Assembly: GCA_963708025.1 (NCBI GenBank)
Contig: CAVPSB010000018.1
Span: 320,001-384,000, forward strand
DNA from: an uncultured Candidatus Rokubacteria bacterium
GTDB lineage: Bacteria; Methylomirabilota; Methylomirabilia; Rokubacteriales; DASRDR01
Reading direction: 5' to 3'
Length of the DNA: 64,000 nt
In this document: piece after piece, positions 1-64,000 of the stretch
Layout of the letters: every line of letters begins with the position of its first letter
How positions within the stretch are numbered: the first letter of the stretch is position 1
The notes under the pieces: model-generated
Databases searched by the model: none
What the model was told of the DNA's origin: nothing
What the model saw: only the letters and a program-made list of their open reading frames with translations
Made by a program: the position numbers and the translations under genes

Positions 1-162
1 ATCGAGCCGCCGCTCTTCCGCCGGCGCGCCGAGTGGTTCCGGCAGACGCGCGCCTTCACCGTCGACAAGGCGCGCCGGGAGCTCGGCTTCGAGCCGCGGG
101 TGCCGCTCGACGAGGGTCTGGCCCGGACCGCCGCCTGGTACAAGGAGCACCGCTACCTGTGA
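1..162 (+). CDS. C-terminal fragment of an NAD-dependent epimerase/dehydratase (5'-truncated by window)
   Basis: Hand translation of frame 1: IEPPLFRRRAEWFRQTRAFTVDKARRELGFEPRVPLDEGLARTAAWYKEHRYL*, a typical extended-SDR C-terminus. Confidence 0.75.
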   Translation: MEPPLFRRRAEWFRQTRAFTVDKARRELGFEPRVPLDEGLARTAAWYKEHRYL

Positions 163-177
163 GGAGCCCGTAGCCCC

Positions 178-2061
178 ATGTGCGGGATCGCCGGCGTCGT
201 CGAGTACCGGGAGGGATACCAGACCCCCGGGCACGTGCTCGAGGCCATGGGGAAGATCATCGAGCACCGGGGCCCGGACCAGGGCAGCACCTTCCAGGAC
301 GGACCGGTCGGCCTGGTCGGGCGCCGGCTCAAGATCATCGACCTCTCGCCGGCCGGGTCCCAGCCGGTGCCCAACGAGGACGGCTCGATCCAGCTCGTCT
401 ACAACGGCGAGATGTTCAACCACGCGCCGCTCCGCCGGGAGCTGGAGGTGCTCGGTCACCGGTTCCGCGGCCGGTGTGACAGCGAGGTCGTGGTCCACGC
501 CTACGAGGCGTGGGGTCCGCGCTGCGTCGAGCGCTTCCGCGGCTTCTTCGCCTTCGCGCTCTGGGACGGCGGGCGCCGCCAGCTCCTCCTGGCCCGCGAC
601 CGCATCGGGATCAAGCCCCTCTACTACGTCGAGCGCCCCGAGCGCTTTCTCTTCGGCTCCGAGATCAAGGCGATCCTCGAGCACCCCGACGTCCCGCGCG
701 AGGTGGACGTCCAGTCGCTGTACCACTACATGGGCTACGAGTTCGTGCCCGGCCCCGCCACGATGTTTCGCGGGATCCGGAAGCTGCCGCCGGGCTCGAT
801 CCTCCTCCTGAAGGACGGCCAGGTCGAGATCCAGCCCTACTGGGAGCTGCGCTTCGCCGACTCGCCGCACGACGCCGCCACCCTGGAGCGGCGGGTCCGC
901 GACGCCTGCCGGGACGCGGTCCACGCCTGGATGATGTCGGACGTCCCCGAGGGGGTCTTCCTCTCCGGCGGGCTGGACTCCACGGCGGTCCTCGCCTTCG
1001 CCCGCGAGGCGACCTCGGGGCCGCTCCCGACCTTCACGCTCGGCTACGACGACCCCTCGTTCAGCGAGTGGGAGTACGCGCGGGAGGCGGCCCGCTACTA
1101 CGGGACCGAGCACCGGGAGATCAAGATCCCGCCGATCACCCCGGCAACCATCGAGGAGGCCGTGTGGCACCTCGACGAGCCGATGACCGACCTCTCGGCG
1201 GTGCCGCTCTTCCTGCTCTGCCGGGAGGCGCGCCGGGACGTGACGGTCTGCCTGTCGGGGGAGGGCGGGGACGAGGTCTTCATCGGCTACGACCGCTTCA
1301 TCGCCTCCAAGGCCGAGAGCTTCTACCGGCTCCTCCCCGGGTGGCTGCGGCGCGGCGTGATCGAGCCGCTGGCCGGCGGCCTCCGCGATCACGAGCGGAA
1401 GAAGGGGCTCCGGGTCGTGCTGCGGCGCTTCATCGAGGGAGCCCGGCTCGATCCCGAGGGTGGCCACATGCGCTGGCAGTACTTCGGCTCGCCGGCCATC
1501 GAGGCGCAGATCTTCAGCGGCGCGGTCCTCCGGTCGGTGGACCGGGACCGCTTCGCGCCCATCCGGCGGGCGCTCGAGCGCTGCGATTCGACGCGCCGCC
1601 TCGACCGGGAGATCTTCGTGGATACCCGGTTCACGATGCCGGACTCCGTGCTGATGAAAGTCGACAAGATGTCGATGGCGCACGCGCTGGAGATCCGGGT
1701 GCCGCTCCTGGACCACCACCTGGTGGAGCTGGCCGCCACCATCCCCGAATCCCTGAAGTTCCCGGGCTTCCGGACCCGCGCGATCTACCGCCGCGCGCTC
1801 CGGGGCGTCCTGCCGCCTCGCATCCTGACCCGGGGCAAGCAGGGCTACAGCCTGCCGCTCAAGCAGTGGCTGCGCCACGAGCTGAAGGACTACACGATCC
1901 GGCTCCTCAACGACTCGGAGGCCATCCGCGCCTACTTCGACCGGGACGGGGTGAACTGGATGATCGCCGAGCACCTCTCCCTGCGCGCCAACCACAACCA
2001 CACGCTGTGGGCTCTCATCAATGTGGCGCTGTGGCACCGGCGATTCATCGAAGGAGTGTAG
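178..2061 (+). CDS. asnB: Asparagine synthase (glutamine-hydrolysing)-like amidotransferase, probably glycan amidation
   Basis: MCGIAG N-terminus, HRGPD, YNGE, RDRIGIKPLYY, LSGGLDS, SGEGGDE, KVDKMSMAHALEIRVP. Confidence 0.95.
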   Translation: MCGIAGVVEYREGYQTPGHVLEAMGKIIEHRGPDQGSTFQDGPVGLVGRRLKIIDLSPAGSQPVPNEDGSIQLVYNGEMFNHAPLRRELEVLGHRFRGRCDSEVVVHAYEAWGPRCVERFRGFFAFALWDGGRRQLLLARDRIGIKPLYYVERPERFLFGSEIKAILEHPDVPREVDVQSLYHYMGYEFVPGPATMFRGIRKLPPGSILLLKDGQVEIQPYWELRFADSPHDAATLERRVRDACRDAVHAWMMSDVPEGVFLSGGLDSTAVLAFAREATSGPLPTFTLGYDDPSFSEWEYAREAARYYGTEHREIKIPPITPATIEEAVWHLDEPMTDLSAVPLFLLCREARRDVTVCLSGEGGDEVFIGYDRFIASKAESFYRLLPGWLRRGVIEPLAGGLRDHERKKGLRVVLRRFIEGARLDPEGGHMRWQYFGSPAIEAQIFSGAVLRSVDRDRFAPIRRALERCDSTRRLDREIFVDTRFTMPDSVLMKVDKMSMAHALEIRVPLLDHHLVELAATIPESLKFPGFRTRAIYRRALRGVLPPRILTRGKQGYSLPLKQWLRHELKDYTIRLLNDSEAIRAYFDRDGVNWMIAEHLSLRANHNHTLWALINVALWHRRFIEGV

Positions 2062-2097
2062 TGCCGGCGGCAACGCCGTGATCCGACGAGGTGTAGG

Positions 2098-3810
2098 CTG
2101 AGGCCAGGGCGCGGGTCGTTCTTCCTCCGGGTCGCCGTCAGCGTCGGGCTGCTCGTCCTCCTCTTCGCCTTCGTCGACCGCGCGGAGCTGGCCCGGCGGC
2201 TCGCCTCCGCCGACGCCGGGTACCTGCTGGCGGTGATCGCCGTCGTCACCGCCGACCGCCTGCTGATGGCCTGGAAGTGGTGGCTCCTGCTCCGGGGCCG
2301 GGACGCGGCGGTCAGCCTGTGGGCGGCGATCCGCGCGTACTACCTGGCGTCGTTCGCGGGCTGGTTCCTGCCGATGACGGTGGGGGCCGACGCCGTCCGG
2401 ATCGCGGCCCTGGCCGGCCAGGGCCGCACCACGGGCCTGGTGGCCTCGGTCGTCCTGGAGCGGGCGGTCGGGGCCCTGGCCCAGGCGGTGCTCGCCACCA
2501 TCTCGGTCGGCTTCCTGATCGCGCTCGGCCTGGGCGCCCAGGTCGGCCCCGGCGAGCGCTGGGCGGGGGCCGCCGCGCTGGCCGCGGCCTTCGCCGCCTT
2601 TCCCTTCTCGTTTCGCGCGGCGCGCTGGGTCGCGGCCCGGGTCGGGCCCGGGACCGGCTGGCGGGCCAAGCTCGGCGCGCTGGCCGCCGCCTACGCGAGC
2701 TACGGCGGCTCGGCCGGACTCGTGCTGGCCTTCTTCGGGCTCACGCTCCTCGAAGGCTGCCTCCCCGTCGTCTACCACTACTTCGCCGGCCGGGCCCTCG
2801 GACTCGATCCCGGCTGGAGCTTCTACATCGCCACCGTGCCGCTGGTCTTCCTGGTCTCCCGGCTGCCGATCAGCCTGGGCGGCCTGGGCGTCCTCGAGCT
2901 GTCGTTCGTCTACCTCGGATCCCTGCTCGGGCTCGGCCGCACGCAGGCCTTCTCGATCGCCGTGCTGTCGGAGGCCCTGGTCCTCGTCTCGCTGATCCCG
3001 GGCGCCATCGCCTACCTCTTCCCGGCCCGCCCCTCGATCCCGGCCCGGTCGGTCGGGGCCGCCGCGGCCGACAACCGGCTCGCCGACATGCAGGGCGCCC
3101 TCTTCGATGACCGCCGCTCGGCGGCGCAGCGCTACATGGACCTCTTCGTCGGCGAGCGCGGCTGGTGGGCCCTCGTCCGGTACGAGCTGGTCATGCTGGG
3201 CGCCTCGTGGGTCCCGGGGGCCCTCGGTCTGCTCCTGCGCCGGCTCTTGTATCCCCGGCTCCTGGGGGCCTGCGGCCGGAACGTCTCCTTCGGCGCCAAC
3301 GTGACCCTGCGCCACCCGCGGAAGATCCGGATCGCCGCCGACGTCGCGATCGACGACGGCTGCGTCCTGGACGCGAAGGGGACCGCCAACGACGGCATCC
3401 GGATCGGCCAGCGCGTGTTCCTGGGACGGAACACGATCCTGGCCTGCAAGGACGGCGACATCGTGCTCGAGGACGGGGTGAACATCTCGTACCAGTGCGC
3501 GGTGTTCTCGGCGTCCTCGGTCCGGATCGGGGCCGACACGCTGCTGGCCGCCTACTGCTACGTGGTGGGGGGCGGACATGAGTTCGAGCGCACCGACATC
3601 CCGGTCATCCGCCAGGGCCGCCCGTCCAAGGGGATCGACGTCGGCCACGGCGTCTGGCTGGGCGCCGGCGCCATCCTCCTGGACGGCGTGAGCGTGGGGC
3701 ACGACGCCGTGATCGGCGCCCACGCGGTGGTGACCCAGGACGTGCCGGCGTTCGCCATCGCCGCCGGCGCGCCGGCGCGGGTGGTCCGGGATCGGCGGGA
3801 GTCGGGATGA
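2098..3810 (+). CDS. Lysylphosphatidylglycerol-synthase-TM (flippase-like) domain fused to a hexapeptide-repeat acyltransferase
   Basis: N-terminal TM domain (RVAVSVGLL, FLPMTVGADAVR, SVVLER, LPISLGGLGVLE); C-terminal left-handed beta-helix (VWLGAGAILLDGVSVGHDAVIGAHAVV, GAPARVVR). The frame is open upstream of the listed 2233 start; the true start (CTG 2098?) is uncertain. Confidence 0.8.
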   Translation: MRPGRGSFFLRVAVSVGLLVLLFAFVDRAELARRLASADAGYLLAVIAVVTADRLLMAWKWWLLLRGRDAAVSLWAAIRAYYLASFAGWFLPMTVGADAVRIAALAGQGRTTGLVASVVLERAVGALAQAVLATISVGFLIALGLGAQVGPGERWAGAAALAAAFAAFPFSFRAARWVAARVGPGTGWRAKLGALAAAYASYGGSAGLVLAFFGLTLLEGCLPVVYHYFAGRALGLDPGWSFYIATVPLVFLVSRLPISLGGLGVLELSFVYLGSLLGLGRTQAFSIAVLSEALVLVSLIPGAIAYLFPARPSIPARSVGAAAADNRLADMQGALFDDRRSAAQRYMDLFVGERGWWALVRYELVMLGASWVPGALGLLLRRLLYPRLLGACGRNVSFGANVTLRHPRKIRIAADVAIDDGCVLDAKGTANDGIRIGQRVFLGRNTILACKDGDIVLEDGVNISYQCAVFSASSVRIGADTLLAAYCYVVGGGHEFERTDIPVIRQGRPSKGIDVGHGVWLGAGAILLDGVSVGHDAVIGAHAVVTQDVPAFAIAAGAPARVVRDRRESG

Positions 3811-4901
3811 CGGGGTCGCGCGGCGGGGCCTCGGTCACCCTGCGCGCTCCGCCCCCGGGGGAGCGGGAGCGGAGGGTGGCCGTGGAAGCGGGGGAGACGG
3901 GGGCCGGCCGCACGTGGCTCCAGTGGCTGGTGGCGCTGGGGGTGTCCGGGGGCATCCTCGCGTTCCTGTTCCTGTGGCAGGGCGCCGATCCCCGGCGGCT
4001 CGGCCCGCTGGTCGCCGCCATCTCGCTGCCGGGCGTGCTGGCTTTCTTGGTGATTAGCGTCGCGGCGCTCGTCCTCCGCACGCTCCGCTACTGGGTCCTC
4101 CTCGGTGGCCGGGCGCCCGTCTGGCCGCTCCTGCTCGTCACGCTGGTCCGCAACCTCTTCGTGGACCTGGTCCCGGCCCGGGCGGGCGCCGCCGCCAGCT
4201 ACATCTACCTGGTGACGGCGCGGCTCGGCCTGCCCCCCGAGGCCGCCATCGCCTCCTTCGCGCTCTCGTTCGTCCTGGACACGCTCGCGCTGGCGCCCCT
4301 GCTGCTCGCCGCCGTCCTCCTGGTCGGGGCGAGCCCGCTGCCGCCCGTGCTGTTGATCGGCGGGAGTCTTCTGCTCCTCGTCGGCGCCGGGGCGGCGCTG
4401 CTCCTGCTCGCCCCCGGCCTCCGCGTGGCGGCCGCGCTCGCCGGCCGGGTGCCGGGGCTCCTCGGCCGGGCGGGGGCGCCGCTCGCCCGGGCGGCCGACG
4501 AGGTCCGTGGCCTCGACGTCCGCCGGGTGCTGCTGCCGGCCCTGGGGCTGTCACTGCTCCTCCGCCTGGCCAAGTACGGCGCCTACTACTGTCTCCTGCA
4601 AGCGCTCCTGGTGGGGCAGGGGCAGGCGTGGTGGAGCCTCGACTTCCTGCGGGTGTTCCTCAGCATCGCGGGCGCCGAGCTGGCGGCCTCGCTCCCGCTC
4701 CCCACGATCGCGAGCCTGGGCCCCTACGAGGCGGCCGGGGCGACCGGCTTCGCCTACTGGCTCGGCCTGCCGCGCGAGCTGGCGACGCTGGCGGTGACGG
4801 CGTTTCACGGCCTGTCCCAGATCCACGACTACGGTCTGGGCCTCCTGGCGCTCGTGTGGATCACGGCGCCGTGGGTCGGGCGGCGGGGACGGCGCCCGTG
4901 A
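3807..4901 (+). CDS. Lysylphosphatidylglycerol-synthase-TM / flippase-like membrane protein
   Basis: Multi-TM; LRTLRYWVLL, NLFVDLVPARAG, LPLPTIASLGPYEA motifs; ATGA overlap with upstream gene. Confidence 0.75.
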   Translation: MTGSRGGASVTLRAPPPGERERRVAVEAGETGAGRTWLQWLVALGVSGGILAFLFLWQGADPRRLGPLVAAISLPGVLAFLVISVAALVLRTLRYWVLLGGRAPVWPLLLVTLVRNLFVDLVPARAGAAASYIYLVTARLGLPPEAAIASFALSFVLDTLALAPLLLAAVLLVGASPLPPVLLIGGSLLLLVGAGAALLLLAPGLRVAAALAGRVPGLLGRAGAPLARAADEVRGLDVRRVLLPALGLSLLLRLAKYGAYYCLLQALLVGQGQAWWSLDFLRVFLSIAGAELAASLPLPTIASLGPYEAAGATGFAYWLGLPRELATLAVTAFHGLSQIHDYGLGLLALVWITAPWVGRRGRRP

Positions 4902-5008
4902 GGGCGCGGGAACGTGTTGAGCCCGCGGTAGAATGACGGAGGCACGCGCGGGTGACCCGGACGGGTGGCCGCCTTCGCGCGCCGGAGTCGATTCGCAGGG
5001 TGGTGTGG

Positions 5009-6121
5009 ATGATGGTTCGTCGGACGATCCTCGTGGTTCTCGCCGCGCTCGTGCTGGGCTCCGGCGTCGTGGCGGCGCTGCCGCGGGTGGCCGGCGAGCT
5101 GCCCAAGCCCTGGAGCGACGTGGCCCGGCTGCCGGAGCGGGCCTGGGCGCGGATCTTCCCGCCGCGGGTGCCGAAGAAGGCCCGGCTGGCCGGGCTCGCC
5201 GGCCCCGAGCAGGAGGCGGTGCGGGAGCTGGGCCGTCGTCTCGACGGGATGCTCGTCTGGTCCTCCAACCGGAGCGGCCACCACCAGCTCTACCTGGTCG
5301 ATCTGCGGGAGCAGTCGGTGCGCCAGCTCACCAGCAGTCCGAACGTCAACTTCCTCTCGCGCTTCTCCCCGGACGGCCGCCAGGTCGTGTTCCTGCGGAG
5401 CCAGCAGGAGTACGTGACCTTCCGCGATCCGACGCGATGGGACGTCTTCCTGGTCAACGTGGACGGCACCGGGGAGCGCCGGATCGCCCGCGGTGGGTAC
5501 CACCCGACCTGGACCAGGGACGGCTTGGCGGTGATCTTCGAGCGCCAGGGCCGGATCGTCCGTTACGATCTCGCGGCCCGGCAGGAGACGGTCGCCCTCG
5601 ACGGCCCGACCGAGTTTCCGGGTGGCGAGCTGGGGGACGTCGAGCTGGCCCCCGACGGCCGCCGGTGGGCGTTCGGCCTCCGCGGCACCTTCGCCGGCGT
5701 GTTCGGCCTCCAGGGGCCGTACTCCGGCGCCGTCGTCTTCGACCCGCAGGCCCGGACGCTCGCCTCGCTCACCCGGGAGCAGGCCTGCCAGACGACGTGG
5801 GCGCCCGACGGGCAGCGCGTGCTCTGGATGGAGCCCGGCGGCAACGGCGGCACCCGGATCATGAGCGGCCGGCCCGACGGGAGCGGCCGAGGGGTGTTCA
5901 TGGACCTGCCGGGGGCGTACAGTCACGAGTACTTCCCGAAGCTCGCCAACGACGGGCGCTGGCTCGTCTGGGGCGCCTCGGCCGAGGGGCACGAGCACGA
6001 TCGCGCCGACTACGAGATCTTCGTCTGGGAGGTGGGCGCGCCGGTCGAGCAGGCGGTGCGCCTGACGCACCACGAGGGGAACGATCAGTGGCCCGACCTC
6101 TGGGTCCGGCCGGGAGGCTGA
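5009..6121 (+). CDS. TolB-like beta-propeller (PD40 repeats) with N-terminal signal/anchor
   Basis: VWSSNRSGHHQLYLVDL, SRFSPDGRQVVF, WAPDGQRVLW, RLTHHEGNDQWPD; hydrophobic N-terminus; alternative start 4952. Confidence 0.8.
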   Translation: MMVRRTILVVLAALVLGSGVVAALPRVAGELPKPWSDVARLPERAWARIFPPRVPKKARLAGLAGPEQEAVRELGRRLDGMLVWSSNRSGHHQLYLVDLREQSVRQLTSSPNVNFLSRFSPDGRQVVFLRSQQEYVTFRDPTRWDVFLVNVDGTGERRIARGGYHPTWTRDGLAVIFERQGRIVRYDLAARQETVALDGPTEFPGGELGDVELAPDGRRWAFGLRGTFAGVFGLQGPYSGAVVFDPQARTLASLTREQACQTTWAPDGQRVLWMEPGGNGGTRIMSGRPDGSGRGVFMDLPGAYSHEYFPKLANDGRWLVWGASAEGHEHDRADYEIFVWEVGAPVEQAVRLTHHEGNDQWPDLWVRPGG

Positions 6122-6169
6122 GCTCGGAGCGAACGATGGATCGCCGGGCAGCGGCAGACGCGCTTTTCC

Positions 6170-6310
6170 GGCCCCCCCCTCCCCCAGTGCCCTCCGAGGG
6201 ACGGGACGTCGCGAGGGCCGTAGGCCCGAGCCGTCCGGGATCCGGTCAGACGGGAGGGGGGCCAAAGGCCGAAGGCCGTCGAAGGATCGGGTGGGTGGGA
6301 GGTCCCAAAC
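6170..6310. repeat. Composite palindromic repeat (gggccGTAggccc module 6196-6239; ccaaaggccGAAggccgtc module 6262-6280)
   Basis: Modules recur at 36603-36645 and at six other sites. Confidence 0.8.
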
Positions 6311-6315
6311 TAACC

Positions 6316-7254
6316 ATGGCGGACTCCGAGCTGGCACCGACCGCGGTCCCCGGCGTGACGGTGCCGGTCGGGACCTGGGTCGATTACCTCCGCCCGCTCC
6401 GCTTCGACCACTGGATCAAGAACGCCGTGGTGCCGGTGGGAAGCGTCCTGGCCCTGGCGGCCCACCGGAGCGCCCTCGACCTCGAGCTGCTCGTCAACAT
6501 CGCGCTGGCCTTCGTCATCTCCGGCGGGGTGTCCTCGGTCAACTACGCGATCAACGAGGTCCTCGACGCCCCGTTCGACACGCGGCACCCCGTCAAGCGC
6601 GACCGGCCGATCCCGTCCGGGCGGGTCCGGGTGGCGCCGCTGCTCGTGCTGACCGCGGTGCTCGGGCTTGTCACCTTCGGCGTCGCGGCGTGGCTCTTCG
6701 ACGGGCCGTTCGTCCTGGCGACGGTCGCGCTCTTCGTCGCCGGCCTCCTCTACAACCTCCCGCCGGTACGGCTCAAGGACTGGCCGTACCTGGACGCGGT
6801 GGTGGAGTCGCTGACGAACCCCATCCGCGTCGCCATCGGTTGGTACGCCGTCGCCTCGGTCCAGCTCCCGCCGCCAACCTTCCTGCTCGTCGCGGTGTGG
6901 GCGTTCGGGGCCTTCCTCATGACCGGGAAGCGCCTGGCCGAGCTGCGGCTCCTTGGCGAGACGGCGGCGCGGTACCGGCCGACCTTTGGCGCCTACTCGG
7001 TCCGGACGCTGCTCGTGATTCAGCTCGCCTACGCCGCGATGGGGCTCCTGGGGCTGGCCGCCCTGTTCGCCACCCAGCGCCCCCAGCTCCTGGGTGCCCT
7101 TCCGCTCATCGCGGTCGTGGTCGCGTGGGCCTTCAAGATGACCTTCGAGCGGGAGAGCCCGCTGATCGACCCCGAGCACCTCTATCGCCGGCCGTTCTTC
7201 CTGCTGGTCACGCTCGGGGTGTTCGCGGCCACCGTGGCGTGGGCCCTCGCGTGA
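6316..7254 (+). CDS. UbiA-family prenyltransferase, decaprenyl-phosphate phosphoribosyltransferase-like
   Basis: LRPLRFDHWIKN, SSVNYAINEVLDAPFDTRHPVKRDRPIPSG, GKRLAEL; ATG at 6316 inside the longer 4933..7254 ORF. Confidence 0.8.
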   Translation: MADSELAPTAVPGVTVPVGTWVDYLRPLRFDHWIKNAVVPVGSVLALAAHRSALDLELLVNIALAFVISGGVSSVNYAINEVLDAPFDTRHPVKRDRPIPSGRVRVAPLLVLTAVLGLVTFGVAAWLFDGPFVLATVALFVAGLLYNLPPVRLKDWPYLDAVVESLTNPIRVAIGWYAVASVQLPPPTFLLVAVWAFGAFLMTGKRLAELRLLGETAARYRPTFGAYSVRTLLVIQLAYAAMGLLGLAALFATQRPQLLGALPLIAVVVAWAFKMTFERESPLIDPEHLYRRPFFLLVTLGVFAATVAWALA

Positions 7255-9248
7255 CCCGGGACCGGGGCTCGGCGGCGCGCCCGCCCGCGCGGCTGTCCCG
7301 CCTCACGCCGTACGGGGTGGCCGTCGGGGTCACCGCGCTGGCCATCCTGGCCTCGCTCTCGCTCGGCCTGCCGATCGACGCCAACGCGTTTCCACTCCTC
7401 CTGGCGGCGGTCATGGTCAGCGCCTGGTACGGCGGGCTCGGTCCCGGGCTCGTCTCTACCCTCCTGGGCGCCACCACCGGCACACTGGTCTCGCTCCCGC
7501 CCGCGTATACGACGGGTGCGGGACCTGCCAGGGTCGTGCCGCTGGCCGCGTTCCTGCTCGAGGCGGTGGTGATCTGCGGGCTGAGCACGGTGCTCCGGGC
7601 GTCCCAGCGCCGCGCCGAGGCCCTGGCGGTGAGCGAGCAGACGGCCCGGAGCGAGGTGGAGGCGACGGCCCAGCGACTGCGCGACCTGCAGAGCGTCACC
7701 GACGCCGCGCTGGGCTACCTGCACCTCGACGACCTCCTGCGCGAGCTGATCGGGCGGATCCGCGAGGCCCTGGCCGCCGACACCGTGGTCATCCTGCTAC
7801 TGACCGAGGACGGGAAGGAGCTGGCGGTCCGGGCGGCCCACGGCCTGGAGCAGGAGGTGCTGCAGGGGATCCGGATCCCGATGGGGCACGGCATCGCCGG
7901 TCGCATCGCGGCCGGGCGGGAGCCGAAGGTCTTCGAGGACCTCGCCTCCGAGGAGATCGCCAGTCCCGTCCTCCGCGCGAAGGGCCTCCAGGCCCTCCTG
8001 GGCGTTCCGCTGATCGTCGAGGGCCGGGTGATCGGCGTCGTCCACGTCGGCACCCTGCGGCTCCGCCGGTTCGGCGAGGACGAGGTCCGCCTCCTGCGCC
8101 TGGTGGCCGACCGCATCGCCATCGCCATCGACCACGCGCGGCTGTTCGAGGCCGAGCGTCAGGCCCGGGCGGCGGCCGAGACCGCCGAGCGGCGGTTCCG
8201 GCTGCTGGTCGACGGCGTGGCGGACTACGCCCTGTACATGCTGGACGGCGCGGGGCGGGTGGTGAGCTGGAACGCGGGCGCGGAGCGGGTGAAGGGGTAC
8301 CGGGCGGAGGAGATCCTCGGCCGTCACTTCGCGGTCTTCTACCGCCCGGAGGACGTCCGGCGCGGCGTCCCGGAGCACGTCCTGGCCCGGGCCGCCGCCG
8401 AGGGGCGGTACGAGGAGGAGCGCTGGCGGCTCCGCAAGGACGGCTCGCGATTCTGGAGCAGCGTGACGGTGACCGCGGTCCGCGACGCCGAGGGGCTGCT
8501 GATCGGCTTCGCCACCCTGACCCACGATCTCACCGAGCGGCGGCGGGCGGCCGAGATCCGGACGCGGCTGCTCGAGCAGGTGATCTCGGCCCAGGAGTCG
8601 GAGCAGCGGCGGCTCGCCCGGGAGCTGCACGACGAGACCGGGCAGTCGCTCACCTCGCTGCTCGTCGGCCTGCGCGTCCTGGAGGACGCCGCCGTGCTCG
8701 AGGAGGTGCGGAGCCGGGCGGCCGAGCTGCGCCGCCTCACGGCCCAGACGCTCGACGAGGTCCGCCGCCTCGCCCGTGGGCTCCGGCCGACCGTGCTCGA
8801 CGACCTCGGCCTGGTCCCGGCGCTGGAGCACTACGCGGCCGAGTACGGGGAGTCGCACGGGATCGCGGTGGACGTCGAGGCCCGGAGCCTGGACGGCGCG
8901 CGGCTGCCGCCGGCGGTCGAGACCACGCTCTACCGGATCGTCCAGGAGGCCCTCACCAACGTCGCGAAGCACGCCGGGGCCCGCACGGTCAGCATCGTCC
9001 TCCAGCGCCAGCCGACCTGGGTCCAGGCGATCGTCGCCGACGACGGCTGCGGCTTCGACGTGGACCGGGCGATGAAGGCCGAGGCGTCGTGGACGCACCT
9101 GGGGCTCCACGGGATGGGGGAGCGGGCGGCGCTGCTGAACGGGTCGGTGACGATCGAGTCGACACCGGGAGAGGGCACGACCGTGTACGCCCGGCTCCCG
9201 ATCGCGGAGGCGCAGGATGGGACGGATTCGAGTCCTGATCGCGGATGA
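7251..9248 (+). CDS. Sensor histidine kinase (TM/DUF4118-like, GAF, PAS, HisKA_3, HATPase)
   Basis: LARELHDETGQSLTSL H-box, LRPTVLDDLGL, YRIVQEALTNVAKHA, DDGCGFD, GLHGMGER; PAS SWNAGAERVKGY; GTG start overlaps upstream stop. Confidence 0.93.
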   Translation: MTRDRGSAARPPARLSRLTPYGVAVGVTALAILASLSLGLPIDANAFPLLLAAVMVSAWYGGLGPGLVSTLLGATTGTLVSLPPAYTTGAGPARVVPLAAFLLEAVVICGLSTVLRASQRRAEALAVSEQTARSEVEATAQRLRDLQSVTDAALGYLHLDDLLRELIGRIREALAADTVVILLLTEDGKELAVRAAHGLEQEVLQGIRIPMGHGIAGRIAAGREPKVFEDLASEEIASPVLRAKGLQALLGVPLIVEGRVIGVVHVGTLRLRRFGEDEVRLLRLVADRIAIAIDHARLFEAERQARAAAETAERRFRLLVDGVADYALYMLDGAGRVVSWNAGAERVKGYRAEEILGRHFAVFYRPEDVRRGVPEHVLARAAAEGRYEEERWRLRKDGSRFWSSVTVTAVRDAEGLLIGFATLTHDLTERRRAAEIRTRLLEQVISAQESEQRRLARELHDETGQSLTSLLVGLRVLEDAAVLEEVRSRAAELRRLTAQTLDEVRRLARGLRPTVLDDLGLVPALEHYAAEYGESHGIAVDVEARSLDGARLPPAVETTLYRIVQEALTNVAKHAGARTVSIVLQRQPTWVQAIVADDGCGFDVDRAMKAEASWTHLGLHGMGERAALLNGSVTIESTPGEGTTVYARLPIAEAQDGTDSSPDRG

Positions 9249-9903
9249 CCACGCCGTTCTCCGGGCCGGACTCCGCGTCCTGATCGGAGCCCAGGCGGAC
9301 ATGGAGGTGGTCGCCGAGGCCGCCGACGGCGACGAAGCCCTGCGGAAGACCGTGGAGACCCGGCCCGACGTGGCGTTGGTGGACATCACGATGCCGGGCC
9401 GCGGGGGCATCCAGGCGATCGAGCGGATCCGCCAGGGGTGCCCGGCGACGCGGGTGCTCGTCCTCACCATGCACGACGTGCCGGCCTACCTCCGCTCGGC
9501 CCTGGCGGCCGGCGCGACCGGCTACGTCGTCAAGCGGGCCGCGGATTCGGAGCTCATCTCCGCGATCCGCGGCGTCCACCGGGGCCGCACGGTCCTGGAT
9601 CCCGCGCTGGCCGTGATGGTCGTGCAGGGCGCCATCGCCAAGCGGGTCGGCGGCGGCCAGCCGGTCGGATCGGCGAGCCTCCTGAGCCCGCGGGAGCGGG
9701 AGGTGCTCGACCTGATCGCCCAGGGGTACACGAACCAGCAGATCGCCGACCGACTGGGGCTGAGCATCAAGACCGTGGAGACGTACCGGTCGCGGCTCGT
9801 CGAGAAGCTCGGGCTCCACAGCCGGGCCGATCTCGTCCGGTACGCGGTCGACAGCGGCCTCTTCGGCTCCGGACAAGGTTCGCCCTCGGGCCCCTCCCAG
9901 TAA
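9217..9903 (+). CDS. NarL/FixJ-family response regulator
   Basis: IADDHAVLRAGL, PDVALVDITMP, LSPREREVL, IKTVETYRSRLVEKLGL. Confidence 0.95.
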   Translation: MGRIRVLIADDHAVLRAGLRVLIGAQADMEVVAEAADGDEALRKTVETRPDVALVDITMPGRGGIQAIERIRQGCPATRVLVLTMHDVPAYLRSALAAGATGYVVKRAADSELISAIRGVHRGRTVLDPALAVMVVQGAIAKRVGGGQPVGSASLLSPREREVLDLIAQGYTNQQIADRLGLSIKTVETYRSRLVEKLGLHSRADLVRYAVDSGLFGSGQGSPSGPSQ

Positions 9904-9911
9904 GCGTCCAC

Positions 9912-10039
9912 CGGGGTTTCCCCGACTCCTCAGGTCATTGTCCTGGCATACGGCTGCCCAGTAGCCGGCTAGGATGAGCGCGGGATGGACGCTGGGCCAC
10001 GCCGCGGCAGGCCGCGCCGCTGTGGGGAGTTTACCCGAC
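9912..10039. promoter_or_regulatory. Two related imperfect palindromes, possible regulator-binding sites
   Basis: cggggtttccccgac (9912-9926) and tggggagtttacccgac (10023-10039) in the intergenic region after the NarL-type regulator. Confidence 0.35.
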
Positions 10040-10126
10040 AACGTAGGCACGTTGCCCCGGCAGACTTCCGCCAGGCCGTCGCCCTAGGATGTCGTCGTAC
10101 AGAGGCGCGCCCCTATTGGAAAAAGC

Positions 10127-11007
10127 ATGAAGGTGACGAAGTTTCGCCGTAGTGGGAGCCAGGGGCTGGCGCCGACCCCGAACGAGGGGGGAGAGGCTGC
10201 CACCGCTCCCGAGGGGGTGACGGAAGGCTCACGGAAGGTGTACCCTCCGGTCTCTCTGGTCCTCCCGACCTACAACGAGACGAAGAACCTGCCTCGCTTG
10301 ATCCCGCGGCTCACGAGCACGCTCGAGCGCGTTGGGACGCCGTTCGAGATCATCGTGGTGGACGACGACAGTCCCGACGGGACCTGGGCCCTTGCCGGCG
10401 AAATGGCCCGGATGGACCCCCGGCTCCGCGTGATCCGGCGCCGGGGCGAGCGCGGCCTCGCGACCGCGGTGGTGGCGGGCTGGAAGGCGGCGCAGGGGGA
10501 GATCCTCGGCGTCATGGACGCCGACCTTCAGTATCCTCCGGAAGGTCTTCCGGACCTGCTGGAGGCGATCGTCGAGGATGCGGTCAACGTCGTGGTCGCC
10601 AGCCGATATGCGCCGGGCGCCCGCCGGGAAGGGTGGAGCCTTCGGCGCGAGATCGTGTCGCGGGGGGCCATCCTCTGGCGAAGCTCGCCGTGCCGCGAGC
10701 CCTGGGCCGGCTCCGGGACCCCAACTCCGGATACTTCCTGATCCGGCGACGCGTCATCGAGAACGTCGATCTCCGCCCCGTCGGCTTCAAGATCCTGATC
10801 GAAGTGCTCGCCCGTGGCCGCTGGCACCACGTGGTGGAGCTCCCGCAGGCGTACGAGGGTCGGCGCGAGGGGAAGAGCAAGCTGGGCTCCCGACAGACGG
10901 TCGAGTTCCTCTCCCACCTGGCCCGGCTCGCCTTGGACACGCGCGTGCTGAAGCGTGCCTGGCCCGGCCGGCTCGCCCGCCACCTCGGCCCCCTGGAACC
11001 CCGATGA
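10127..11007 (+). CDS. Polyprenol-phosphate-mannose synthase-like GT2 (frameshift near 10670)
   Basis: SLVLPTYNE, VVDDDSPDGT, VMDADLQYPP in 10127..10741; RDPNSGYF, GFKILIEVL, RREGKSKL in 10633..11007. Confidence 0.85.
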
Positions 11008-11067
11008 GACACCCTGTGTCAACCCTCTCGTTCCGGCGACCTCGTACCACGACGGGACTGCGGGGCG

Positions 11068-11110
11068 CCCCCCCTCCCCCCGGCGGGTGGGGAGGGGTCG
11101 GGGGTGGGGG
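11068..11110. repeat. REP-like CCCCTCCCC...GGGGAGGGG palindrome
   Basis: cccctcccccc ggcgggt ggggagggg tcgggggtggggg directly upstream of the 11120 start. Confidence 0.45.
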
Positions 11111-11119
11111 TGGACCCCA

Positions 11120-12175
11120 ATGAGCCCGCTCCGGCTCGGAATCATCGGGGCCGGCTCGATCGTCGCGAAGAAGCATCTCCTGGCCCTGGCGGAAGTGCCC
11201 GAGATCGCAGTGGTGGGTCTGTGTCGGCGTGATGGCGGAGAGCTCCGGGCCCTCGCCGATCGATTCCGCATCCCGGACCGCTACACGGACTACCGCGCCC
11301 TGCTGCGCGACCCCGACATCGACGCGGTGCTGATCGCCACCGGTCCCGCCGCCCAGCCCGAGATCGCGATGAACGCCGTGGTCGCCGGGAAGCACGTGTT
11401 CGCGGAGAAGCCGATGGCCGTGACGTCGGCCGAGGCGCGCGCGATGAGCGAGGCGATCCACCACTCGCCGGTGCACTTCCAGATCGGCTTCAACAAGCGG
11501 TTCTACTACGGCTACCGGACGGCATGGCAGCTGATCCGCGCCGGCGGGCTCGGCACGCCGACCGGGCTCCACGCCCGGTTCTGGTTCCAGCCCGGGCGCG
11601 CCGATCCCCTGCTGCACAACGGCCTCCACTTCCTCGATCTGGCCCGGTTCTTCATGGGCCCCGTCGACGAGGTGTTCGCTCGAACGGCGGAGGCGGCGAT
11701 CACGGCGTCGAGGGCCGAAACCTGGGCGGTGTCGCTCCGGTTCGCCAGCGGCGCGGTGGGGAACCTCCTCATCTCGTCCCTGGCGTCCTGGGACTACGTG
11801 AACGAGCACGTGGACCTCGTGGGGTCGAATCACAGCGCGGTCTCCGTGGAGAACGGCCGCGCGGTCCGGGTCTTCCGGCGGGGTGACGAGAACCGCGCCG
11901 AGCTCCGCGAGAACACCCTGTCCGCCCACTGGTGGTCCGGTAACGAGGAGCAGGGGTTCACCCCGCAGCTGCGGGTCTTCGCTCGGTCCGTCCTGCACGG
12001 ACGGCGCGCGGCCCTCGATGACGATCTCGGACCGCTGGCCGCGGGATCCGAGGATGGGGTCCGGGCGCTGGAGTTGCTGGAAGCGGTGCGAGAGTCGGCG
12101 GCGAAGGGCCAGCCGGTTTCCCTGCCCCCCGGCGGGGCCGAGCAGGACCGTTCGCTGGCGCCGGCTCTCCCTTAG
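11120..12175 (+). CDS. Gfo/Idh/MocA-family oxidoreductase
   Basis: LRLGIIGAGSI, DAVLIATGP, AGKHVFAEKPMA, GFNKRF, HNGLHFLDL. Confidence 0.9.
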   Translation: MSPLRLGIIGAGSIVAKKHLLALAEVPEIAVVGLCRRDGGELRALADRFRIPDRYTDYRALLRDPDIDAVLIATGPAAQPEIAMNAVVAGKHVFAEKPMAVTSAEARAMSEAIHHSPVHFQIGFNKRFYYGYRTAWQLIRAGGLGTPTGLHARFWFQPGRADPLLHNGLHFLDLARFFMGPVDEVFARTAEAAITASRAETWAVSLRFASGAVGNLLISSLASWDYVNEHVDLVGSNHSAVSVENGRAVRVFRRGDENRAELRENTLSAHWWSGNEEQGFTPQLRVFARSVLHGRRAALDDDLGPLAAGSEDGVRALELLEAVRESAAKGQPVSLPPGGAEQDRSLAPALP

Positions 12176-12203
12176 CCGGAGGCCGGACGAGGAGGGGCAC
12201 GTC

Positions 12204-13352
12204 TTGAGCATCACAGCAGGCCATCCAGCGGGGGGATGGGGGCGACGGCCCCTCAACGTGGCGATCGTCGGCTGCGGCGCCGTCGGCCAGCGGGAGGCCG
12301 CGGCCGTCGGCTCGATCCCCGATCTCCAGCTGGTCGCGATCTCGGACTTCGGGCCGGCCTTCCGGCACCTGGCCCTCCAGATGGGCGCCCAGTACGGCTG
12401 CGACACCGTGCACGACTGGCGACACCTGGTCGCCCGGAACGACATCGACATCGTCGTGGTGGCCACCCCGAACAGCTTTCACCGGGAGATGAGCATCGAG
12501 GCGATGAAGCAGGGGAAGCACGTCATCTGCGAGAAGCCCCTCGCCACGACCCCGGAAGACGCGGAGGAGATGGTCGCGGCGGCGAAGGCCACCGGCGCCA
12601 GGCTGATGACGAACTTCAACCATCGGGCCCACGATCACATGCGCCGGGCGAGACAGGTTCTCGACCAGGGCCTCGTCGGCCGTCCCATGTTCTTCCGGGG
12701 CCGGATCGGCCACAGCCGCTTCGTGCTGGGCCCCTCGCCCGGGAGCCCCGATCGCTTCCGGGGCCAGAGCATCTGGAACCTGGATGCCGCCCAGTCGGGT
12801 GGGGGCACCCTCATCGACAACGGCGTGCACGTGCTCGATCTGGCGCGCTGGTTCATGGGCGCGGAGTTCGTCGAGGCCCAGGGAAGCCTCACGCACACCC
12901 TCGACATCTGCGAGGAGGCGCCGGACGGGACCATCCGCGTCGGCCGGCCAAGCGAGTGCGAGGACAACGCCTTCGGGCTGTTCCGGACCGCCGATGGCCG
13001 CGTCGCCAGCGTCCACTCCTCCTGGACGCAGTGGCAGGGATACCTCTACCTGGAGATCTTCGGGACGCACGGCACCCTGGTCGTCGACAACGACCAGATC
13101 CAGGGCCAGGTGTCGTACCACGTGTTCGAGCGCCACGGCGAGCCCATCGCCACGACGACCGAGAGGCCAGCCCTGGCCAAGCCGGACCCCTCGTGGCGTC
13201 GCCACCTGCAGGAGCTGCTCGACGCCATCCGGGAGGAGCGGGACCCGGTGCCGAGCGGCCGCGACGGGCTGCGCGCGGCCCGGATGGTCGACGCCCTCTA
13301 CCGGTCGGCGGCCGCCGGCCGGGCCGAGCCGATCCCGGCGGATGCGCCCTAG
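12204..13352 (+). CDS. Gfo/Idh/MocA-family oxidoreductase
   Basis: VAIVGCGAVG, VATPNSFH, GKHVICEKPLA, GGGTLIDNGVHVLDL; TTG start after GAGGAGG. Confidence 0.9.
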   Translation: MSITAGHPAGGWGRRPLNVAIVGCGAVGQREAAAVGSIPDLQLVAISDFGPAFRHLALQMGAQYGCDTVHDWRHLVARNDIDIVVVATPNSFHREMSIEAMKQGKHVICEKPLATTPEDAEEMVAAAKATGARLMTNFNHRAHDHMRRARQVLDQGLVGRPMFFRGRIGHSRFVLGPSPGSPDRFRGQSIWNLDAAQSGGGTLIDNGVHVLDLARWFMGAEFVEAQGSLTHTLDICEEAPDGTIRVGRPSECEDNAFGLFRTADGRVASVHSSWTQWQGYLYLEIFGTHGTLVVDNDQIQGQVSYHVFERHGEPIATTTERPALAKPDPSWRRHLQELLDAIREERDPVPSGRDGLRAARMVDALYRSAAAGRAEPIPADAP

Positions 13353-13359
13353 CCCAGCC

Positions 13360-13580
13360 CTAGCCCGGATCATTCGCGAAGCGTGGTGACCGGCGAGGGG
13401 CGGGTGGCGCCGGGGGCCGCTCCCAGCGCGGAGCATCCCGTTTCTAGGGGCTCGCGGGTTGGCTTCACGTTGGGGACGAAACCGGCGGGCGGATGTAGGG
13501 CCGCAGATGCGAGCACTGGGAGCGGCCCCCGGCGACAGGACCCGCCCCGCCACGACGGCTTCATGAATGGATCGGGCTAG
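13360..13580. mobile_element. MITE-like element, long imperfect inverted repeats bounded by CTAG
   Basis: Left arm ctagcccg..attc..gaagc..ggggcgggt..cgccgggggccgctcccag..gcatc pairs with right arm gatgc..ctgggagcggcccccggcg..acccgcccc..gcttc..gaat..cgggctag. Confidence 0.7.
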
Positions 13581-15253
13581 CGCGCGGCACGTCGCTCCCG
13601 CCCAGGCGCCCGGAGCGTCCCCGGTCGGGCCACCGGTCGACGCGGCCTCGAGCCGGGACGACGTGGTCACCGGCGCCCGGCCGGCGCCGACGACCGAGAG
13701 GCCGGGACCCGGCCCTCGCCGGGAGTGGGCGTGGCTCGCCGTCATCCTGCTGGGGGCGCTGGCCCTGCGGGTCTACGGGCTCCGGTGGGGCCTGCCGGGG
13801 CGGATCGACCTGAACCCGGACGAGAGCACGGTGCTGGGGATCGTGGGCCGGATGAGCTGGCAGCACCTGGATCCGGGCGCGTACTTCTACGGCGGGTTCT
13901 TCTACGAGGTCTGCGTGCTGGTCCGGAGCATCCTGCGGGCCCTCCGGCCGGGCATCGGGGAGCCGAGCCTCGTCCTCGCCTACCGGGGCGTCAGCGCGCT
14001 GTTCGGCACCGCGACGGTGGCCGTGCTCTACCTGCTGCTGCGGCGGGTCGCCCCGCCGGGGCCGGCGCCGCTGCTCGGCGCCGCGTTCCTCGCGGTCATG
14101 CCGCTCCATGTCTGGGACAGTCACTTCGCGGTCACCGACGTCACGCTGACGTTCTGGATGACGGCGAGCGTCACCGCCGCCGTCTGGGCGTACCAGCGCC
14201 CGGGCTGGCTTCCGTTCGCTCTCGCGTCGGCGCTGGCCGGGTTGGCCACCGGCACGAAGTTCAACGGCGCCTTCGCCACCGTCGCCATCGCGCTGGCGGC
14301 GCTGGCGGCCCTGTGGGAGCGGCGCGTCCGCGTCGGGCAGGTTCTCGCCTGGGGCGCCCTCGGCGTGGCGGCGGCGCTGCTGGCGCTGTTCGTCGCGTCG
14401 CCGCACATGTTCCTCAAGGGGGCGGACACCTGGCGGGCCTTCCAGCACGAGATGGAGCGCGTCCACGACCTCGATTACGGCTTCAACCTGTACGTGCCCG
14501 GCTGGCAGTACAGGCCCTACGTCTACCAGTTCGGCGCCGCCTTCCCGTTCAGCTTCGGCGTGGCGCTCTACGCGGCGCTGCTCGGCGGCCTGATCTACTG
14601 CGCGGTCCGGTGGCGTCGGGTCCTGATCGTGCCGTTCGGGTACGCGGCGTTCTACCTGGGCGTCATGGGGAGCTGGGAGTTCGTCCCGATCCGCTACTAC
14701 CTGCCGTTCGAGCCCGTGCTCCTGATGGCGCCCGCGCTCGCGCTGGCGGCGGGCCTGACGGCGCCGGCCCCCCGGCTCCGGCGGTGGACGGGCGCGGCGC
14801 TGGTCCTGGTGCTCGCCTACACGGTGGCCTTCACGGTCTCCACCACCGCCCGGTTCACCGACGACACGCGGCTCCAGGCCCAGCGATGGCTCCAGCAGCG
14901 GGTGCGCGGAGGGACACGACGTTCTCACGGTGGGCGCCGAATGGTACCTGCCGGCGCCGAACGGGCCCCGGGTGACGAACCTCCTCCATGTACGGCGCGA
15001 TGCCGGGCGTACGTCGCCGAGCGTCGACCCGACTACGTGGTGCTGACCAGCCTGCACTACGCCCGCTCCTACCGGCAGCAGGACGACAACGTCGCCATGT
15101 GGGATACGGTCCGCAAGGGCGTGCTCCCGTACCGCCTCGCCGAGCGCTTCCGGGCGGAGTACCTGAACTGGCACTTCTACACGGAGGCTGGACCCGATGT
15201 ACGAGGGGTACTTCATCTCGCCGACGATCGAGGTCTATCGGCGCCTCGACTGA
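13567..15253 (+). CDS. ArnT/PMT-like GT-C membrane glycosyltransferase (frameshifts at ~14905-15185)
   Basis: ALRVYGLRWGLP, NPDE first-loop acidic motif, HVWDSHFAVTD, GLATGTKFNG, IRYYLP; C-terminus PMYEGYFISPTIEVYRRLD* in another frame. The listed ATG lies inside the MITE arm, so the start may be further downstream. Confidence 0.8.
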
Positions 15254-15259
15254 AGATCG

Positions 15260-15340
15260 TCGGGGGTCTCGCAAGCCCCCCGATTCCCCCCCTCGGAGGC
15301 CGCGGCCGTTGGACGGCCTTCGGCCTTTGGGCCGTGGCTC
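15260..15340 (-). repeat. Palindromic repeat containing the ccaaaggccGAAggccgtc module (15312-15330)
   Basis: gacggccttcggcctttgg is the reverse complement of the module. Confidence 0.8.
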
Positions 15341-15423
15341 GAAGCGGTCCGCCACGACCGCGTGGCCAGAGCCAGGCGGTTGCGAGGAGCCGCCGGGCGG
15401 CGAGAATGAGAGCCGCCCTCATG

Positions 15424-16005
15424 ACCCGCTCCGCTACCTGGTGGTCCGCAAGGCCGGCCCGGCGCTAACCGAGGAGATGCGGCCGGCATGGCGCGCGGTC
15501 CCGGAGAGCCCGACCGCCGCTCCTGCGCTTCCCGGGGACGCGCCTCGGCCATCGAGCTCGACGGAGTCAACCTCTCGCCCGACCGTCGGGGGTACAATCT
15601 GGTGGCGCTCGATCCGGCCGGGAGGCTCCTCCGGGCGTCGGCCCTCGACACGTTCCGGGCGTCGAGGTCGGCGCGGCGGCTCGCGGCGTGGGTCGCGGCG
15701 CTGCCGGCGGGGACGATCGTCGCGGGCGCGGTGCGGGACGAGGCGTCGGGCCAGCTGGCCGAGGAGGCGGTGCAGGCGCTGCGCACGCTGGGCGTGGCGG
15801 GTGACCTGCGCAGCCGGTTCCGCGAGGCCCACGCCTGCGTGGGCGTGAAGGGTGCCACGCCCGGCTCGGCGCTGGAAGCGCTGGGCTCGCGCCGGTCGAG
15901 CTGGCGTCGGAGAGCGCTCGCCGGCAGGGGAAGGGGCCCCGAGCCGGCGTGGGTCTGGAGCTGAGGGAGTTTGCGCTCGAAGCAGCGGCTGGGGTTCGTC
16001 CATGA
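15424..16005 (+). pseudogene. Deleted relic of a GT-C/ILEI paralog
   Basis: PLRYLVVR...PPLLRF joined to AIELDGVNLSPDRRGYNLVALD...AVRDEASG...GLELREFALE; no TM region, internal deletion and frameshifts. Confidence 0.75.
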
Positions 16006-16062
16006 GGCGGGCGATCGGGGCCACCCGGACCCGACGCGCCCGGCTCGGTGCCGCCCGGGGTC

Positions 16063-18768
16063 ATGAGGCTCCGCGGGCACCTGGCGGTCTTTCTCCTCTT
16101 CGTCGGCCTCGTCGCCGTCTACACCTGGCCGCTCGCCCGGGACCCGGGCCACCTGCTCCCCGGCTTCGTGGACCCCCGGGTCTTCGCCTGGACCCTGATC
16201 ACCGTCTTCCGCAACCTCGTGTCCGACCCGGCGCTGCTCTTCCACGGCAACGCCTTCTATCCCCTCGGCAACAGCCTGGCCCTCGGGGAGGTGCTGCTCG
16301 TCCCCGCCCTCCTCGCCGGCGCCGTCTTCTCGCTGAGCGGGAACCCGGTGCTGGCTTACAACCTGACGCTGATCCCGTTCTGGGCCCTCTCCGGCTGGGC
16401 CATGTACGCGGTCACCTTCCGGTTGACCCGTCGGCACCCGGCGGCCTTCCTGGCGGCGGTCATCTTCACCTTCGCGCCCTACCGGATGGACCACTACGGC
16501 GAGTTCCAGATGGAGATGGCCTTCGGGATCCCCCTGGCCGTCTACCTGCTCGTCCGGTTCCTGGAGGACCAGCGCCCGCGCCACCTCGTCGCCTTGCTGG
16601 CCGTCTTCTGGCTCCAGGCGGTGTCCGTCTGGTACTACGCGATCATCCTGAGCCTCGGGCTCCTGGCGATCGCGGTCCAGTACGCGGCCCTCCGGTGGGC
16701 CGGCTGGCGCCCGCGGGCCCTGGCCCTGGTCGCGGTCGGCGCCGTCGCCCTGGCCATCGCGCTCGCCCCGGTCGCCCTCCCGTACTTCCAGACGCGCCGG
16801 GAGCTCGGGTACACCCGCGGCCTCGCGGACGCGGTCGGCCGCTCGGCCGACGTGCTCACGTACGTGGAGGCCCGGGCCAACTGGCTCTACCGGGCCTTCA
16901 CGGTGGCGCGCCACTCGGAGTCGTCGCTCTTCCTCGGCATCGGGGGCCTCGCGCTGGCCGCGTCCGGCCTCGCCTGGCTCGGCCCGCCGGCCGCTTCCCG
17001 GAGCCGCGCCGAGCGAGCGCTCGTCCCCGCGATCGGCGCGTGCCTGGTCCTGGCTCTCGTCACGCTCCTGCTCCGGGGTCGCCTCCGGTTCGGTCCGGTG
17101 CCGGTCGCGCTCTCGTTCACCGCCGTCGGCGCCGTCCTGCTCGGAGCCACACTGGCGCGCCATCTCGCCGAGGGGTGGCGCCGCTGGCGCGCGGGCGTGC
17201 GCGACCGGGGGCTGTCGGAGCGCGACTGGGTGGTGATCCTCCTGGGGCTGGCCGCCTTCGCGTTCCTGCTCTCGCTCGGCCCGATCGTCGAGCTCGCGGG
17301 GCAGCCGCTGGGCTGGGGACTCTACGCCTGGCTCTGGCCGTACCTGTTTCCGCTGCAGGCCATCCGCGGCCCCACGCGGATCGGCGTCCTCTATCTCTTC
17401 GCGGGGGCCCTGCTGGCCGGCTTCGGGGTGAAGTGGCTCGGCGACCACTGGAGCCCGTGGAAGCGGGTCACGCTCGTCGGCGGCCTCGGGCTGCTCACGC
17501 TGGCCGAGTACGCGTGGATGCCCCTGCCGTACCAGTCGATCCCGTCCGTCGCCCGTCCGGTGGACGAGGTCTTGCGGCGCGAGGCGGCGCTGTCGGTGGT
17601 GCTCGAGTTCCCCACCAACGTCCAGGACTCCGACGGCGACGCGATGCTCCGCTCGCTCGCGCACGGCAAGCGGATCGTCAACGGGTTCTCCGGGTTCGTG
17701 CCGGACTCGATCGGGCAGATCTCGGGACTCCTCTCGACCCGCGGCTCGCCGTTCCCCGTGCCGGAGGCGCAGGCCGCCCTCCGCCAGATCTACCCGCTCC
17801 GCTACCTGGTGGTCCGGCTGGGCGATCCGATGCTGGACCGCGCGTGGCGGCTGGTGTGGAAGGGGGTCAGGGAGACGGCGCCGCCCCTCCTCCGCTTCCG
17901 GGGCAGCTTCGGGAATGACGACCTCTACGAGATCCTGCCCGTGCCCGAGCGCGGGATGAGCCTGGAGCGCTGGGTGTCCTACGACGTCCTCCGCGCCCAC
18001 CCGGTCCTGCGACTGGCGGTCCGGCCGCTGAGCGTGCGGAACGACCTCGAGCAGTGGGCGGAGGTCCGGCTCAACGGGCGACCGGTGGAGCGGCTCCGGC
18101 TGGACGTGGCGGCGCCGCCCGCCGCCCGCCTGGCCCTGTCTCCGCCCTTTCTCGTCGCCGCCCCGAACGTGATCGGGATCGACTATCGGTACACACGGCC
18201 CCCGGGCGCCCGGGACGAGCGCTACCGGATCGGGACGACCGGCCGGATGAGCCCGGGGGATCTGCGGGTGCTGAGCGCGGGCCAGCCGCAGGAGAGCGCC
18301 GGCTCGGTCGAGCTGAACGGGATCGAGCGATCGCCGGACCGGCGGGGCTACAACCTGGTGGCGCTGGACGAGCAGGGTCAGGTGCGCGAAGCGGTGACCT
18401 TCGACACGTTCTTCGAGGCCGACGCCGCCGACCGGCTCGCAGCGTGGGTCGCGGGGCTCCCCGCCGGGACCATCGTCGCGGGCGCCGTCCGCGACGAGGG
18501 CTCGGGGCGGCTGACGGAGGCGGCGGTGCGGGCGCTGGGGACGCTGGGGGTGCGGGGGGACCTGCGGGGGCGGTTCCGGGAGGCGCACGCGTTCGTGGGG
18601 GTGAAGGGGGCGGCGCCGGGGACGGCGCTGGAGGGGCTGGGGCCGCGGCGGATCGAGCTGGCGGTGGGGCGGATCGAGCTGGGGGGAGGGCGGCCGGCGC
18701 CGGCGGTCGGGCTGGAGCTGACGGAGTTCACGCTGGAGCCGGCGGCCGGGGCGGACGGCGCGCGATGA
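16063..18768 (+). CDS. GT-C-like (YfhO-related) polytopic membrane protein with C-terminal ILEI/FAM3-like domain, copy A
   Basis: YTWPLARDP..DPR, HGNAFYP, many TMs, RIVNGFSGF; C-terminal RGYNLVALD, FDTF, TIVAGAVRDE, FREAHAFVGVKG. Confidence 0.75.
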   Translation: MRLRGHLAVFLLFVGLVAVYTWPLARDPGHLLPGFVDPRVFAWTLITVFRNLVSDPALLFHGNAFYPLGNSLALGEVLLVPALLAGAVFSLSGNPVLAYNLTLIPFWALSGWAMYAVTFRLTRRHPAAFLAAVIFTFAPYRMDHYGEFQMEMAFGIPLAVYLLVRFLEDQRPRHLVALLAVFWLQAVSVWYYAIILSLGLLAIAVQYAALRWAGWRPRALALVAVGAVALAIALAPVALPYFQTRRELGYTRGLADAVGRSADVLTYVEARANWLYRAFTVARHSESSLFLGIGGLALAASGLAWLGPPAASRSRAERALVPAIGACLVLALVTLLLRGRLRFGPVPVALSFTAVGAVLLGATLARHLAEGWRRWRAGVRDRGLSERDWVVILLGLAAFAFLLSLGPIVELAGQPLGWGLYAWLWPYLFPLQAIRGPTRIGVLYLFAGALLAGFGVKWLGDHWSPWKRVTLVGGLGLLTLAEYAWMPLPYQSIPSVARPVDEVLRREAALSVVLEFPTNVQDSDGDAMLRSLAHGKRIVNGFSGFVPDSIGQISGLLSTRGSPFPVPEAQAALRQIYPLRYLVVRLGDPMLDRAWRLVWKGVRETAPPLLRFRGSFGNDDLYEILPVPERGMSLERWVSYDVLRAHPVLRLAVRPLSVRNDLEQWAEVRLNGRPVERLRLDVAAPPAARLALSPPFLVAAPNVIGIDYRYTRPPGARDERYRIGTTGRMSPGDLRVLSAGQPQESAGSVELNGIERSPDRRGYNLVALDEQGQVREAVTFDTFFEADAADRLAAWVAGLPAGTIVAGAVRDEGSGRLTEAAVRALGTLGVRGDLRGRFREAHAFVGVKGAAPGTALEGLGPRRIELAVGRIELGGGRPAPAVGLELTEFTLEPAAGADGAR

Positions 18769-18788
18769 GGGCGCGCGGCCACCTGGCG
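18502..18788 (+). repeat. Near-identical direct repeat, copy 1 (gene tail plus next start)
   Basis: Matches 21204-21490 at offset 2702. Confidence 0.9.
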
Positions 18789-21470
18789 GTCTTCGGGCTG
18801 TTCCTGGGGCTCGTCGCGCTCTACACGTGGCCGCTGGCGCGGGACCCGGCCCACCTGTGGGCGGACAACCACGACCCGCGCCTCTTCACCTGGGTCATGT
18901 TGACGATCGTCCGGAACCTCGTCACGCAGCCGGCGCTCCTGCTCCACGGCAACGCCTTCTACCCGGTCGGGAACAGCCTGACGTTTTCCGAGCCCTTGCT
19001 GACGCCGGCCCTGCTGGTAGCCCCGCTCTACACGCTGAGCGGGAACCCCGTGCTCGCCCACAACCTGGGCCTGCTCCTCCTGTGGGCGCTCTCGGGGTGG
19101 GCGACGTACCTGGTGGCCTTCCGGCTCACCGGCCGGCACGCGGCGGCATTCGTGGCGGCGGTGATCTTCACGCTGGCGCCGTACCGCACGGAGCTCTTCC
19201 TCTCGTTCCAGATGGAGATGGCCTTCGGCATCCCGCTCTGCGTCTACGGGCTGGTGCGGTGGCTCGAGACCCAGCGCGCGCGGGAGCTTGGCCTGTTCCT
19301 CCTGGTGTTCTGGCTCCAGGCGGTCGCGGTCTGGTACTACGCGGTGATCGTCGGGCTGGGCTTGCTGGTGGTGGCCCTGGGGTACGTGGCGCTGCGCTGG
19401 GCCGGGTGGCGGCGGCGGGCGCTGGGGCAGGCGGCGGTGGGTGGCCTGGCGCTGGTGGTGGCGCTGGCGCCGGTGGCCTGGCCGTTCTTCGTGACCCGGC
19501 GGGAGCTGGGCTTCGAGCGGGGGCTCGGCGAGGTCAGCGAGCGCGCGGCCGACGTCCTCACCTACCTCGAAGTGCGGCCGAACTGGCTGTACCGGGCGAC
19601 CGGCCCGGGTCACGTCTCCGAGACGTCGCTCTTTCTCGGCGGTGTCGCGCTGGTCCTGGCGCTCCTGGGCCTGGGCTGGCTCCGCCAGGGCCTGCCGGGC
19701 CGCGGCGCGGCGGAGCGGTGGCTGGGGCGCACGGCGCTGGCGGCGCTCGTGCTGGCGGCGCTGGCGCTCGGGACGCTGGGCCGGCTGCGCGTGGGGCCGG
19801 TGCGGGTCGCGCTGCCGTTCACCGCGCTGGCGGTGCTGGCGCTGGGCCTGGCGCTGGCGGGGGCCGCGGTCGAGGGCTGGCGGCGCCGGCGCGCAGGCGT
19901 GACGGGGCGCGGGCTGGGGGAGCGGGAGTGGGTGATCCTGCTCCTCGGGCTGGCCGGCTTCGCGTTCCTGCTCTCGCTCGGTCCCGACGTGACCGTGGCC
20001 GGCCGCTCGCTCGGCACGGGCCTCTACGCCTGGCTCTACCCGTACCTCTTCCCGCTCCGTGCCATCCGGGCGTCCACGCGGATCGGCATCCTCGTCGTCC
20101 TCGCCGTCGCCCTGCTGGCGGGGCTGGGCGTGAAGTGGCTGGGCGAGCGCCTGCCGGCGCGGGCGCGGGCACCGGTGCTCGGCGTGCTCACGCTCCTGCT
20201 CCTCCTCGAGTACGCGACGTTCCCGCTGGCCTACGGACAGGTCGCGCCGGGGCTCCGGCCGGTGGACGAGGCGCTCCGGCGGGAGGGCGGCGAGGGCGTG
20301 GTGCTCGAGTGGCCGGTCAATCTCCCGGACGCGGACGCCGAGGCCATGTTCCACTCGGTCGGCCACGGGCGGCGCATCGTCAACGGCTACGGGGGCTTCA
20401 TCCCGGACCTTCTCCCGGAGCTGTCGGGCCTGATGTCAAGGGCCGGGCCGCCGTTCCCCGTGCCCGCCGCCCAGGCGGCCCTGCGCCGGATCTACCCCTT
20501 GCGCTGGCTGGTGATCCGGCCCACCGACCGGAGGCTCGAGGAGTCATGGCGTCCGGTCTGGCTGGCGCTCCGAGGCGACGCGCCGCCGCTCCTCCGCTTC
20601 CGGGGCACGTTCGGGAGCGACGACCTGTACGAGATCGTGCCCTTGCCCGAGCGGGGGGTGAGCATGGAGCGCTGGGTGTCCTACGAGTTCCTCCGCGGCC
20701 ACCCGGTCCTGAGAATGTCGGTCCGGCCTCGGAGCCGGCGGGACGACCTCGAGCAGTGGGTCGAGGTCCGGCTCAACGGGAGGCCCGTGAACCGCTTCCG
20801 GCTCGATGCCGAGGCGGTGGCCGCCGCTCGCGACGTCCTGGCCCCGCCGTTCCTCGTCGCCGCCCCGAACGTGATCCGCCTCCAGTACCGGTACGCGCGG
20901 CCGCCGGCCGCGCGGGACGGGCGCTACCGGATCGGGACGACGGGGCAGGTGAGCCCGGGTGACCTGCGGGTGCTGAGCGTGGGGCAGCCGCTGGGCAGCG
21001 CCAGCTCGGTGGAGCTGAACGGGATCGAGCTGTCGCCGAACCGGCGCGGGTACAACCTGGTGGCGCTGGACCCGGAGGGCGGGGTGCGGGGGGCGGTGGG
21101 GTTCGACACGTTCCACGAGGCGGAGGCGGCGGGCCGGCTGGTGGCGTGGGTCGCGGGGCTGCCGGCGGGGACGATCGTGGCGGGGGCGGTGCGGGACGAG
21201 GCCTCGGGGCGGTTGACGGAGGCGGCGGTGCGGGCGCTGGGGACGCTGGGGGTGCGGGGGGACCTGCGGGGGCGGTTCCGGGAGGCGCACGCGTTCGTGG
21301 GGGTGAAGGGGGCGGCGCCGGGGACGGCGCTGGAGGGGCTGGGGCCGCGGCGGATCGAGTTGGAGGTGGGGCGGATCGAGGTGGGGGCGGGGCGGCCGGC
21401 GCCGGCGGTGGGGCTGGAGCTGACGGAGTTCACGCTGGAGCCGGCGGCCGGGGCGGACGGCGCGCGATGA
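18765..21470 (+). CDS. GT-C-like membrane protein with ILEI/FAM3-like domain, copy B
   Basis: ATGA overlap with copy A; MRARGHLAVF start; same motifs as copy A. Confidence 0.75.
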   Translation: MRARGHLAVFGLFLGLVALYTWPLARDPAHLWADNHDPRLFTWVMLTIVRNLVTQPALLLHGNAFYPVGNSLTFSEPLLTPALLVAPLYTLSGNPVLAHNLGLLLLWALSGWATYLVAFRLTGRHAAAFVAAVIFTLAPYRTELFLSFQMEMAFGIPLCVYGLVRWLETQRARELGLFLLVFWLQAVAVWYYAVIVGLGLLVVALGYVALRWAGWRRRALGQAAVGGLALVVALAPVAWPFFVTRRELGFERGLGEVSERAADVLTYLEVRPNWLYRATGPGHVSETSLFLGGVALVLALLGLGWLRQGLPGRGAAERWLGRTALAALVLAALALGTLGRLRVGPVRVALPFTALAVLALGLALAGAAVEGWRRRRAGVTGRGLGEREWVILLLGLAGFAFLLSLGPDVTVAGRSLGTGLYAWLYPYLFPLRAIRASTRIGILVVLAVALLAGLGVKWLGERLPARARAPVLGVLTLLLLLEYATFPLAYGQVAPGLRPVDEALRREGGEGVVLEWPVNLPDADAEAMFHSVGHGRRIVNGYGGFIPDLLPELSGLMSRAGPPFPVPAAQAALRRIYPLRWLVIRPTDRRLEESWRPVWLALRGDAPPLLRFRGTFGSDDLYEIVPLPERGVSMERWVSYEFLRGHPVLRMSVRPRSRRDDLEQWVEVRLNGRPVNRFRLDAEAVAAARDVLAPPFLVAAPNVIRLQYRYARPPAARDGRYRIGTTGQVSPGDLRVLSVGQPLGSASSVELNGIELSPNRRGYNLVALDPEGGVRGAVGFDTFHEAEAAGRLVAWVAGLPAGTIVAGAVRDEASGRLTEAAVRALGTLGVRGDLRGRFREAHAFVGVKGAAPGTALEGLGPRRIELEVGRIEVGAGRPAPAVGLELTEFTLEPAAGADGAR

Positions 21471-21490
21471 GGGCGCGGGGCCACCTGGCG
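21204..21490 (+). repeat. Near-identical direct repeat, copy 2
   Basis: Matches 18502-18788. Confidence 0.9.
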
Positions 21491-21592
21491 CTCGGGCCCC
21501 GGCCGATCGAGCTCCACGTCGGGCGCACCGAGCCGAGCGCGGTGGGACTCGAGCTGACCGGGTTCGTGCTCGAGCCGCCGGCCCCGGAATGA
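21467..21592 (+). pseudogene. 41-codon collapsed paralog (N-terminus fused to extreme C-terminus)
   Basis: MRARGHLA + LGPRPIELHVGRTEPSAVGLELTGFVLEPPAPE*. Confidence 0.8.
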
Positions 21593-21629
21593 GCTCGCGC
21601 CCGATGCCGGCCCGGCGCCCATCCGCGCG

Positions 21630-24290
21630 ATGAGGCCGCGCTCGCAGCTCGCCGTCTTCGCCCTGTTCCTCGGGCTGGTGGCGCTCTACACGTGGCCGCT
21701 GGCACGGGATCCAGCGCACCTCTGGCCCGACAACCACGACCCGCGCCTCTTCACCTGGGTCATGCTGACGATCGCCCGGAACCTCGTCACGCAGCCCGCG
21801 CTCCTGCTCCACGGCAACGCCTTCTACCCGGTCGGGAACAGCCTGACCTTCGCCGAGCCCTTGCTGACCCCGGCCCTGCTGGCCGGGCCGCTCTACGCGC
21901 TGACCGGCAATCCGGTCCTCGCCTACAACCTGACCCTGCTCGCCTTCTGGGCCCTCTCGGGGTGGGCGGCGTACCTGGTGGCCTTCCGGCTCACCGGCCG
22001 GCACGCGGCGGCATTCGTGGCGGCGGCGATCTTCACGCTGGCGCCGTATCGCACGGAGCTCTTCCTCGAGTTCCAGATGGAGATCGCGTTCGGCATCCCG
22101 CTCTGCATCTACGGGCTGGTGCGATGGCTCGAGACCCAGCGCGCGCGGGAGCTCGGCCTGTTCCTCCTGGTGTTCTGGCTCCAGGCGGTCGCGGTCTGGT
22201 ACTACGCGGTGATCGTCGGGCTGGGATTGCTGGTGGTGGCCCTGGGGTACGTGGCGCTGCGCTGGGCCGGGTGGCGGCGGCGGGTGCTGGGGCAGGCGGC
22301 GGCGGGCGGACTGGCGCTGGCGCTGGCGCTGGCGCCGGTGGCCTGGCCGTTCTTCGTGACCCGCCAGGAGCTGGGCTTCGAGCGGGGGCTCGACGAGGTG
22401 GACGAGCGCTCGGCCGAGGTGCTCACCTACCTCGAGGTGCGGCCGAACTGGCTGTACCGGGCGACCGGCCCGGGTCACATCTTCGAGACCTCCCTCTTTC
22501 CGGGCGGCGTCGCGCTCGGGCTGGCCGCGCTCGGCCTCATCTGGATGCGCGAGGGCCGGCGGGACCGCGGGGTGACCGAGCGCTGGCTGGGGCGCGCGGC
22601 CGTGGTGGCGCTGGCGCTGGCGGCGCTGGCGCTCGAGACGCTGGGCCGGCTGCGCGTGGGGCCGGTGCGGGTCGCGCTGCCGTTCACCGCGCTGGCGGTG
22701 CTGGCGCTGGGCCTGGGGCTGGCGGGGGCCGCGGTCGAGGGCTGGCGGCGTCGCCGCGCAGGCGTGACGGGACGCGGTCTGGGCGAGCGGGAGTGGGTGA
22801 TCCTGCTCCTCGGGCTGGCCGGCGTCGCGTTCCTGCTCTCGCTCGGCCCCGACGTCGAGGTGGCCGGCCGCTCGATCGGCTCGGGCCTCTACGCCTGGCT
22901 CTACCCTTACGTGCTCCCGCTGCGGGCCATCCGGGCGTCCACGCGCATCGGCGTCCTCGTCCTCCTCGCCGTCGCCCTGCTGGCGGGGCTGGGCGTGAAG
23001 TGGCTGGGCGAGCGCCTGCCGGCCCGGGCGCGGGTGCCGGTGCTCGGCGCGCTCGCGCTCCTGCTCCTCCTCGAGTGCGCGACGTTCCCGCTGCCCTACG
23101 AGCGGGTGGCGCCGGGGCTCCGGCCGGTGGACGAGGCGCTCCGGCGGGAGAGCGGCGAGGGCGTGGTGCTCGAGTGGCCGACCTACGTCCCCGACGCGGA
23201 CGCCGATGCGATGTTCCGCTCGGTGGGCCACGGGCGGCGGGTCGTGAACGGCTACTCGGGCTTCGTGCCCGGCTTCCTCAACGAGCTGTCCGGCTTGCTG
23301 ACCGAGCCGGGGCCGGTCTTCCCGCCGCCCGAGGCCCACGCGGCCCTGCGCCGGATCTATCCGCTACGCTGGCTGGTGGTCCGGCTCGACGACCCCGGGC
23401 TGGAGGAGCCGTGGCGCCCCGTCTGGCTGGCCCTGCGGCGCGAGGCGCCGCCGATCCTCCGCTTCCGCGGCACGTTCGGAGACGAGGACCTCTACGAGAT
23501 CGTGCCGCTGCCGGAGCGCGGCCAGCGCATCGAGCGGCTCGTCTCGTACGACTTCCTGCGCACCCACCCGGTGCTCCGGCTGAATGCCCGGCCGCTCGCG
23601 GGCGCCGGCGCGATGGAGCAGTGGCTCGAGGTCCGGCTCAACGGCGTGCCCGTCCGGCGGCTCCCGCTGAACGGCGCCGACAGCCCGGTGGTGAGGCTGG
23701 ACGCGCCGCTCACGCGCGCGCTGCCGAACGCGATCACGCTGCACCACGGCTACCGCCGGCTCGCTCCCGCGGGCGATGCGCGCTACGGGATCGGCACGAC
23801 GGGGGCACGGAGTCCGGGCGACCTGCGCGTGCGGAGCGCCGGCCAGCCCTACGGCAGCGTGGCCTCGATCGAGGTCAACGGGACGGAGCGGGCCCCCGGG
23901 GGCCGGGGCTACAACCTGGTGGCGCTCGATGCCACGGGGGAGGTCCGGGCCGCCGCCACGTTCGACACCTTCCTCGAGCCGGCCGCCGCCGGCCGGCTCG
24001 GCGCCTGGGTGGCGGCGCTGCCCCGCGGGACGATCGTCGCGGGCGCCGTCCAGGACGAGGCATCCGGGCGGCTCACCGCGGACGCGGTCCAGGCGCTGTC
24101 CACGCTGGGCGTCGCCGGCGATCTCCGCGGCCGCTTCCGGGAGTCCCACGCCTTCGTCGGGGTGAAGGGCGCGGCGCCGGGTGCGGCGGTGGAAGCGCTG
24201 GGTCCGCGGGCGGTGGAGCTGGTGGTCGGGCAGCCCGAAAGCGGCCTCGGCCTGGAGCTGACCGCGTTCGAGCTGACGGCCGCGCCTTGA
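21630..24290 (+). CDS. GT-C-like membrane protein with ILEI/FAM3-like domain, copy C
   Basis: Same architecture: DNHDPR, RVVNGYSGF, RGYNLVALD, FRESHAFVGVKG. Confidence 0.75.
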   Translation: MRPRSQLAVFALFLGLVALYTWPLARDPAHLWPDNHDPRLFTWVMLTIARNLVTQPALLLHGNAFYPVGNSLTFAEPLLTPALLAGPLYALTGNPVLAYNLTLLAFWALSGWAAYLVAFRLTGRHAAAFVAAAIFTLAPYRTELFLEFQMEIAFGIPLCIYGLVRWLETQRARELGLFLLVFWLQAVAVWYYAVIVGLGLLVVALGYVALRWAGWRRRVLGQAAAGGLALALALAPVAWPFFVTRQELGFERGLDEVDERSAEVLTYLEVRPNWLYRATGPGHIFETSLFPGGVALGLAALGLIWMREGRRDRGVTERWLGRAAVVALALAALALETLGRLRVGPVRVALPFTALAVLALGLGLAGAAVEGWRRRRAGVTGRGLGEREWVILLLGLAGVAFLLSLGPDVEVAGRSIGSGLYAWLYPYVLPLRAIRASTRIGVLVLLAVALLAGLGVKWLGERLPARARVPVLGALALLLLLECATFPLPYERVAPGLRPVDEALRRESGEGVVLEWPTYVPDADADAMFRSVGHGRRVVNGYSGFVPGFLNELSGLLTEPGPVFPPPEAHAALRRIYPLRWLVVRLDDPGLEEPWRPVWLALRREAPPILRFRGTFGDEDLYEIVPLPERGQRIERLVSYDFLRTHPVLRLNARPLAGAGAMEQWLEVRLNGVPVRRLPLNGADSPVVRLDAPLTRALPNAITLHHGYRRLAPAGDARYGIGTTGARSPGDLRVRSAGQPYGSVASIEVNGTERAPGGRGYNLVALDATGEVRAAATFDTFLEPAAAGRLGAWVAALPRGTIVAGAVQDEASGRLTADAVQALSTLGVAGDLRGRFRESHAFVGVKGAAPGAAVEALGPRAVELVVGQPESGLGLELTAFELTAAP

Positions 24291-24301
24291 CGGATCGGCC
24301 G

Positions 24302-25114
24302 TCAGGAGCGGCCGCGGATCCGACGGACGACCGAGCGGAGCATCTGGACGGAGGAGCGCGAGAGCAAGTAGCGGCGGAAGAGTCGCAGCCGGTGCGCCGT
24401 CATCGACTCCAGCGGCGTCCGCTTGTAGAGCGTGCTGTGCGGGCGGCTCGTTTCCTCGGCCGGCCGGACCTCGGTGTAGTAGTAGAGCGCGATGGACTTG
24501 CGGCTCCGGTCGGGCGGGCACGTGAGCGGCCGCGGGTGGCCGTGGTAGGCGAAGTCGGTCGTGCTGAAGAGGACGCAGCGGTTCAACACGGGGGCGATGC
24601 TCCGCACGCACCGCCCGACGTCCCGGCTCCACAGCTCCAGGTTGCCGTTCCAGCTCTCCTCCCAGTCGCGGTTGAGATAGACGAGCAGGTTGACCCGCCG
24701 GTGGTGCCCGGTCGAGGGATGATAGTTGAAGTCGGCGTGCACCTTCAGGAAGCCGCCGGGGATGATCTGGTGGAGACCCCCGCCCTCCAGCTCCTCGTCT
24801 TCCAGGAGATCGGGGATCCCCGTCAGCTCTTCCAGGTACTCGCGCATCGGCTTCGAGTTCAGCTCCTCGATCACGGAGCGAAAGAGCGGGGGCATGACGT
24901 CAAGCCGGGCGCAGGCGAACTTGTGGGAGTGCAGATGCAGGTGATGCTTCCAGACCTCGTGGTTGACCCGGGGGAACCGGGCCTCGAGCGTCGCGGCGAC
25001 CTCCTCCTTGAGGAGGCCGTCGATCACGAGGTGGGGGAACGGATCGGCACTCAGGTACGCGGCGCGGTCCCGCTCGAGCGTCGCCCGCAGCCGCGCGATG
25101 TCCACGTATTCCAT
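24302..25114 (-). CDS. 2OG-Fe(II) oxygenase (prolyl-hydroxylase-like)
   Basis: PFPHLVIDG, GGGLHQ, VHADFN (HxD), RRVNLLVYLN, YHGHP, RKSIALYYY. Confidence 0.9.
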   Translation of the reverse strand: MEYVDIARLRATLERDRAAYLSADPFPHLVIDGLLKEEVAATLEARFPRVNHEVWKHHLHLHSHKFACARLDVMPPLFRSVIEELNSKPMREYLEELTGIPDLLEDEELEGGGLHQIIPGGFLKVHADFNYHPSTGHHRRVNLLVYLNRDWEESWNGNLELWSRDVGRCVRSIAPVLNRCVLFSTTDFAYHGHPRPLTCPPDRSRKSIALYYYTEVRPAEETSRPHSTLYKRTPLESMTAHRLRLFRRYLLSRSSVQMLRSVVRRIRGRS

Positions 25115-25153
25115 CTCGGCTCCTCGACCTCACCACTCTAGCATGACGGGTGG

Positions 25154-27618
25154 TCACCGGGCCCGGATCTCCACGCGGTCGAACCAGAGTCCGGGGCCAC
25201 CCAGGTAGCCGACCGGGAATTCGAGCGTCGCCGGCCCGGTAGCCGGAACTCGAGACTCACCTCGCGGTAGCGGCCGGGAGGGAGTTCCGCCGCATCCACG
25301 GTCCGGGCCGCCAGGAGCCGGCCCTGGGGCTCGGTGACGGCGAGTCGGAGCAGCGGGCCGCTCGCCTGGCCTTCGCTTCGGGCACGGAGCGTGAGGCGGT
25401 AGCGCCCCGCCGGGTACCTCCGGGCCGGCCCGCTCACCAGGTCGGTCTTCAGGCTCTCCGTCGGATGGGCGTATCCGGCCCACCCGCCGGACGCGGCGGG
25501 ATCCTCCCGCTCGCCGAGCTTGTGGGGCAGCTCCTCCACCTCGAAGACCCACTCGGGGTCAGGCCGATCGGCCGCCACGACCGAGACCCAGTCCACCGCG
25601 GCGTCCGCGCTGCCGTCCCAGCGAACGCGGTACTCGAGCGGCGTGGCGTGCTCCAGCGTGAAGTCGAGCTCGACGTCCCCCCACCCGGCGGAGGGCGGCA
25701 ATGCGCGGTTGGCCACGAGGCGCCGGCCCTCGTCGGCGGCCACCTCGAGGGCCAGGCCACTTCCGCGCACCGCGGAAGACCGCGCGCGCCAGGCGCCGGC
25801 GGGGAGCGCACGGTAGGGGCCGAAGGTGAGGAATCCCCGTCGCGTGACGCCGGCGTGGGCGGCGACCAGCCGGCCGCCCGAGGCCTCCGTGTCCGTCTCG
25901 ACCACGCCGGTCTCCTGGGCCAGCGCCTCGGCCTCGAAGAACACGCCGACCGGCGAGGTCGCCGGCGGCACCGCCGCCGGCGGGCGGCCGGTGAGCCGGT
26001 AGAGCCAGAGCGGATCGGCGGCGGCCTCGAGGACGAGGCCCGGGGAGGCCCGGAGTCGGTCGCGGGTGAGCGCCGAGGGGAACGGGCTCACCTCGGGGGG
26101 AAAGAGGGCGCGGTTGAGGAGGACGTGCGTGACCCCGAGGCGCAGGAGGAGCGCGTACTCGGCCGGCCCGAGGTCGCCGACGTTCAGACCCTGGAGCGGC
26201 CGGTAGACCTCGGTGACGTAGCGGCGCGGGACCAGCGGCGAGTAGCCGTTGAGCATCGGCACCCGCGTCCGCGTCACCGTGTAGAGGTACAGCGGAAGAC
26301 CACGCGCTGTCGCCGGCCCACAGCGGGAGGTTCAGGACGAGGCGTCCCTCCGAGCGGGTCGCCCGTAGACCGGCGTCTCCGGGAACCGGGTGAGCGCGAT
26401 CGCGTGCCACGGCACCGCCCCGGCAACGAGCGCGGCGACCAGCGCCGTCCCCGCCGCCAGCGCCGCGCGGGGTGACAGGCGGGACACCAGGGCGTGGACG
26501 CCGAAGCCGGCGAGGACGGCGACGCCGAGGCTGGTCAGGATCCGGAGCTTCTCCGGGTTCCGGATCAGCCCGAAGAGCGGGAGCCACCGGTGGAGCACCT
26601 GGTAGAGCGGGAGTCCGGGAAGCGTGGGGCCGAGGCTCAGGACCAACGCCGGCCAGGAGGATCGCGCCGTAGAGGAGGCCCAACCCACGTCCCCGCGGTC
26701 CAGGGCGGCGAGACCGACCAGCGCGAGGCCCGGCGGCGACGACACCGCCGTAGGTCTCGGGGTACGAGAGGGCCACCAGCCCCCGGGAGAAGAGCCGCAC
26801 CTCGGCGAGGCTCCGGCCCGTCTCGGCGATCGAGCCGACGAGGAACGTCTGGCGCAGCATCAGGAGCCAGCCCGACGCCGGCGGTGGCGAGGAGCGCGAA
26901 GGCCAGGAGGGCCCGACCCGGGCGCGGACGTCGCGGCCGTGGTCAGGCGCGGGCCACTTCACGACGACGTATCCCACGGCGAGGCCCGCCAGCCAGGTAC
27001 GTGTAGTGCGGCTCGAGCGTCGCGAGCGCGAAGAGCGCGCCACCGCCGACGAGGCCGCCCCAGCCGCGTCCGTGCGCCGAGCGCGACGTCGAGCCCCCAC
27101 AGGACGAGCGGGGACCAGGGCGGCCGCGAAGCCGGCCGGCTGGCCGCCGAAGAGCGGCCCGAGCCGCGCCGGGAGCGAGCGCGAAGGTCACCCCGGCCGC
27201 GGCGGCGGCCGAGCGGGTGGCCGGTGTAGTGGTGGACGAGCGCGTACGCCGCGAGCCCGCTCAGCGGGAACGAGAGGAGGACGAGCAGGTTGTAGCTCGA
27301 TGCGGGTCGAGCGCGGCGAGGAGCGTGAACGGGAGCGACAGCGGGAGGAAGGTCTGCGGCAGGTTCCAGCGCGCCCCGTCGAGCCGGAACTGGTAGGGAT
27401 CGTGGAAGAGCGGCGTGGGGCCGAGGACGCTGTCGCGGACGAGCCAGAGCTGGTAGTAGAGCTGGAGTGTGTCGCCGGGCGCGCCGGGTCAGCACCGCCC
27501 GGTCCACGGGCGCCACGGCGGCCAGCGGCAGGCTGTCGCTCCAGTGGAAGCGCGAGCGGCCGGGACACGATGACGCCCGCGACGAGCAGGAAAGCCGTGA
27601 GCCCGAGACGGGCTTCAT
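25154..27618 (-). CDS. GT-C-like membrane protein with C-terminal CBM-like beta-sandwich domains (many frameshifts)
   Basis: Pieces across frames: GDTLQLYYQLWL, LEPHYTY, LSLGPTLP, RNPEK, RVPMLNGYSP, FFEAE...ASGG, TFGPY, WFDRVEI. Confidence 0.65.
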
Positions 27619-27619
27619 G

Positions 27620-30600
27620 AGGCGATGAGATCGATCGGCAGCAGAGCGGTCACAAGGAACGCCGACCCCCAGGTGGGGGGCCAGGGGCGAGTGGTCGGGC
27701 TCCCCCCCAGTCGGAAGTCCCTCGACGCGCAGCCGATCGAACCAGACGCCGGCCGTCCCGCGGTAGATGCACGGGAACTCCAGCACCGTGGGCCGCGCCA
27801 GGACGAACGGGATCGCCAGCTCGACGTAGCGGCCGGCCTCGCCGACCTCGCCGCCCGCCAGCTCGCGTCCGCCCGCCATCGGGCCGCGCGAGGCAGCCTG
27901 GACGCCGCACCAGGCGAGCGGCGCCGCGGTGAGCCGGTCGAGCTTGAGGCGCACCCAGAGCCGGTAGCGCCCGGCGTCGTAACGCCGGAGCGGCCCGCTC
28001 CACACGGCGTCGCGGGGCGTCCGGCCCGGGTCGGCGTACCCGGCCAGGCCGCCGCTCGCGGCCGGGTCGGCTCGCTCGTCGAGCTCGTGGCCCAGTTCCT
28101 CTACCTCGAAGGCCGGCGCCGGGTCCGGAGCGTCGGCGAAGGCGACGGCGACGGCATCGACCGCCACCCACCCCGCGCCGTCCCACTTGACCCGGTACTC
28201 GACCGGCGCCGGCGCCTCCAGCGTCGAACTCGAGCGCCGACGTCCCCGAGCACGTCGCCGCCGGCGAGGCGCAGCTCCCGGGCGCCGAGCGCCCGCCGCC
28301 CGCCGTCCGCCGTGACCTGCAGCTCGACGCGGCTCCCGCCGCCGCCGCAGCCGGAAGACCGCGCGATAGGCGCCGGCCGGCAGGAGCCGGTAGGGACCGT
28401 GGATCGAGGAAGCCGGGCCGGTCCCGTCCGGCGCGGGCCAGGACCACGCGGCCGTTGGACGCCTCGGCGTCGGCGGCGATCTCGCCCGTCTCGCGCGGGA
28501 GCGACTCGGCCTCCCAGTAGATCCCGAGCGGGCTCCGGGGCGCGCCGGGGAGGGCGGGACCGGGGCGCTCGCGGACGCGGAAGACCCACAGGCCGCCGTC
28601 GTCCCCGGGCGCCCGGACCAGCTCGAGATACGGCGAGTGCCGGAGGCCGGCGAGGGTGAAGGCCGGGCCGAACGCGCTCACCTTCATCGGGAAGGCGTCG
28701 CGGTCGAGGATCACCTGGCGGACGCCGTAGCGCCGGAGGGCGGCGTGCTCGGCCTCGCCGACGGACGCCCAGGTTGACCGTCTCCGAGCGACCGGTACAC
28801 CTCGGTGACGTACGCGCGGTCGATCCACGCCGAGTAGCCGTTCAGCATCGGGGTCCGGGTGAGCGTCGTCGCGTAGAGGTAGAGCCCGGAGTAGGCGCTG
28901 TCGCCCGGCCAGAGGGGCACGTAGAGGGCCCGCGGCCCGATCGCGCGGATCGCGTCGTAGGTCTCGCCGCCGGTCGGCAGCAGGCTGACGCCGGTCAGTC
29001 GCCAGGGGTGGTACTCGACCGCGACCAGGCCGGCGAGGAGCACGGCGACGACCGCCGCGAGCCGCGCCCAGCCGGCTCGCCGCGAGCCGCCGCCCGAGCG
29101 CGTCGGTGCCGGCCGCCGCCAGGATCGCCAGCGCGAGCCCGACCACGATCTGGAACTTGGCCGGCTGGCGGACGAAGTTCCAGAACGGGACCAGGTAGAA
29201 GGCGGCCTCGAAGAGCGGCAGCCCCGGCAGGCGCGGCCCGAGCGACAGCGCGAGCCCGAGCGCGAGCCCGAGCGGGAAGACCGTGAGGACGCGCGCGCGG
29301 GGCGCCGGCGGCCGGCGCCACAGCGCGACGGTGCCGACGAGCGCGAGGGCGAGGGCGACGGCGCCCACGTAGACGGCCCGGCTCGCCGCCGGGTTGACGC
29401 GGATCAGGAGGTCGGCGGGCCACGGCGAGAACAGGAGCACCTCGTGGAGCGAGCGGCCGGCTCCGGAGACGGAGCGCCGGAGCAGCGCCTGGCGGAGGAG
29501 CACGAGGAAGCCCGCCCCGGCGGCGGCCCCGCCCGCCGCCAGCGCGAGCGGCGCCCAGGGGAGCCGCCGGCCGCGGGCGGCCCCGAGGAGCCAGACCGCG
29601 TGGATCACGACGGGAAGCGCGAGGGCGACCGGCACCAGCCTCGACGCCGACCCGGGTGCCGGCCGCGAGCGGCGGCCAGCCAGGGCAGACAGGCCAGCAG
29701 GCTCCGCCGGGCGGCGGCGCGGCCGTCCTCGACGGCTCCGGCGGCGCGGAGCCAGCCGGCCAGGCACTGCCAGAGGCCGAGCACGGCCAGCGCCGCCACG
29801 ATCGCCAGATGCCGAGCGCGCGGGTAGCGGCGCCTGCCAGTCCCGCGGCGCTCGAGGGCGCCGAGCGTGGCGGCCACCGCGGTCGCGAGCGCCACGACGA
29901 GGGCCAGCGACCCACCAGGCGCCGCCGACGCGCAGCGTGTCGCGGGTCCAGCCGCGGCGAGGCCGACGCGCGCCAGGCAGGTAGAGCGGGAGACCGAGCG
30001 CGGCGAAGTAGAAGAAGTGCGGCTCGACGATCGCGAGCGAGACCAGCGCGGCCGCGCACCAGGCCCCGCCGGCCAGCGAGCCGGCGAGCGCCCCCTCGAG
30101 GCCCCACAGCGCGAGCGGCGCCAGGAAGTAGGTGAGGCCGGCGGGTGCCCGCCGAGCAGGGCGCCCACCCGGTACGGGAGGCACGCGAAGATGGCGCCGG
30201 CCACCAGCGCGCCGCCGCGCCCGATCCCGTACCGGCTGCGCGAGGAGCGCCGTCGCCAGCCCCGCCGCCGGGAACGAGAGGAGGACGAGGAGGTTGTAGG
30301 CGAGCCGCGGGCCGGCGGCCGAGAGCGGCACGAAGGGGAGCGCGACCGGCAGGAAGGTGTTGGGCAGGTTCAGCCGGGGGCCGTCGACCGCGAACTGGTA
30401 GGGGTCGCGGAGGAAGGAGGCGCCGGCCAGGAGGCGATCGCGCACGAGCCACAGGTAGTAGTAGAACTGCAGGTAGTCGCCCTGGACCCGCCACGCGACC
30501 TCGCGGCCCTCGGGCGGCACGGCGCGCGAAGGGCAGGGCGTCGTCGAGGTGCGTGACGAGCGGGAAGGTGTACAGGACCGCGAGGAACGGAACGCCGCGA

Positions 30601-30647
30601 CGACGCCGAGGGCGGCCCGGCGCCCGGGCGCCGAGCGGGGGGATCAG
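27620..30647 (-). CDS. Second GT-C-like membrane protein with CBM-like domains, paralog of 25154-27618 (many frameshifts; ends approximate)
   Basis: LYTFPLVTH, GDYLQFYYYLWLVRD, VEPHFFY, RQPAKF, RTPMLNGYS, YWEAE...ASNG, WFDRLRVE. Confidence 0.65.
27663..27710 (+). repeat. G-run repeat family (cgacccccaggtgggggg..ccagggg..gagtggt.ggg.ctccccc)
   Basis: Related copies at 36564-36674 and 46499-46550. Confidence 0.75.
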
Positions 30648-31900
30648 GTGGGCCGGGGGGGAGATGCGCGCTCCGCCGGACGGCCCAAGGCCGGAGGCCC
30701 CGGCCCCCCGTCCGGGGGCCCGTCCGCGATCCGCCGGGCGCTCACAGGCACGCGGTAGACCTCGACCAGCCGGCCGGCCAGCGCGGGCCAGCCGAACTCG
30801 GCGACGGCGCGGTCGCGCAGCGCCTGGCCGCGCCACTTGCGCTCGCCGGCGTCGCCGAGGAGGGCGACGCAGGCCGCGGCCAGGGCGGTCGTGTCCCCGA
30901 GCGGGACGAGGACGCCGGCCTCGCCGAGGATCTCGCGCGAGATCGGCCCGTCGTAGGCGATCGTCGGCAGGCCGGTCGGCCATGTAGTTGAGGCAGCTTG
31001 CCGTTCGCCTCGGTCGCCGAGCGCTTGGGGCTCACCGCGACGTCGCCGAGGGCGAGGTAGCGCGGGGCCTCGCGGTAGTCGATGCGGCCGGTGACGGTGA
31101 CGGAGCCGTCCAGCCCCGCCCGCGCGACGGCGTCCCGGTAGCGCGCGTCGTTCGGGTAGCCCATCAGCAGGAGGTGGGCATCCGGGACCGCGGCGACGAC
31201 CGCGGGCCAGGCCGCCAGCAGGTCGTCGACGCCCTGATACGGGGTGAGGACGCCCAGGAAGACGACCACCCGCCGGCCCTCGAGGCGGAGGGCCCGGCGC
31301 AGATCGTCGGCCGGGAGTCCCGGGCGGAAGACCTCGGGGTCCACGCCGTCCGGCAGCGCGACCACGCGATCGCCGCCGCCCCAGCGCTCGGCGAGCTCGC
31401 GCGCGAAGCTCGTGGACGACGCGAGCAGCCGGGTGGGCCCGCGCACGATCGCCCGCTCGAGGATCCGGGCCAGCGCCGGCAGGGGTCCGCGGGCGGGGAT
31501 CGTGTGGTGATCGATCAGCTCGCCGGTGAGGCTGCCCTGGAGGTCGGCGACGGCCGGCCGGCCGAAGAGGCGGCCCAGGACGGCCGCCAGGGCGGCGCCC
31601 TCGTGCAGGTGGCCGTGGACCACGTCGGGCCGGAAGCGCCGGGCCGCCCGGGCGGCCGTGATCAGGAGCAGGAGGTCGAGATACGGCTTGTGGATCGAGA
31701 AGCCGACCGGCAGTCGTGCGCACCCAGGGGAGCCGGGCGGTCCGCACGGTGCGGACCTCGGGCACGTCGCGGCCGACGTGGTAGGTGGCGACCAGGACCT
31801 CCACCGCGTGACGGCGGAGGGCGCGCACCTCCTCGAGGATGCGGACGTGGCAGCCGCGGTCGCCGAAGAACGGCGTCGGCGCCACCATCAGGACGCGCAT
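30644..31900 (-). CDS. GT4 glycosyltransferase (frameshifts near 31715 and 30985)
   Basis: MRVLMVAPTPFFGDRGCHVRI, VHGHLHEG, FLGVLTPYQG, VSPKRSATEANGK. Confidence 0.85.
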   Translation of the reverse strand: MRVLMVAPTPFFGDRGCHVRILEEVRALRRHAVEVLVATYHVGRDVPEVRTVRTARLPWVRTTAGRLLDPQAVSRPPAPDHGRPGGPALPARRGPRPPARGRRPGGRPGPPLRPAGRRRPPGQPHRRADRSPHDPRPRTPAGAGPDPRAGDRARAHPAARVVHELRARARRALGRRRSRGRAAGRRGPRGLPPGTPGRRSAPGPPPRGPAGGRLPGRPHPVSGRRRPAGGLARGRRRGPGCPPPADGLPERRALPGRRRAGGAGRLRHRHRPHRLPRGPALPRPRRRRGEPQALGDRGERQAASTTWPTGLPTIAYDGPISREILGEAGVLVPLGDTTALAAACVALLGDAGERKWRGQALRDRAVAEFGWPALAGRLVEVYRVPVSARRIADGPPDGGPGPPALGRPAERASPPRPT

Positions 31901-31989
31901 GCGGGCTCGGGCATCGACCGGGCGGACGTCGGTAGCCGGCGGGGGTCCGGCCTGTGAACTGGCCTATGGCAGATGAGTCACGTTCTCGT

Positions 31990-32072
31990 GGGCGGGGCCG
32001 AGAAGCGAGCAGCGCCCAAAGGCCGAAGGCCGTCCGAAGGACGACGTGCTGCGAAGCTCATCGGCCCCGCCC
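31990..32072 (+). repeat. Long-hairpin element, short copy A
   Basis: gggcggggccga...tcggccccgccc terminal stem enclosing the GAA module; CTAG at 32074. Confidence 0.85.
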
Positions 32073-32137
32073 GCTAGATTCCTTGAGGGCCAGAAGTCGT
32101 GCTGAATGAGTCAAGTTTCAGCAACACCGGCTCTCGT

Positions 32138-32259
32138 GGCGTGGCCGAGACCCGAGCAGCCCTAGGACGCAGGGAGTCGCCGACCGGAAGCGTACCCCGG
32201 GTACGCTGAGGATCGGCGACGACCGAGGACGACGGGATGCGACGGGTATCGGCCACGCC
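32138..32259 (+). repeat. Long-hairpin element, copy B
   Basis: Nested stems ggcgtggccga/tcggccacgcc, gtcgccga/tcggcgac, agcgtac/gtacgct; CTAG at 32261. Confidence 0.9.
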
Positions 32260-32260
32260 G

Positions 32261-33301
32261 CTAGACTTTGACGAGCCGCCGCAGCCACCCGTACGACATC
32301 ACGTGGTCGGAGAGGAACGCGCTCAGGTAGTCGGTCGGGACGCCCATCACCTGGCGCCGCCAGATCCGATCGCAGCTATAGCACGGGAGCTCCTTGGGGA
32401 TGTCGCCGGTGGCCATCCGCTGGCGCAGCTCGACCAGCCGGTCGTCGTTCCAGATGGCGCGGAGGGGCTTGTCCTTGAGGTCGCCCATGCCCAGCTTGGA
32501 GAAGAAGTCCTGCGGGCAGGCGGTGACGGTGCCGTCCCAGTAGATCGTCGACGAGTACCAGAGGAACGTGCACGGCGTGAACCGGCGGCCGTCGGCGAGC
32601 AGGGCGTCTCGCGACAGATCCGGCATGAAGACGTCGCCCGCCCAGTTGTGCGGTGAGCGGAGAACGACCCGGTCGAGCGGGAGGCCCTTGAACTGGTCGA
32701 GGAAGCCACGCCGCAGGCGCTTCAGCTCGTCGCGGTCCGGCGCCCCGATCTCCATCACCTGGAGCACGGTGTAGGGCCGCTTGGAGCGGAGCTCGCGCTT
32801 GAGCTGGAGGAAGCGCTTGAGGTGGTCGAGGGCCCACTCGAATTTCGCCCCGACGCGGTTCTTCTCGTACATGTCCTTGTCGTAGCCGTCGAAGGAGCAG
32901 GACATGAAGTCGAGACCGGATTCGATGAGCGCGCGGGCCTTCTTCTCGTTGAGCAGCGTGATGTTGGTGTGGATTCGGGTGTAGAGCCCTTGCGCGCGGG
33001 CGTAGGCGACCATCTCGGGGAGCTTCGGGTGCATCGTCGGCTCCCCGCGGTGGAAGAGGTTCACGTCGTAGGCGTAGTCCGCGACCTCGTCGATGATCCG
33101 CTTGAAGAGGTCGATGTCCATGAAGCCGTGGTCTTCCTTGACGATGTCCTTGTTCGGACAGTAGCCGCAGCGAAGGTTGCAGCGGCTCGTGGACTCGATC
33201 CACAGGCGCACCGGGAGCTGCGGGACCCACCTGGCTCCCGTTTTGTACGCCCAGAAGATCTTGACCAGGCGGACGAGGTGCTTGAGCTGGCGTCCGTCCA
33301 T
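32261..33301 (-). CDS. Radical SAM protein with SPASM/twitch domain
   Basis: CNLRCGYC, LFHRGEP, PCTFLW...IYWDGTVTACPQD...CYSC; start 33301 or 33310. Confidence 0.92.
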   Translation of the reverse strand: MDGRQLKHLVRLVKIFWAYKTGARWVPQLPVRLWIESTSRCNLRCGYCPNKDIVKEDHGFMDIDLFKRIIDEVADYAYDVNLFHRGEPTMHPKLPEMVAYARAQGLYTRIHTNITLLNEKKARALIESGLDFMSCSFDGYDKDMYEKNRVGAKFEWALDHLKRFLQLKRELRSKRPYTVLQVMEIGAPDRDELKRLRRGFLDQFKGLPLDRVVLRSPHNWAGDVFMPDLSRDALLADGRRFTPCTFLWYSSTIYWDGTVTACPQDFFSKLGMGDLKDKPLRAIWNDDRLVELRQRMATGDIPKELPCYSCDRIWRRQVMGVPTDYLSAFLSDHVMSYGWLRRLVKV

Positions 33302-33308
33302 CCCGCGC

Positions 33309-33314
33309 ATTATA
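33309..33314 (-). promoter_or_regulatory. Perfect -10 box, probably a leaderless transcript
   Basis: TATAAT followed by 7 nt, then ATG at 33301 on the - strand. Confidence 0.55.
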
Positions 33315-33319
33315 ACCGG

Positions 33320-34190
33320 TTATCCGCGGAGATGTCCCTTGGCGGCGAGGTACGCCCGGAGCGCCTCGGCCCACGGCCGCAGCGGCGGGAGGCCCAGCGC
33401 CGGGAGCCGCGTGTTCCGGAGCACGGAGTTCGCCGGCCGCCGGGCGGGCGCCCCGTACGCCTCGCTGGTGGTCGGCTCGAGATCCGGCGCGAGCCCGGTC
33501 AGCTCGAAGATGCGGCGGGCGAACTCGAACCACGAGCAGGCGCCGCCGTTGGTGAGGTGGTAGACGCCGCCGGGAGGGTCGGCGGCCAGGAGCCGCCCGA
33601 CCGCCTCGGCGAGATCCGCGGTGAAGGTCGGCGCCAGCACCTGATCGTCCACGACGCGCAGGCGCTTGCCGCTCGCGAGCCAGGCGGAGCATCGTCTCCA
33701 CGAAGTTGCCGCCCTTGCCGCTCGAGCCGGCGACGCCGTAGAGGCCCGAGCTGCGGATCACCAGGTGTCGCGGGCTGGCCTGTTGCACGAGGAATTCCCC
33801 GGCCAGCTTGGAGGCGCCGTAGGCGCTGACGGGGGCCGGCGGCGCGTCCTCGGCGTACGGCCCCGGCCCGCTGCCGCCGAAGACGTAGTCGGTGCTGACG
33901 TGGACGAGGCGGGCCGCGTGGCGCGCGCACGAACGGGCCAGGTGATGGACGGCGACGGCGTTGACGCGGAAGGCCGGCCCGGGGTCGGCCTCGATGTCGT
34001 CCACCCGGTGGAACGCCGCGGTGTTGACGACGACGCCCGGGCGGATCTCGCCGACGACGCGCTCGACCGCCGCGGCGTCGGTGACGTCCAGCTCGTGTCG
34101 CGTGAGGGCGACGAGCCGCGGTCCGGCCAGGACGCGCGCCAGGTCGCTCCCGAGCTGGCCGTTCGCCCCGATGAGCACGACGCGCTCCAT
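33320..34190 (-). CDS. rfbD: dTDP-4-dehydrorhamnose reductase (frameshift near 33675)
   Basis: LIGANGQLG, NTAAFHRVD, VSTDYVFGG, YGASKLAGE, NFVETMLRL, DDQ..APT, ARRPANS. Confidence 0.9.
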
Positions 34191-34200
34191 GCCGCGACTA

Positions 34201-37131
34201 TCACCAGATCCGGCCGAGGGCTCGGCTCGCGGCGTCTCCGACCGCGCTGCAGCCCGGCTCCGAGGAAGCTTCGACCACCTCGATCGTGCCAAGCTCGACG
34301 CTCGGGCTCCACGCCGGCAGGATGCCGGCGATCCAGCGGCGGAGCCGCTGCCCGGAGGCCGGACGCCAGACGCCGAGCACTATGCGGTAGGTCCCCGGGG
34401 GCGTCTCCGGCGGCACGACGACCCGCCGATGCTCCACGACGGCCTGCGGCCCCGCGGTGAGCCCGCGAATCCGCTCCGGGAGCCCATGGTCGTCGGCGAA
34501 GCGCCCGCGCTCGCCCCCGACGCGCACGAAGTGGACGTAGGCGGCGAGGCCGCTGGCGGGCTCGCGGAGCCGCCAGTGGGTAGGCGAGGTCGAGCGGCCT
34601 CGCCCGGGTGGAGGCGGCGTGGCGCGACCTGGTAGCCGACCAGCTCGACCGCGCGGCCGAAGGTCGCGGCGACCGGACGGGCCGGGGTGCCGGGCGGCCT
34701 GCGCCTCGGCCCGGAGCCGCGTCGCCTCCGCGGCGTCGCCCGCCGGCGGCGGCGACCGCGGCCCGGGCCTCGGCCAGGTCGGCGTACACGAGCTCGGGGC
34801 CGAGCCCGACGGCCAGTCGCGCGTAGATGAGCCGGGCCTCCTCGACGAGCCCGAGCCGGGCGTAGCGCGCCGCCCGCTCGGCCGGACAGCCGGCCAGGAC
34901 GTTCAGGTCACCGGCCAGCCGGAGGAACTCACGCGTAGCCCTCGGGGTCGTCGGGCGCGTCGCGCATCGCCTCGCGGTACCGCGTGAGCGCCGGCCCCGA
35001 GCGCGCCGGCTGCTTCGAGCCGGCGCCCCGCGTCGATCGCCTCGCCGGCCGGCGCCGGCCCCGGCGGCCGGTCCGAGCACGAACAGCTCCGACACCGCCC
35101 AGTTCCCCGCCGGCGCCACCTCGGTCAGCCGGAGCCGGCGCGCCTCGACCGGGCGGAAAGCGGACGGTCATCGCCCGCGTCGGCACGGCGCGGAGCGCGC
35201 CGTTCGCGCCAGAAGGGCGTGAAGCCGCCGGTCTCGACCCGGGTCACGGTGCGGGCCGGTCCCGCGCCGTCGGCGGCGTCCACGACGAGCCCCTGGACGA
35301 CGTGCTCCGGCTGGTCCGTCAGGAGCGTCAGGCCCGCGACCGCGTGGGTCTGGCCGAGGTCGACCTCGACCCAGGCCGTGCCCGGCGGCCCGGGCGCGCT
35401 CGACCAGCCCGACTCGATCTGCGTCGTCGGTCAGCGTGGCCGTCTCCCCCGTCCCGCGCTGGTGCGCACCGTCCACCCCGCGCGCGGGAGGCCGACGACG
35501 GCCGGCGGCGGCGTGAAGTCCCAGAAGAGGGTGAAGCCGCCGACCTGGCTCGCGCTGGCTCCGGACCTGGAGCATCTTGAGCCAGTTCTCGAAGAGTCGC
35601 GACGCCGCCGCGGACCAGGTGGACGGGACGGGGCGACGTCGTCCACGGCCTTCGTGTAGGGCCGGCTGCTTGTCGTTGAACGGCTCGGCGATGATGATCC
35701 GCTCGCCGGAGTCGAAGGTCAGGCGCGGGGCGACCCAGTACTCGTAGGCGTAGGCCCGGCGGAGCCCGCGCGCCTCGCAGGAAGGCGAAGAGGGCCCGGT
35801 CCTGGGCGCGCTCGGCCCGGTAGGCGGCCCGGCTCGTCCGGCCACAGCACCGTGACGTCGCGGACCAGCGGGATGCCGACGGCGACGAGGTAGGCGGCGG
35901 CGCCGGCGACGGCCACGAGGCGACTGCGGCGCCAGGTGAGCTGGCAGGCGCGCGCCAGGATGAGCGCCAGCGGCGGGGCCAGCGGGACGAGGTAGCGCGG
36001 CACCGCCAGGAAGCGGCCGTACCACACCATGCCGACGGTGATCGCCGCGGCGGCCAGCACGAGCGCCTCCCCGGCAAGCGCGGGGTCGCGCCGGAGGCGC
36101 CGCCACCCCCACAGGACCCGTACGGCGAGCAGGCGGTGGCGGCCCCCGGCCACGACCGGGATGACGAGGAAGAACGGCCACGGGAGGTACGGGCGGCGTG
36201 TTGACGTAGTCCTGGACCCCGAGGATGACCGGCAGGTGGTTGAGGAGGAGGCTCCGGGCGGCCGTCGCGGCCGGACTCCGCGCCCTGGAAGCGGACGCCG
36301 ACGTCGAAGGTGGCCCAGCCGTGGGTCAGGTTGTAGATCCAGAACGGCAGGCTGCCGAGGAGGAAGGCGCCGAGCCCGAGCCAGGCGCCGCGCCGCGGGG
36401 GAGCCCGGGATCGACGAGCAGCAGGGCGAGGGCCGCGGGGACGAGCGCGTCCACGATCTGGAAGCCGAAGTAGAGGCCGAGGCCGCCGGCCAGCCCCATC
36501 GCGACGAGCGCCCGGGCCCGGGCGGCCTCGAGGCGCGAGGCCGACAGCGGTGCCGAGGGCGTCCGACCCCCAGGTGGGGGGGGTCCAGGGGGGGGACCGC
36601 CGGAGGGACCGGACGTCCGAGGGCCGCAGGCCCGAGGCGTCCGGGCGACTCGACACTTGGGACTCCCGCCCCTGATGACAGCCGGGCGAGCCAGAGCGCG
36701 GCGCCGAGGAGGACGATCTGACCGACCAGGAGGTGCTCGATGTAGTAGGCGCGGGCGCGCACGTAGTGGGCGACGACGTACGGCGAGACGACCGTCGCGA
36801 AGAGGATCGCCAGCAGGCCGGCGCCGCGGCCGAAGAGGAGCGCGCCCGTCCGGTAGAGGGCCAGGACGAGGCCGAGGGCGGCCAGGGCCGGGACCAGGCT
36901 GAGCGCGGTGCGCGAGATGCCGAAGAGGAAGAAGGTCACGGCGGCGCCGTACGACTCGGGGATGCCGGCGTGGTGCTGGCCCCAGAAGAAGATCGGGAAC
37001 TCGCCGCGGAGGATGTGGACGCCCATCAGCCCCGTGATGGCCTGGTCGGAGTCCAGCCGGGGCGCCGCCAGGTGGAGCCCGAGGAGCAGCGCGAAGACGG
37101 CGAGGAGGGCCCAGAGCCTCCAGTCCCGCAC
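34201..37131 (-). CDS. ArnT-like GT-C glycosyltransferase with large C-terminal region (discoidin-like, TPR-like and Ig-like parts), many frameshifts, internal repeat insertion
   Basis: DSDQAITGLMG, FPIFFWGQ, GSLPFWIYN, PRYLVP, YWVAPRLTF, WVEVDLG, PPGTYRIVLGVW. Confidence 0.7.
36564..36674 (+). repeat. G-run repeat with nested gggccGCAggccc module (36603-36645), inside a CDS
   Basis: Flanks match 46499-46550; core matches 6196-6239. Confidence 0.8.
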
Positions 37132-37146
37132 TGGCTAGCGGTTGAG

Positions 37147-37292
37147 GTGCCGGGCCGAGAACCGAGCAGCCCGCACAGGCCGAAGGCCGTCCAATGGACG
37201 CAGGGCGGCGCCCACCGCAGACGTACGCCCTGGTACGTCGAGGATGGGCGCCGCCCGAGGACGACGGGATGCGACGGTTATCGGCACGGCAC
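37147..37292 (+). repeat. Long-hairpin element, copy C
   Basis: gtgccgggccga/tcggcacggcac, aaccg/cggtt, gggcggcgccca/tgggcgccgccc, gacgtac/gtacgtc; CTAG at 37135 and 37292. Confidence 0.9.
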
Positions 37293-37993
37293 TAGCGACC
37301 GGTGAAGCGGAGGCGGAAGACGGAGCCCAGGTAGGTCCAGAAGTAGGCGAAGAAGCGCGTCTTGGACTCGCCGCCCTTCCGGAAGCGGTAGACGGTGGGG
37401 ATCTCCAGGACGCGGCCACCCCGCTGCACCACCTGGTAGAGGAGGCGGATCGCGTAGTCGCCGTAGCCGTAGAAGATCCGCCCGGCGTCGAGCCCGTCGA
37501 GCAGCGACCGCCGGAAGGCGAGGTAGCCGGACAGGTTGTCGTGGATGCGGAGCCCGAGGACGACCCGGATCAGGATGTTGAAGGCGTAGGAGGCCCAGTA
37601 GCGGAACGCCGAGGTGAGCATGCCGCCGCCCAGGACGTAGCGGGAGCCGATCACGACGTCGAACTCCTCGGCGCAGCGGAGCATGAGCGGCAGGAGCGCC
37701 GGGTCGTGGTTCCCGTCGGAGTCCATGACGACCACGAAGTCGCCCCGCGCCTCGACGATGCCCCGGTGGATGGCGGAGGCGAGCCCCCGCTCGCCGCGGC
37801 GGACGTGAACCCGCACCGCCGGCTCGGCCCGGAACGCCTCCTCGACGTGGGCGCCGGTGCCGTCGGGCGAGTCGTCGTCCACGACGAGGACCTCGAAGTC
37901 GAGCCGGGCCGCCCGGGCGATGGCGACGATCTCCGCCACCAGCTCGGCGATGCCGTCGCGCTCGTTGTAGGTCGGCAGGATCACCGAGACCAA
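37292..37993 (-). CDS. Polyprenol-phosphate glycosyltransferase (DPM1-like GT2)
   Basis: SVILPTYNE, VVDDDSPDGT, VMDSDGNHDP, GSRYV, RKGGESK. Confidence 0.9.
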   Translation of the reverse strand: MVSVILPTYNERDGIAELVAEIVAIARAARLDFEVLVVDDDSPDGTGAHVEEAFRAEPAVRVHVRRGERGLASAIHRGIVEARGDFVVVMDSDGNHDPALLPLMLRCAEEFDVVIGSRYVLGGGMLTSAFRYWASYAFNILIRVVLGLRIHDNLSGYLAFRRSLLDGLDAGRIFYGYGDYAIRLLYQVVQRGGRVLEIPTVYRFRKGGESKTRFFAYFWTYLGSVFRLRFTGR

Positions 37994-37998
37994 CGCGT

Positions 37999-39093
37999 CT
38001 ACCTCTTGGCCAGCTCGTGGAGCGCGCGGCACACGGTCGCGATCTCCTCCGTCGTCAGGCCGGTGCCCGAGGGCAGGTTGATCCCGGTCCGGCTGAGCCG
38101 CGTGGCGACGGGGAACGGGGCGTCCGTCCGGTAGGGCGGCTGCTCGTGCAGCGGCACGAAGAACGGCCGCGAGTCCACCCCGCGCGCCCGGAGCCCTTCG
38201 CGGACCGCGTCGCGATCGCAGCCGAAGCCCGACTCGATCAGCACCGAGTACATCCAGTACACGCTCTCGGCCCACGGCTCGGCCGGGGGCCGGACCAGGC
38301 CCGGGAGGTCCGCGAGCCCGGCCTCGTAGGCGGAGGCGATCACCTTCCGGCGCTGGAGGATGCTCTCGGCCTGCTCGAGCTGGGCGCAGCCGATCGCCGC
38401 CTGGATGTTCGTCATCCGGTAGTTGAAGCCCACCTCGGGGTGGTAGTACCGGCGCTGGGGATCCATCGCGTGGTCCCGCAGGAACCGCGCGCGCTCGGCC
38501 AGGGCGCCATCGTTGGTCACCACCATCCCGCCCTCCCCGGTGGTGATGATCTTGTTTCCGTAGAACGAGAACGCCCCGATCTCGCCGAGCGCGCCGACCC
38601 GGCGGCCGTGGTACCGGGCGCCGTGGGCCTCCGCCGCGTCCTCGACCACCGCGAGGCCGTGGCGCCGGCCGAGATCCAGGAGCGGATCGAGATCCACCGG
38701 GTGGCCGTAGACGTGGACCGGGATGATGGCCCGGGTCCGCGAGGTGACCTTCCGGGCGGTGTCGGCCGGGTCCAGGCCCCAGGTCACGGGGTGGGCGTCG
38801 ACGAGGACGGGGGTGGCTCCGGTGTAGCGGACGACGTTGGCGGTGGCGATGAAGGTGAGATCGGGCACCAGCACCTCGTCCCCCGGGCCGATCCCGAGCG
38901 TGACCAGCGCCAGGTGGAGCGCGGTCGTCCCGTTCGAGGTGGCCACCGCGTGCCGGGCCTCGCAGAAGCGGGCGAAGTCACGCTCGAATCGCGGGACGTA
39001 CTCGCCGAGCGAGGAGATCCAGCCCGTGTTGACGCAGTCGAGCACGTAGCGGCGCACGTTCTCGGACAGCCAGGGGGCGAAGACCGGGATCAC
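37999..39093 (-). CDS. DegT/DnrJ/EryC1/StrS aminotransferase, perosamine-synthase-like
   Basis: GWISSLGEYV, SNGTTALHLAL, EDAAEAHGA, FSFYGNKIITTGEGG, GFNYRMTNIQAAIG. Confidence 0.92.
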   Translation of the reverse strand: MIPVFAPWLSENVRRYVLDCVNTGWISSLGEYVPRFERDFARFCEARHAVATSNGTTALHLALVTLGIGPGDEVLVPDLTFIATANVVRYTGATPVLVDAHPVTWGLDPADTARKVTSRTRAIIPVHVYGHPVDLDPLLDLGRRHGLAVVEDAAEAHGARYHGRRVGALGEIGAFSFYGNKIITTGEGGMVVTNDGALAERARFLRDHAMDPQRRYYHPEVGFNYRMTNIQAAIGCAQLEQAESILQRRKVIASAYEAGLADLPGLVRPPAEPWAESVYWMYSVLIESGFGCDRDAVREGLRARGVDSRPFFVPLHEQPPYRTDAPFPVATRLSRTGINLPSGTGLTTEEIATVCRALHELAKR

Positions 39094-40328
39094 CGCGCCT
39101 CCTCGCGCACTTCGCGCACCATGTCGCACACGTAGGCGATCTCGGCATCGGTCAGGGTCGCCCCCGACGGCAGGTACAGGCCCCGCCGGCACAGCTCCTC
39201 GGACACCGGGTAGCGCTGGCCCTGGAAGGCCGCGTAGTAGATCGGCTGGAGATGGATCGGGATGAAGAAGGTCCGGGTCTCGATGCCGCGCCGGGCCAGC
39301 CGGCGGCGCAGCTCGTCGCGCGACATGCCGAACTCGTCCTCGACCAGGAGCCCGTACATCCAGTAGACGTTGCGCACCCAGGGGCGCTCGATCGGCAGGG
39401 TCAGCCCCGGGATCCGGGAGAGCATCTTCGTGTAGCGCCGGGCGTTCGTGCGGCGGATCTCGACCAGCTCGTCGAGCCGCTCGGTCTGGGCGAGCCCGAT
39501 GGCCGCCTGCAGGTTGGTCATCCGGTAGTTGAAGCCGAGGTACTTGTGCCAGAAGTGGCGCTCGTCCGAGAAGGCGTGGTCCCGGAGTCGCCGGGCCACC
39601 CGCGCCAGCTCGGCGTCGTTGGTGGTGACCATGCCGCCCTCGCCGGTCGTGATGATCTTGTTGGCGTAGAACGAGAACGACGCGGCCCGTCCGAGGCTCC
39701 CGATCGGGCGATCCCGGTAGCGGGCCCCGTGGGCCTCGGCGGCGTCCTCCACCACCCACAGCCCCCGCCGCTCGGCCAGCTCCAGCAGGGGATCCATCTC
39801 GACCGGGTGGCCGTAGGTGTGGATGAGGAGGATGCCCCGGGTCTTCGGCGTGATCGTCCGCTCGATCTGCGCCACGTCGAAGTTCCAGGTCTCCCGCTCG
39901 GAGTCGACCAGGACCGGCGACGCCCCCGTGTAGCGGACGGCGTTGGCGGTGGCGATCATGGTGAAGGTGGGGATGATGACCTCGTCCCCCGGCCCGACGC
40001 CGAGCGTGGCCAGGGCCAGGTGGAGCGAGGTCGTCCCGTTCGAGGTGGCGATGCCGTAGCGGCAGCCCATGGCGCCGGCGAAGGCCTCCTCGAACTCCCG
40101 GATGAAGCGCCCGGCCGAGGAGATCCAGTTGGACTGGATGCACTGGGTCACGTAGCGGAGCTCGTTCCCGTCGAGCCGGGGGTCGGAGACCGGGATGATC
40201 CGGCGCGTCGGGGATTCCTCGACCACCGGGATCCGCTGGATGCGGACCTCGAGGGCCGGCTCCGGCCCGGGGATGATGTCGCCCAGCTCGGCCAGCACCG
40301 AGTCTGGCAGTCGGGTTTCCTCGATCAT
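39090..40328 (-). CDS. DegT-family aminotransferase, perosamine-synthase-like paralog
   Basis: NWISSAG, EDAAEAHGA, FSFYANKIITTGEGG, GFNYRMTNLQAAIG. Confidence 0.92.
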   Translation of the reverse strand: MIEETRLPDSVLAELGDIIPGPEPALEVRIQRIPVVEESPTRRIIPVSDPRLDGNELRYVTQCIQSNWISSAGRFIREFEEAFAGAMGCRYGIATSNGTTSLHLALATLGVGPGDEVIIPTFTMIATANAVRYTGASPVLVDSERETWNFDVAQIERTITPKTRGILLIHTYGHPVEMDPLLELAERRGLWVVEDAAEAHGARYRDRPIGSLGRAASFSFYANKIITTGEGGMVTTNDAELARVARRLRDHAFSDERHFWHKYLGFNYRMTNLQAAIGLAQTERLDELVEIRRTNARRYTKMLSRIPGLTLPIERPWVRNVYWMYGLLVEDEFGMSRDELRRRLARRGIETRTFFIPIHLQPIYYAAFQGQRYPVSEELCRRGLYLPSGATLTDAEIAYVCDMVREVREEAR

Positions 40329-41071
40329 GAGCGGTCCCTCCCGGTGACGGTGTCCCAGCGGAGCTGCAGGATCGTGCCCACGTAGCGCAGGCCCAGGGCC
40401 GTGAAGCGGCCGAGATCCGGGCTGGTCTTGGTCTCGCCGGCCCGCCGCTCGACGTTCACGTACGGGACCTCGACCACCCGGAGCCCGGCCCGGCAGGCGC
40501 GGTAGAGGAAGTCGATGCAGTAGTCCCCGTAGACGTAGTGCGTGCGGAGCGGCACCCGCTCCAGCGCCGCCCGGCGCGCCGCGACGAAGCCCGAGGTCCA
40601 GTCACGCACGGGCCCGCCCAGGCAGAGGGTGGCGACCAGGTTGATGGCCTGCGAGGCCCGGATGCGGAGCCGCGAGTCCCGCGCGTCCGAGCCGCCCGGC
40701 GCGTACCGCGAGGCGACCGCGACGTCGGCGGCCCGCGAGGCGTCCGCCAGCCGGGTGATGACCTCGGCCGGCATCGAGCCGTCGGCGTCCAGCCACACGA
40801 CCACCTCACCCTTGGTCTCGGCGACGCCCTCGGCGAGCGCGGAGGGAAGCCCGCGCCGTCCGATCCGGCGCCGGACGCGGACCCGCCCGTCGCCGCGGAA
40901 GGCGTCCTCGACCGCTTGCCAGGTGCGATCGGGGGAGTCGTCGTCGACCACGAGCACCTCGGCGTCCGGCACCGCGTCGAGGATCTCCCGCACGACGCCG
41001 ACGATGACGAGGCCCTCGTTGTAGGTCGGCAGGATGACGGAGGTCTGTCCGACACCTGGGTTGTTCATCAC
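40325..41071 (-). CDS. Polyprenol-phosphate glycosyltransferase (DPM1-like GT2)
   Basis: SVILPTYNE, VVDDDSPDRT, WLDADGS, RDWTSGF, RRAGETK. Confidence 0.88.
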   Translation of the reverse strand: MMNNPGVGQTSVILPTYNEGLVIVGVVREILDAVPDAEVLVVDDDSPDRTWQAVEDAFRGDGRVRVRRRIGRRGLPSALAEGVAETKGEVVVWLDADGSMPAEVITRLADASRAADVAVASRYAPGGSDARDSRLRIRASQAINLVATLCLGGPVRDWTSGFVAARRAALERVPLRTHYVYGDYCIDFLYRACRAGLRVVEVPYVNVERRAGETKTSPDLGRFTALGLRYVGTILQLRWDTVTGRDRS

Positions 41072-41826
41072 GCGTGCCTCAGTGACGCGCTCGCCTGTTT
41101 CCGGGCCACGCAGAGGACCGAGCTGCCGAACGGCAGCGGGATCCAGCGGAGCAGGACTCGCTCGACCGCCTGGACCGCGAGCAGGACGGCGGTGAGCGCC
41201 CGCGGGAGCGGGAAGACGTCCGAGCCCTCGCCCGCCTCCGGGCCCCGGAGCCGCCGGGCCAGCCGGAAGGCGGCCACCGCCGGGAAGACCAGGCAGTAGG
41301 TGTAGGAGGCGAAGAGCGGCGTGAAGCCGGCGGCCCGGACGCGGGCCACCAGCTCGCCCCGCGTGTAGCGCCGGCGGCCGTGGACCGCCTCGTCGTGGGC
41401 GGAGCGGAGCCAGGCGAAAGCGGAGTCGGTGACGACCAGGAGCCCGCCCCCGGCCAGCACGCGGTGACACTCGGCGAGGGCGGCGGCGTCCGAGCCGACC
41501 GCGCGGTGGTAGAGGACGTCGAGGCACAGGCAGGCGTCGAAGGCGCCGCTCTCGAAGGGCAGGGCCAGGGCATCCGCGGTCACCAGCCGGGCCAGGCCGC
41601 GCTTCCGGGCGAAGGCGAGGGCGAGCGGCTCGGCGTCGGTCCCCACCCATCGACCGTGACCGGCCAGGGTCTGCAGCATCCCGCCGGTGCCGCAGCCGAC
41701 GTCGAGCCCGCGCCGGCCGGTCCGGCCATGGCGCATGATCATCGAGAGGACCAGGGCCCGCTTGGCGCGGAACCACCAGTGCTCTCCCTCGAAGGCGAAG
41801 CTCCGCTCGTACTCTCGCCGGTCCAT
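41068..41826 (-). CDS. Class I SAM-dependent methyltransferase
   Basis: EHWWFRAKR, LDVGCGTG, DALALPF, LDVLYH, SAHDEAVHGRRRY. Confidence 0.9.
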   Translation of the reverse strand: MDRREYERSFAFEGEHWWFRAKRALVLSMIMRHGRTGRRGLDVGCGTGGMLQTLAGHGRWVGTDAEPLALAFARKRGLARLVTADALALPFESGAFDACLCLDVLYHRAVGSDAAALAECHRVLAGGGLLVVTDSAFAWLRSAHDEAVHGRRRYTRGELVARVRAAGFTPLFASYTYCLVFPAVAAFRLARRLRGPEAGEGSDVFPLPRALTAVLLAVQAVERVLLRWIPLPFGSSVLCVARKQASASLRHA

Positions 41827-43049
41827 TATCCGGGCCGCTCGCGACGCTCCGCGCCTTCGTCGCTCACTCGGGAGAACACCCGCTCGAGGAAGTCGAGGTA
41901 CCGCTGCGTGATGCTCGGCCAGCGATACCGCGCCTCGACGTAGGCCCGCCCGCGCTCGCCGAGAGCCTTGCGGAGCCCCTCGTCGGCGACGAGGGCGTCC
42001 AGGCGCGTCGCGAAGTCGGCGGGGCTACCGTCGTAGAGCAGGCCCCCGCCCGAGCGCTCGACGTGGCCGCGGAGGACCGGCGAGCGCGACGTCGCCAGGA
42101 CCGGCGTCCCCTGGGCCCAGGCCTCGAGGAGCACGAAGGAGAAGCTCTCGTGGGGCGACGGCATGACGAGGGCGGTGGCGCCCGTCAGCGCATCCCACTT
42201 CTCCGCCTCCGGGCGGAAGCCGAGCGCCCGCAGGTCGGGGTGGCGCGGGAGCCGCATGGCGGCGGTGCCCATGAGCACCAGCGAGAGCGGCTCCCGGCTG
42301 CGGGCGCGCCAGGCCAGGAACGCGTCGGCCAGCGCTCCGCAGCCTTTCTCGACGTCGACCCGGCCCACGTACAGGAGGTACGGCCCGGCCAGCCCCGTCT
42401 GCCGGCGGAACCGGTCGGGCTGGGCGTCGGGGACCGGGTCCACGCCGCCGCCGATGACGGCGGACGGGATGTGGCCGGTGCGGAATCGGGACTCCACGAA
42501 CGCCTTCTCCTCCTCGACCTGGAACACGAAGGCGCGCGGGAGCCGGAAGAGGCCCCGGAAGAGGTCGAGGTAGATCGGGCGCTCGTCGTGGGCGGTCGGC
42601 ACCAGCACGGCCTTGTGGGCGACCAGCGGGAGGCCGAGGACCGTGGGCAGGTAGAGGTAGGTGAAGAAGAGGAAGCCGTCGTGGTCGTCGGCGTGGTCCC
42701 GGATCCAGTCGACCAGCGAGAGGGCGAGCGGGCCCTGGCGGCGCACCCACTCCGCCTCGTCGAACCAGGTGTGCGGACGGGCGTAGAGCCGGTCGGCGTA
42801 GCGCCCGAACGCGCGGACGCGGCGCGGGCGTTCGACGGGGAATCGCCGCACCCGAACCCCGTGCACGGTCTCGACCCCGGGCCGGTAGACGTTCCGCCAG
42901 GTCGGGTAGTCGCGGGCGCAGGTGGTGAGGACCTCGACGTCGTGATGCGGAGCCAGGGCCTCGGCCACGCGGCGGCACTCGTACTCGGCGCCCCCGTCGA
43001 TCTCGGGGCCGTAGCGCTGCACCACGAAGGCGAGCTTGAGCCGCTTCAT
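41826..43049 (-). CDS. GT4 glycosyltransferase
   Basis: FVVQRYG..GGAE, VLTTCARDY, YVGRVDVEKG, PSPHESFSFVLLEAW. Confidence 0.9.
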   Translation of the reverse strand: MKRLKLAFVVQRYGPEIDGGAEYECRRVAEALAPHHDVEVLTTCARDYPTWRNVYRPGVETVHGVRVRRFPVERPRRVRAFGRYADRLYARPHTWFDEAEWVRRQGPLALSLVDWIRDHADDHDGFLFFTYLYLPTVLGLPLVAHKAVLVPTAHDERPIYLDLFRGLFRLPRAFVFQVEEEKAFVESRFRTGHIPSAVIGGGVDPVPDAQPDRFRRQTGLAGPYLLYVGRVDVEKGCGALADAFLAWRARSREPLSLVLMGTAAMRLPRHPDLRALGFRPEAEKWDALTGATALVMPSPHESFSFVLLEAWAQGTPVLATSRSPVLRGHVERSGGGLLYDGSPADFATRLDALVADEGLRKALGERGRAYVEARYRWPSITQRYLDFLERVFSRVSDEGAERRERPG

Positions 43050-44113
43050 GGCCCGGTCAGCGCGTCGAGGTGAGCCCGGAACCCGGCGCCGATCACCGCG
43101 GTGTCGAATGCCTTCAGCCGCTCGCGCTGGCCGGCGACGACGGCGTCCCTCAGCACCGGCTCGGCCACCACCCGGTGGATCAGCTCGGCGATCATCGGGA
43201 AGTCCGCCTCCTCGACCAGGAGGCCGGCGCCGCCCAGGGTTCCCGGGACGCCGGCGGCCGCGTAGGCGACGATGGGCACCCCGAAGTGCATCGCCTCCAG
43301 CAGGGGCACGCAGAAGCCCTCGTGCTCGGACATCGACAGGTAGACGGCGGCGAGGCGGTAGTAGGTGCAGAGCTCCGCCTGCGGCACCGAGCCCGTGAAC
43401 ACCACGCCGTCCAGGACTCCCAGCTCGGCCGCCAGCTTCTGCAAGCCGGCCAGGTACCCCTCGGTGTCGACGGCCGAGCCGACGACGATGAGGCGGCTCC
43501 CGGGATCGAGGCGCCGGTAGAAGTAGTAGATCTTGATCAGGTGCTCGATGCGCTTGTTGGGGGCGATCCGGCCGACGTAGAGGAGGTTCGTCCCCTGACG
43601 ATAGCTCTGCTCCAGGGCGCGGACCGGCGGGTGGCCGTAGCTGGGCCAGTCGAGCAGGATGGGCAGGACGCCGGTCCGCCGGAAGCCGGCCGCCTCCAGC
43701 TCCCGCCGGTTGAACTCGGAGACCCCGAGGGCGAGGTCCGTGACCGCGGCCAGGCGCTGGAGCTCCCACCGTCCCCGGCGGCAGCGGTCGGCGACGCGGG
43801 CGTTGACACCGACGAAGTACTCGGGCGGCGTGATGTTGTGGTACACGAGCACCTTGCGGTCGGGGAGCCCGGCGAAGAAGCTGGTGACCTCGGAGCCGAT
43901 CGAGAAGTGGAACAGCACGACGTTCCGCGGATCGGCGAGGTCGCGGTAGCGGGTGAAGAAGCGGGTGTCCCGGACGAGGCTCTCGTGGATGTACTGCGCG
44001 AAGACCTCGGAGGCGTAGCCCCAGCCGCGCAGGAGCCCGCGGAGCGCCCGGATGTGGTTGCCGATGGCGTCGCCGACGTCGAAGTTGGAGGTGAGCTGGT
44101 GGACGGCGCTCAT
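43046..44113 (-). CDS. GT4 glycosyltransferase
   Basis: GDAIGNH, YHNITP, YVGRIAPNK, SEHEGFCVPLLEAM. Confidence 0.9.
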   Translation of the reverse strand: MSAVHQLTSNFDVGDAIGNHIRALRGLLRGWGYASEVFAQYIHESLVRDTRFFTRYRDLADPRNVVLFHFSIGSEVTSFFAGLPDRKVLVYHNITPPEYFVGVNARVADRCRRGRWELQRLAAVTDLALGVSEFNRRELEAAGFRRTGVLPILLDWPSYGHPPVRALEQSYRQGTNLLYVGRIAPNKRIEHLIKIYYFYRRLDPGSRLIVVGSAVDTEGYLAGLQKLAAELGVLDGVVFTGSVPQAELCTYYRLAAVYLSMSEHEGFCVPLLEAMHFGVPIVAYAAAGVPGTLGGAGLLVEEADFPMIAELIHRVVAEPVLRDAVVAGQRERLKAFDTAVIGAGFRAHLDALTGP

Positions 44114-45309
44114 CCGAGCTTCGCCCCCAGGCGGTTCAGGACGTCCAGGTAGTTGCCGGTCACCCGCTCCCAGGTGAAGTTCGCCAGCACGTACGCGCGC
44201 CCGTTCTCGGCCATCCGCCGGCGGAGGGTCTCGTCGCCCAGGAGCAGCTCGACCGCCTCGACGAACTCGAAGTAGTCGCCGAAGAAGAGCCCGCCGTTCG
44301 ACGCCAGGCAGTGCTCGCGGGTCACCGGGCAGCCGGCAGTGGACCAGGACGGGGGCGCCGGCCGAGCCAGGCCTCCATCATGACGATGGAGAAGCTCTCC
44401 AGCAGCGAGGGCTGGCAGAGGGCCAGGGCCGCCGCGTAGGCGTCGAGCTTGTCCTGGGCCGGCACGAAGCCGAGGTCGAGGACGTCCCGGCCGAGGCGCT
44501 CGGGAACGCGGACGCCGCCCGCGCCGATCAGCACGAGCTTGAGCGGGCTGCTCCGGGTGCGTGAAGCGATACCGGGCGTAGTACTCGACCAGCAGCGGCG
44601 TGTTCTTCTCGCGCGCCTTCCGGCCGGCGTAGAGCAGGAAGGGGTCGCGGATGCCGTACTTCCGCCGGAACCGCGCGCCGTCGCCGGCGAGGTCGGTGTC
44701 CACGCCCTCGCCGACCAGGACGGAAGTTCCCGGACTCGCGACCGGCCACCGCCTCCCCGAGCGCCCGCTCGGCCGGGACGTGGAAGCACACGGCCCGGAC
44801 CGCGCGCAGGACCCGGCGCGTCCAGCGCGAGGTGGGCGAACGGCTCGTCGTGGAGGCAGGGGATCAGGAGCGAGCGGTCCGGCGCGACCAGCGCCCCCTC
44901 CCAGGTCGTGCCGAAGCAGTAGGGGATGAAGGCGTACCAGTAGCGATCGCGCTCGGCGGCCAGGTAGGCGTAGAGGTCGTTCGAGTTGACCGACTCCCGG
45001 ACGAAGTCCTCCTCCTCGAAGGAGGTGAGGCGGCCCCCGAGCTGGAGCCGCCAGTGGAGGCGCACGTAGCGCTCCGGATCGCGCGGCCGGACCTTGAAGC
45101 GGCGGACGGTCAGGCCGTCCTCCTCGGTCACGCCCTCCGGGTGGTGGTCGCTCCACTCCGAGGCGTGGTCCCGCGCGCAGGTGGTCAGGATCTCCACCGG
45201 CACCCCGCGGGCGGCCAGCGCCCGGGCGGTGGCCCGGCACTCGGCCTCGGCGCCGCCGGCGATGCCGGCGCCCGTACCAGGGGGTGACGAAGGCGAGGGT
45301 GTCAGGCAA
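44110..45309 (-). CDS. GT4 glycosyltransferase (frameshifted)
   Basis: AFVTPWYG, GGAEAEC, IPCLHDEP, YAGRKAREKN, PSLLESFSIVMMEAW across frames. Confidence 0.85.
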   Translation of the reverse strand: MPDTLAFVTPWYGRRHRRRRRGRVPGHRPGAGRPRGAGGDPDHLRAGPRLGVERPPPGGRDRGGRPDRPPLQGPAARSGALRAPPLAAPARGPPHLLRGGGLRPGVGQLERPLRLPGRRARSLLVRLHPLLLRHDLGGGAGRAGPLAPDPLPPRRAVRPPRAGRAGSCARSGPCASTSRPSGRSGRRWPVASPGTSVLVGEGVDTDLAGDGARFRRKYGIRDPFLLYAGRKAREKNTPLLVEYYARYRFTHPEQPAQARADRRGRRPRSRAPRPGRPRPRLRAGPGQARRLRGGPGPLPALAAGELLHRHDGGLARPAPPSWSTAGCPVTREHCLASNGGLFFGDYFEFVEAVELLLGDETLRRRMAENGRAYVLANFTWERVTGNYLDVLNRLGAKLG

Positions 45310-46487
45310 CCAGCTTCTCCAGCGTGTCGCGGAGCCGCGCGGTCACGGCGGGCCAGGCGTACTCCGTCTCCACGTACGTCCGGCCCTGGGCGGCCAGCCG
45401 CGCGCGCAGCGGGGCGTCCTCGAGGAGGCGGGTCAGCGCCTCGGCGAACTCGTAGAAGTCGCCGAAGGCGAGACCGCCGCCGGCCTGGAAGACGTGGTGG
45501 GTCGTGACCGGACAGTCGGCGTGGACGAGCACGGGCGTCCCGGCCAGCCAGGCCTCCATGAGCACGATCGAGAACGACTCGTTGAGCGACGGCTGGCAGA
45601 CGACCGTGGCCGCGGCGTAGGCCGCGGCCTTGTCGGCCGGCTCCAGGTAGCCCAGGTCGCGGCACACCCTCGGCGCCGGGGGGCACCGTCACCGGCCCGT
45701 CCCCGGCCAGGACGAGGGTGAGGTCGCGGCGGTGGGTCTCGCGGTAGCGGCGGACGTACTCGATCAGGAGGTGCGACGTTCTTGCCCAGCTCCTTCCGGC
45801 CGAGATAGAGGAGGAGCGGGCCCTCGAGGCGGTGCCGTCGCCGGAAGCGCGCCGGGACGCTCGGGTCCGGCGGCGGGCGGCGGGTCGAAGCCGAGGCCGA
45901 CCACGCCCGACGGCCGGTCGCCGATGTCGTAGAGCTTCGCGGGCCAGCGCGGCCTCGGGCGCCGAGTTGAAGATGAAGCCACGGCAGGCCTCGACCATCG
46001 CCCGGACGACGCCCAGGTAGGCGAACGGCTCGTCGTGGAGACACGGGATGAGCGCGGCGCGCTCGGGCACGAGCTGGACGCCCCAGAGCGTGGTGCCGAA
46101 GAGGTAGGGGGCGAAGCAGACGACGTCGTAGGCGGCGCGGTGGCGGACCAGGTGGGCGTAGAGGTCGGGGCTCGAGACCGACTCCTCGGCCCAGGCGAGC
46201 TCGTCGTCCACGCTGAGGCGCCCCCCCATCAGGATGCGCTTCTGGAGCCAGCCGAAGCGCCGCTCGTTCCGCGGCTTGACCGGGAACCGGTGGACGGTGA
46301 CGCCGCCCTCCCGGGCGGCGCCGGGGCGGTGCGTGTTCTTCCAGGTGAGGTGATCGCGGGCGCAGGTGGTCAGCACCTCGACCCGGGTGCCGGCGACGGC
46401 CAGGTGCTCGGCGAGGCCGCGGGTCAGGGTCTCGGCGCCCCCGACGATGCCCTCCCCGTAGCGCGGCACGACGAACGCGACGTTCAC
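45302..46487 (-). CDS. GT4 glycosyltransferase (frameshifted)
   Basis: AFVVPRYG..VGGAE, IPCLHDEP, YLGRKELGKN, PSLNESFSIVLMEAW. Confidence 0.85.
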
Positions 46488-46498
46488 GGACTGTCCAA

Positions 46499-46550
46499 CA
46501 GGGGGGGAGTCCCAACCACTCCCCCCCTGGACCCCCCCACCTGGGGGTCG
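46499..46550 (-). repeat. G-run repeat family copy
   Basis: Reverse complement reads cgacccccaggtgggggggtccagggggggagtggttgggactcccc...ctg. Confidence 0.8.
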
Positions 46551-46575
46551 CTCGGCCACGCGGGCGATCTCGGGC

Positions 46576-47950
46576 TCATCGCTTGCGGCCGATCACGGCG
46601 TAGTCCTGGGCGCCCCACAGGAGGTCGTTCAGCCGCGCGAAGTTGTCGTTGAGGGCCTGGAGGAACGCCTCCTCGTAGCGGCGCATGTACCAGAGCGGCT
46701 CCAGCGGCTGGAGCTTCATGTCCGGCGGGTACGGGTTCACGTACCGCACCTCGACCTCGCGGAAGCCGGCCGCCTCCAGGACGAAGCGGGCCGCCTCCGG
46801 GTGGATCGGCTTGATGTGGGTCAGATCGACGTAGAAGGCGCCCGAGAAGACGGTGAGGCACGCCGGATTCGGCGTCTCGCAGAGGAGGACGCCGCCCGGC
46901 CGGAGCTTCTGGCGTGGGCCAGCCGGACGAGGGCGACCAGGGCCTCCGGCGGCAGGTGCTCGATGACCTGGGCGCAGAAGATGCCGCCCAGCGTCCCGTC
47001 GGGCAGCTGCCGGCCGAGGTAGGCGAGCGCGTCGGCCTGCTCGACGTCGAGCCCGGCCTCGCGGCAGGTCGCCACCATGCCGGCGTCGGTGTCGATCCCG
47101 CGGGCCTCCATCTTGGCCTCGCCGGCAGAGCTCCAGGAACTCGCCCCGGCCGCAGCCGACGTCCAGCACGGGACCGGCCGGGAAGAGGTCGAGGTAGGCG
47201 CGCTGGCGCTGCCGGATCTGCTCGCGGCTTCCCCGGTGGCGATCCTCGAACCGGAGGTACGCCTCGCCGGAGCAGGCGGCCGGCGTCCGGCGGGACGACC
47301 GGCCGGGGGGCCAGCGCGATCGCGCCGCCCGGGGCCCGGGCCCGGTCGACGGCGGCTCTGCAGCCGAGCCAGCTCGCCGCCCATCGCCTCGATGCGCTCC
47401 GGCCAGCTCGCGGTGGCGCTTCTGCTCCTCGGCGTGCGTCGACGGTCAGCCGCTCGTGCGTCGCCAGCGACAGCTCCTCGAGCTGGCGCGGAGACCCGAC
47501 CAGCCCGTCCTGGAGCTGGTCGCGCACCGGCAGGACGAAGGCGTTCAGGAGGTGGAGGAGCGTGCGTGTTGAACTCGACCTGCGGGCGCAGGACCATGGC
47601 GGTGTAGGGCCGGGTGGCCTGGCGGAGGAGCCGCTTGGCGCCGACGATGACCGGGCCCAGGCCCCGCCCGGTGCGAGGTGATGGCCGGCGTCGCGGTGGT
47701 GTCCCAGACGTCGTTCAGGGCGGCCAGGTGGTGACTCGACCTCCTCGTGGAAGCCGGGCAGGACCTCGGTGACCTCCAGCTCCATCTGGGCGATGCGCCG
47801 GACCTCGTCCTCGGAGTAGAAGCCGGAGGCGCGCCGCTCCCGGACCCGCGTCTTGATCTCCTCCATCAGCCGGGCGACGTCGACCGCGCCCGTCCCTGTC
47901 GTCTGGTCGGCCACGCGGGCGGCGTCGGGGCTCGGGGTGCGCACGCTCAC
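46576..47950 (-). CDS. Coiled-coil plus SAM methyltransferase, putative O-polysaccharide chain-capping enzyme (frameshifted)
   Basis: DVARLMEEIK, RPQVEFN, FEDRHRGSREQI, LDVGCGRGEFL, AQVIEHL, ETPNP, FYVDLTHIKPIHP, GAQDYAVI; follows wzt. Confidence 0.8.
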
Positions 47951-49215
47951 GGCGGCACCCCCGCCCTCCACCCGGCGTCCGCCAGGTGTGCGCCAGCCGC
48001 GCCACGCCGGTGTCCTTGACCCGCGACCGCACCGCGAAGGCGTAGAGGCGGCAGTGGTAGTCGTACGGGTGGCCGTCCCGGGCGTGGGCGGCGACGTCCA
48101 GCAGGTACTCGCCCTCGATCAGGTCCAGCCGCTGGATCTCCATGGCGAGGTCGCCCTCCCCCGCCAGCTTGCCGAGATGGAGCCCGTCGATCGCGGTGTT
48201 GGTGCCGTAGCAGCAGACGCCGTCCTTCCGGAACACGCCGATCCCGAACACCGGGTCCTCGATCGGTCGCGGTGGCCCGCCAGTCGAGGTGGACCGTGCA
48301 GGCCTCGCCGGCGTCGTAGAGATAGCGCTCGGCGCCGGCGGCGTCGAGCAGGCGGACCCGGGTGATCTCGACCTCGCGGCTGCCCCAGCGCTGCGCGGTG
48401 CCGGCGGCGGCCTGCGCCTCGGCCTCCCGGTGGTCGGCGCCCAGCGCCTGGGCCTCTTCGCTGGCCACGTGGTTCAGGTACCCGTCGATGACCTGGCGTG
48501 TCCCGCCGTGGGCCATGAGTCGCCCCTGGTGCAGCCACACCGCCTCGTCGCACAGCCGCTCGACGCTGCCCAGGTCGTGGGTGACGAGGACGATGGTCTT
48601 GCCCCGCGCCTTGAACTCCTGGATCTTGCCCACGCACTTGTGCTGGAAGGCCTCGTCGCCGACCGCCAGGACCTCGTCGATCAGGAGGATGTCGGGATCC
48701 ACGGTGACGGCGATGGCGAAGCCGAGCCGCATGTACATGCCCGACGAGTAGGTCTTGACGGGGTTGTCGATGAAGGCGTCGAGCCCGGCGAAGGTCACGA
48801 TCTCGTCGAAGCGCTCCCGGATCTCGGTCCGGGAGAGCCCGAGCAGGATCCCGTTGACGTAGATGTTCTCCCGCCCGGTGAACTCCGGGTGGAACCCCGC
48901 CCCCAGCTCGATCAGGGCCGAGACCCGGCCCGCGACCGCGATGGAGCCGCTGGTGGGCTTCAGGATCCCGCCGACCAGCTTGAGCAGGGTCGACTTGCCG
49001 GAGCCGTTCGAGCCGATGATGCCGACCATCCGCCCCCGCGCCAGCTCGAGGCTCACGTCCCGGACGGCCCACAGCTCCTCGCCGCCGAACAGGCGGCCAC
49101 GGCCGCCCCGGACGAACAGGTCCTTCACGGTGAAGACCTCCCGGCCCCGGTGGAGCCGGAAGCGCTTGGAGACACCGCGGACGGCAACGGCGATGTCGGG
49201 AGACGGCGCGGCCAC
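47947..49215 (-). CDS. wzt: Polysaccharide ABC exporter ATPase with C-terminal Wzt-C carbohydrate-binding domain (frameshift near 48270)
   Basis: GSNGSGKST, LIELGAGFHPE, YSSGMYMRLGF, IDEVLAVGD, RWGSREVEI, YGTNT. Confidence 0.92.
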   Translation of the reverse strand: MAAPSPDIAVAVRGVSKRFRLHRGREVFTVKDLFVRGGRGRLFGGEELWAVRDVSLELARGRMVGIIGSNGSGKSTLLKLVGGILKPTSGSIAVAGRVSALIELGAGFHPEFTGRENIYVNGILLGLSRTEIRERFDEIVTFAGLDAFIDNPVKTYSSGMYMRLGFAIAVTVDPDILLIDEVLAVGDEAFQHKCVGKIQEFKARGKTIVLVTHDLGSVERLCDEAVWLHQGRLMAHGGTRQVIDGYLNHVASEEAQALGADHREAEAQAAAGTAQRWGSREVEITRVRLLDAAGAERYLYDAGEACTVHLDWRATATDRGPGVRDRRVPEGRRLLLRHQHRDRRAPSRQAGGGGRPRHGDPAAGPDRGRVPAGRRRPRPGRPPVRLPLPPLRLRGAVAGQGHRRGAAGAHLADAGWRAGVPP

Positions 49216-49222
49216 GGGTCGC

Positions 49223-50029
49223 CTACACCTCCTCGGCCAGGCCGTCGCGGAGCCGCTCGAAGATCTGGTAGCCGCCCCAGAACGTGACGACGGCCATGAT
49301 CGTCACCATGCCGAGGTGGATCCAGTGCGGCTCCCGGCCGAAGAAGATCACGTTCTGGTATCCCTGGACGAGCCCGGCCACCGGGTTCAGGAAGTAGAGC
49401 GGGCGGAGGGGGATGGTCAGCGCCTCGCCGAGCCGCAGGTGGACCGGGACCGTCGAGACGGGGTAGAGGATCGGCGAGAGGAAGAACAGCAGCACGAGGC
49501 CGTTGGCCAGGATCTGCTCGATGTCGCGGAGGTGGACGTTGAGCGCGGCGAGCGGCAAGGCCAGGCCGACCGTGAGCAGGAGCTGGATCGCGAGCAGCAG
49601 CGGCAGGAAGGCCAGCATGGCGGTGGGGCGGATGCCGAAGACGAGGAGAAAGACGAGGAGGAGAGGCAGCGTCAGCACCAGGTTCACCAGGTTCGATAGC
49701 ACCGAGACCAGCGGCAGGATCTCGGCCGGGAACAGGATCCGCTTGACCAGGGACCCGGAGCCGACGATCACACCGGTGGCATGCCCGAGGGAGGAGGAGA
49801 ACCAGAGCCAGGGCAGGAGGCCCGTGATCAGGAAGACGGCGTAGTTCTCCATGGGGACGCGGAGGTACACCGCGAAGACCAGGACGTAGACGAGCATCAG
49901 CATCAAGGGGTTGAGGAACGACCAGAGGAAGCCCAGGACGGAGCCCCGGTAGCGCGCGCGCAGCTCCCGGAGGACCAGGGTGACGATGAGCGTGCGGAAG
50001 CGGTACAGCTCGGTGAGTCGTGCTGCCAT
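49223..50029 (-). CDS. wzm: Polysaccharide ABC exporter permease
   Basis: RELRARYRGSVLGFLWSFLNP, GLLPWLWF, RDIEQI, SPILYP, LNP. Confidence 0.92.
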   Translation of the reverse strand: MAARLTELYRFRTLIVTLVLRELRARYRGSVLGFLWSFLNPLMLMLVYVLVFAVYLRVPMENYAVFLITGLLPWLWFSSSLGHATGVIVGSGSLVKRILFPAEILPLVSVLSNLVNLVLTLPLLLVFLLVFGIRPTAMLAFLPLLLAIQLLLTVGLALPLAALNVHLRDIEQILANGLVLLFFLSPILYPVSTVPVHLRLGEALTIPLRPLYFLNPVAGLVQGYQNVIFFGREPHWIHLGMVTIMAVVTFWGGYQIFERLRDGLAEEV

Positions 50030-50075
50030 GACCTTCAATCTTAACGCGGAGACGGGCGGTTGCCCGCCTGGGAAG

Positions 50076-51020
50076 TTAGACCCGGGATCGCCAATCCGTC
50101 AGCACGTCGGCGAGGCTCTGCTCGAGGGGAATTTCGGGCTTCCAGCCGGTCAGGGCGCGGAGGCGACCGGCGTCCCCGAGCAACAGCGGCAGATCGATGG
50201 GTCGAACGCGCTCCGGCGCCACCCGCACCTCGATGGGACGCCCGGCCAGCGCCAGGAAGGCGTCCACCACCTCGCGGATGGCGACCGCCCGCCCGGATGC
50301 CGCGTTGTAGACCTCGCCGGGCGTGGCGTGCTCGAGGCAGAGCCAGTAGGCGCGGACCATGTCCCGCACGTCGGTGAAGTCGCGGCGGGTCGTCAAGGTT
50401 CCGACCTCGAGCACGGGGGGGGCGAGCCCCTTGTCGATCGCCGCCACCTGGCGGCCGATGTCACTGCAGACGAAGCCCGGTCCCTGCCGGGGGCCGATGT
50501 GATTGAAGGCGCGCACGATCGCGATGGGCAGCCTCTCGGCCCGGACGTAGTAGGAGGCGTAGGCCTCCTGGCAGGCTTTCGAGAGCGCGTAGGGCGATAG
50601 CGGCCTCACCGGCTGGGCCTCGGTGATCGGCTGGGCGCCCTCGGGGACGGCGCCGTACAGCTCCGCCGACGAGACGAGCAGGCAGGGGGCGGGCATCGCC
50701 CGGAGCCCCTCGAAGAGCTGAAAGGTTCCTTCCAGGTTCTGGCGGAGGACGTCGGCCCGCTGGGCCCAGGACGTTCCCACCACGCTGGCTCCGGCCAGGT
50801 GGAAGACCCGGTCGGGTCGGATCTCGGCCAGCACGGCTGCCGCCTCGCCCGGCTCGGTCAGGTCGCAGGGAATGGCTTGGACGGACGTCTGGATCGCCGC
50901 CAGGTTGGTGACCGGCGCGCCGGGGAGGGTGGTCCCCACCACCTCGGCGCCTTCGTCGAGGGCCAGCCTGGCCAGGTGACTGCCGGCGAAACCCGCGATC
51001 CCGGTAATGAACACCTTCAC
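50076..51020 (-). CDS. GDP-mannose 4,6-dehydratase / GDP-4-keto-6-deoxy-mannose reductase family SDR
   Basis: ITGIAGFAGSHL, VSSAELYG, PYALSK, RAFNHIGP, RDFTDVRD. Confidence 0.88.
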   Translation of the reverse strand: MKVFITGIAGFAGSHLARLALDEGAEVVGTTLPGAPVTNLAAIQTSVQAIPCDLTEPGEAAAVLAEIRPDRVFHLAGASVVGTSWAQRADVLRQNLEGTFQLFEGLRAMPAPCLLVSSAELYGAVPEGAQPITEAQPVRPLSPYALSKACQEAYASYYVRAERLPIAIVRAFNHIGPRQGPGFVCSDIGRQVAAIDKGLAPPVLEVGTLTTRRDFTDVRDMVRAYWLCLEHATPGEVYNAASGRAVAIREVVDAFLALAGRPIEVRVAPERVRPIDLPLLLGDAGRLRALTGWKPEIPLEQSLADVLTDWRSRV

Positions 51021-51048
51021 CGGAACGCTCCTTCGACTAGAGGTCTAT

Positions 51049-51193
51049 GGGCCGGGCCGAGAACCGAGCAGCCCTAGGACGCAGGGAGTCCCCGACCGCA
51101 GGCGTACTCCTAGTACGCCGAGGATCGGGGACGACCCCAAAGGCCGAAGGCCGTCCGAACGACGACGCGATGCGACGCTCATCGGCCCCGCCC
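51049..51193 (+). repeat. Long-hairpin element, copy D (contains GAA module 51137-51155)
   Basis: gtccccga/tcggggac and ggcgtact/agtacgcc stems; CTAG at 51037. Confidence 0.9.
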
Positions 51194-51215
51194 GAGGACG
51201 AACGGATGCGAAGGC

Positions 51216-52169
51216 CTACACACGCTCACGCCAGTAGTCGAGCAGGTCCTTCATGGTCACCTCGAACGGGATCGTCGGCTGCCAGCCGGTGGCCCGCTGG
51301 AAGCGCGTGCAGTCCCCCAGCAGGACCTCGACGTCCGAGGGCCGCAGTCGGTCCGGGTCCTCGCGGACCTCGACCTGGGCGGGGGTCAGGCTCAGCAAGA
51401 TGTCGAGCACGCTCCGGACCGTGTAAGCGCGACCCGCACAGATATTGTAAACCTCGCCCGGCTCTCCGTGCTCCAGGGCCAGCCAGTAGGCGCGCACCAT
51501 GTCGCGGACGTCCGTGAAGTCCCGCGTGGCTCCCAGGTTTCCGACCCAGACCACCGGCTCCCGGCGCCCCTTCTCGATCGCCGCGATCTGGCGGGCGAAG
51601 TTCGAGGTCACGAAGACCTCGCCGCGCCGGGGACCGGTATGGTTGAACCCGCGCGTCCGCACGGCGTGCAGCCGGTGGCTCATCCAGTACTGGTAGGCCA
51701 GGTAGTCCTGCGCGACCTTCGACACGGCGTAGGGTGACAGCGGCCGGAGCGGGTTCTCCTCCCGGATCGGCACCTCGTCCTTGTGGACGAGGCCGTATTC
51801 CTCGCTGGACCCGGCGATCTGCACCCGCGTCGGGAGGCCCAGCTCGCGGATGGCCTCGAAGAGGTTGAGCTGACAGGTCAGGTTGCCGGTGATGGTCTCG
51901 CTGGGGGAGGACCAGGACGTCAGGACGTAGCTCTGCGCGGCCAGGTGGAAGATCCGATCCGGGTGGACCGCGCTCAGCATCCGGCGGACGCCGCCGGCGT
52001 CGCGGAGATCGCACTCGACGAGCCTGATCCCGTCCCGCAGGTGCTCGATGTTATCCATCCGGCTCCGCCAGCGGTGGGTGCCAACGACCTCGACGTCGCC
52101 GCGAGCCACCAGGTAGTCGGCCAGGTGGCTGCCGACGAAGCCCGTGACGCCCGTGATCAGCACTCGCAT
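51216..52169 (-). CDS. GDP-mannose 4,6-dehydratase / reductase family SDR
   Basis: ITGVTGFVGSHL, HLAAQSYV, GSSEEYG, PYAVSK, FNHTGPRRG, GNL..RDFTDVRD. Confidence 0.88.
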   Translation of the reverse strand: MRVLITGVTGFVGSHLADYLVARGDVEVVGTHRWRSRMDNIEHLRDGIRLVECDLRDAGGVRRMLSAVHPDRIFHLAAQSYVLTSWSSPSETITGNLTCQLNLFEAIRELGLPTRVQIAGSSEEYGLVHKDEVPIREENPLRPLSPYAVSKVAQDYLAYQYWMSHRLHAVRTRGFNHTGPRRGEVFVTSNFARQIAAIEKGRREPVVWVGNLGATRDFTDVRDMVRAYWLALEHGEPGEVYNICAGRAYTVRSVLDILLSLTPAQVEVREDPDRLRPSDVEVLLGDCTRFQRATGWQPTIPFEVTMKDLLDYWRERV

Positions 52170-53288
52170 TCCGGATCTCCTCGAAAGAACTCCTGGATCT
52201 GTTCGATCACCGCGCCGGTCTCCGCGTCCCGGAGCTCGGGGAAGCAGGGCAGGGAGAGCACCTCCTGCGATGCGGCCCAGGCGACCGGGAAGCGCGTCGG
52301 ATCCCAGCCGAGCGCCCGGAAGACCGGCTGCCCGGGAATCGGCTGCGGATAGTGGCACGCGGTGCCGATGCCGGCGCCCGGCCAGGTGCTTGGCCAGGGC
52401 GTCCCGGCGGGGCGTACGGATCGTGTACTGGTGGAAGACGTGCCGGGTGCCGGCCGGCTCCGCCGGCAGCCCGAGCGGGAGGCCGCGCAGGGCGGCGGTG
52501 TAGCGAGCCGCGATGCCGCGGCGGGCCTCGGTCCAGGCCCCGGCGTGGCGCAGCTTGACCCGGAGGATGGCGGCCTGCAGCTCGTCGAGCCGGCTGTTCC
52601 AGCCGAGCTCGACGTGATCGTACTTCTGCACCTGGCCGTGATTGCGGTGCCGCCGCATCGCCGCCGCCAGCGCGCCGTCGCCGGTCGTGACGAGACCGGC
52701 ATCGCCGTACGCGCCGAGCGGCTTGGTCGGGTAGAAGCTGAAGGCCGCCGCCGTCCCGAAGCTCCCGACCGCGCGACCCTCGAGGGTGGCGCCGAAGGCC
52801 TGGGCCGCGTCCTCGAGCACCACGAGGCCCCGCGCGTCGGCCAGCCGCTGGAGCGCCGGCATCGGCGCCGGCAGCCCGTAGAGGTGGACCGCCACGATGG
52901 CCCGGGTGCGGGGGGTGATCGCCGGCGCCGCCTGCTCGGGCCCGAGGGTCAGGGTCACCGGATCGACGTCGGCGAAGACCGGCCGGGCGCCGACCTGGAG
53001 GACCGCGGTGGCCGAGGCCACGAACGAGAACGCCGGGGTCACGACCTCGTCGCCCGGACCGATGCCCAGGGCCGAGAGGCCCAGCAGGAGCGCGTCCGAT
53101 CCCGAGCCGACCGCGATCGCGTGGTCGACGCCGAGCGCGGCCGCGCACTCGGCTTCGAACGCCTCGCCCTCGGAAGAGAGAATGAACCGGCCGCTCCGCA
53201 GAACGCGGCGGAGGGCCGCCTCGATCTCCGGCTCGATCGTGGCGTACTGCCGGGCGAGGTCGAACTGGGGAATGGACGTGACCGTCAC
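52157..53288 (-). CDS. DegT/DnrJ/EryC1/StrS aminotransferase (frameshift near 52380)
   Basis: IPQFDLARQY, EDAAQAFGA, FSFYPTKPLGAYGDAG, GWNSRLDELQAAIL, HVFHQYTI, VLSLP. Confidence 0.9.
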
Positions 53289-55468
53289 TGCGTCGTCGCC
53301 CCGAACGCCTGGCCGAAGCCGAGCTGTCCGAGCTCTAGCAGGTTGACGGTGACGTGGAACTCGTCCTCGTTGATCCGGTCGATGAAGGCGGCGGTGATCC
53401 CCCAGCACTGCTCGCGGAAGTTCACCTCGAGCCGGTTCTCGACCACCGTCCCGCTCACGTAGTCGTAGTTGCTGGAGAACCGGACCGCCCAGCGGGGCGA
53501 GAGCCGGGCCGCCAGCTCGCCCTGGATGAACTGGAGCTCGCCCCCCACGCCGTGTCGCGTCCCGAGGGTGGCGCGGAACGCCTCCGTCACGTAGGAGGCG
53601 TCGATCGTGGCGGAGCGGACGTCCCGCTCGTACGGATCGAAGACGGCCGTCCCCCGGAACCGGAGGCCATAGACCGGCTCCAGGATCAGGTCGCCGACGA
53701 GGTCCGACAGCCGGTTGACCTTGAACGTCGTGGCGGTGCCGGGTGTGATGGGACCGGGCGGTGCCGGCAGGTTGATCCCCGAGAACGGCGACAGCAGGAA
53801 CTGATCCTCCAGGCTGTAGGTCTGGCTGAACGTGAGCCGGGCCAGCTCCCACACCCGCCCGCTGGGGAAGGCCTCGGAGGCGACGCTCCGGGCCTTGATG
53901 CGGTTGGTGAGGGAGTAGGTGAAGCTGTTCACGGGGCGAATCAGATCGATGCTGTCGTACTGCGGCAGGTCGTCCTGGTCGGTGCCGGTGCTGTAGAGGT
54001 AGCTGATCCGCGGCTCGATGGCGTGCTGGATCTTCTCGATGCCGAGGACGCCGCCCAGCTCGAACGTCCGGTAGGCGCGGGCCTCCAGGTCCACACCGGC
54101 CTCGAACAGGGAGCGGGCCGTGAACTCCTTCTCGGTGTCCTCGACCAGGAAGCCGCGGTCAACCGTGGCCCCGACCACCCGGGTGTCGTAGAGGGTCTCG
54201 CGCACGCCGATCCGGGGGGTCATCGTGAAGTATCCCCCGGGGGAGAACGGATAGGAGACGCTGGGGTGGAGGTCGAAGCGCTGGCCATTCGATCCCACGT
54301 CCCGGACGAAGTTGTTGTACGAGGTCTCCAGGTCGAACAGGATGTCGGTGCCGGCGATCCGCTGGGAGAACCCGGTCAGGCGCAGCTCGGGGAGGCGCTG
54401 CAGCTCGATCGGCTGGGTGGTGGTCAGGTCCTGATAGAAGAAGAGCCGGCCGAACAGGTTCCACTTGTCCCACCGCTGGGTCAGGGAGATGTTCGACTCG
54501 AGCCGCTGGCGACTGCGCTCGTCCAGCGTGTCGCCGAAGTCCTGGAAGAAGGTGATGTCGCTGACCCGGGCCACGTCCACCTTCAGGGTGAGCCCGGGGG
54601 TGATCAGCTCCTCGTGCCGCAGCCCGAACACTCCGCGCAGCTTGTCCTGCTCGGTGTCGTAGATCCCGAAGCCTTCCAGCTCCCCGCGGGAGGTCTCCTT
54701 CCGGATGTAGCGGTACAACGCCCCCATCGCGAGCCCGCGCTTCTCGAAGACCGTGGGGACCAGTGTGAGGTCCTGGCTGTCCGAGAGCACCAAGAAGATC
54801 GGCTGGCGATAGGTGAAGCCCTTGTCGTTGCTGGAGCCGAAGCTCGGGGTCAGGAGCCCCGACTGGCGCTCTCTCCGGAGGGTGGCGGCGAAGATCGGGA
54901 TGAACGGGATCAGCGGCACGCGGCCGACCCAGAAGGAGGCGTTGGTGCCCCAGATCCAGTCGTCGAGGTAGGCCGTGGCTTGACCCCAGCGCACGTGCCA
55001 GGCGGGCGACTCGTCCTCGCAGGTGGTGAACCAGCCCCCGGTGAGGCGGTAGGCTTTCTCGCCGAAGCGCTCCATCTTGTCGCCCCGGAAGAAGAAGTGG
55101 GGCTCGGCGGCGGCCTGCCCCTTGTACACGACTCCGGTGCCGGTGCGGAAGTTGTACTCCAGGCGCTCGCCGACGAGCCGGTCCCGGCCGTCGAAGAAGA
55201 CCACCCGCCCGACCGCCACCGCTTCCCCGGTCTCGGTGTTGACCTCGACGCGGTCGGCCTCCAGGCGCACCTCGCCCTGCTCGATCTCCACGCGGCCCTC
55301 GGCGATGAGGAGGCGCTCCCGCTCGAGGTTCTCGATGCGATCCGCGAACACCGCGACGGGCGCCTCGGGGGTGCCGAAGGTCACATCTTTGCGCTCCTGG
55401 GCCAGGACCACGGCCGGGAAGAGCGCGAGCCACGCGACGATCAGCCCGATCAGGCGCGTCCCGGGCAC
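53285..55468 (-). CDS. lptD: LPS-assembly outer-membrane protein LptD
   Basis: Signal peptide, OstA-like N-domain, FTTCE, RQSGLLTPSFG, QRLPEL, HAIEP, NSFTYSLTNR, QCWG. Confidence 0.88.
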   Translation of the reverse strand: MPGTRLIGLIVAWLALFPAVVLAQERKDVTFGTPEAPVAVFADRIENLERERLLIAEGRVEIEQGEVRLEADRVEVNTETGEAVAVGRVVFFDGRDRLVGERLEYNFRTGTGVVYKGQAAAEPHFFFRGDKMERFGEKAYRLTGGWFTTCEDESPAWHVRWGQATAYLDDWIWGTNASFWVGRVPLIPFIPIFAATLRRERQSGLLTPSFGSSNDKGFTYRQPIFLVLSDSQDLTLVPTVFEKRGLAMGALYRYIRKETSRGELEGFGIYDTEQDKLRGVFGLRHEELITPGLTLKVDVARVSDITFFQDFGDTLDERSRQRLESNISLTQRWDKWNLFGRLFFYQDLTTTQPIELQRLPELRLTGFSQRIAGTDILFDLETSYNNFVRDVGSNGQRFDLHPSVSYPFSPGGYFTMTPRIGVRETLYDTRVVGATVDRGFLVEDTEKEFTARSLFEAGVDLEARAYRTFELGGVLGIEKIQHAIEPRISYLYSTGTDQDDLPQYDSIDLIRPVNSFTYSLTNRIKARSVASEAFPSGRVWELARLTFSQTYSLEDQFLLSPFSGINLPAPPGPITPGTATTFKVNRLSDLVGDLILEPVYGLRFRGTAVFDPYERDVRSATIDASYVTEAFRATLGTRHGVGGELQFIQGELAARLSPRWAVRFSSNYDYVSGTVVENRLEVNFREQCWGITAAFIDRINEDEFHVTVNLLELGQLGFGQAFGATTQ

Positions 55469-55575
55469 CAACCCCCCTGAGTAGTCGTGTCGGTTCGGCA
55501 ATCGTGGAGCCGTAGCGCGCGAAGATCGCGGGCATCGTACCAGATGCCACGGCGAAGGCGCAACGCCTTGCGAGG

Positions 55576-55720
55576 GGGCGGGGCCGATGAGCTTCGCATC
55601 GCGTCGTCGTTCGGACGGCCTTCGGCCTTTGGGGTCGTCGCCGATCCTCGGCGTACTCGGAGTACGCCTGCGGTCGGCGACTCCCTGCGTCCTAGCGCTG
55701 CTCGCTCCTCGGCCCCGCCC
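55576..55720 (-). repeat. Long-hairpin element, copy E (contains GAA module 55614-55632)
   Basis: Reverse complement has gggcggggccga...gtcgccga..ggcgtact ccg agtacgcc..tcggcgac...tcggccccgccc. Confidence 0.9.
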
Positions 55721-55792
55721 CCCCCGGGGGGAACGTGGCTCGTCGGCCATGCTGTTGGCGCTTCGAGAGCCTGCCCGCCCGCCTGGCTGGCT

Positions 55793-56842
55793 TCAGTCCG
55801 CGTCTTCGGGCTCCGGCTCCGCTTCGAATAGGTCCCCGCTGGCCGCGCTCGGGGCCTGCCGCCGCCGGCCGGATTCCATGGCGGCGGTGGCTGGGACGGT
55901 AGGGAGCGCCGGCGCATCGAGGCCGAGCAGCCGCTTGAGGTCGAGCCCGTTCCGGACGGGGTAGTCGAGGTTGTTGTTGTTGAACGTGACCGCCACCCGG
56001 CTGGCGTGGCCGCCGAAGGCGCGGACGCGCCGGGCGATCGCCTGCATCTCGTCGGGGCCGTAGAGGTAGTCGTACTTCTCGGCCACGCTGGGCTCCTTGC
56101 CGGCCAGCTGATCGAGCCAGCCCTTGACGTTCTGACCGTGGAGACGGATGACGACCCAGCCGGGGGCCGTGGCGGCGGGGATGTAGGGCTGCCAGGGCGC
56201 GTCGAGACAGACGAAGACGAGCCCGTGGTCGGCGAGGAAGCGCAGGACCTCGTCGGCGCGCTCGGGGATCCAGGAGGCGTTCCGGAACTCGACCGCCACC
56301 GTCCAGCCCGGCAGGCGGCGCGGCAAGGAGGCCAGGTACTCGAGCGCCGCGTCCCCGTAGCGGACCCAGGGGGCGAGCTGGAAGAGGACGTAGCCGAGCT
56401 TCCCGGCCGCCGCCAGCGACGCCAGGCCCGCGCGGAACAGCTCGAAGCACCGGTCGAGCGCCTCGGCCGGGAAGCGCTCGCGCTCCACCTCGCCGCGGCG
56501 CGTCAGCGGCAGGGCCTCGGGGAGCATCAGACGGAGGTCGGCCGGCAGGCTGTCGGCGCGCGGATGGTGGCCGGTCATCAGGCTGTAGGCCTTGACGTGG
56601 AAGACGAACCCGGGCGGGGTCCGCGCCACCCAGAGCTCCGAGTTCCGGGGCGAGGGCAGGGCATAGTACGTCGCGTTGACCTCGACCACGTCGAAGAAGC
56701 GCGCGTACCAGCGGAGGCGATCCTCGGCCGACATCCGGCTCCGCGGGAAGAAGCGCCCGGAGGCGATCAGCGACCGGTCGAGCCAGGAGGCGCAGCCGAT
56801 GCGATACTCGGTCGCGCCCGTGGGCGCCGGCGCGAGCACCAC
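55793..56842 (-). CDS. DUF72-family protein
   Basis: RIGCASW, VEVNATYYALP, FVFHVKA, LFQL, AVEFR, IRLHG, YDYLY, TFNN; start uncertain (ORF open to 56908). Confidence 0.88.
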   Translation of the reverse strand: MVLAPAPTGATEYRIGCASWLDRSLIASGRFFPRSRMSAEDRLRWYARFFDVVEVNATYYALPSPRNSELWVARTPPGFVFHVKAYSLMTGHHPRADSLPADLRLMLPEALPLTRRGEVERERFPAEALDRCFELFRAGLASLAAAGKLGYVLFQLAPWVRYGDAALEYLASLPRRLPGWTVAVEFRNASWIPERADEVLRFLADHGLVFVCLDAPWQPYIPAATAPGWVVIRLHGQNVKGWLDQLAGKEPSVAEKYDYLYGPDEMQAIARRVRAFGGHASRVAVTFNNNNLDYPVRNGLDLKRLLGLDAPALPTVPATAAMESGRRRQAPSAASGDLFEAEPEPEDAD

Positions 56843-56855
56843 CGGGCTGTCGGGG

Positions 56856-58250
56856 TCAGGCGTCCGGAGGATCGAGGGCTCCCCGGGCCTCGAGCCACGC
56901 CAGGGCATCGCCGATGAGGAAGAGCGAGCCGGCGACGCAGACGACGTCGGCGGCCGGCTCCGCGAGCGCAGCGGCCAGCCCCTCGCCGACGCCGGGCGTC
57001 AGCGTGACCCGGGCCTCCAGGGGCGGAAGCGCGGCCGCCAGCTCGGCCGGCGGCGCGGCCCGCGGGTTGGTGGCCGCGGTCAGCACCACGTGCCCGGCCA
57101 GCGGCGCCAGGGCCTTCAGGATGCCGGCCCGGTCCTTGTCGGCCGAGACCCCGAGCACCAGCGTGACGCGGGCCCCCGGGAAGTAGTGGGTGAGCGAGGC
57201 GGCGAGGGCGGCGGCCCCGCCGGGGTTGTGGGCGCCGTCCAGGACGATCGTCGGTCGCGAGCCCCGTCCGGGAATGACCTGGAACCGGCCGGGCCACCGG
57301 ACCGTCGCGCACCCGGCCCGGATGGCGGCGTCGGGCAGCTCGATGCCGGCCCGCTCCGCCAGCGCGCGGACGGCGCCGACGGCGAGGACGGCGTTCCCGG
57401 GCTGGAAGCGCCCGAGCAGCGCCAGCTCGACGTCGCGGAGGGTCCAGCCGGGCCCGCCCCAGGAGGGAGCGGCGTCCCCCAAAGGCCGAAGGCCGTCGGC
57501 AGACCCGGAGGCCGGAGGCGCCGCGACCTGATGAAGATGAATTCGCTGGCCCTGGAGGTCGGAAGCGACCTCCTCGACACGGAGGTCGCGTCGCTCCACC
57601 AGGAGCGGGACGCCGAGCGCGCGGCAGCGGGCCTCGATGACCGCCATCGCCTCGGGCGGCTGGACGGCCGACAGCGCCACACCGCCGGGATTCCGGATGA
57701 TCGCCGCCTTCTCGGCGGCAATCTCCTCGAGCCGATGGCCCAGGTACTCCTGGTGGTCGTAGTCGATGCGCGTGATCACCGAGCAGAGTGCCGCCCCCAC
57801 GTTGGTCGCGTCCCAGCGCCCGCCGAGCCCCACCTCGAGCACGGCCACCTCGACGCCCGCGTCCCGGAAGGCCCCCAGCGCCACCGCCGTCATGGCCTCG
57901 AAGAAGGTGACGGCGCCGGCCTCGAGCGGGCCGGCTAGGCGCTCGACCTGCCGGGCCAGCGCCTCGCGGGTGATCACCGCGCCGTCGATCCGGATCCGCT
58001 CCGCCAGGTCGCGGAGGTGCGGCGAGGTGTAGAGGCCGGTGCGCCGGCCGGCCGCGCGGAGGATCGCTTCGGCCAGCGCCGAGACGGAGCCCTTCCCGTT
58101 GGTGCCGGCGACGTGGAGGATGCGGAGCGCGGCCTCGGGATGGTCGAGCCGGTCGAGGAGCGCCTCGATGCGCTCCAGGCCCGGCCGCATGCCGGATCGC
58201 TCGAACGGCTGGAGGCGGCGCAGGAGCCCGACGGCGGCGTCGGTCGTCAC
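56856..58250 (-). CDS. folC: Folylpolyglutamate synthase/dihydrofolate synthase
   Basis: HVAGTNGKGS, YTSPHL, LEVGLGGRWDATN, WPGRFQ, LDGAHNP, GSLFLIG; follows accD. Confidence 0.95.
   Translation of the reverse strand: MTTDAAVGLLRRLQPFERSGMRPGLERIEALLDRLDHPEAALRILHVAGTNGKGSVSALAEAILRAAGRRTGLYTSPHLRDLAERIRIDGAVITREALARQVERLAGPLEAGAVTFFEAMTAVALGAFRDAGVEVAVLEVGLGGRWDATNVGAALCSVITRIDYDHQEYLGHRLEEIAAEKAAIIRNPGGVALSAVQPPEAMAVIEARCRALGVPLLVERRDLRVEEVASDLQGQRIHLHQVAAPPASGSADGLRPLGDAAPSWGGPGWTLRDVELALLGRFQPGNAVLAVGAVRALAERAGIELPDAAIRAGCATVRWPGRFQVIPGRGSRPTIVLDGAHNPGGAAALAASLTHYFPGARVTLVLGVSADKDRAGILKALAPLAGHVVLTAATNPRAAPPAELAAALPPLEARVTLTPGVGEGLAAALAEPAADVVCVAGSLFLIGDALAWLEARGALDPPDA
57460..57530 (+). 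repeat. Palindromic element with GAA module (57479-57497) inserted in frame in folC
   Basis: cagg..gcggcg ..ccaaaggccgaaggccgtc.. ccggagg ccggagg cgccgc..cctg. Confidence 0.8.
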
Positions 58251-59101
58251 GGGATGGCGGGGTCGGCGGGCGCCTCCGCGAAGAACCCCAGCAGCCGCCG
58301 CAGCAGCTCACGCTGCTCCTTCCGCTCGATCACGAGGTCCACCATGCCGTGCTCGAGGAGGAACTCGGAGCGCTGGAACCCCTCGGGGAGCGGCTGCCGG
58401 ATCGTCTCCTGGATGACCCGGGGGCCGGCGAACCCGATCAGGGCGCGCGGCTCGGCCAGGATGATGTCCCCCAGCATCGCGAACGAGGCGGTGACCCCGC
58501 CGGTGGTCGGGTCGGTGAGCAGGGCGAAGTAGGGGACGCGCTCCTCCGCGAGCCGGCCGAGCGCCGCGCAGGTCTTGGCCATCTGCATGAGGGACAGCAC
58601 GCCCTCCTGCATGCGGGCGCCACCCGAGCAGGTGACGATCAGCAGCGGCGTCCGCTTGCGCGCGGCCAGCTCGATGGCGCGGGTGATCTTCTCGCCGACC
58701 ACCGAGGCCATGCTGCCCCCCATGAAGGCGAACTCGAAGACGCAGATCACCACCGGGTAGCCGCCGATGCGGCCGAGCCCCGAGAGGACGGCATCCTCGC
58801 TCCCGGTCTTCTCGCGGGAGGCGATCAGGCGGTCGCGATAGCGCCCACGGCTGTCCTTGAACCCGAGGGGATCGGTGGAGCGCAGCCCCGCGTCCCGCTC
58901 CTCGAAGGAGTCGGGGTCCAGGAGGAGGGCCAGGCGGTCCCGGGCGGAGAGGCGGAACGGGACGCCGCAGCGGGGGCAGGTGCGTGCGTTCTTCTCGACG
59001 TCGGGGCGGTAGACGATTTCCCGGCAGGCCTCGCACTTGATCCAGAGGCCCTGGGTGATGACGACTTTCCGGTCCTTCTTACCGCCGAACAGCCAGGCCA
59101 C
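58247..59101 (-). CDS. accD: Acetyl-CoA carboxylase carboxyltransferase beta subunit
   Basis: GLWIKCEAC zinc finger, FMGGSMASVVGEK, SGGARMQEG, DPTTGGVTASFA. Confidence 0.97.
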   Translation of the reverse strand: MAWLFGGKKDRKVVITQGLWIKCEACREIVYRPDVEKNARTCPRCGVPFRLSARDRLALLLDPDSFEERDAGLRSTDPLGFKDSRGRYRDRLIASREKTGSEDAVLSGLGRIGGYPVVICVFEFAFMGGSMASVVGEKITRAIELAARKRTPLLIVTCSGGARMQEGVLSLMQMAKTCAALGRLAEERVPYFALLTDPTTGGVTASFAMLGDIILAEPRALIGFAGPRVIQETIRQPLPEGFQRSEFLLEHGMVDLVIERKEQRELLRRLLGFFAEAPADPAIP

Positions 59102-59110
59102 AGCCTGATT

Positions 59111-59918
59111 TTACTCCTGTGGGGCGGGCGGGCTCCCGGGCCGGGTGGCAGCCTTGAGCTGGGCGATGAAGTCGCCGACCTTCCGGACGAGGGCGGGGTC
59201 GCCGGCGAGCGTCTCGATGAGCCGCACGATGGCGCTGCCGACGATGGCGGCATCGGCGTAGCGCACCACCTCGGTCACGTGAGCCGGCGTCGAGATGCCG
59301 AAGCCGACGCCGATCGGCTTGGTGGTGACCGCCCGCAGGTCGCGGACGAGGGCGACCAGGTCCGGCGGCAGCTCGGCCCGCTCGCCGGTGATGCCGGTCA
59401 GGGCGACCAGGTACACGAACCCGCGGCTCTGCCGGGCGATCCGCCGGAGGCGGTCTCCGCCGCTGGTCGGCGCCGCCAGGTACACGAGGTCGAGGCCGGC
59501 CGCGTGGGCCGCCCGGTCCACGGGCGGGCTCTCCTCCAGCGGGAGATCGGGGACGATGAGGCCGGCGAAGCCGGCCGCGGCCAGATCCCGAACCGCCGCC
59601 TCCAGGCCGTATCGGTAGAGCGGGTTCAGGTACGTCATGAGCACGAGCGGCGCCGCCACGTGCCCCCGGAGCGAGGCGACCATGGACAGGAGCTTGGCCA
59701 GGCTCACGCCCCCGGCCAGGGCGCGGGCCCCGGCCCGCTGGATCGTCGGCCCGTCGGCGAGGGGATCGGAGAAGGGGAGGCCCAGCTCGATCACGTCCGC
59801 ACCCCGGGCCGCCGCCTCCTCGACGAGGAGGCGCGTCACCTCGAGGCTCGGGTCCCCGGCGGCGAAGTACGGGATGAGGGCCCGCCCCCCCTCGGCCCGG
59901 AGCCGGGCGAAGGTGTCC

Positions 59919-59932
<14 letters not shown>
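59111..59932 (-). CDS. trpA: Tryptophan synthase alpha chain
   Basis: [40 protein letters not shown]. Confidence 0.97.
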
Positions 59933-61105
<1,173 letters not shown>

Positions 61106-61109
<4 letters not shown>

Positions 61110-61729
61110 GCCGCCCTCCGGACTTCGGCCACGAACCGCCACACCCGGTCCGGGTCCTTCTGCCCGGGCCGCGCCTCGACCCCGGAGTTGACGTTGACCC
61201 CGTAGGGGCGCGCGATCCCCACCGCCCGCGCCACGTTGTCGGGCGTCAGGCCGGCGGAGAGGATGATGCGCCCGGAGCCGGAGGCCAGCCGGGCCAGCTG
61301 CCACTCGATGGGCTGGCGCGGCTCGCCCTCGCTCCAGCGCGCGGCGCTGTCCAGGAGAAAGGCGGCGACCGCGTCCCGGTAACCCGGCAGGCGGGCGAGG
61401 TCCTGGGGGCCGCTGACCTTGATCGTCTTGATCACCGGCAGGCCGTACTGCCGCGCGTCCTCCGGGGACTCGTCGCCGTGGAGCTGGAGAGCGCGCAGCC
61501 CGCACGTCTCGGCCATCGCCTTCACGTGGGCGCTCGCGTGGTCCCAGAAGACGCCGACCGGGGTGACGAACGGCGGCAGGATCCGGATGATCGCGGCGGC
61601 GGCGCTGGGCGTGACGTAACGGGGCGTCCCCTCCACGAAGATGAAGCCGAGGGCGTCGGCGCCCGCCTCGACGGCCAGGAGCGCGTCCTCGGGGTTCGTG
61701 ATGCCGCAGATCTTGACCCGGACGCTCAT
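61106..61729 (-). CDS. trpF: Phosphoribosylanthranilate isomerase
   Basis: [27 protein letters not shown]...KD. Confidence 0.95.
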
Positions 61730-62505
61730 GCCAGGAGCTCCCGGATCTTCGCCGCCGGGTCCCCGCTGCGGGACAGCGCCTCGCCGACGAGGATCGCGTG
61801 AGCGCCGGCGGCCGCCACCCGCCGGACGTCGGCGGCCGTCGCGATGCCGCTTTCCGAGACCAGGCGGACGCCGGCCGGCGCCCGGGGCGCCAGCCGCTCC
61901 GTGGTGGCGACGTCGGTCCGGAAGGTCTTGAGGTCGCGGTTGTTGATCCCGACGAGGCGCGCGCCGAGCGCGGCCGCCTGGTCGAGCTCCCCCTCGTCGT
62001 GCACCTCGACCAGCACCGAGAGCCCGAGCCCCCGGGCCACGCGGTACAGCTCGGCCAGCCGGGCCGGCTCCAGGATCGCCACGATCAATAGGATAGCGTC
62101 CGCCGCGTGGGCGCGCGCCTCCCAGAGCTGGTAGGCGTCGATGACGAAGTCCTTCTGGAGGACGGGGCAGGCCACGGCCGATCGGACGACGCCGAGGTCG
62201 GCGAGGCTCCCCTGGAAGTGGGGATCGGTGAGGACCGAGAGCGCGGCGGCGCCGGCCACGGCGTACTCGGGGGCGCGGGCGATCGGGTCGAAGCCCTGGG
62301 CGAGGACACCGGCCACCGGCGAGGCGCGCTTCAGCTCGGCGAGCAGCCGGACGCGCCCCGGCTCGGCCGGCGCCAGCGCGGCCACGAGGTCGCGCGGGGC
62401 GGGGACGCCGGCCGCCCGCGCCTCCAGGTCGCGCAGGGGCACGGCCGTCCGCCGCTCGGTGACGGCGATCCGCTTCCGGGCGACGATGTCGTCGAGAAGG
62501 CCCAT
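61726..62505 (-). CDS. trpC: Indole-3-glycerol phosphate synthase
   Basis: [35 protein letters not shown]. Confidence 0.96.
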
Positions 62506-62591
62506 GGGACCCTTAGACTAGCACCACGACTCGTCTTCGTCATCCGGCGCGGCGCCTCGCCCCGGATATCGTCGCGGTCGCTCGGCGCCTT

Positions 62592-62600
62592 GTGTATGAT
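62592..62600 (+). promoter_or_regulatory. Possible -10 element for the acyl-CoA synthetase
   Basis: gtgTATGAT about 40 nt upstream of GTG 62642. Confidence 0.35.
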
Positions 62601-62641
62601 GGGCGCGTCCGCAGACGCCACGGCCGACGGAGAGCCGGGCA

Positions 62642-64000
62642 GTGGAGGGCGACGCGGCGGAAACCGTTCGTGATCTGATCGACCGGATGGCGGCGCTCCG
62701 GGGTGACGCCCCGTTCCTGATCGCCCCCGGAACCGGACGCGTCGTGACCTTCGCGCAGCTCCGGGAGCACTCGCGCGAGTTCGCCGGCCGGCTGGCGGAC
62801 CGCGGCGTGGCTCCCGGCGAGCGCGTGGCCTTCCTCCTGGAGAGCGGGGTCTTCACCGTCCAGGCGGTGCTGGGGACGCTCTACGCGGGGCGGGTCCCGG
62901 TCCCCCTCAACGCCGACGCGGCGCCGTCCGAGATCGCTCGCACCGTAGGCCACTCGGATGCCCGCCTGGTCTTCGTCGCGCCACAGGGCGTCGAGGCGCG
63001 GGACGGGGAGTTCGCGTGGGACCGGCCGATCCAGGTGGTCCACGCCGACCCCGACGCCGGCGTGGACCGGGACGGCGCCCCGGTCCCGGCCGCCGTCCTG
63101 CCGCCGATCCAGCCAGACGACGACGGGCTGCAGATCTACACCTCGGGCACGACCGGCCGGCCGAAGGCCGTGGTGATCTCCCACCGCGGCCTCCTGGCGG
63201 CCGGGGCCAGCACGGCCGAGGCCCACCGACTCGGCGCCGAGGACCGCGCGCTGTGCGCCCTGCCCCTCTACCACACGAACGCCCAGAACTTCGTCCTGAT
63301 GCCGATCCTCGTGAGCGGGGGCTCGGTCGTCATCCCGCGGCACTTCGACGCCAGCGCGTTCTGGGCCCTGGTGGCTCGCCATCGCTGCACCTGGCTGCCC
63401 CTGGTCCCGGCCATCATCGGCCAGCTCCTGAGCCGGACGGAGCGGCCGGCCGAGGCGCTCGGACACGTGCGCTTCGTGCGCTCGTCGTCGGCCCCGCTGG
63501 CGCCGGCCCGGCACCGGGAGTTCGAGGCCCGGTTCGGCCTGCCTCTGATCGAGGGGATGGGATCGAGCGAGGGTGGGGCCGGATACTTCGCCACCCCGCC
63601 CCCGCCCGCGCTCCGCAAGATCGGGTCGCCCGGCCTGCCGATCGGCATCGAGGCCCGGGTGGTCAACGGGACGGGACGGGTGCTGCCCGCCGGCCAGACC
63701 GGCGAGATCGCCGTCCGGGGCCCGTCCGTGATGAAGGGCTACTACAAGGATCCCGCCGCCACCGCCGCGGTGCTGGGGTCGGACGGCTGGCTCCGGACCG
63801 GCGACCTCGGCTACCTCGACGCGGACGGGTACGTCTTCGTGGTCGGTCGCGCGAAGGAGATCATCAACAAGGCGGGCGAGAAGATCGTGCCGCGCGAGAT
63901 CGACGAGCTGCTGGCGGCGCACCCGGCGGTCGTCGAGGCGGCGGCGGTCGGCGTCCCCCACCCGGACCTCGGCGAGGACGTCGTGGCGTACGTCGTCTTG
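62642..64000 (+). CDS. AMP-binding acyl-CoA synthetase (3'-truncated by window; absent from the ORF track)
   Basis: Hand translation: IYTSGTTGRPK, LPLYH, IEGMGSSE, GEIAVRGPSVMKGYY, WLRTGDLG, GRAKEIINKAGEK. Confidence 0.92.
   Translation, partial: MEGDAAETVRDLIDRMAALRGDAPFLIAPGTGRVVTFAQLREHSREFAGRLADRGVAPGERVAFLLESGVFTVQAVLGTLYAGRVPVPLNADAAPSEIARTVGHSDARLVFVAPQGVEARDGEFAWDRPIQVVHADPDAGVDRDGAPVPAAVLPPIQPDDDGLQIYTSGTTGRPKAVVISHRGLLAAGASTAEAHRLGAEDRALCALPLYHTNAQNFVLMPILVSGGSVVIPRHFDASAFWALVARHRCTWLPLVPAIIGQLLSRTERPAEALGHVRFVRSSSAPLAPARHREFEARFGLPLIEGMGSSEGGAGYFATPPPPALRKIGSPGLPIGIEARVVNGTGRVLPAGQTGEIAVRGPSVMKGYYKDPAATAAVLGSDGWLRTGDLGYLDADGYVFVVGRAKEIINKAGEKIVPREIDELLAAHPAVVEAAAVGVPHPDLGEDVVAYVVL

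Follow-up and report, generated by a model that had tools for sequence, protein, structure and literature searches.

Repeat elements in the analysed window

The window, a 64,000-nt stretch of a Candidatus Rokubacteria genome (8.17 Mb in a 49-contig assembly; marker completeness 99.67%, estimated contamination 8%), contained six exact copies of the 19-mer CCAAAGGCCGAAGGCCGTC, at positions 6262(+), 15312(-), 32016(+), 51137(+), 55614(-) and 57479(+), as well as one copy with two mismatches at 37173(+). Only 0.01 sites were expected, and seven or more were reached in 0 of 100 shuffles. This pattern search bore out all seven sites listed in an earlier, sequence-only reading of the window, which had placed the start of the variant at 37174. 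This 19-mer forms the core of a mini-palindrome of 21 nt, rich in GC (GGCC-GAA-GGCC with short flanks), which is composed of three GGCCNNN heptads and is referred to below as the module.

The first copy (6262..6280, plus strand, GAA loop, exact 19-mer) occupied slot 2 of a family-B-type intercistronic element (6122..6310, plus strand), which had 20 other matches in the genome and matches in the relatives G001 and G002. This element started directly after the TGA stop (6119-6121) of a PD40-repeat gene, ended 5 nt short of the ATG (6316) of a histidine-kinase gene, and consisted of a long C-run/G-run hairpin with a nested hairpin of a second family, family E (approximately 6186-6251; GTA loop 6216-6226). 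The copy at 15312-15330 lay in a 'Cluster-75' repeat element (15255..15350, minus strand), assigned by 19-mer match, context and clustering and located at the 3' tail of an open frame (13663-15468, plus strand) where coding potential was already negative.

Five elements belonged to family A. A short one (31964..32073, plus strand; exact 19-mer, context) held a single module (32016-34) and was followed by CTAG (32074-77) and by a full element with two empty module slots (32078..32260, plus strand; context, alignment); the CTAG beside the latter (32261-64) included the TAG stop of a radical-SAM gene on the minus strand. The element at 37139..37291 (plus strand) had slot 1 filled by the variant copy (37173-37191, the CACAGG form), slot 2 empty and a CTAG at each border, the right-hand one carrying the stop of a GT2 gene. 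Slot 2 was filled in the element at 51041..51196 (plus strand; exact 19-mer, alignment; module at 51137-55, CTAG at 51037-40) and in an element with a left arm at 55573..55770 (minus strand; exact 19-mer; module at 55614-32). The latter, a rare 'sense' copy, was situated between the stop of a DUF72 gene (55793) and the start of a probable lptD gene (55468). Both this copy and that at 6262, which the earlier reading assigned to coding strands, were intergenic.

The last copy (57479-97) was part of a 75-nt palindromic insertion (57456..57530, plus strand) in folC, which is encoded on the minus strand; the insertion was delimited by alignment with relatives and by metagenome contigs. In addition, 36590..36650 (plus strand) contained a GCA-loop hairpin of family E (36622-32), and 30682..30699 (plus strand) a diverged module-like sequence (GGCC-CAA-GGCC-GGA-GGCC). 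The previously noted GTA, GCA and GGA loops were confirmed at 6216 (GGCC-GTA-GGCC), 36622 (GGCC-GCA-GGCC) and 30689 (GGCC-GGA-GGCC), with C:G closure in each.

Copy number and distribution among genomes

The exact 19-mer occurred 249 times in the 8.17 Mb genome (117 plus, 132 minus). Crude gene calls, made for this analysis and covering 78% of the genome, placed 239 of these copies outside and 10 inside called genes, in agreement with the short, over-represented, extragenic GC-rich palindromes of REPIN-RAYT systems. Each of 40 relatives contained 0-1 copies, as opposed to 249 in the source genome, and a collection-wide scan returned at least five single matches, in unrelated taxa. When one mismatch was allowed in a 15-mer core, 627 copies were found in the source genome and 2-110 per genome in the sister genus g5 (n = 15; 21-110 when only the 11 genomes with a completeness of 80% or more are counted). 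Counts were 7-11 in the five remaining genera of the family and 1-10 in the remaining families of the order, and a reversed-pattern control gave 0-12. The module is thus lineage-restricted, with hundreds of copies in the source genome and tens to approximately 110 in g5.

The module as an optional unit in host repeats

Module copies filled optional slots in larger intergenic repeats of five or more families, and also lay in tandem arrays of 20-21-nt units. Single-linkage clustering of repeat contexts gave a single component, while ungapped clustering over-split family B. Lengths of the 183 family-B copies peaked at approximately 89, 110 and 131 nt, corresponding to 0, 1 and 2 modules (118, 44 and 21 copies). 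Of 193 host-anchored family-A copies, 112 had an empty slot 2, 56 a filled one and 25 another state, and the 80 full family-A loci comprised 41 with no module, 26 with one and 13 with two. Family A was found in 19 of 20 relatives from the same family, and in copies from G002 and G006 a clean 21-column gap lay precisely at slot 2, as in the empty copies of the source genome itself. Because two host families were present in sister genera without the module, with an identical, empty slot, the module was inserted later than its hosts. As these observations showed, the module behaves as a discrete unit of insertion and duplication and occupies slots of older intercistronic repeat families. The dispersed module of the earlier reading was real; what that reading had missed was its nesting in larger, transcription-oriented repeats.

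Neighbouring modules within 200 nt were in direct orientation in 151 pairs and inverted in 1, with spacings of 38, 83 and 21 nt. At two loci the rare GCA loop was common to both slots of one element, and tandem arrays were internally uniform, including one of 14 units on another contig. In g5, adjacent 10-nt units differed in copy number. Local duplication of the module in direct orientation was thus evident.

Slippage, template switching and gene conversion among hairpin-prone repeats could spread the module passively, with no dedicated machinery. Consistent with such spread are the tandem arrays, the rare loop variants shared by two slots of one element, the variable 10-nt units in g5 and the heptad composition of the module, as is its conservation, which did not differ clearly from that of its host (identity to consensus within family A of 0.92 and 0.91, respectively). 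Passive spread is nevertheless rather unlikely, since the host contexts of the module numbered five or more, unrelated to one another, and copies also occurred at a small number of unique sites across many contigs, since the 21-nt insertions were clean and their target slots shared little homology with the module, and since two genera with a FolC identity of only 66-71% have retained the same 15-mer unchanged.

A recent insertion in folC

The 75-nt palindromic element in folC was inserted in frame and added 25 residues between the Mur-ligase M and C domains. None of 11 relatives had it, and it was also missing from contigs of the soil metagenomes X1 and X7, from two studies, in which position 57455 was joined to 57535 (net -75 nt); a contig from X6 retained it. 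Because of this absence from relatives and from both soil metagenomes the insertion is recent, the module having reached folC on a small palindromic element. In this event, the sole dated one, the moving unit was 75 nt and not the bare module, and the folC allele pair represents a dated natural insertion polymorphism.

Rickettsia palindromic elements (RPE) are small palindromic repeats inserted in frame in genes, to which they contribute a peptide segment. The folC insertion resembles them as an in-frame palindromic repeat that adds a peptide, here of 25 amino acids between two domains, to a housekeeping protein. In contrast to RPE, coding insertions of the module were rare (10 of 249 copies within called genes).

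Loop sequence of the hairpin

The window contained 27 sites matching GGCCNNNGGCC, compared with 12.6 expected, a number reached in 0 of 100 shuffles. At 14 of the 27 the loop was not GNA on either strand; most of these lay within genes. A GAA site at 63159 corresponded to a coding AMP-binding motif (T-G-R-P-K-A). The earlier statement that the loop varies only as GNA thus applied to the repeat families and not to GGCC palindromes at large. A genome-wide count, which that reading had proposed as a check, yielded 634 GGCC-GAA/TTC-GGCC sites. Relative to the CNNNG expectation, enrichment was 7-fold for GAA/TTC, approximately 2-fold for GCA/TGC, approximately 1.9-fold for GTA/TAC and approximately 1.1-fold for GGA/TCC.

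Among 570 copies in module context, 549 had a G-N-A loop closed by C:G (GAA 507, GGA 29, GCA 11 and GTA 2), a count of sequences rather than of events, as loop variants were partly inherited within subfamilies. The middle base of the loop varied 38 times, whereas among the 30 commonest forms listed the loop G was changed 0 times and the loop A 6 times. GGA and GCA variants were present in several different host slots, and family E had a loop of GCA or GTA in 55 of 70 copies and in 48 of 59. If spread were passive, founder effects together with polymerase stalling at a stable hairpin could give rise to this pattern. A census of intergenic hairpins with a stem of at least 5 bp and a 3-nt loop did not reveal a genome-wide GNA rule (C-closed GNA plus TNC in 407 of 2222).

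The module shares its C(GNA)G core with the d(GNA)/d(GCGAAGC) motif: a G-N-A triloop with C:G closure on a G:C stem was found in the 549 copies mentioned above, GAA being the prevailing loop and the middle position unconstrained. d(GCGAAGC) is described as melting at 76.5 °C, as nuclease-resistant and as tolerating CC/GG stems (PMC13037366), and C:G closure as contributing approximately 2-3 kcal/mol (PMC3201870). The natural examples described in these two sources are single sites at phage and plasmid origins and in a phage promoter (PMC13037366; PMC3201870), whereas the module is a dispersed genomic repeat with a predicted hairpin and, next to the single origin and promoter sites described in PMC13037366, would constitute a population-scale genomic case. 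Nearest-neighbour folding, a model in which the extra stability term of d(GNA) is absent, gave -3.4 and -3.0 for the two DNA strands and -6.0 for both RNA strands (z approximately -1.5 to -2), and separated neither DNA from RNA nor the GAA from the TTC strand.

Orientation relative to transcription

Relative to transcription, the module strand was predominantly antisense in family A (80:12) and cluster 16 (49:4), and predominantly sense in family B (123:22). This result upheld the view that the orientation of the module itself is not tied to transcription. The host elements themselves were strongly oriented to transcription: they abutted stop codons, spanned the distance from a stop codon to the next start, and ended in the Shine-Dalgarno-like sequences GGGAGG or AAGGA.

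This arrangement of the hosts, together with the location of 194 of the 249 copies between co-directional genes (136 sense, 58 antisense) and the mRNA stabilisation described for REP sequences (PMC3184786), would fit a module that acts in RNA, as a stable stem-loop selected in polycistronic transcripts, with the DNA-level pattern as a by-product. Such a stem-loop might block 3' exonucleases or serve as a site of processing or protein binding. Since the families carry the module on opposite strands, however, an RNA role must work equally as GAA and as UUC loops. Moreover, a search of the window against Rfam at the gathering score returned 0 matches, the hairpin has no trailing T-run, and in folC the module is tolerated and translated on the antisense strand. 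An RNA role is therefore quite unlikely.

Search for a mobilising enzyme

The sequence-only reading had proposed, as examples of an agent that handles the module, a HUH transposase or a DNA-binding protein encoded elsewhere. In the 49 contigs of the source genome, profile searches returned no match to the Y1/IS200/RAYT transposase family (PF01797) and none to TnpB (PF07282). Similarly, no module lay beside IS110 (PF01548), DDE_Tnp_1 (PF01609), DDE_3 (PF13358) or IS91-like Y2 (PF04986) genes, the Y2 matches being short fragments only. All 29 genes with modules on both sides were ordinary housekeeping genes. In g5, 9 of 15 genomes had Y1_Tnp, with copy numbers of 1-2 when counted at E <= 0.001 (seven genomes with one copy, G004 with two); none of 5 genomes from the remaining genera of the family had it. 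Of six g5 Y1 loci, none had a module-like sequence, defined as the 15-mer with up to two mismatches, within 1.5 kb; the bare 11-mer lay approximately 1.2 kb from one of these loci, and genome G016 carried 73 module copies without Y1.

REP palindromes have a conserved GTAG-type tetranucleotide on their 5' side. The consensus flank of the module was CCAAA/CCACA, with no GT[AG]G and no GTAG-type head. IS200/IS605-type single-stranded DNA transposons encode TnpA (Y1) or TnpB, and their insertion orientation is biased with the replication strand. The module departs from palindrome-associated elements derived from them, as neither enzyme was found in the source genome and orientation showed no bias relative to GC skew (76:75).

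A minimal REP sequence cut and pasted as folded single-stranded DNA by a HUH Y1 enzyme of the RAYT/IS200 type, perhaps unassembled or recently lost, would account for the GNA/C:G hairpin constraint, for the hundreds of extragenic copies and for the presence of Y1_Tnp in g5, the sole other module-rich genus; a 49-contig assembly could also miss a gene. It is nonetheless very unlikely in view of the missing Y1 and TnpB at 99.67% marker completeness, the g5 loci, the Y1-free G016, the direct doublets, the GTAG-free flanks and the absence of a skew bias.

Nature of the repeat system

REP, BIME and REPIN sequences are described as short, GC-rich, imperfect palindromes with hundreds of extragenic, lineage-restricted copies, and REP/BIME as mosaic intergenic elements that contain other conserved motifs and are predicted to fold as single-stranded DNA or mRNA (PMC3116915; PMC3184786). 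The module is likewise a short GC-rich palindrome with hundreds of extragenic, lineage-restricted copies in a mosaic context. It differs in its size of 21 nt, its 4-bp stem and its nesting in older repeat families, and in that its doublets are direct (151 same orientation, 1 inverted) where those of REPINs are inverted. REPIN-RAYT systems include a Y1 gene in single copy with the repeat on its flanks; no such gene was found in the draft assembly (no PF01797 match) or at the six g5 loci.

We favour, with about even confidence, a REP/BIME-like mosaic of nested hairpins that lacks a recognisable RAYT and whose core spreads at the DNA level. Folded single-stranded DNA or an extruded cruciform, rather than RNA, would then be the form that is propagated and selected; we infer this from the GNA/C:G loop, the indifference of the module strand to transcription, and insertion at the tips or junctions of long host hairpins. 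The agent could be a structure-specific enzyme or template switching during replication. Such a REP-like expansion would bear on how these repeats move and persist, and it adds a nested repeat system from an uncultured soil lineage, in which a 21-nt hairpin sits within older, transcription-oriented intercistronic repeats on stop codons.

It is highly improbable that the 21-nt hairpin is the smallest self-propagating DNA unit described, spreading without a dedicated transposase as resistant single-stranded oligonucleotides: limit-digest products of approximately 21 nt would survive through their heat- and nuclease-resistant GNA/C:G mini-hairpin and be captured during repair of breaks at tips or junctions of palindromic repeats, where hairpin-cutting nucleases act. 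If true, such capture would account for the uniform size of the module, for its loop rule, for its lack of strand preference with regard to transcription and replication, and for its tendency to sit in the loops of older hairpin repeats.

Families A and B, as distinct from the module, resemble MITEs and mycobacterial MIRUs, being non-coding, multi-copy elements of 80-200 nt between operon genes, with a fixed orientation and short flanking direct repeats, which are candidate target-site duplications. In family B, TGA was present at the left flank in 121 and at the right flank in 90 of 183 copies, and 70 of 183 had the same 3 nt on both sides; many family-A copies had CTAG borders. In contrast to MITEs and MIRUs, no terminal inverted repeats (by inspection, the outer ends of both families were not complementary), frame-preserving mini-ORF or matching transposase was found. 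A MIRU-like ORF that overlaps the stop and start of the neighbouring genes, or read-through, was rejected for family B: lengths modulo 3 were distributed as 67, 60 and 56 over 183 copies, and only 26 of 124 ran in frame from stop to stop. One family-B consensus copy was open, in frame from TGA to TGA.

Module Copies and Loop Types

The repeat system built on the 21-nt module, a GC-rich mini-hairpin of GGCC-GAA-GGCC with short flanks, is real and well-defined. As the sequence-only reading had reported, six exact copies and one variant of a module-derived 19-mer occurred in the window, versus 0.01 expected, and hairpins with GTA, GCA, and GGA loops were located at 6216, 36622, and 30689, respectively. 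The window belongs to contig C18 of an assembly of 49 contigs and 8.17 Mb (71% GC; marker completeness 99.67%, estimated contamination 8.18%). Across this genome the 19-mer occurred exactly 249 times and the 13-mer core 546 times, and GGCC-GAA/TTC-GGCC was present at 634 sites. Another GGCC-GAA-GGCC site, at window 63159-63169, was rejected as a repeat copy; it reads T-G-R-P-K-A, an AMP-binding signature, in an acyl-CoA-ligase-type gene and was therefore classified as a coding coincidence.

Across 2678 GGCCNNNGGCC sites genome-wide, loops scored on either strand against a CNNNG expectation were enriched 24x (AAA/TTT), 7x (GAA/TTC), about 2x (GCA/TGC), about 1.9x (GTA/TAC), and about 1.1x (GGA/TCC). 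The AAA/TTT surplus is GGCC-AAA-GGCC overlapping within the same module. Loops in module contexts were GAA (507), GGA (29), GCA (11), GAG (3), GAC (3), GTA (2), GTC (2), AAA (2), and singletons (11). When copies with at most two mismatches from the 19-mer were compared, the middle loop base had changed 38 times and the loop A six times, and no change of the loop G was found among the 30 commonest changes listed. In family E, one of the intergenic repeat families, GCA and GTA loops together represented 37 + 18 of 70 hairpins of one stem form and 26 + 22 of 59 of another. In a census of perfect hairpins (stem of at least 5 bp, loop of 3 nt), C-closed GNA plus TNC loops accounted for 407 of 2222 intergenic hairpins, which indicated that the GNA rule is a property of these repeat families and not of the genome. 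The proposed restriction to GNA loops thus held in module and family E contexts and failed as a genome-wide rule.

Host Families and Nesting

Alignment of the window copies showed that they were embedded in longer repeats, and when the flanks of 543 module copies were clustered, they fell into a few host families. In family A (~125-200 nt), a long outer hairpin and a left arm are accompanied by two slots, 83 nt from each other, that may or may not hold a module; CTAG often stands at both boundaries. It occurred in the window at 31964-32073, 32078-32260 (without a module), 37139-37291, 51041-51196, and 55573-55770 (-). Full family-A loci (n = 80) carried no module in 41 cases, one in 26, and two in 13, and host-anchored counting found slot 2 empty in 112 copies, filled in 56, and classed as other in 25. 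In alignments, filled copies differed from empty ones by a clean 21-column block. A single CTAG at 32074-32077 was common to two head-to-tail family-A elements, consistent with CTAG being a target or duplicated site, and in the window the right-hand CTAG of family-A copies held the TAG stop of the radical-SAM and GT2 genes. In four soil metagenomes, summed contig depth over two family-A copies (50806-51407 and 55321-55922) was tens to ~100x that of their flanks, indicating a high repeat number of family A in those soil communities.

The left arm of family B begins immediately after TGA and its right end is GGGAGGTCCCGAAC; slot 1 lies at the tip of a 12-bp C-run/G-run hairpin and slot 2 after the G-run. 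Lengths of the 183 elements with both ends clustered near 89, 110, and 131 nt, corresponding to zero, one, and two modules (118, 44, and 21 elements). TGA preceded the left end in 121/183 and followed the right end in 90/183; in 77/183 the left TGA served as stop codon for a called gene upstream, and in many elements the next start was no more than about 20 nt from the right end. In the window, the element at 6122-6310 had its tip slot filled by a family-E hairpin with a GTA loop and slot 2 by the module. Other module contexts were cluster 16, family E, 20-21-nt tandem arrays, and cluster 75, represented at 15255-15350 (-), where the open frame at the 15312 module copy already had a negative coding score. 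An intergenic array on contig C15 (314368-314680) was built from a 21-nt variant of the module, in 11+3 units that each consist of three GGCCNNN-like heptads.

The module duplicates locally and in direct orientation: adjacent pairs were direct in 151 cases versus one inverted, at spacings of 38, 83, and 21 nt. GGA and GCA loop variants were found across several host slots; two elements had GCA in both slots and arrays were uniform within themselves, which points to local copying. Spread of the module by passive slippage or conversion is a possible explanation. On contig C13 (41596-45486), three tandem modules lay within one called 1297-aa frame with a hydantoinase/oxoprolinase-like N-terminus, explained either by insertion of an in-frame linker or by the crude caller having merged two genes.

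Orientation and Structure

Relative to genes predicted with our own codon-bias caller (6987 genes, 78% of the genome), 239 of the 249 exact 19-mers fell outside the called genes. Between co-directional genes 136 copies were sense and 58 antisense; 28 lay between convergent and 16 between divergent genes. This bias came from the hosts: the GAA strand was antisense in family A (80 versus 12 sense) and cluster 16 (49 versus 4), sense in family B (123 versus 22 antisense), and oriented 7 to 0 in cluster 75. The earlier observation that module strand is not tied to transcription was thereby confirmed. With respect to GC skew, 19-mers showed no bias (76 to 75; genes following skew, 58.8%).

The G-N-A/C:G rule, the indifference to the transcribed strand, and the insertion at hairpin tips and junctions together suggest folded DNA as the form in which the module is selected or propagated. 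The hairpin d(GCGAAGC) is described in one account as nuclease-resistant, melting at 76.5 C, and containing a sheared G:A pair, with CC/GG stems accepted (PMC13037366), and closure by C:G is credited in another with about 2-3 kcal/mol (PMC3201870). A function as RNA is a possible alternative; ViennaRNA energies (DNA -3.4 and -3.0, RNA -6.0 kcal/mol) gave no discrimination.

Search for a Partner Enzyme

Neither Y1_Tnp nor the TnpB Zn-ribbon had a match in the genome, and none of the transposase loci fetched had an adjoining hairpin. A hairpin within 1.5 kb was found at 0/6 fetched loci of seven IS110-type matches and at 0/5 DDE_Tnp_1 matches; DDE_3 gave one sub-threshold fragment; Y2_Tnp (IS91-type) gave three short fragments, none of the three near a hairpin. 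Two loci (C13:384521 and C15:73035) were copies of one IS110-family element (1288 nt, 98.7% identity) unrelated to the module. All 29 genes with modules on both sides were ordinary genes. Among relatives, Y1_Tnp was detected in 9/15 genomes of the sister genus (g5) versus 0/5 genomes of the family's other genera, at one copy in seven genomes and two in G004. Module-like sequence (15-mer, up to two mismatches) occurred within 1.5 kb of 0/6 sister-genus Y1 loci; at one (L081), the bare 11-mer lay about 1.2 kb away, and sister-genus genome G016 held 73 module copies without Y1. The proposed movement of the module as folded ssDNA by an HUH transposase was not supported, as the enzyme, inverted doublets, and strand bias were all missing.

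Among known systems, REP/BIME mosaics and REPINs come closest (PMC3116915, PMC3184786); of the four defining REPIN-RAYT features tested, three were absent from the module system. In position and flanking repeats the host families are similar to MITEs and MIRUs; they differ in having neither terminal inverted repeats nor frame-preserving ORFs. Nesting, natural folC polymorphism, genome-scale use of d(GNA) mini-hairpins, and the missing mobiliser make the system of interest.

Distribution in Relatives and Insertion in folC

The module is a lineage-restricted mini-palindrome, added later to older intercistronic repeats as an optional component. Comparisons covered 40 relatives, including G038 (flagged unpublished), on which no claim solely depends. 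Family A was found in 19/20 same-family relatives and some other families of the order, and G001 and G002 had the left portion of the B/E composite; genomes of relatives bearing family A or B/E contained no 19-mer, save one copy in G017. In alignments, slot 2 of family-A copies from G002 and G006 was empty exactly as in empty copies here. In G005 (locus L032), it was occupied by a different, longer hairpin, which makes this slot a hot spot for insertion in another genus. Copies of the 15-mer (up to one mismatch) numbered 627 in this genome, 2-110 per genome in the 15 sister-genus genomes, 7-11 in the family's other five genera, and 1-10 in the order's other families; a reversed-pattern control gave 0-12. 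In the sister genus (L047-L076; G010, G016), the host was a different element of ~55 nt, placed after a stop TGA and before the following GTG/ATG start. Direct RTGAGC repeats often flanked this element, as though it had entered junctions where stop and start overlap, and it contained one to three copies of a neighbouring 10-nt unit, CCACAGGCCG.

According to Pfam scans of its long frames, the window encodes an LPS/glycan region, lptD, folC, accD, trpA/B/C, and the acyl-CoA-ligase-type gene. Within folC, the module copy at 57479 separates the Mur-ligase M domain from the C domain, at a position where a 25-residue block was missing from 11/11 aligned relatives. Contigs of X1 and X7, soil metagenomes that come from separate studies, joined 57455 to 57535 with four letters between (net -75 nt) and otherwise differed little. 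A third metagenome (X2) showed the same net 75-nt loss and a contig of a fourth (X6) retained the insertion. Since the empty allele agrees with the relatives, the insertion is the derived state, and it remains polymorphic. The 75 nt form a palindrome with the module close to its tip and, module aside, matched the genome at just one further locus; the module rides on a small palindrome that entered folC recently. Elsewhere in the window, 16048-24290 (+) holds three tandem paralogous genes of ~2.7 kb (~900 aa) each, with 68-88% DNA identity between repeats, each terminating in an ILEI-like domain.

Follow-up and report, generated by a model that had tools for sequence, protein, structure and literature searches.

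Five copies of a palindromic repeat occur in the window, by which we mean the whole 64,000-nt stretch of Candidatus Rokubacteria DNA analyzed here. A preliminary description had placed five copies in this region, and all five were recovered, with the stems it quoted legible in the sequence. Copy 1 is given here on the strand where the TAG tag precedes the hairpin; this strand is co-directional with its flanking genes and opposite to that used in the preliminary description. The orientation chosen there is antisense to the flanking genes in 4 of the 5 copies.

Copy 1 (31990..32075, minus strand) is a short form consisting of the two termini and one GAA (G) module, its sole inner module. It folds at -58.9 kcal/mol (z -6.87) and belongs to the 70-nt length class, represented by 6 copies in the genome. 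The P' tail of copy 2 (32076..32137, minus strand), which ends in CTAG, links copy 1 to copy 2 (32138..32260, minus strand). Copy 2 is the basic form, with outer stem P1, stems P2 and P3, a core hairpin P4-P5, and conserved internal loops (-85.2 kcal/mol, z -8.95), and it is the first row of alignment A1. At 1 nt from its base is the TAG stop codon (32261..32263, minus strand) of a minus-strand gene (32261-33310) that matches the Pfam families Radical_SAM and SPASM and whose orthologs on metagenome contigs terminate at the identical residue.

Copy 3 (37147..37292, minus strand; -96 kcal/mol, z -8.80) carries the termini, then a G module, then the core hairpin, and the final base of its stem doubles as the G of the TAG that ends the upstream glycosyltransferase-2 gene (37292-37984). 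In copy 4 (51049..51193, minus strand; z -5.13) the termini enclose the core hairpin followed by the G module; next come a 21-nt partial repeat of the right arm (51194-51214) and then the stop codon (51216-51218) of a DegT/dehydratase gene. Copy 5 (55576..55720, plus strand) has the architecture of copy 4 in the opposite orientation, with a z-score of -7.67 on the strand of the preliminary description and -5.98 on the other; copies 4 and 5 form an inverted pair across 4382 nt. Copy 5 is antisense to its flanking minus-strand genes and has no TAG at its tag end, which makes it a minority type, among the 51 copies that are not stop-adjacent.

Nested hairpins and plug-in modules

As single strands, the five copies have folding energies between -58.9 and -96 kcal/mol. 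Relative to 200 dinucleotide shuffles their z-scores run from -5.13 to -8.95, and for no copy did any shuffle reach the stability of the native sequence. Each copy is able to form, single-stranded, a hairpin in which four to five helices are nested. A repeat search recovered the family independently, pairing 51049-51193 with 55576-55720 (94% complementary over 145 nt) and 32138-32224 with 55633-55719 (89%).

The preliminary description had also claimed compensatory base changes. Within the window, these changes for the most part mark off two linked subfamilies, one with GAGCG/CGCTC and CGC/GCG, the other with ACCCG/CGGGT and CCC/GGG, and therefore represent few independent events. A wider alignment took in 36 distinct basic-form copies from the window and from other genomes. 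In this alignment 85.7% of cells pair, versus 69.0% with shuffled partners, a level that 0 of 500 shuffles reached. Both sides have changed in 28 of the 38 pairs, and sliding the partners by 1-3 columns lowers pairing to 30.5-41.8%. Covariation is strong in both of two separate alignments. Compensatory changes maintain the base pairs, and the internal loops stay conserved over two phyla.

The two strands do not fold equally well. With RNA parameters, the strand complementary to gene sense folds better in all 36 rows of alignment A1, by a mean of 11.8 kcal/mol, and in 41 of 43 rows of alignment A2; among 222 copies in this genome, 129 fold better on the complementary strand and 93 on the sense strand. 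At 15 pair positions the sense strand shows A.C mismatches, equivalent to G.U on its complement, versus 5 positions with sense G.U. The complementary strand also presents purine-rich internal loops and C-GAA-G triloops, whereas the gene-sense loops are pyrimidine-rich. The strands are thus in conflict, with the tag and gene context favoring the gene-sense strand and folding favoring its complement.

Elements are assembled from two termini, the core hairpin, a 21-nt GAA mini-hairpin with three possible sites, and a 54-nt hairpin. This gives length classes of 111, 132, and 153 nt and of 165, 186, 207, and 228 nt, in steps of 21 nt and 54 nt, and the optional 21-nt and 54-nt hairpin modules occupy fixed loop positions. 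The G module, 21 nt with two C-GAA-G mini-hairpins, is located at 32015..32035 in copy 1 and again at 37172-37192, 51136-51156, and 55613-55633. It plugs in at different positions, as first proposed: before the core in copy 3 and after the core in copies 4 and 5. Its 15-mer AGGCCGAAGGCCGTC is present 7 times in the window, where 0.07 occurrences would be expected, and the module is common to other repeat families of the genome. Many copies additionally carry the P' tail, a loosely conserved module of ~45-60 nt on the 3' side of the hairpin with a recurrent ...CTTGACTCATCTGCCATGACTTTGGCGCTTCAAGGAnnCTAG, and well-preserved tails often terminate in CTAG.

Copy number, stop codons, and spread

The host genome (8.17 Mb, 71% GC, 99.67% complete) contains at least 224 complete copies, counted by strict pairing of the two terminal motifs, which total 38.5 kb or 0.47% of the genome. 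Blastn returned 440 merged loci, a number that includes fragments and chance matches. Several copies are 97-100% identical to copy 5, so the family has multiplied recently. The earlier proposal of a non-autonomous mobile element fits these counts: the family is repeated and probably mobile.

Most copies stand directly behind a gene. By the gene calls of a crude codon-usage finder, which are weak, the tag end faces a gene stop in 196/224 copies and is within 20 nt of that stop in 173/224. The commonest spacing from the stop to the conserved GGCCGA is 7 nt, leaving 0-2 nt between the stop and the base of the stem, and the G of the TAG is often paired within the stem. The adjacent stop is TAG in 127 of these 173 copies, TGA in 42, and TAA in 4, while stops genome-wide comprise 2000 TAG (28%), 4741 TGA, and 357 TAA. 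Of the 173 stop-adjacent copies, 111 have [C/G]TAG as their 5' context (67 CTAG, 44 GTAG). Away from called gene ends, TAG precedes 16 of 51 copies against a background of 2.9% for a 12-nt window, and 34 of the 224 copies have no adjoining stop triplet. Neighboring genes are co-directional for 183 of the 224 copies, convergent for 32, and divergent for 9; 19 copies are antisense between co-directional genes. One end of the element typically carries or adjoins [C/G]TAG, mostly as the stop codon of the upstream gene, and the element is mostly co-oriented with its neighbors.

Comparison of related contigs showed that at one orthologous site the upstream protein retains its native length, and that in at least 5 related contigs with the same downstream gene the site is empty, the gap to that gene being 9-57 nt. 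Duplicated stop/start overlaps flank a few copies and leave both genes intact. No presence/absence allele was seen among the contigs compared.

A covariance model of the element matched 108/151 genomes, representing 43/55 genera, of the phylum Methylomirabilota. It also matched 43/43 tested loci, 41 of them labelled Actinomycetota, 1 a delta proteobacterium, and 1 Candidatus Siliceabacter. In genus g51 the element is a single orthologous copy with 93-94% identity between species, while the upstream gene is 76% identical (56% at third codon positions) and the downstream 200 nt are 48-50% identical; genus g50 provides additional orthologous low-copy cases. By this comparison the g51 ortholog is under strong purifying selection, which argues for a host function beyond selfish spread alone. 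The stem covariation in two alignments and the conservation of this ortholog far above its flanks agree with the earlier view of a structured, selected element. The stop-codon link, the two-phylum spread, and the sharing of the GAA module with other repeat families are observations beyond the preliminary description.

The family is not a named one as far as Rfam and the literature go. Rfam 15 gave 0 matches in the whole window at gathering thresholds, and at E-values up to 10 only mir-1228 (17.7 bits versus a threshold of 88) and Chloroflexi-1 (13.1 versus 80). Five Thermoleophilia-type loci, four labelled Actinomycetota and one Candidatus Siliceabacter, likewise gave chance-level Rfam matches only, and a literature search found no description of the family.

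Probable mobility, possible host function, and competing readings

Transposase profile searches covered the Y1 and TnpB families. PF01797 (Y1_Tnp, RAYT) had 0 matches in this genome, with control genomes positive, and was not found in five other element-rich relatives. By these searches the mobilizing factor is not a canonical Y1 (RAYT) transposase. The profile is present in 14/41 relatives, mostly element-poor ones, and in 1/3 Thermoleophilia genomes. PF07282 (TnpB) also had 0 matches in this genome. None of the genes flanked by inverted copies is transposase-like, no copy was found with its termini far apart around a gene, and no element with a gene inside begins at any of the 33 left termini that lack a partner. 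The sole pair of termini ~1.2 kb apart in a Thermoleophilia genome is a copy interrupted by an unrelated IS481-like insertion sequence. Exact flanking direct repeats of at least 9 nt accompany 20/224 copies, versus 3.4% in mismatched controls; no regular target duplication was found, and repeats reaching upstream of the stop are rare.

We assign a probability of roughly 55% to the reading that this is a previously uncatalogued family, by Rfam and the literature, of compound modular palindromic repeats that stands nearest to TAG/GTAG-tagged REP, REPIN, and BIME sequences and is probably mobile. The family would spread as non-autonomous mobile DNA, with a trans-acting factor that reads the folded form through the conserved loops as putative recognition sites and places copies directly beside TAG. 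Since TAG is nearly confined to stop codons at 71% GC, such placement combined with loss of insertions in coding sequences would explain both the stop-codon position and the orientation. Copies inside operons are probably transcribed with them, and so stable a hairpin is likely to influence the ends of the mRNA or the termination of translation.

A more specific and speculative model can be drawn for the machinery. An undescribed, non-Y1, structure-specific system of Methylomirabilota (Rokubacteria) and Thermoleophilia may take the folded element as its substrate, recognizing the two conserved AGGACG loops and the AGCAG/AUGCGA loop on the strand opposite the genes. It would copy hairpins to TAG-adjacent sites, and it would insert the 21-nt GAA mini-hairpin at xAGGxCG loops in hairpins already present, whether of this family or of other repeat families; individual copies would have adopted a host function in low-copy lineages. 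If this were true, the machinery would represent a mobile system of a new kind, working through single strands and templated by DNA or RNA.

The alternative that survives best, although we consider it unlikely, is that the element is mainly a host cis-acting RNA in operon mRNAs, between cistrons or in 3' UTRs, and that its multiplication is secondary. REPs of E. coli stabilize upstream mRNA, and Liang, Rudd and Deutscher reportedly found in 2015 that REPs within ~15 nt of a stop codon lower translation. With the stop usually 0-2 nt from the stem base, the outer stem would have to be opened by a terminating ribosome, and possible roles include protection from 3' exonucleases, a processing site, tuning of termination, or keeping the stop near the next start. 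The strong purifying selection in g51, the orthologous low-copy cases in g50, and the 183/224 copies between co-directional genes are all consistent with this, as are the few duplicated stop/start overlaps that leave both genes intact and a subfamily whose ~44-nt tail ends in a Shine-Dalgarno-like GAGGG with the next gene's start 7-10 nt later. However, it is the gene-sense strand that folds worse and has pyrimidine-rich internal loops, and loop sequences conserved over two phyla would be needless for a mere exonuclease block. The 34 copies without an adjoining stop triplet and the 19 antisense between co-directional genes also speak against a primary role in the mRNA, and a search of 31800-32400 gave no U-tract terminator.

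A classical inverted-repeat MITE of the IS630/Tc1 type is a doubtful explanation. Such an element would insert at the TA of CTAG and duplicate the TA, and one starting with G would regenerate TAG upon landing in a TAG or TAA stop, from which the TAG enrichment would follow naturally. In Thermoleophilia the outer palindrome is flanked by TA...TA in ~7-8/13 copies as judged by eye, e.g., TA[GTGGTC...GACCAC]TA, and here the CTAG (67/173) and GTAG (44/173) contexts and the CTAG at the end of preserved tails point the same way. Yet the palindrome lacks a TA at its 3' edge in this genome, the ends are not inverted repeats if the tail is included, and the 42/173 copies that adjoin TGA adjoin a codon with no TA. 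Nor was a general duplication signal seen, and the termini surveyed led to no parent insertion sequence with matching ends, the IS481-like insertion being unrelated.

Even less probable is an independently transcribed small RNA on the strand of the preliminary description, antisense to the flanking genes, with the P module as a candidate promoter. The better fold of the antisense strand (36/36, 41/43, and 129/222 cases) would suit such an RNA, as would its purine-rich internal loops, C-GAA-G triloops, and G.U-compatible mismatches (15 versus 5 pair positions), and the P module has TTGAAG or TTGACG ~17 nt before a conserved ATGAGT. No sigma-70-like promoter or -10 hexamer and no intrinsic terminator was found at 31800-32400, however, and the P module is absent both in the Thermoleophilia version and in many copies. 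An RNA gene with hundreds of copies and variable modules would be unusual, and it would be left unexplained why the element is tied, to the nucleotide, to stop codons of the opposite strand. Recombination sites resembling integron attC, which fold as single strands and close a gene cassette at its 3' end, share the immediate post-stop position, the conservation of structure above stem sequence, an overlapping length range, and one better-folding strand, but are a very improbable identification given that copies are dispersed over contigs rather than arrayed, that their neighbors are operon genes (ABC transporters, glycosyltransferases, LptD), and that RYYYAAC/GTTRRRY core sites were not seen by eye in the termini.

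Significance and relation to known repeats

Rokubacteria and Gaiellales/Thermoleophilia are abundant, mostly uncultured soil bacteria. Becraft et al. (2017; PMC5712423) give 8-17% of Rokubacteria genomes as predicted non-coding, and their text has none of the repeat-related terms looked for. Our covariance model flags hundreds of sites per genome and should help to annotate intergenic regions, explain metagenome contig breaks, and correct gene ends. Four features are jointly unusual for a REP or MITE: the nucleotide-level stop-codon placement, the two-phylum loops with covarying stems, the shared plug-in modules, and the failure to find a RAYT. Together they point to a specific, putative protein partner. 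Gaiella has cultured representatives, so this could be tested at the bench if Gaiella carries the element.

Among known systems, integron attC sites are likewise structured in the single strand, lie directly after a stop, conserve structure over sequence, and prefer one strand; our element differs in not being arrayed, in showing no core-site consensus by eye, and in its housekeeping neighbors. Mycobacterial interspersed repetitive units (MIRUs) are intercistronic in operons, directed with the genes, and in contact with the neighbors' stop and start codons, and they carry short reading frames that keep translation coupled. Our element is similarly intercistronic and co-directional and adjoins stop and start codons, but it is a large hairpin through which no frame is preserved.

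Delihas reportedly touched on bacterial MITEs in a 2011 review. Like MITEs such as Correia/NEMIS elements and IS630-derived MITEs, as generally known, the family is of a size too small for autonomy, has an outer stem that serves as inverted termini and folds into a long hairpin, is spread between genes, is probably co-transcribed with its neighbors, and shows nested insertions. In contrast to MITEs, neither a consistent target-site duplication nor a parent insertion sequence was found, and in this genome the tail is asymmetric. Internal-loop conservation at the level of phyla while stems covary is also unusual for MITEs.

The closest resemblance is to the REP, REPIN, and BIME sequences and GTAG REPs. 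Di Nocera et al. (2013; PMC3733652) describe GTAG REPs as lying mostly between unidirectional and convergent ORFs, with the TAG stop codon often supplied by REP termini. Our elements are likewise high-copy extragenic palindromes downstream of coding regions, mostly between unidirectional or convergent genes, and in many copies an xTAG at one end is also the TAG stop. They have the mosaic, modular build of BIMEs, and as in REPs the hairpin is preserved by paired changes. They differ from GTAG REPs in that CTAG is commoner than GTAG, and from the REP/RAYT system in that searches of this genome and of five other element-rich relatives yielded no Y1 transposase. Whereas REPs are simple stem-loops of 20-40 nt, the units described here measure from 80 to more than 230 nt and nest four to five helices around internal loops that are conserved, and they form one family common to two phyla in which the loop sequences are conserved.

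Modular build and abundance of the repeat family

The five window copies (31990-32075, 32138-32260, 37147-37292, 51049-51193, and 55576-55720) lie where the preliminary description placed them, and the stems that it quoted can be read straight from the sequence. Each copy has a stable fold (-58.9 to -96 kcal/mol, z of -5.13 to -8.95 against shuffles), and for every one of the five, 0 of 200 shuffles folded as well as the real copy. A repeat finder recovered the family independently through the copies at 51049-51193 and 55576-55720, whose arms are 94% complementary over 145 nt. The family had not been recognized as a named one, and Rfam gave 0 window matches at gathering thresholds. Repeat-finder families D1-D8 mark a separate feature at 15535-24151, where 3 to 4 direct repeats, each about 2.7-2.9 kb long and 68-88% identical, follow one another in tandem; they probably represent paralogous genes in series.

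The source assembly spans 8.17 Mb in 49 contigs at 71% GC. Counting as complete only elements with strict pairing of both terminal motifs, we found 224 copies that together take up 38.5 kb (0.47%) of the genome. A blastn search with the five window copies returned 440 merged loci, a figure in which fragments and chance matches are counted. Listed contamination of the assembly is 8.18%, and a minor part of these copy counts could therefore stem from another organism. Several genomic copies are 97-100% identical to the one at 55576, which shows recent multiplication of the family.

Element lengths cluster at 111, 132, and 153 nt and at 165, 186, 207, and 228 nt. They are built from two termini that together make stems P1-P3, a core hairpin of stems P4-P5, a 54-nt hairpin (the H module), and a 21-nt unit of two C-GAA-G mini-hairpins (the G module). 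The idea that the GAA unit plugs in at different positions holds, since at three fixed sites the G module takes the place of a 7-nt xAGGxCG. The genome holds 574 occurrences of this module with one mismatch or none, 365 of them outside the 224 elements, so the module is common to several repeat families; these outside occurrences cap the tips of at least 2 other hairpin repeat families. Within the window, the GAA mini-hairpin stands at the tips of unrelated hairpins at 6266-6280 (+), 15312-15326 (-), and 57483-57497 (+), which are either GGGGGG/CCCCCC-rich or of a GAGCCGCGGCC type.

Gene context and strand

Gene calls (n = 7122) came from a crude, purpose-written codon-usage finder. In the orientation first described, the right end of the element points toward the stop codon of a gene on the opposite strand in 196 of the 224 copies, and both neighboring genes lie on that opposite strand in 164, which indicates that the element is mostly co-oriented with its operon and that the strand first described is antisense. 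A stop codon lies within 20 nt of 173 copies, most commonly 0-2 nt off the stem base. This adjoining stop is TAG in 127 of the 173 cases, against 2000 of 7098 stops across the genome. TAG is also found ahead of 16 of the 51 copies away from called gene ends (background 2.9%), and 34 of all 224 copies have no stop triplet at the tag end. The intergenic setting is co-directional for 183 copies, convergent for 32, and divergent for 9. Neighboring genes are diverse and include radical SAM/SPASM proteins, glycosyltransferases, a sugar aminotransferase/dehydratase, LptD, and ABC transporters.

One radical-SAM site allows occupied and empty states to be compared. Orthologues on metagenome contigs terminate at the same residue, and the site is empty in at least 5 contigs that share the downstream gene, with 9-57 nt to that gene; our genome carries two elements here and one other contig carries one. 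The same protein end together with the empty sites places the insertion exactly 3' of the native stop.

Either strand may be the working one; the tag and the gene context favor the gene strand. RNA-parameter folding is better on the antisense strand in 36 of 36 rows of the alignment of basic-form copies and in 41 of 43 rows of the second alignment; among own-genome copies, the antisense strand folds better in 129 and the gene strand in 93. The antisense strand also bears the purine-rich loops and GAA triloops, and mismatches there turn into G.U at 15 pair positions versus 5, with 47 of 68 cells coming from two columns. As to replication bias, the antisense strand coincides with the C-rich strand in 144 of 218 copies, where about 57% would be expected from gene orientation alone, a difference that speaks for neither strand. 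In 31800-32400, the sole region scanned, no sigma-70-like promoter or terminator was found.

Selection on the fold and spread across taxa

Compensatory changes in the stems, proposed from the window copies, recur in a 36-row alignment of basic-form copies, in which 28 of 38 pairs vary on both sides. Paired cells make up 85.7% of this alignment versus 69.0% with shuffled partners (0 of 500 shuffles reach the observed value), and slid partners pair at 30.5-41.8%. In Thermoleophilia copies the figures are 84.4% versus 67.5%, with both-side change in 26 of 37 pairs, in an alignment that was fitted to the model and is thus biased toward structure. The distal outer stem exists in 57 distinct 6-nt variants in our genome; in 170 of 224 copies its two sides are complementary at no fewer than 6 of 8 positions, compared with 35% of mismatched pairs. 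The internal loops, already noted as conserved in the window, are nearly invariant across both phyla and read TCGCAT/CTGCT and GTCGTCCTCGG/CCCTGCGTCCT on the gene strand.

Orthologous copies are informative about constraint. In three species of one genus (g51), a single copy per species occupies the same site. Between species the element keeps 93-94% identity, compared with 76% for the upstream gene (56% at third codon positions) and 48-50% for the downstream 200 nt. This difference between element and flanks is a mark of purifying selection on a copy that is not multiplying. A second orthologous low-copy case is a diverged variant shared at one site by three species of genus g50 (L146, L148, and L149, in genomes G044, G156, and G045), which overlaps the start codon of a gene beginning MLIDTHAH, presumably resembling TatD.

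The family was present by blastn in 30 of 41 relatives. A 28-letter core pattern gave at least 101 loci in public genomes, and the labels among the matches listed are Candidatus Rokubacteria/Methylomirabilota and also Thermoleophilia, Gaiellaceae, Gaiellales, Solirubrobacterales, and Actinomycetota. The covariance-model check called for in the preliminary description was carried out with a model built on the 36 basic-form copies, which matches the family across the phylum (108 of 151 genomes, representing 43 of 55 genera; 106 of 149 genomes with the unpublished G069 and G080 left out) and at Actinomycetota-labelled loci. All 43 loci tested matched (41 labelled Actinomycetota, 1 delta proteobacterium, and 1 Candidatus Siliceabacter), with E <= 5e-9 for 41 loci, although E-values from this model are rough. 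The Thermoleophilia version shares its inner loops and helices with the version in our genome and has a longer outer palindrome, spanning TAG to CTA(G). Overall, fold, covariation, and repeat spread support the original interpretation of a structured, selected non-coding or non-autonomous mobile element.

Probable mobility and relation to known repeats

Profile searches of our genome for a co-occurring transposase or nuclease gave no match to Y1 (RAYT, PF01797) or TnpB. Nor was Y1 found in the other five relatives rich in the element; 14 of 41 relatives overall have it, as does 1 of 3 Thermoleophilia genomes. Searches with our genome's termini and with Thermoleophilia copies found no autonomous parent element, and two ORFs between inverted copies on a Thermoleophilia contig (L141) were rejected as a transposase, being ordinary-looking and lacking IS-like ends. 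The window copies at 51049-51193 and 55576-55720 are inverted around 4.4 kb carrying LptD and a DegT-type aminotransferase that is fused to, or lies next to, a sugar dehydratase; this layout (51049-55720) is composite-transposon-like, and no sign of moving as a unit was seen. Contigs from four runs accumulate on elements and break at element borders, and none of the contig joints listed skips exactly one element.

Elements are themselves interrupted in two cases. In a Thermoleophilia genome (G162, contig C65, L142:135-1319), a copy is split by a 1.0-kb IS encoding a 309-aa protein, which appears IS481-like from its sequence and is unrelated to the element family; it sits at CCTAGG of the conserved loop, which makes the loop an IS target. 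On contig C24 of our genome (minus strand, about 74,000 from the strand start), the apical loop of a copy holds a small inverted-repeat element with ends CCCCAATCGGCGA..., different from the host element, which shows nested insertion by a second MITE-like family.

A TA-duplicating MITE would partially fit the Thermoleophilia copies and fits our genome poorly; comparison of the flanking repeats of own-genome copies did not support a regular target-site duplication, and in about 10 copies a stop/start overlap of 9-15 nt is present in duplicate. A coding or read-through role is rejected although the 21- and 54-nt modules are multiples of three, as the frame running on past the upstream stop is not more open than the other frames and the ends of the internal-ATG frame are scattered (about 27 of 146 copies end at +53, and 29 within the first 20 nt past the hairpin).

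We interpret the family as a new compound palindrome, TAG-tagged and REP/BIME-like, that is probably mobile and probably transcribed as part of operons, with host-level constraint acting on at least some copies. Searches of the papers available on repeats or noncoding RNA in Rokubacteria, Methylomirabilota, Thermoleophilia, Gaiella, and Solirubrobacter turned up no account of it. Rokubacteria genomes are given as 8-17% non-coding DNA in PMC5712423, the main text of which lacks the words repeat, palindrom, and intergenic. Among known repeats, the GTAG-tagged REPs, REPINs, and BIMEs come closest. GTAG REPs are described as lying mostly between unidirectional and convergent ORFs, with termini that often supply the TAG stop codon (Di Nocera et al. 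2013, PMC3733652), and our family shares both the gene-pair setting and the TAG stop. It departs from REPs in two of their defining features, the unit size and a cognate Y1 transposase, and goes beyond them in its nested helices, its plug-in modules, and its loops conserved across phyla.
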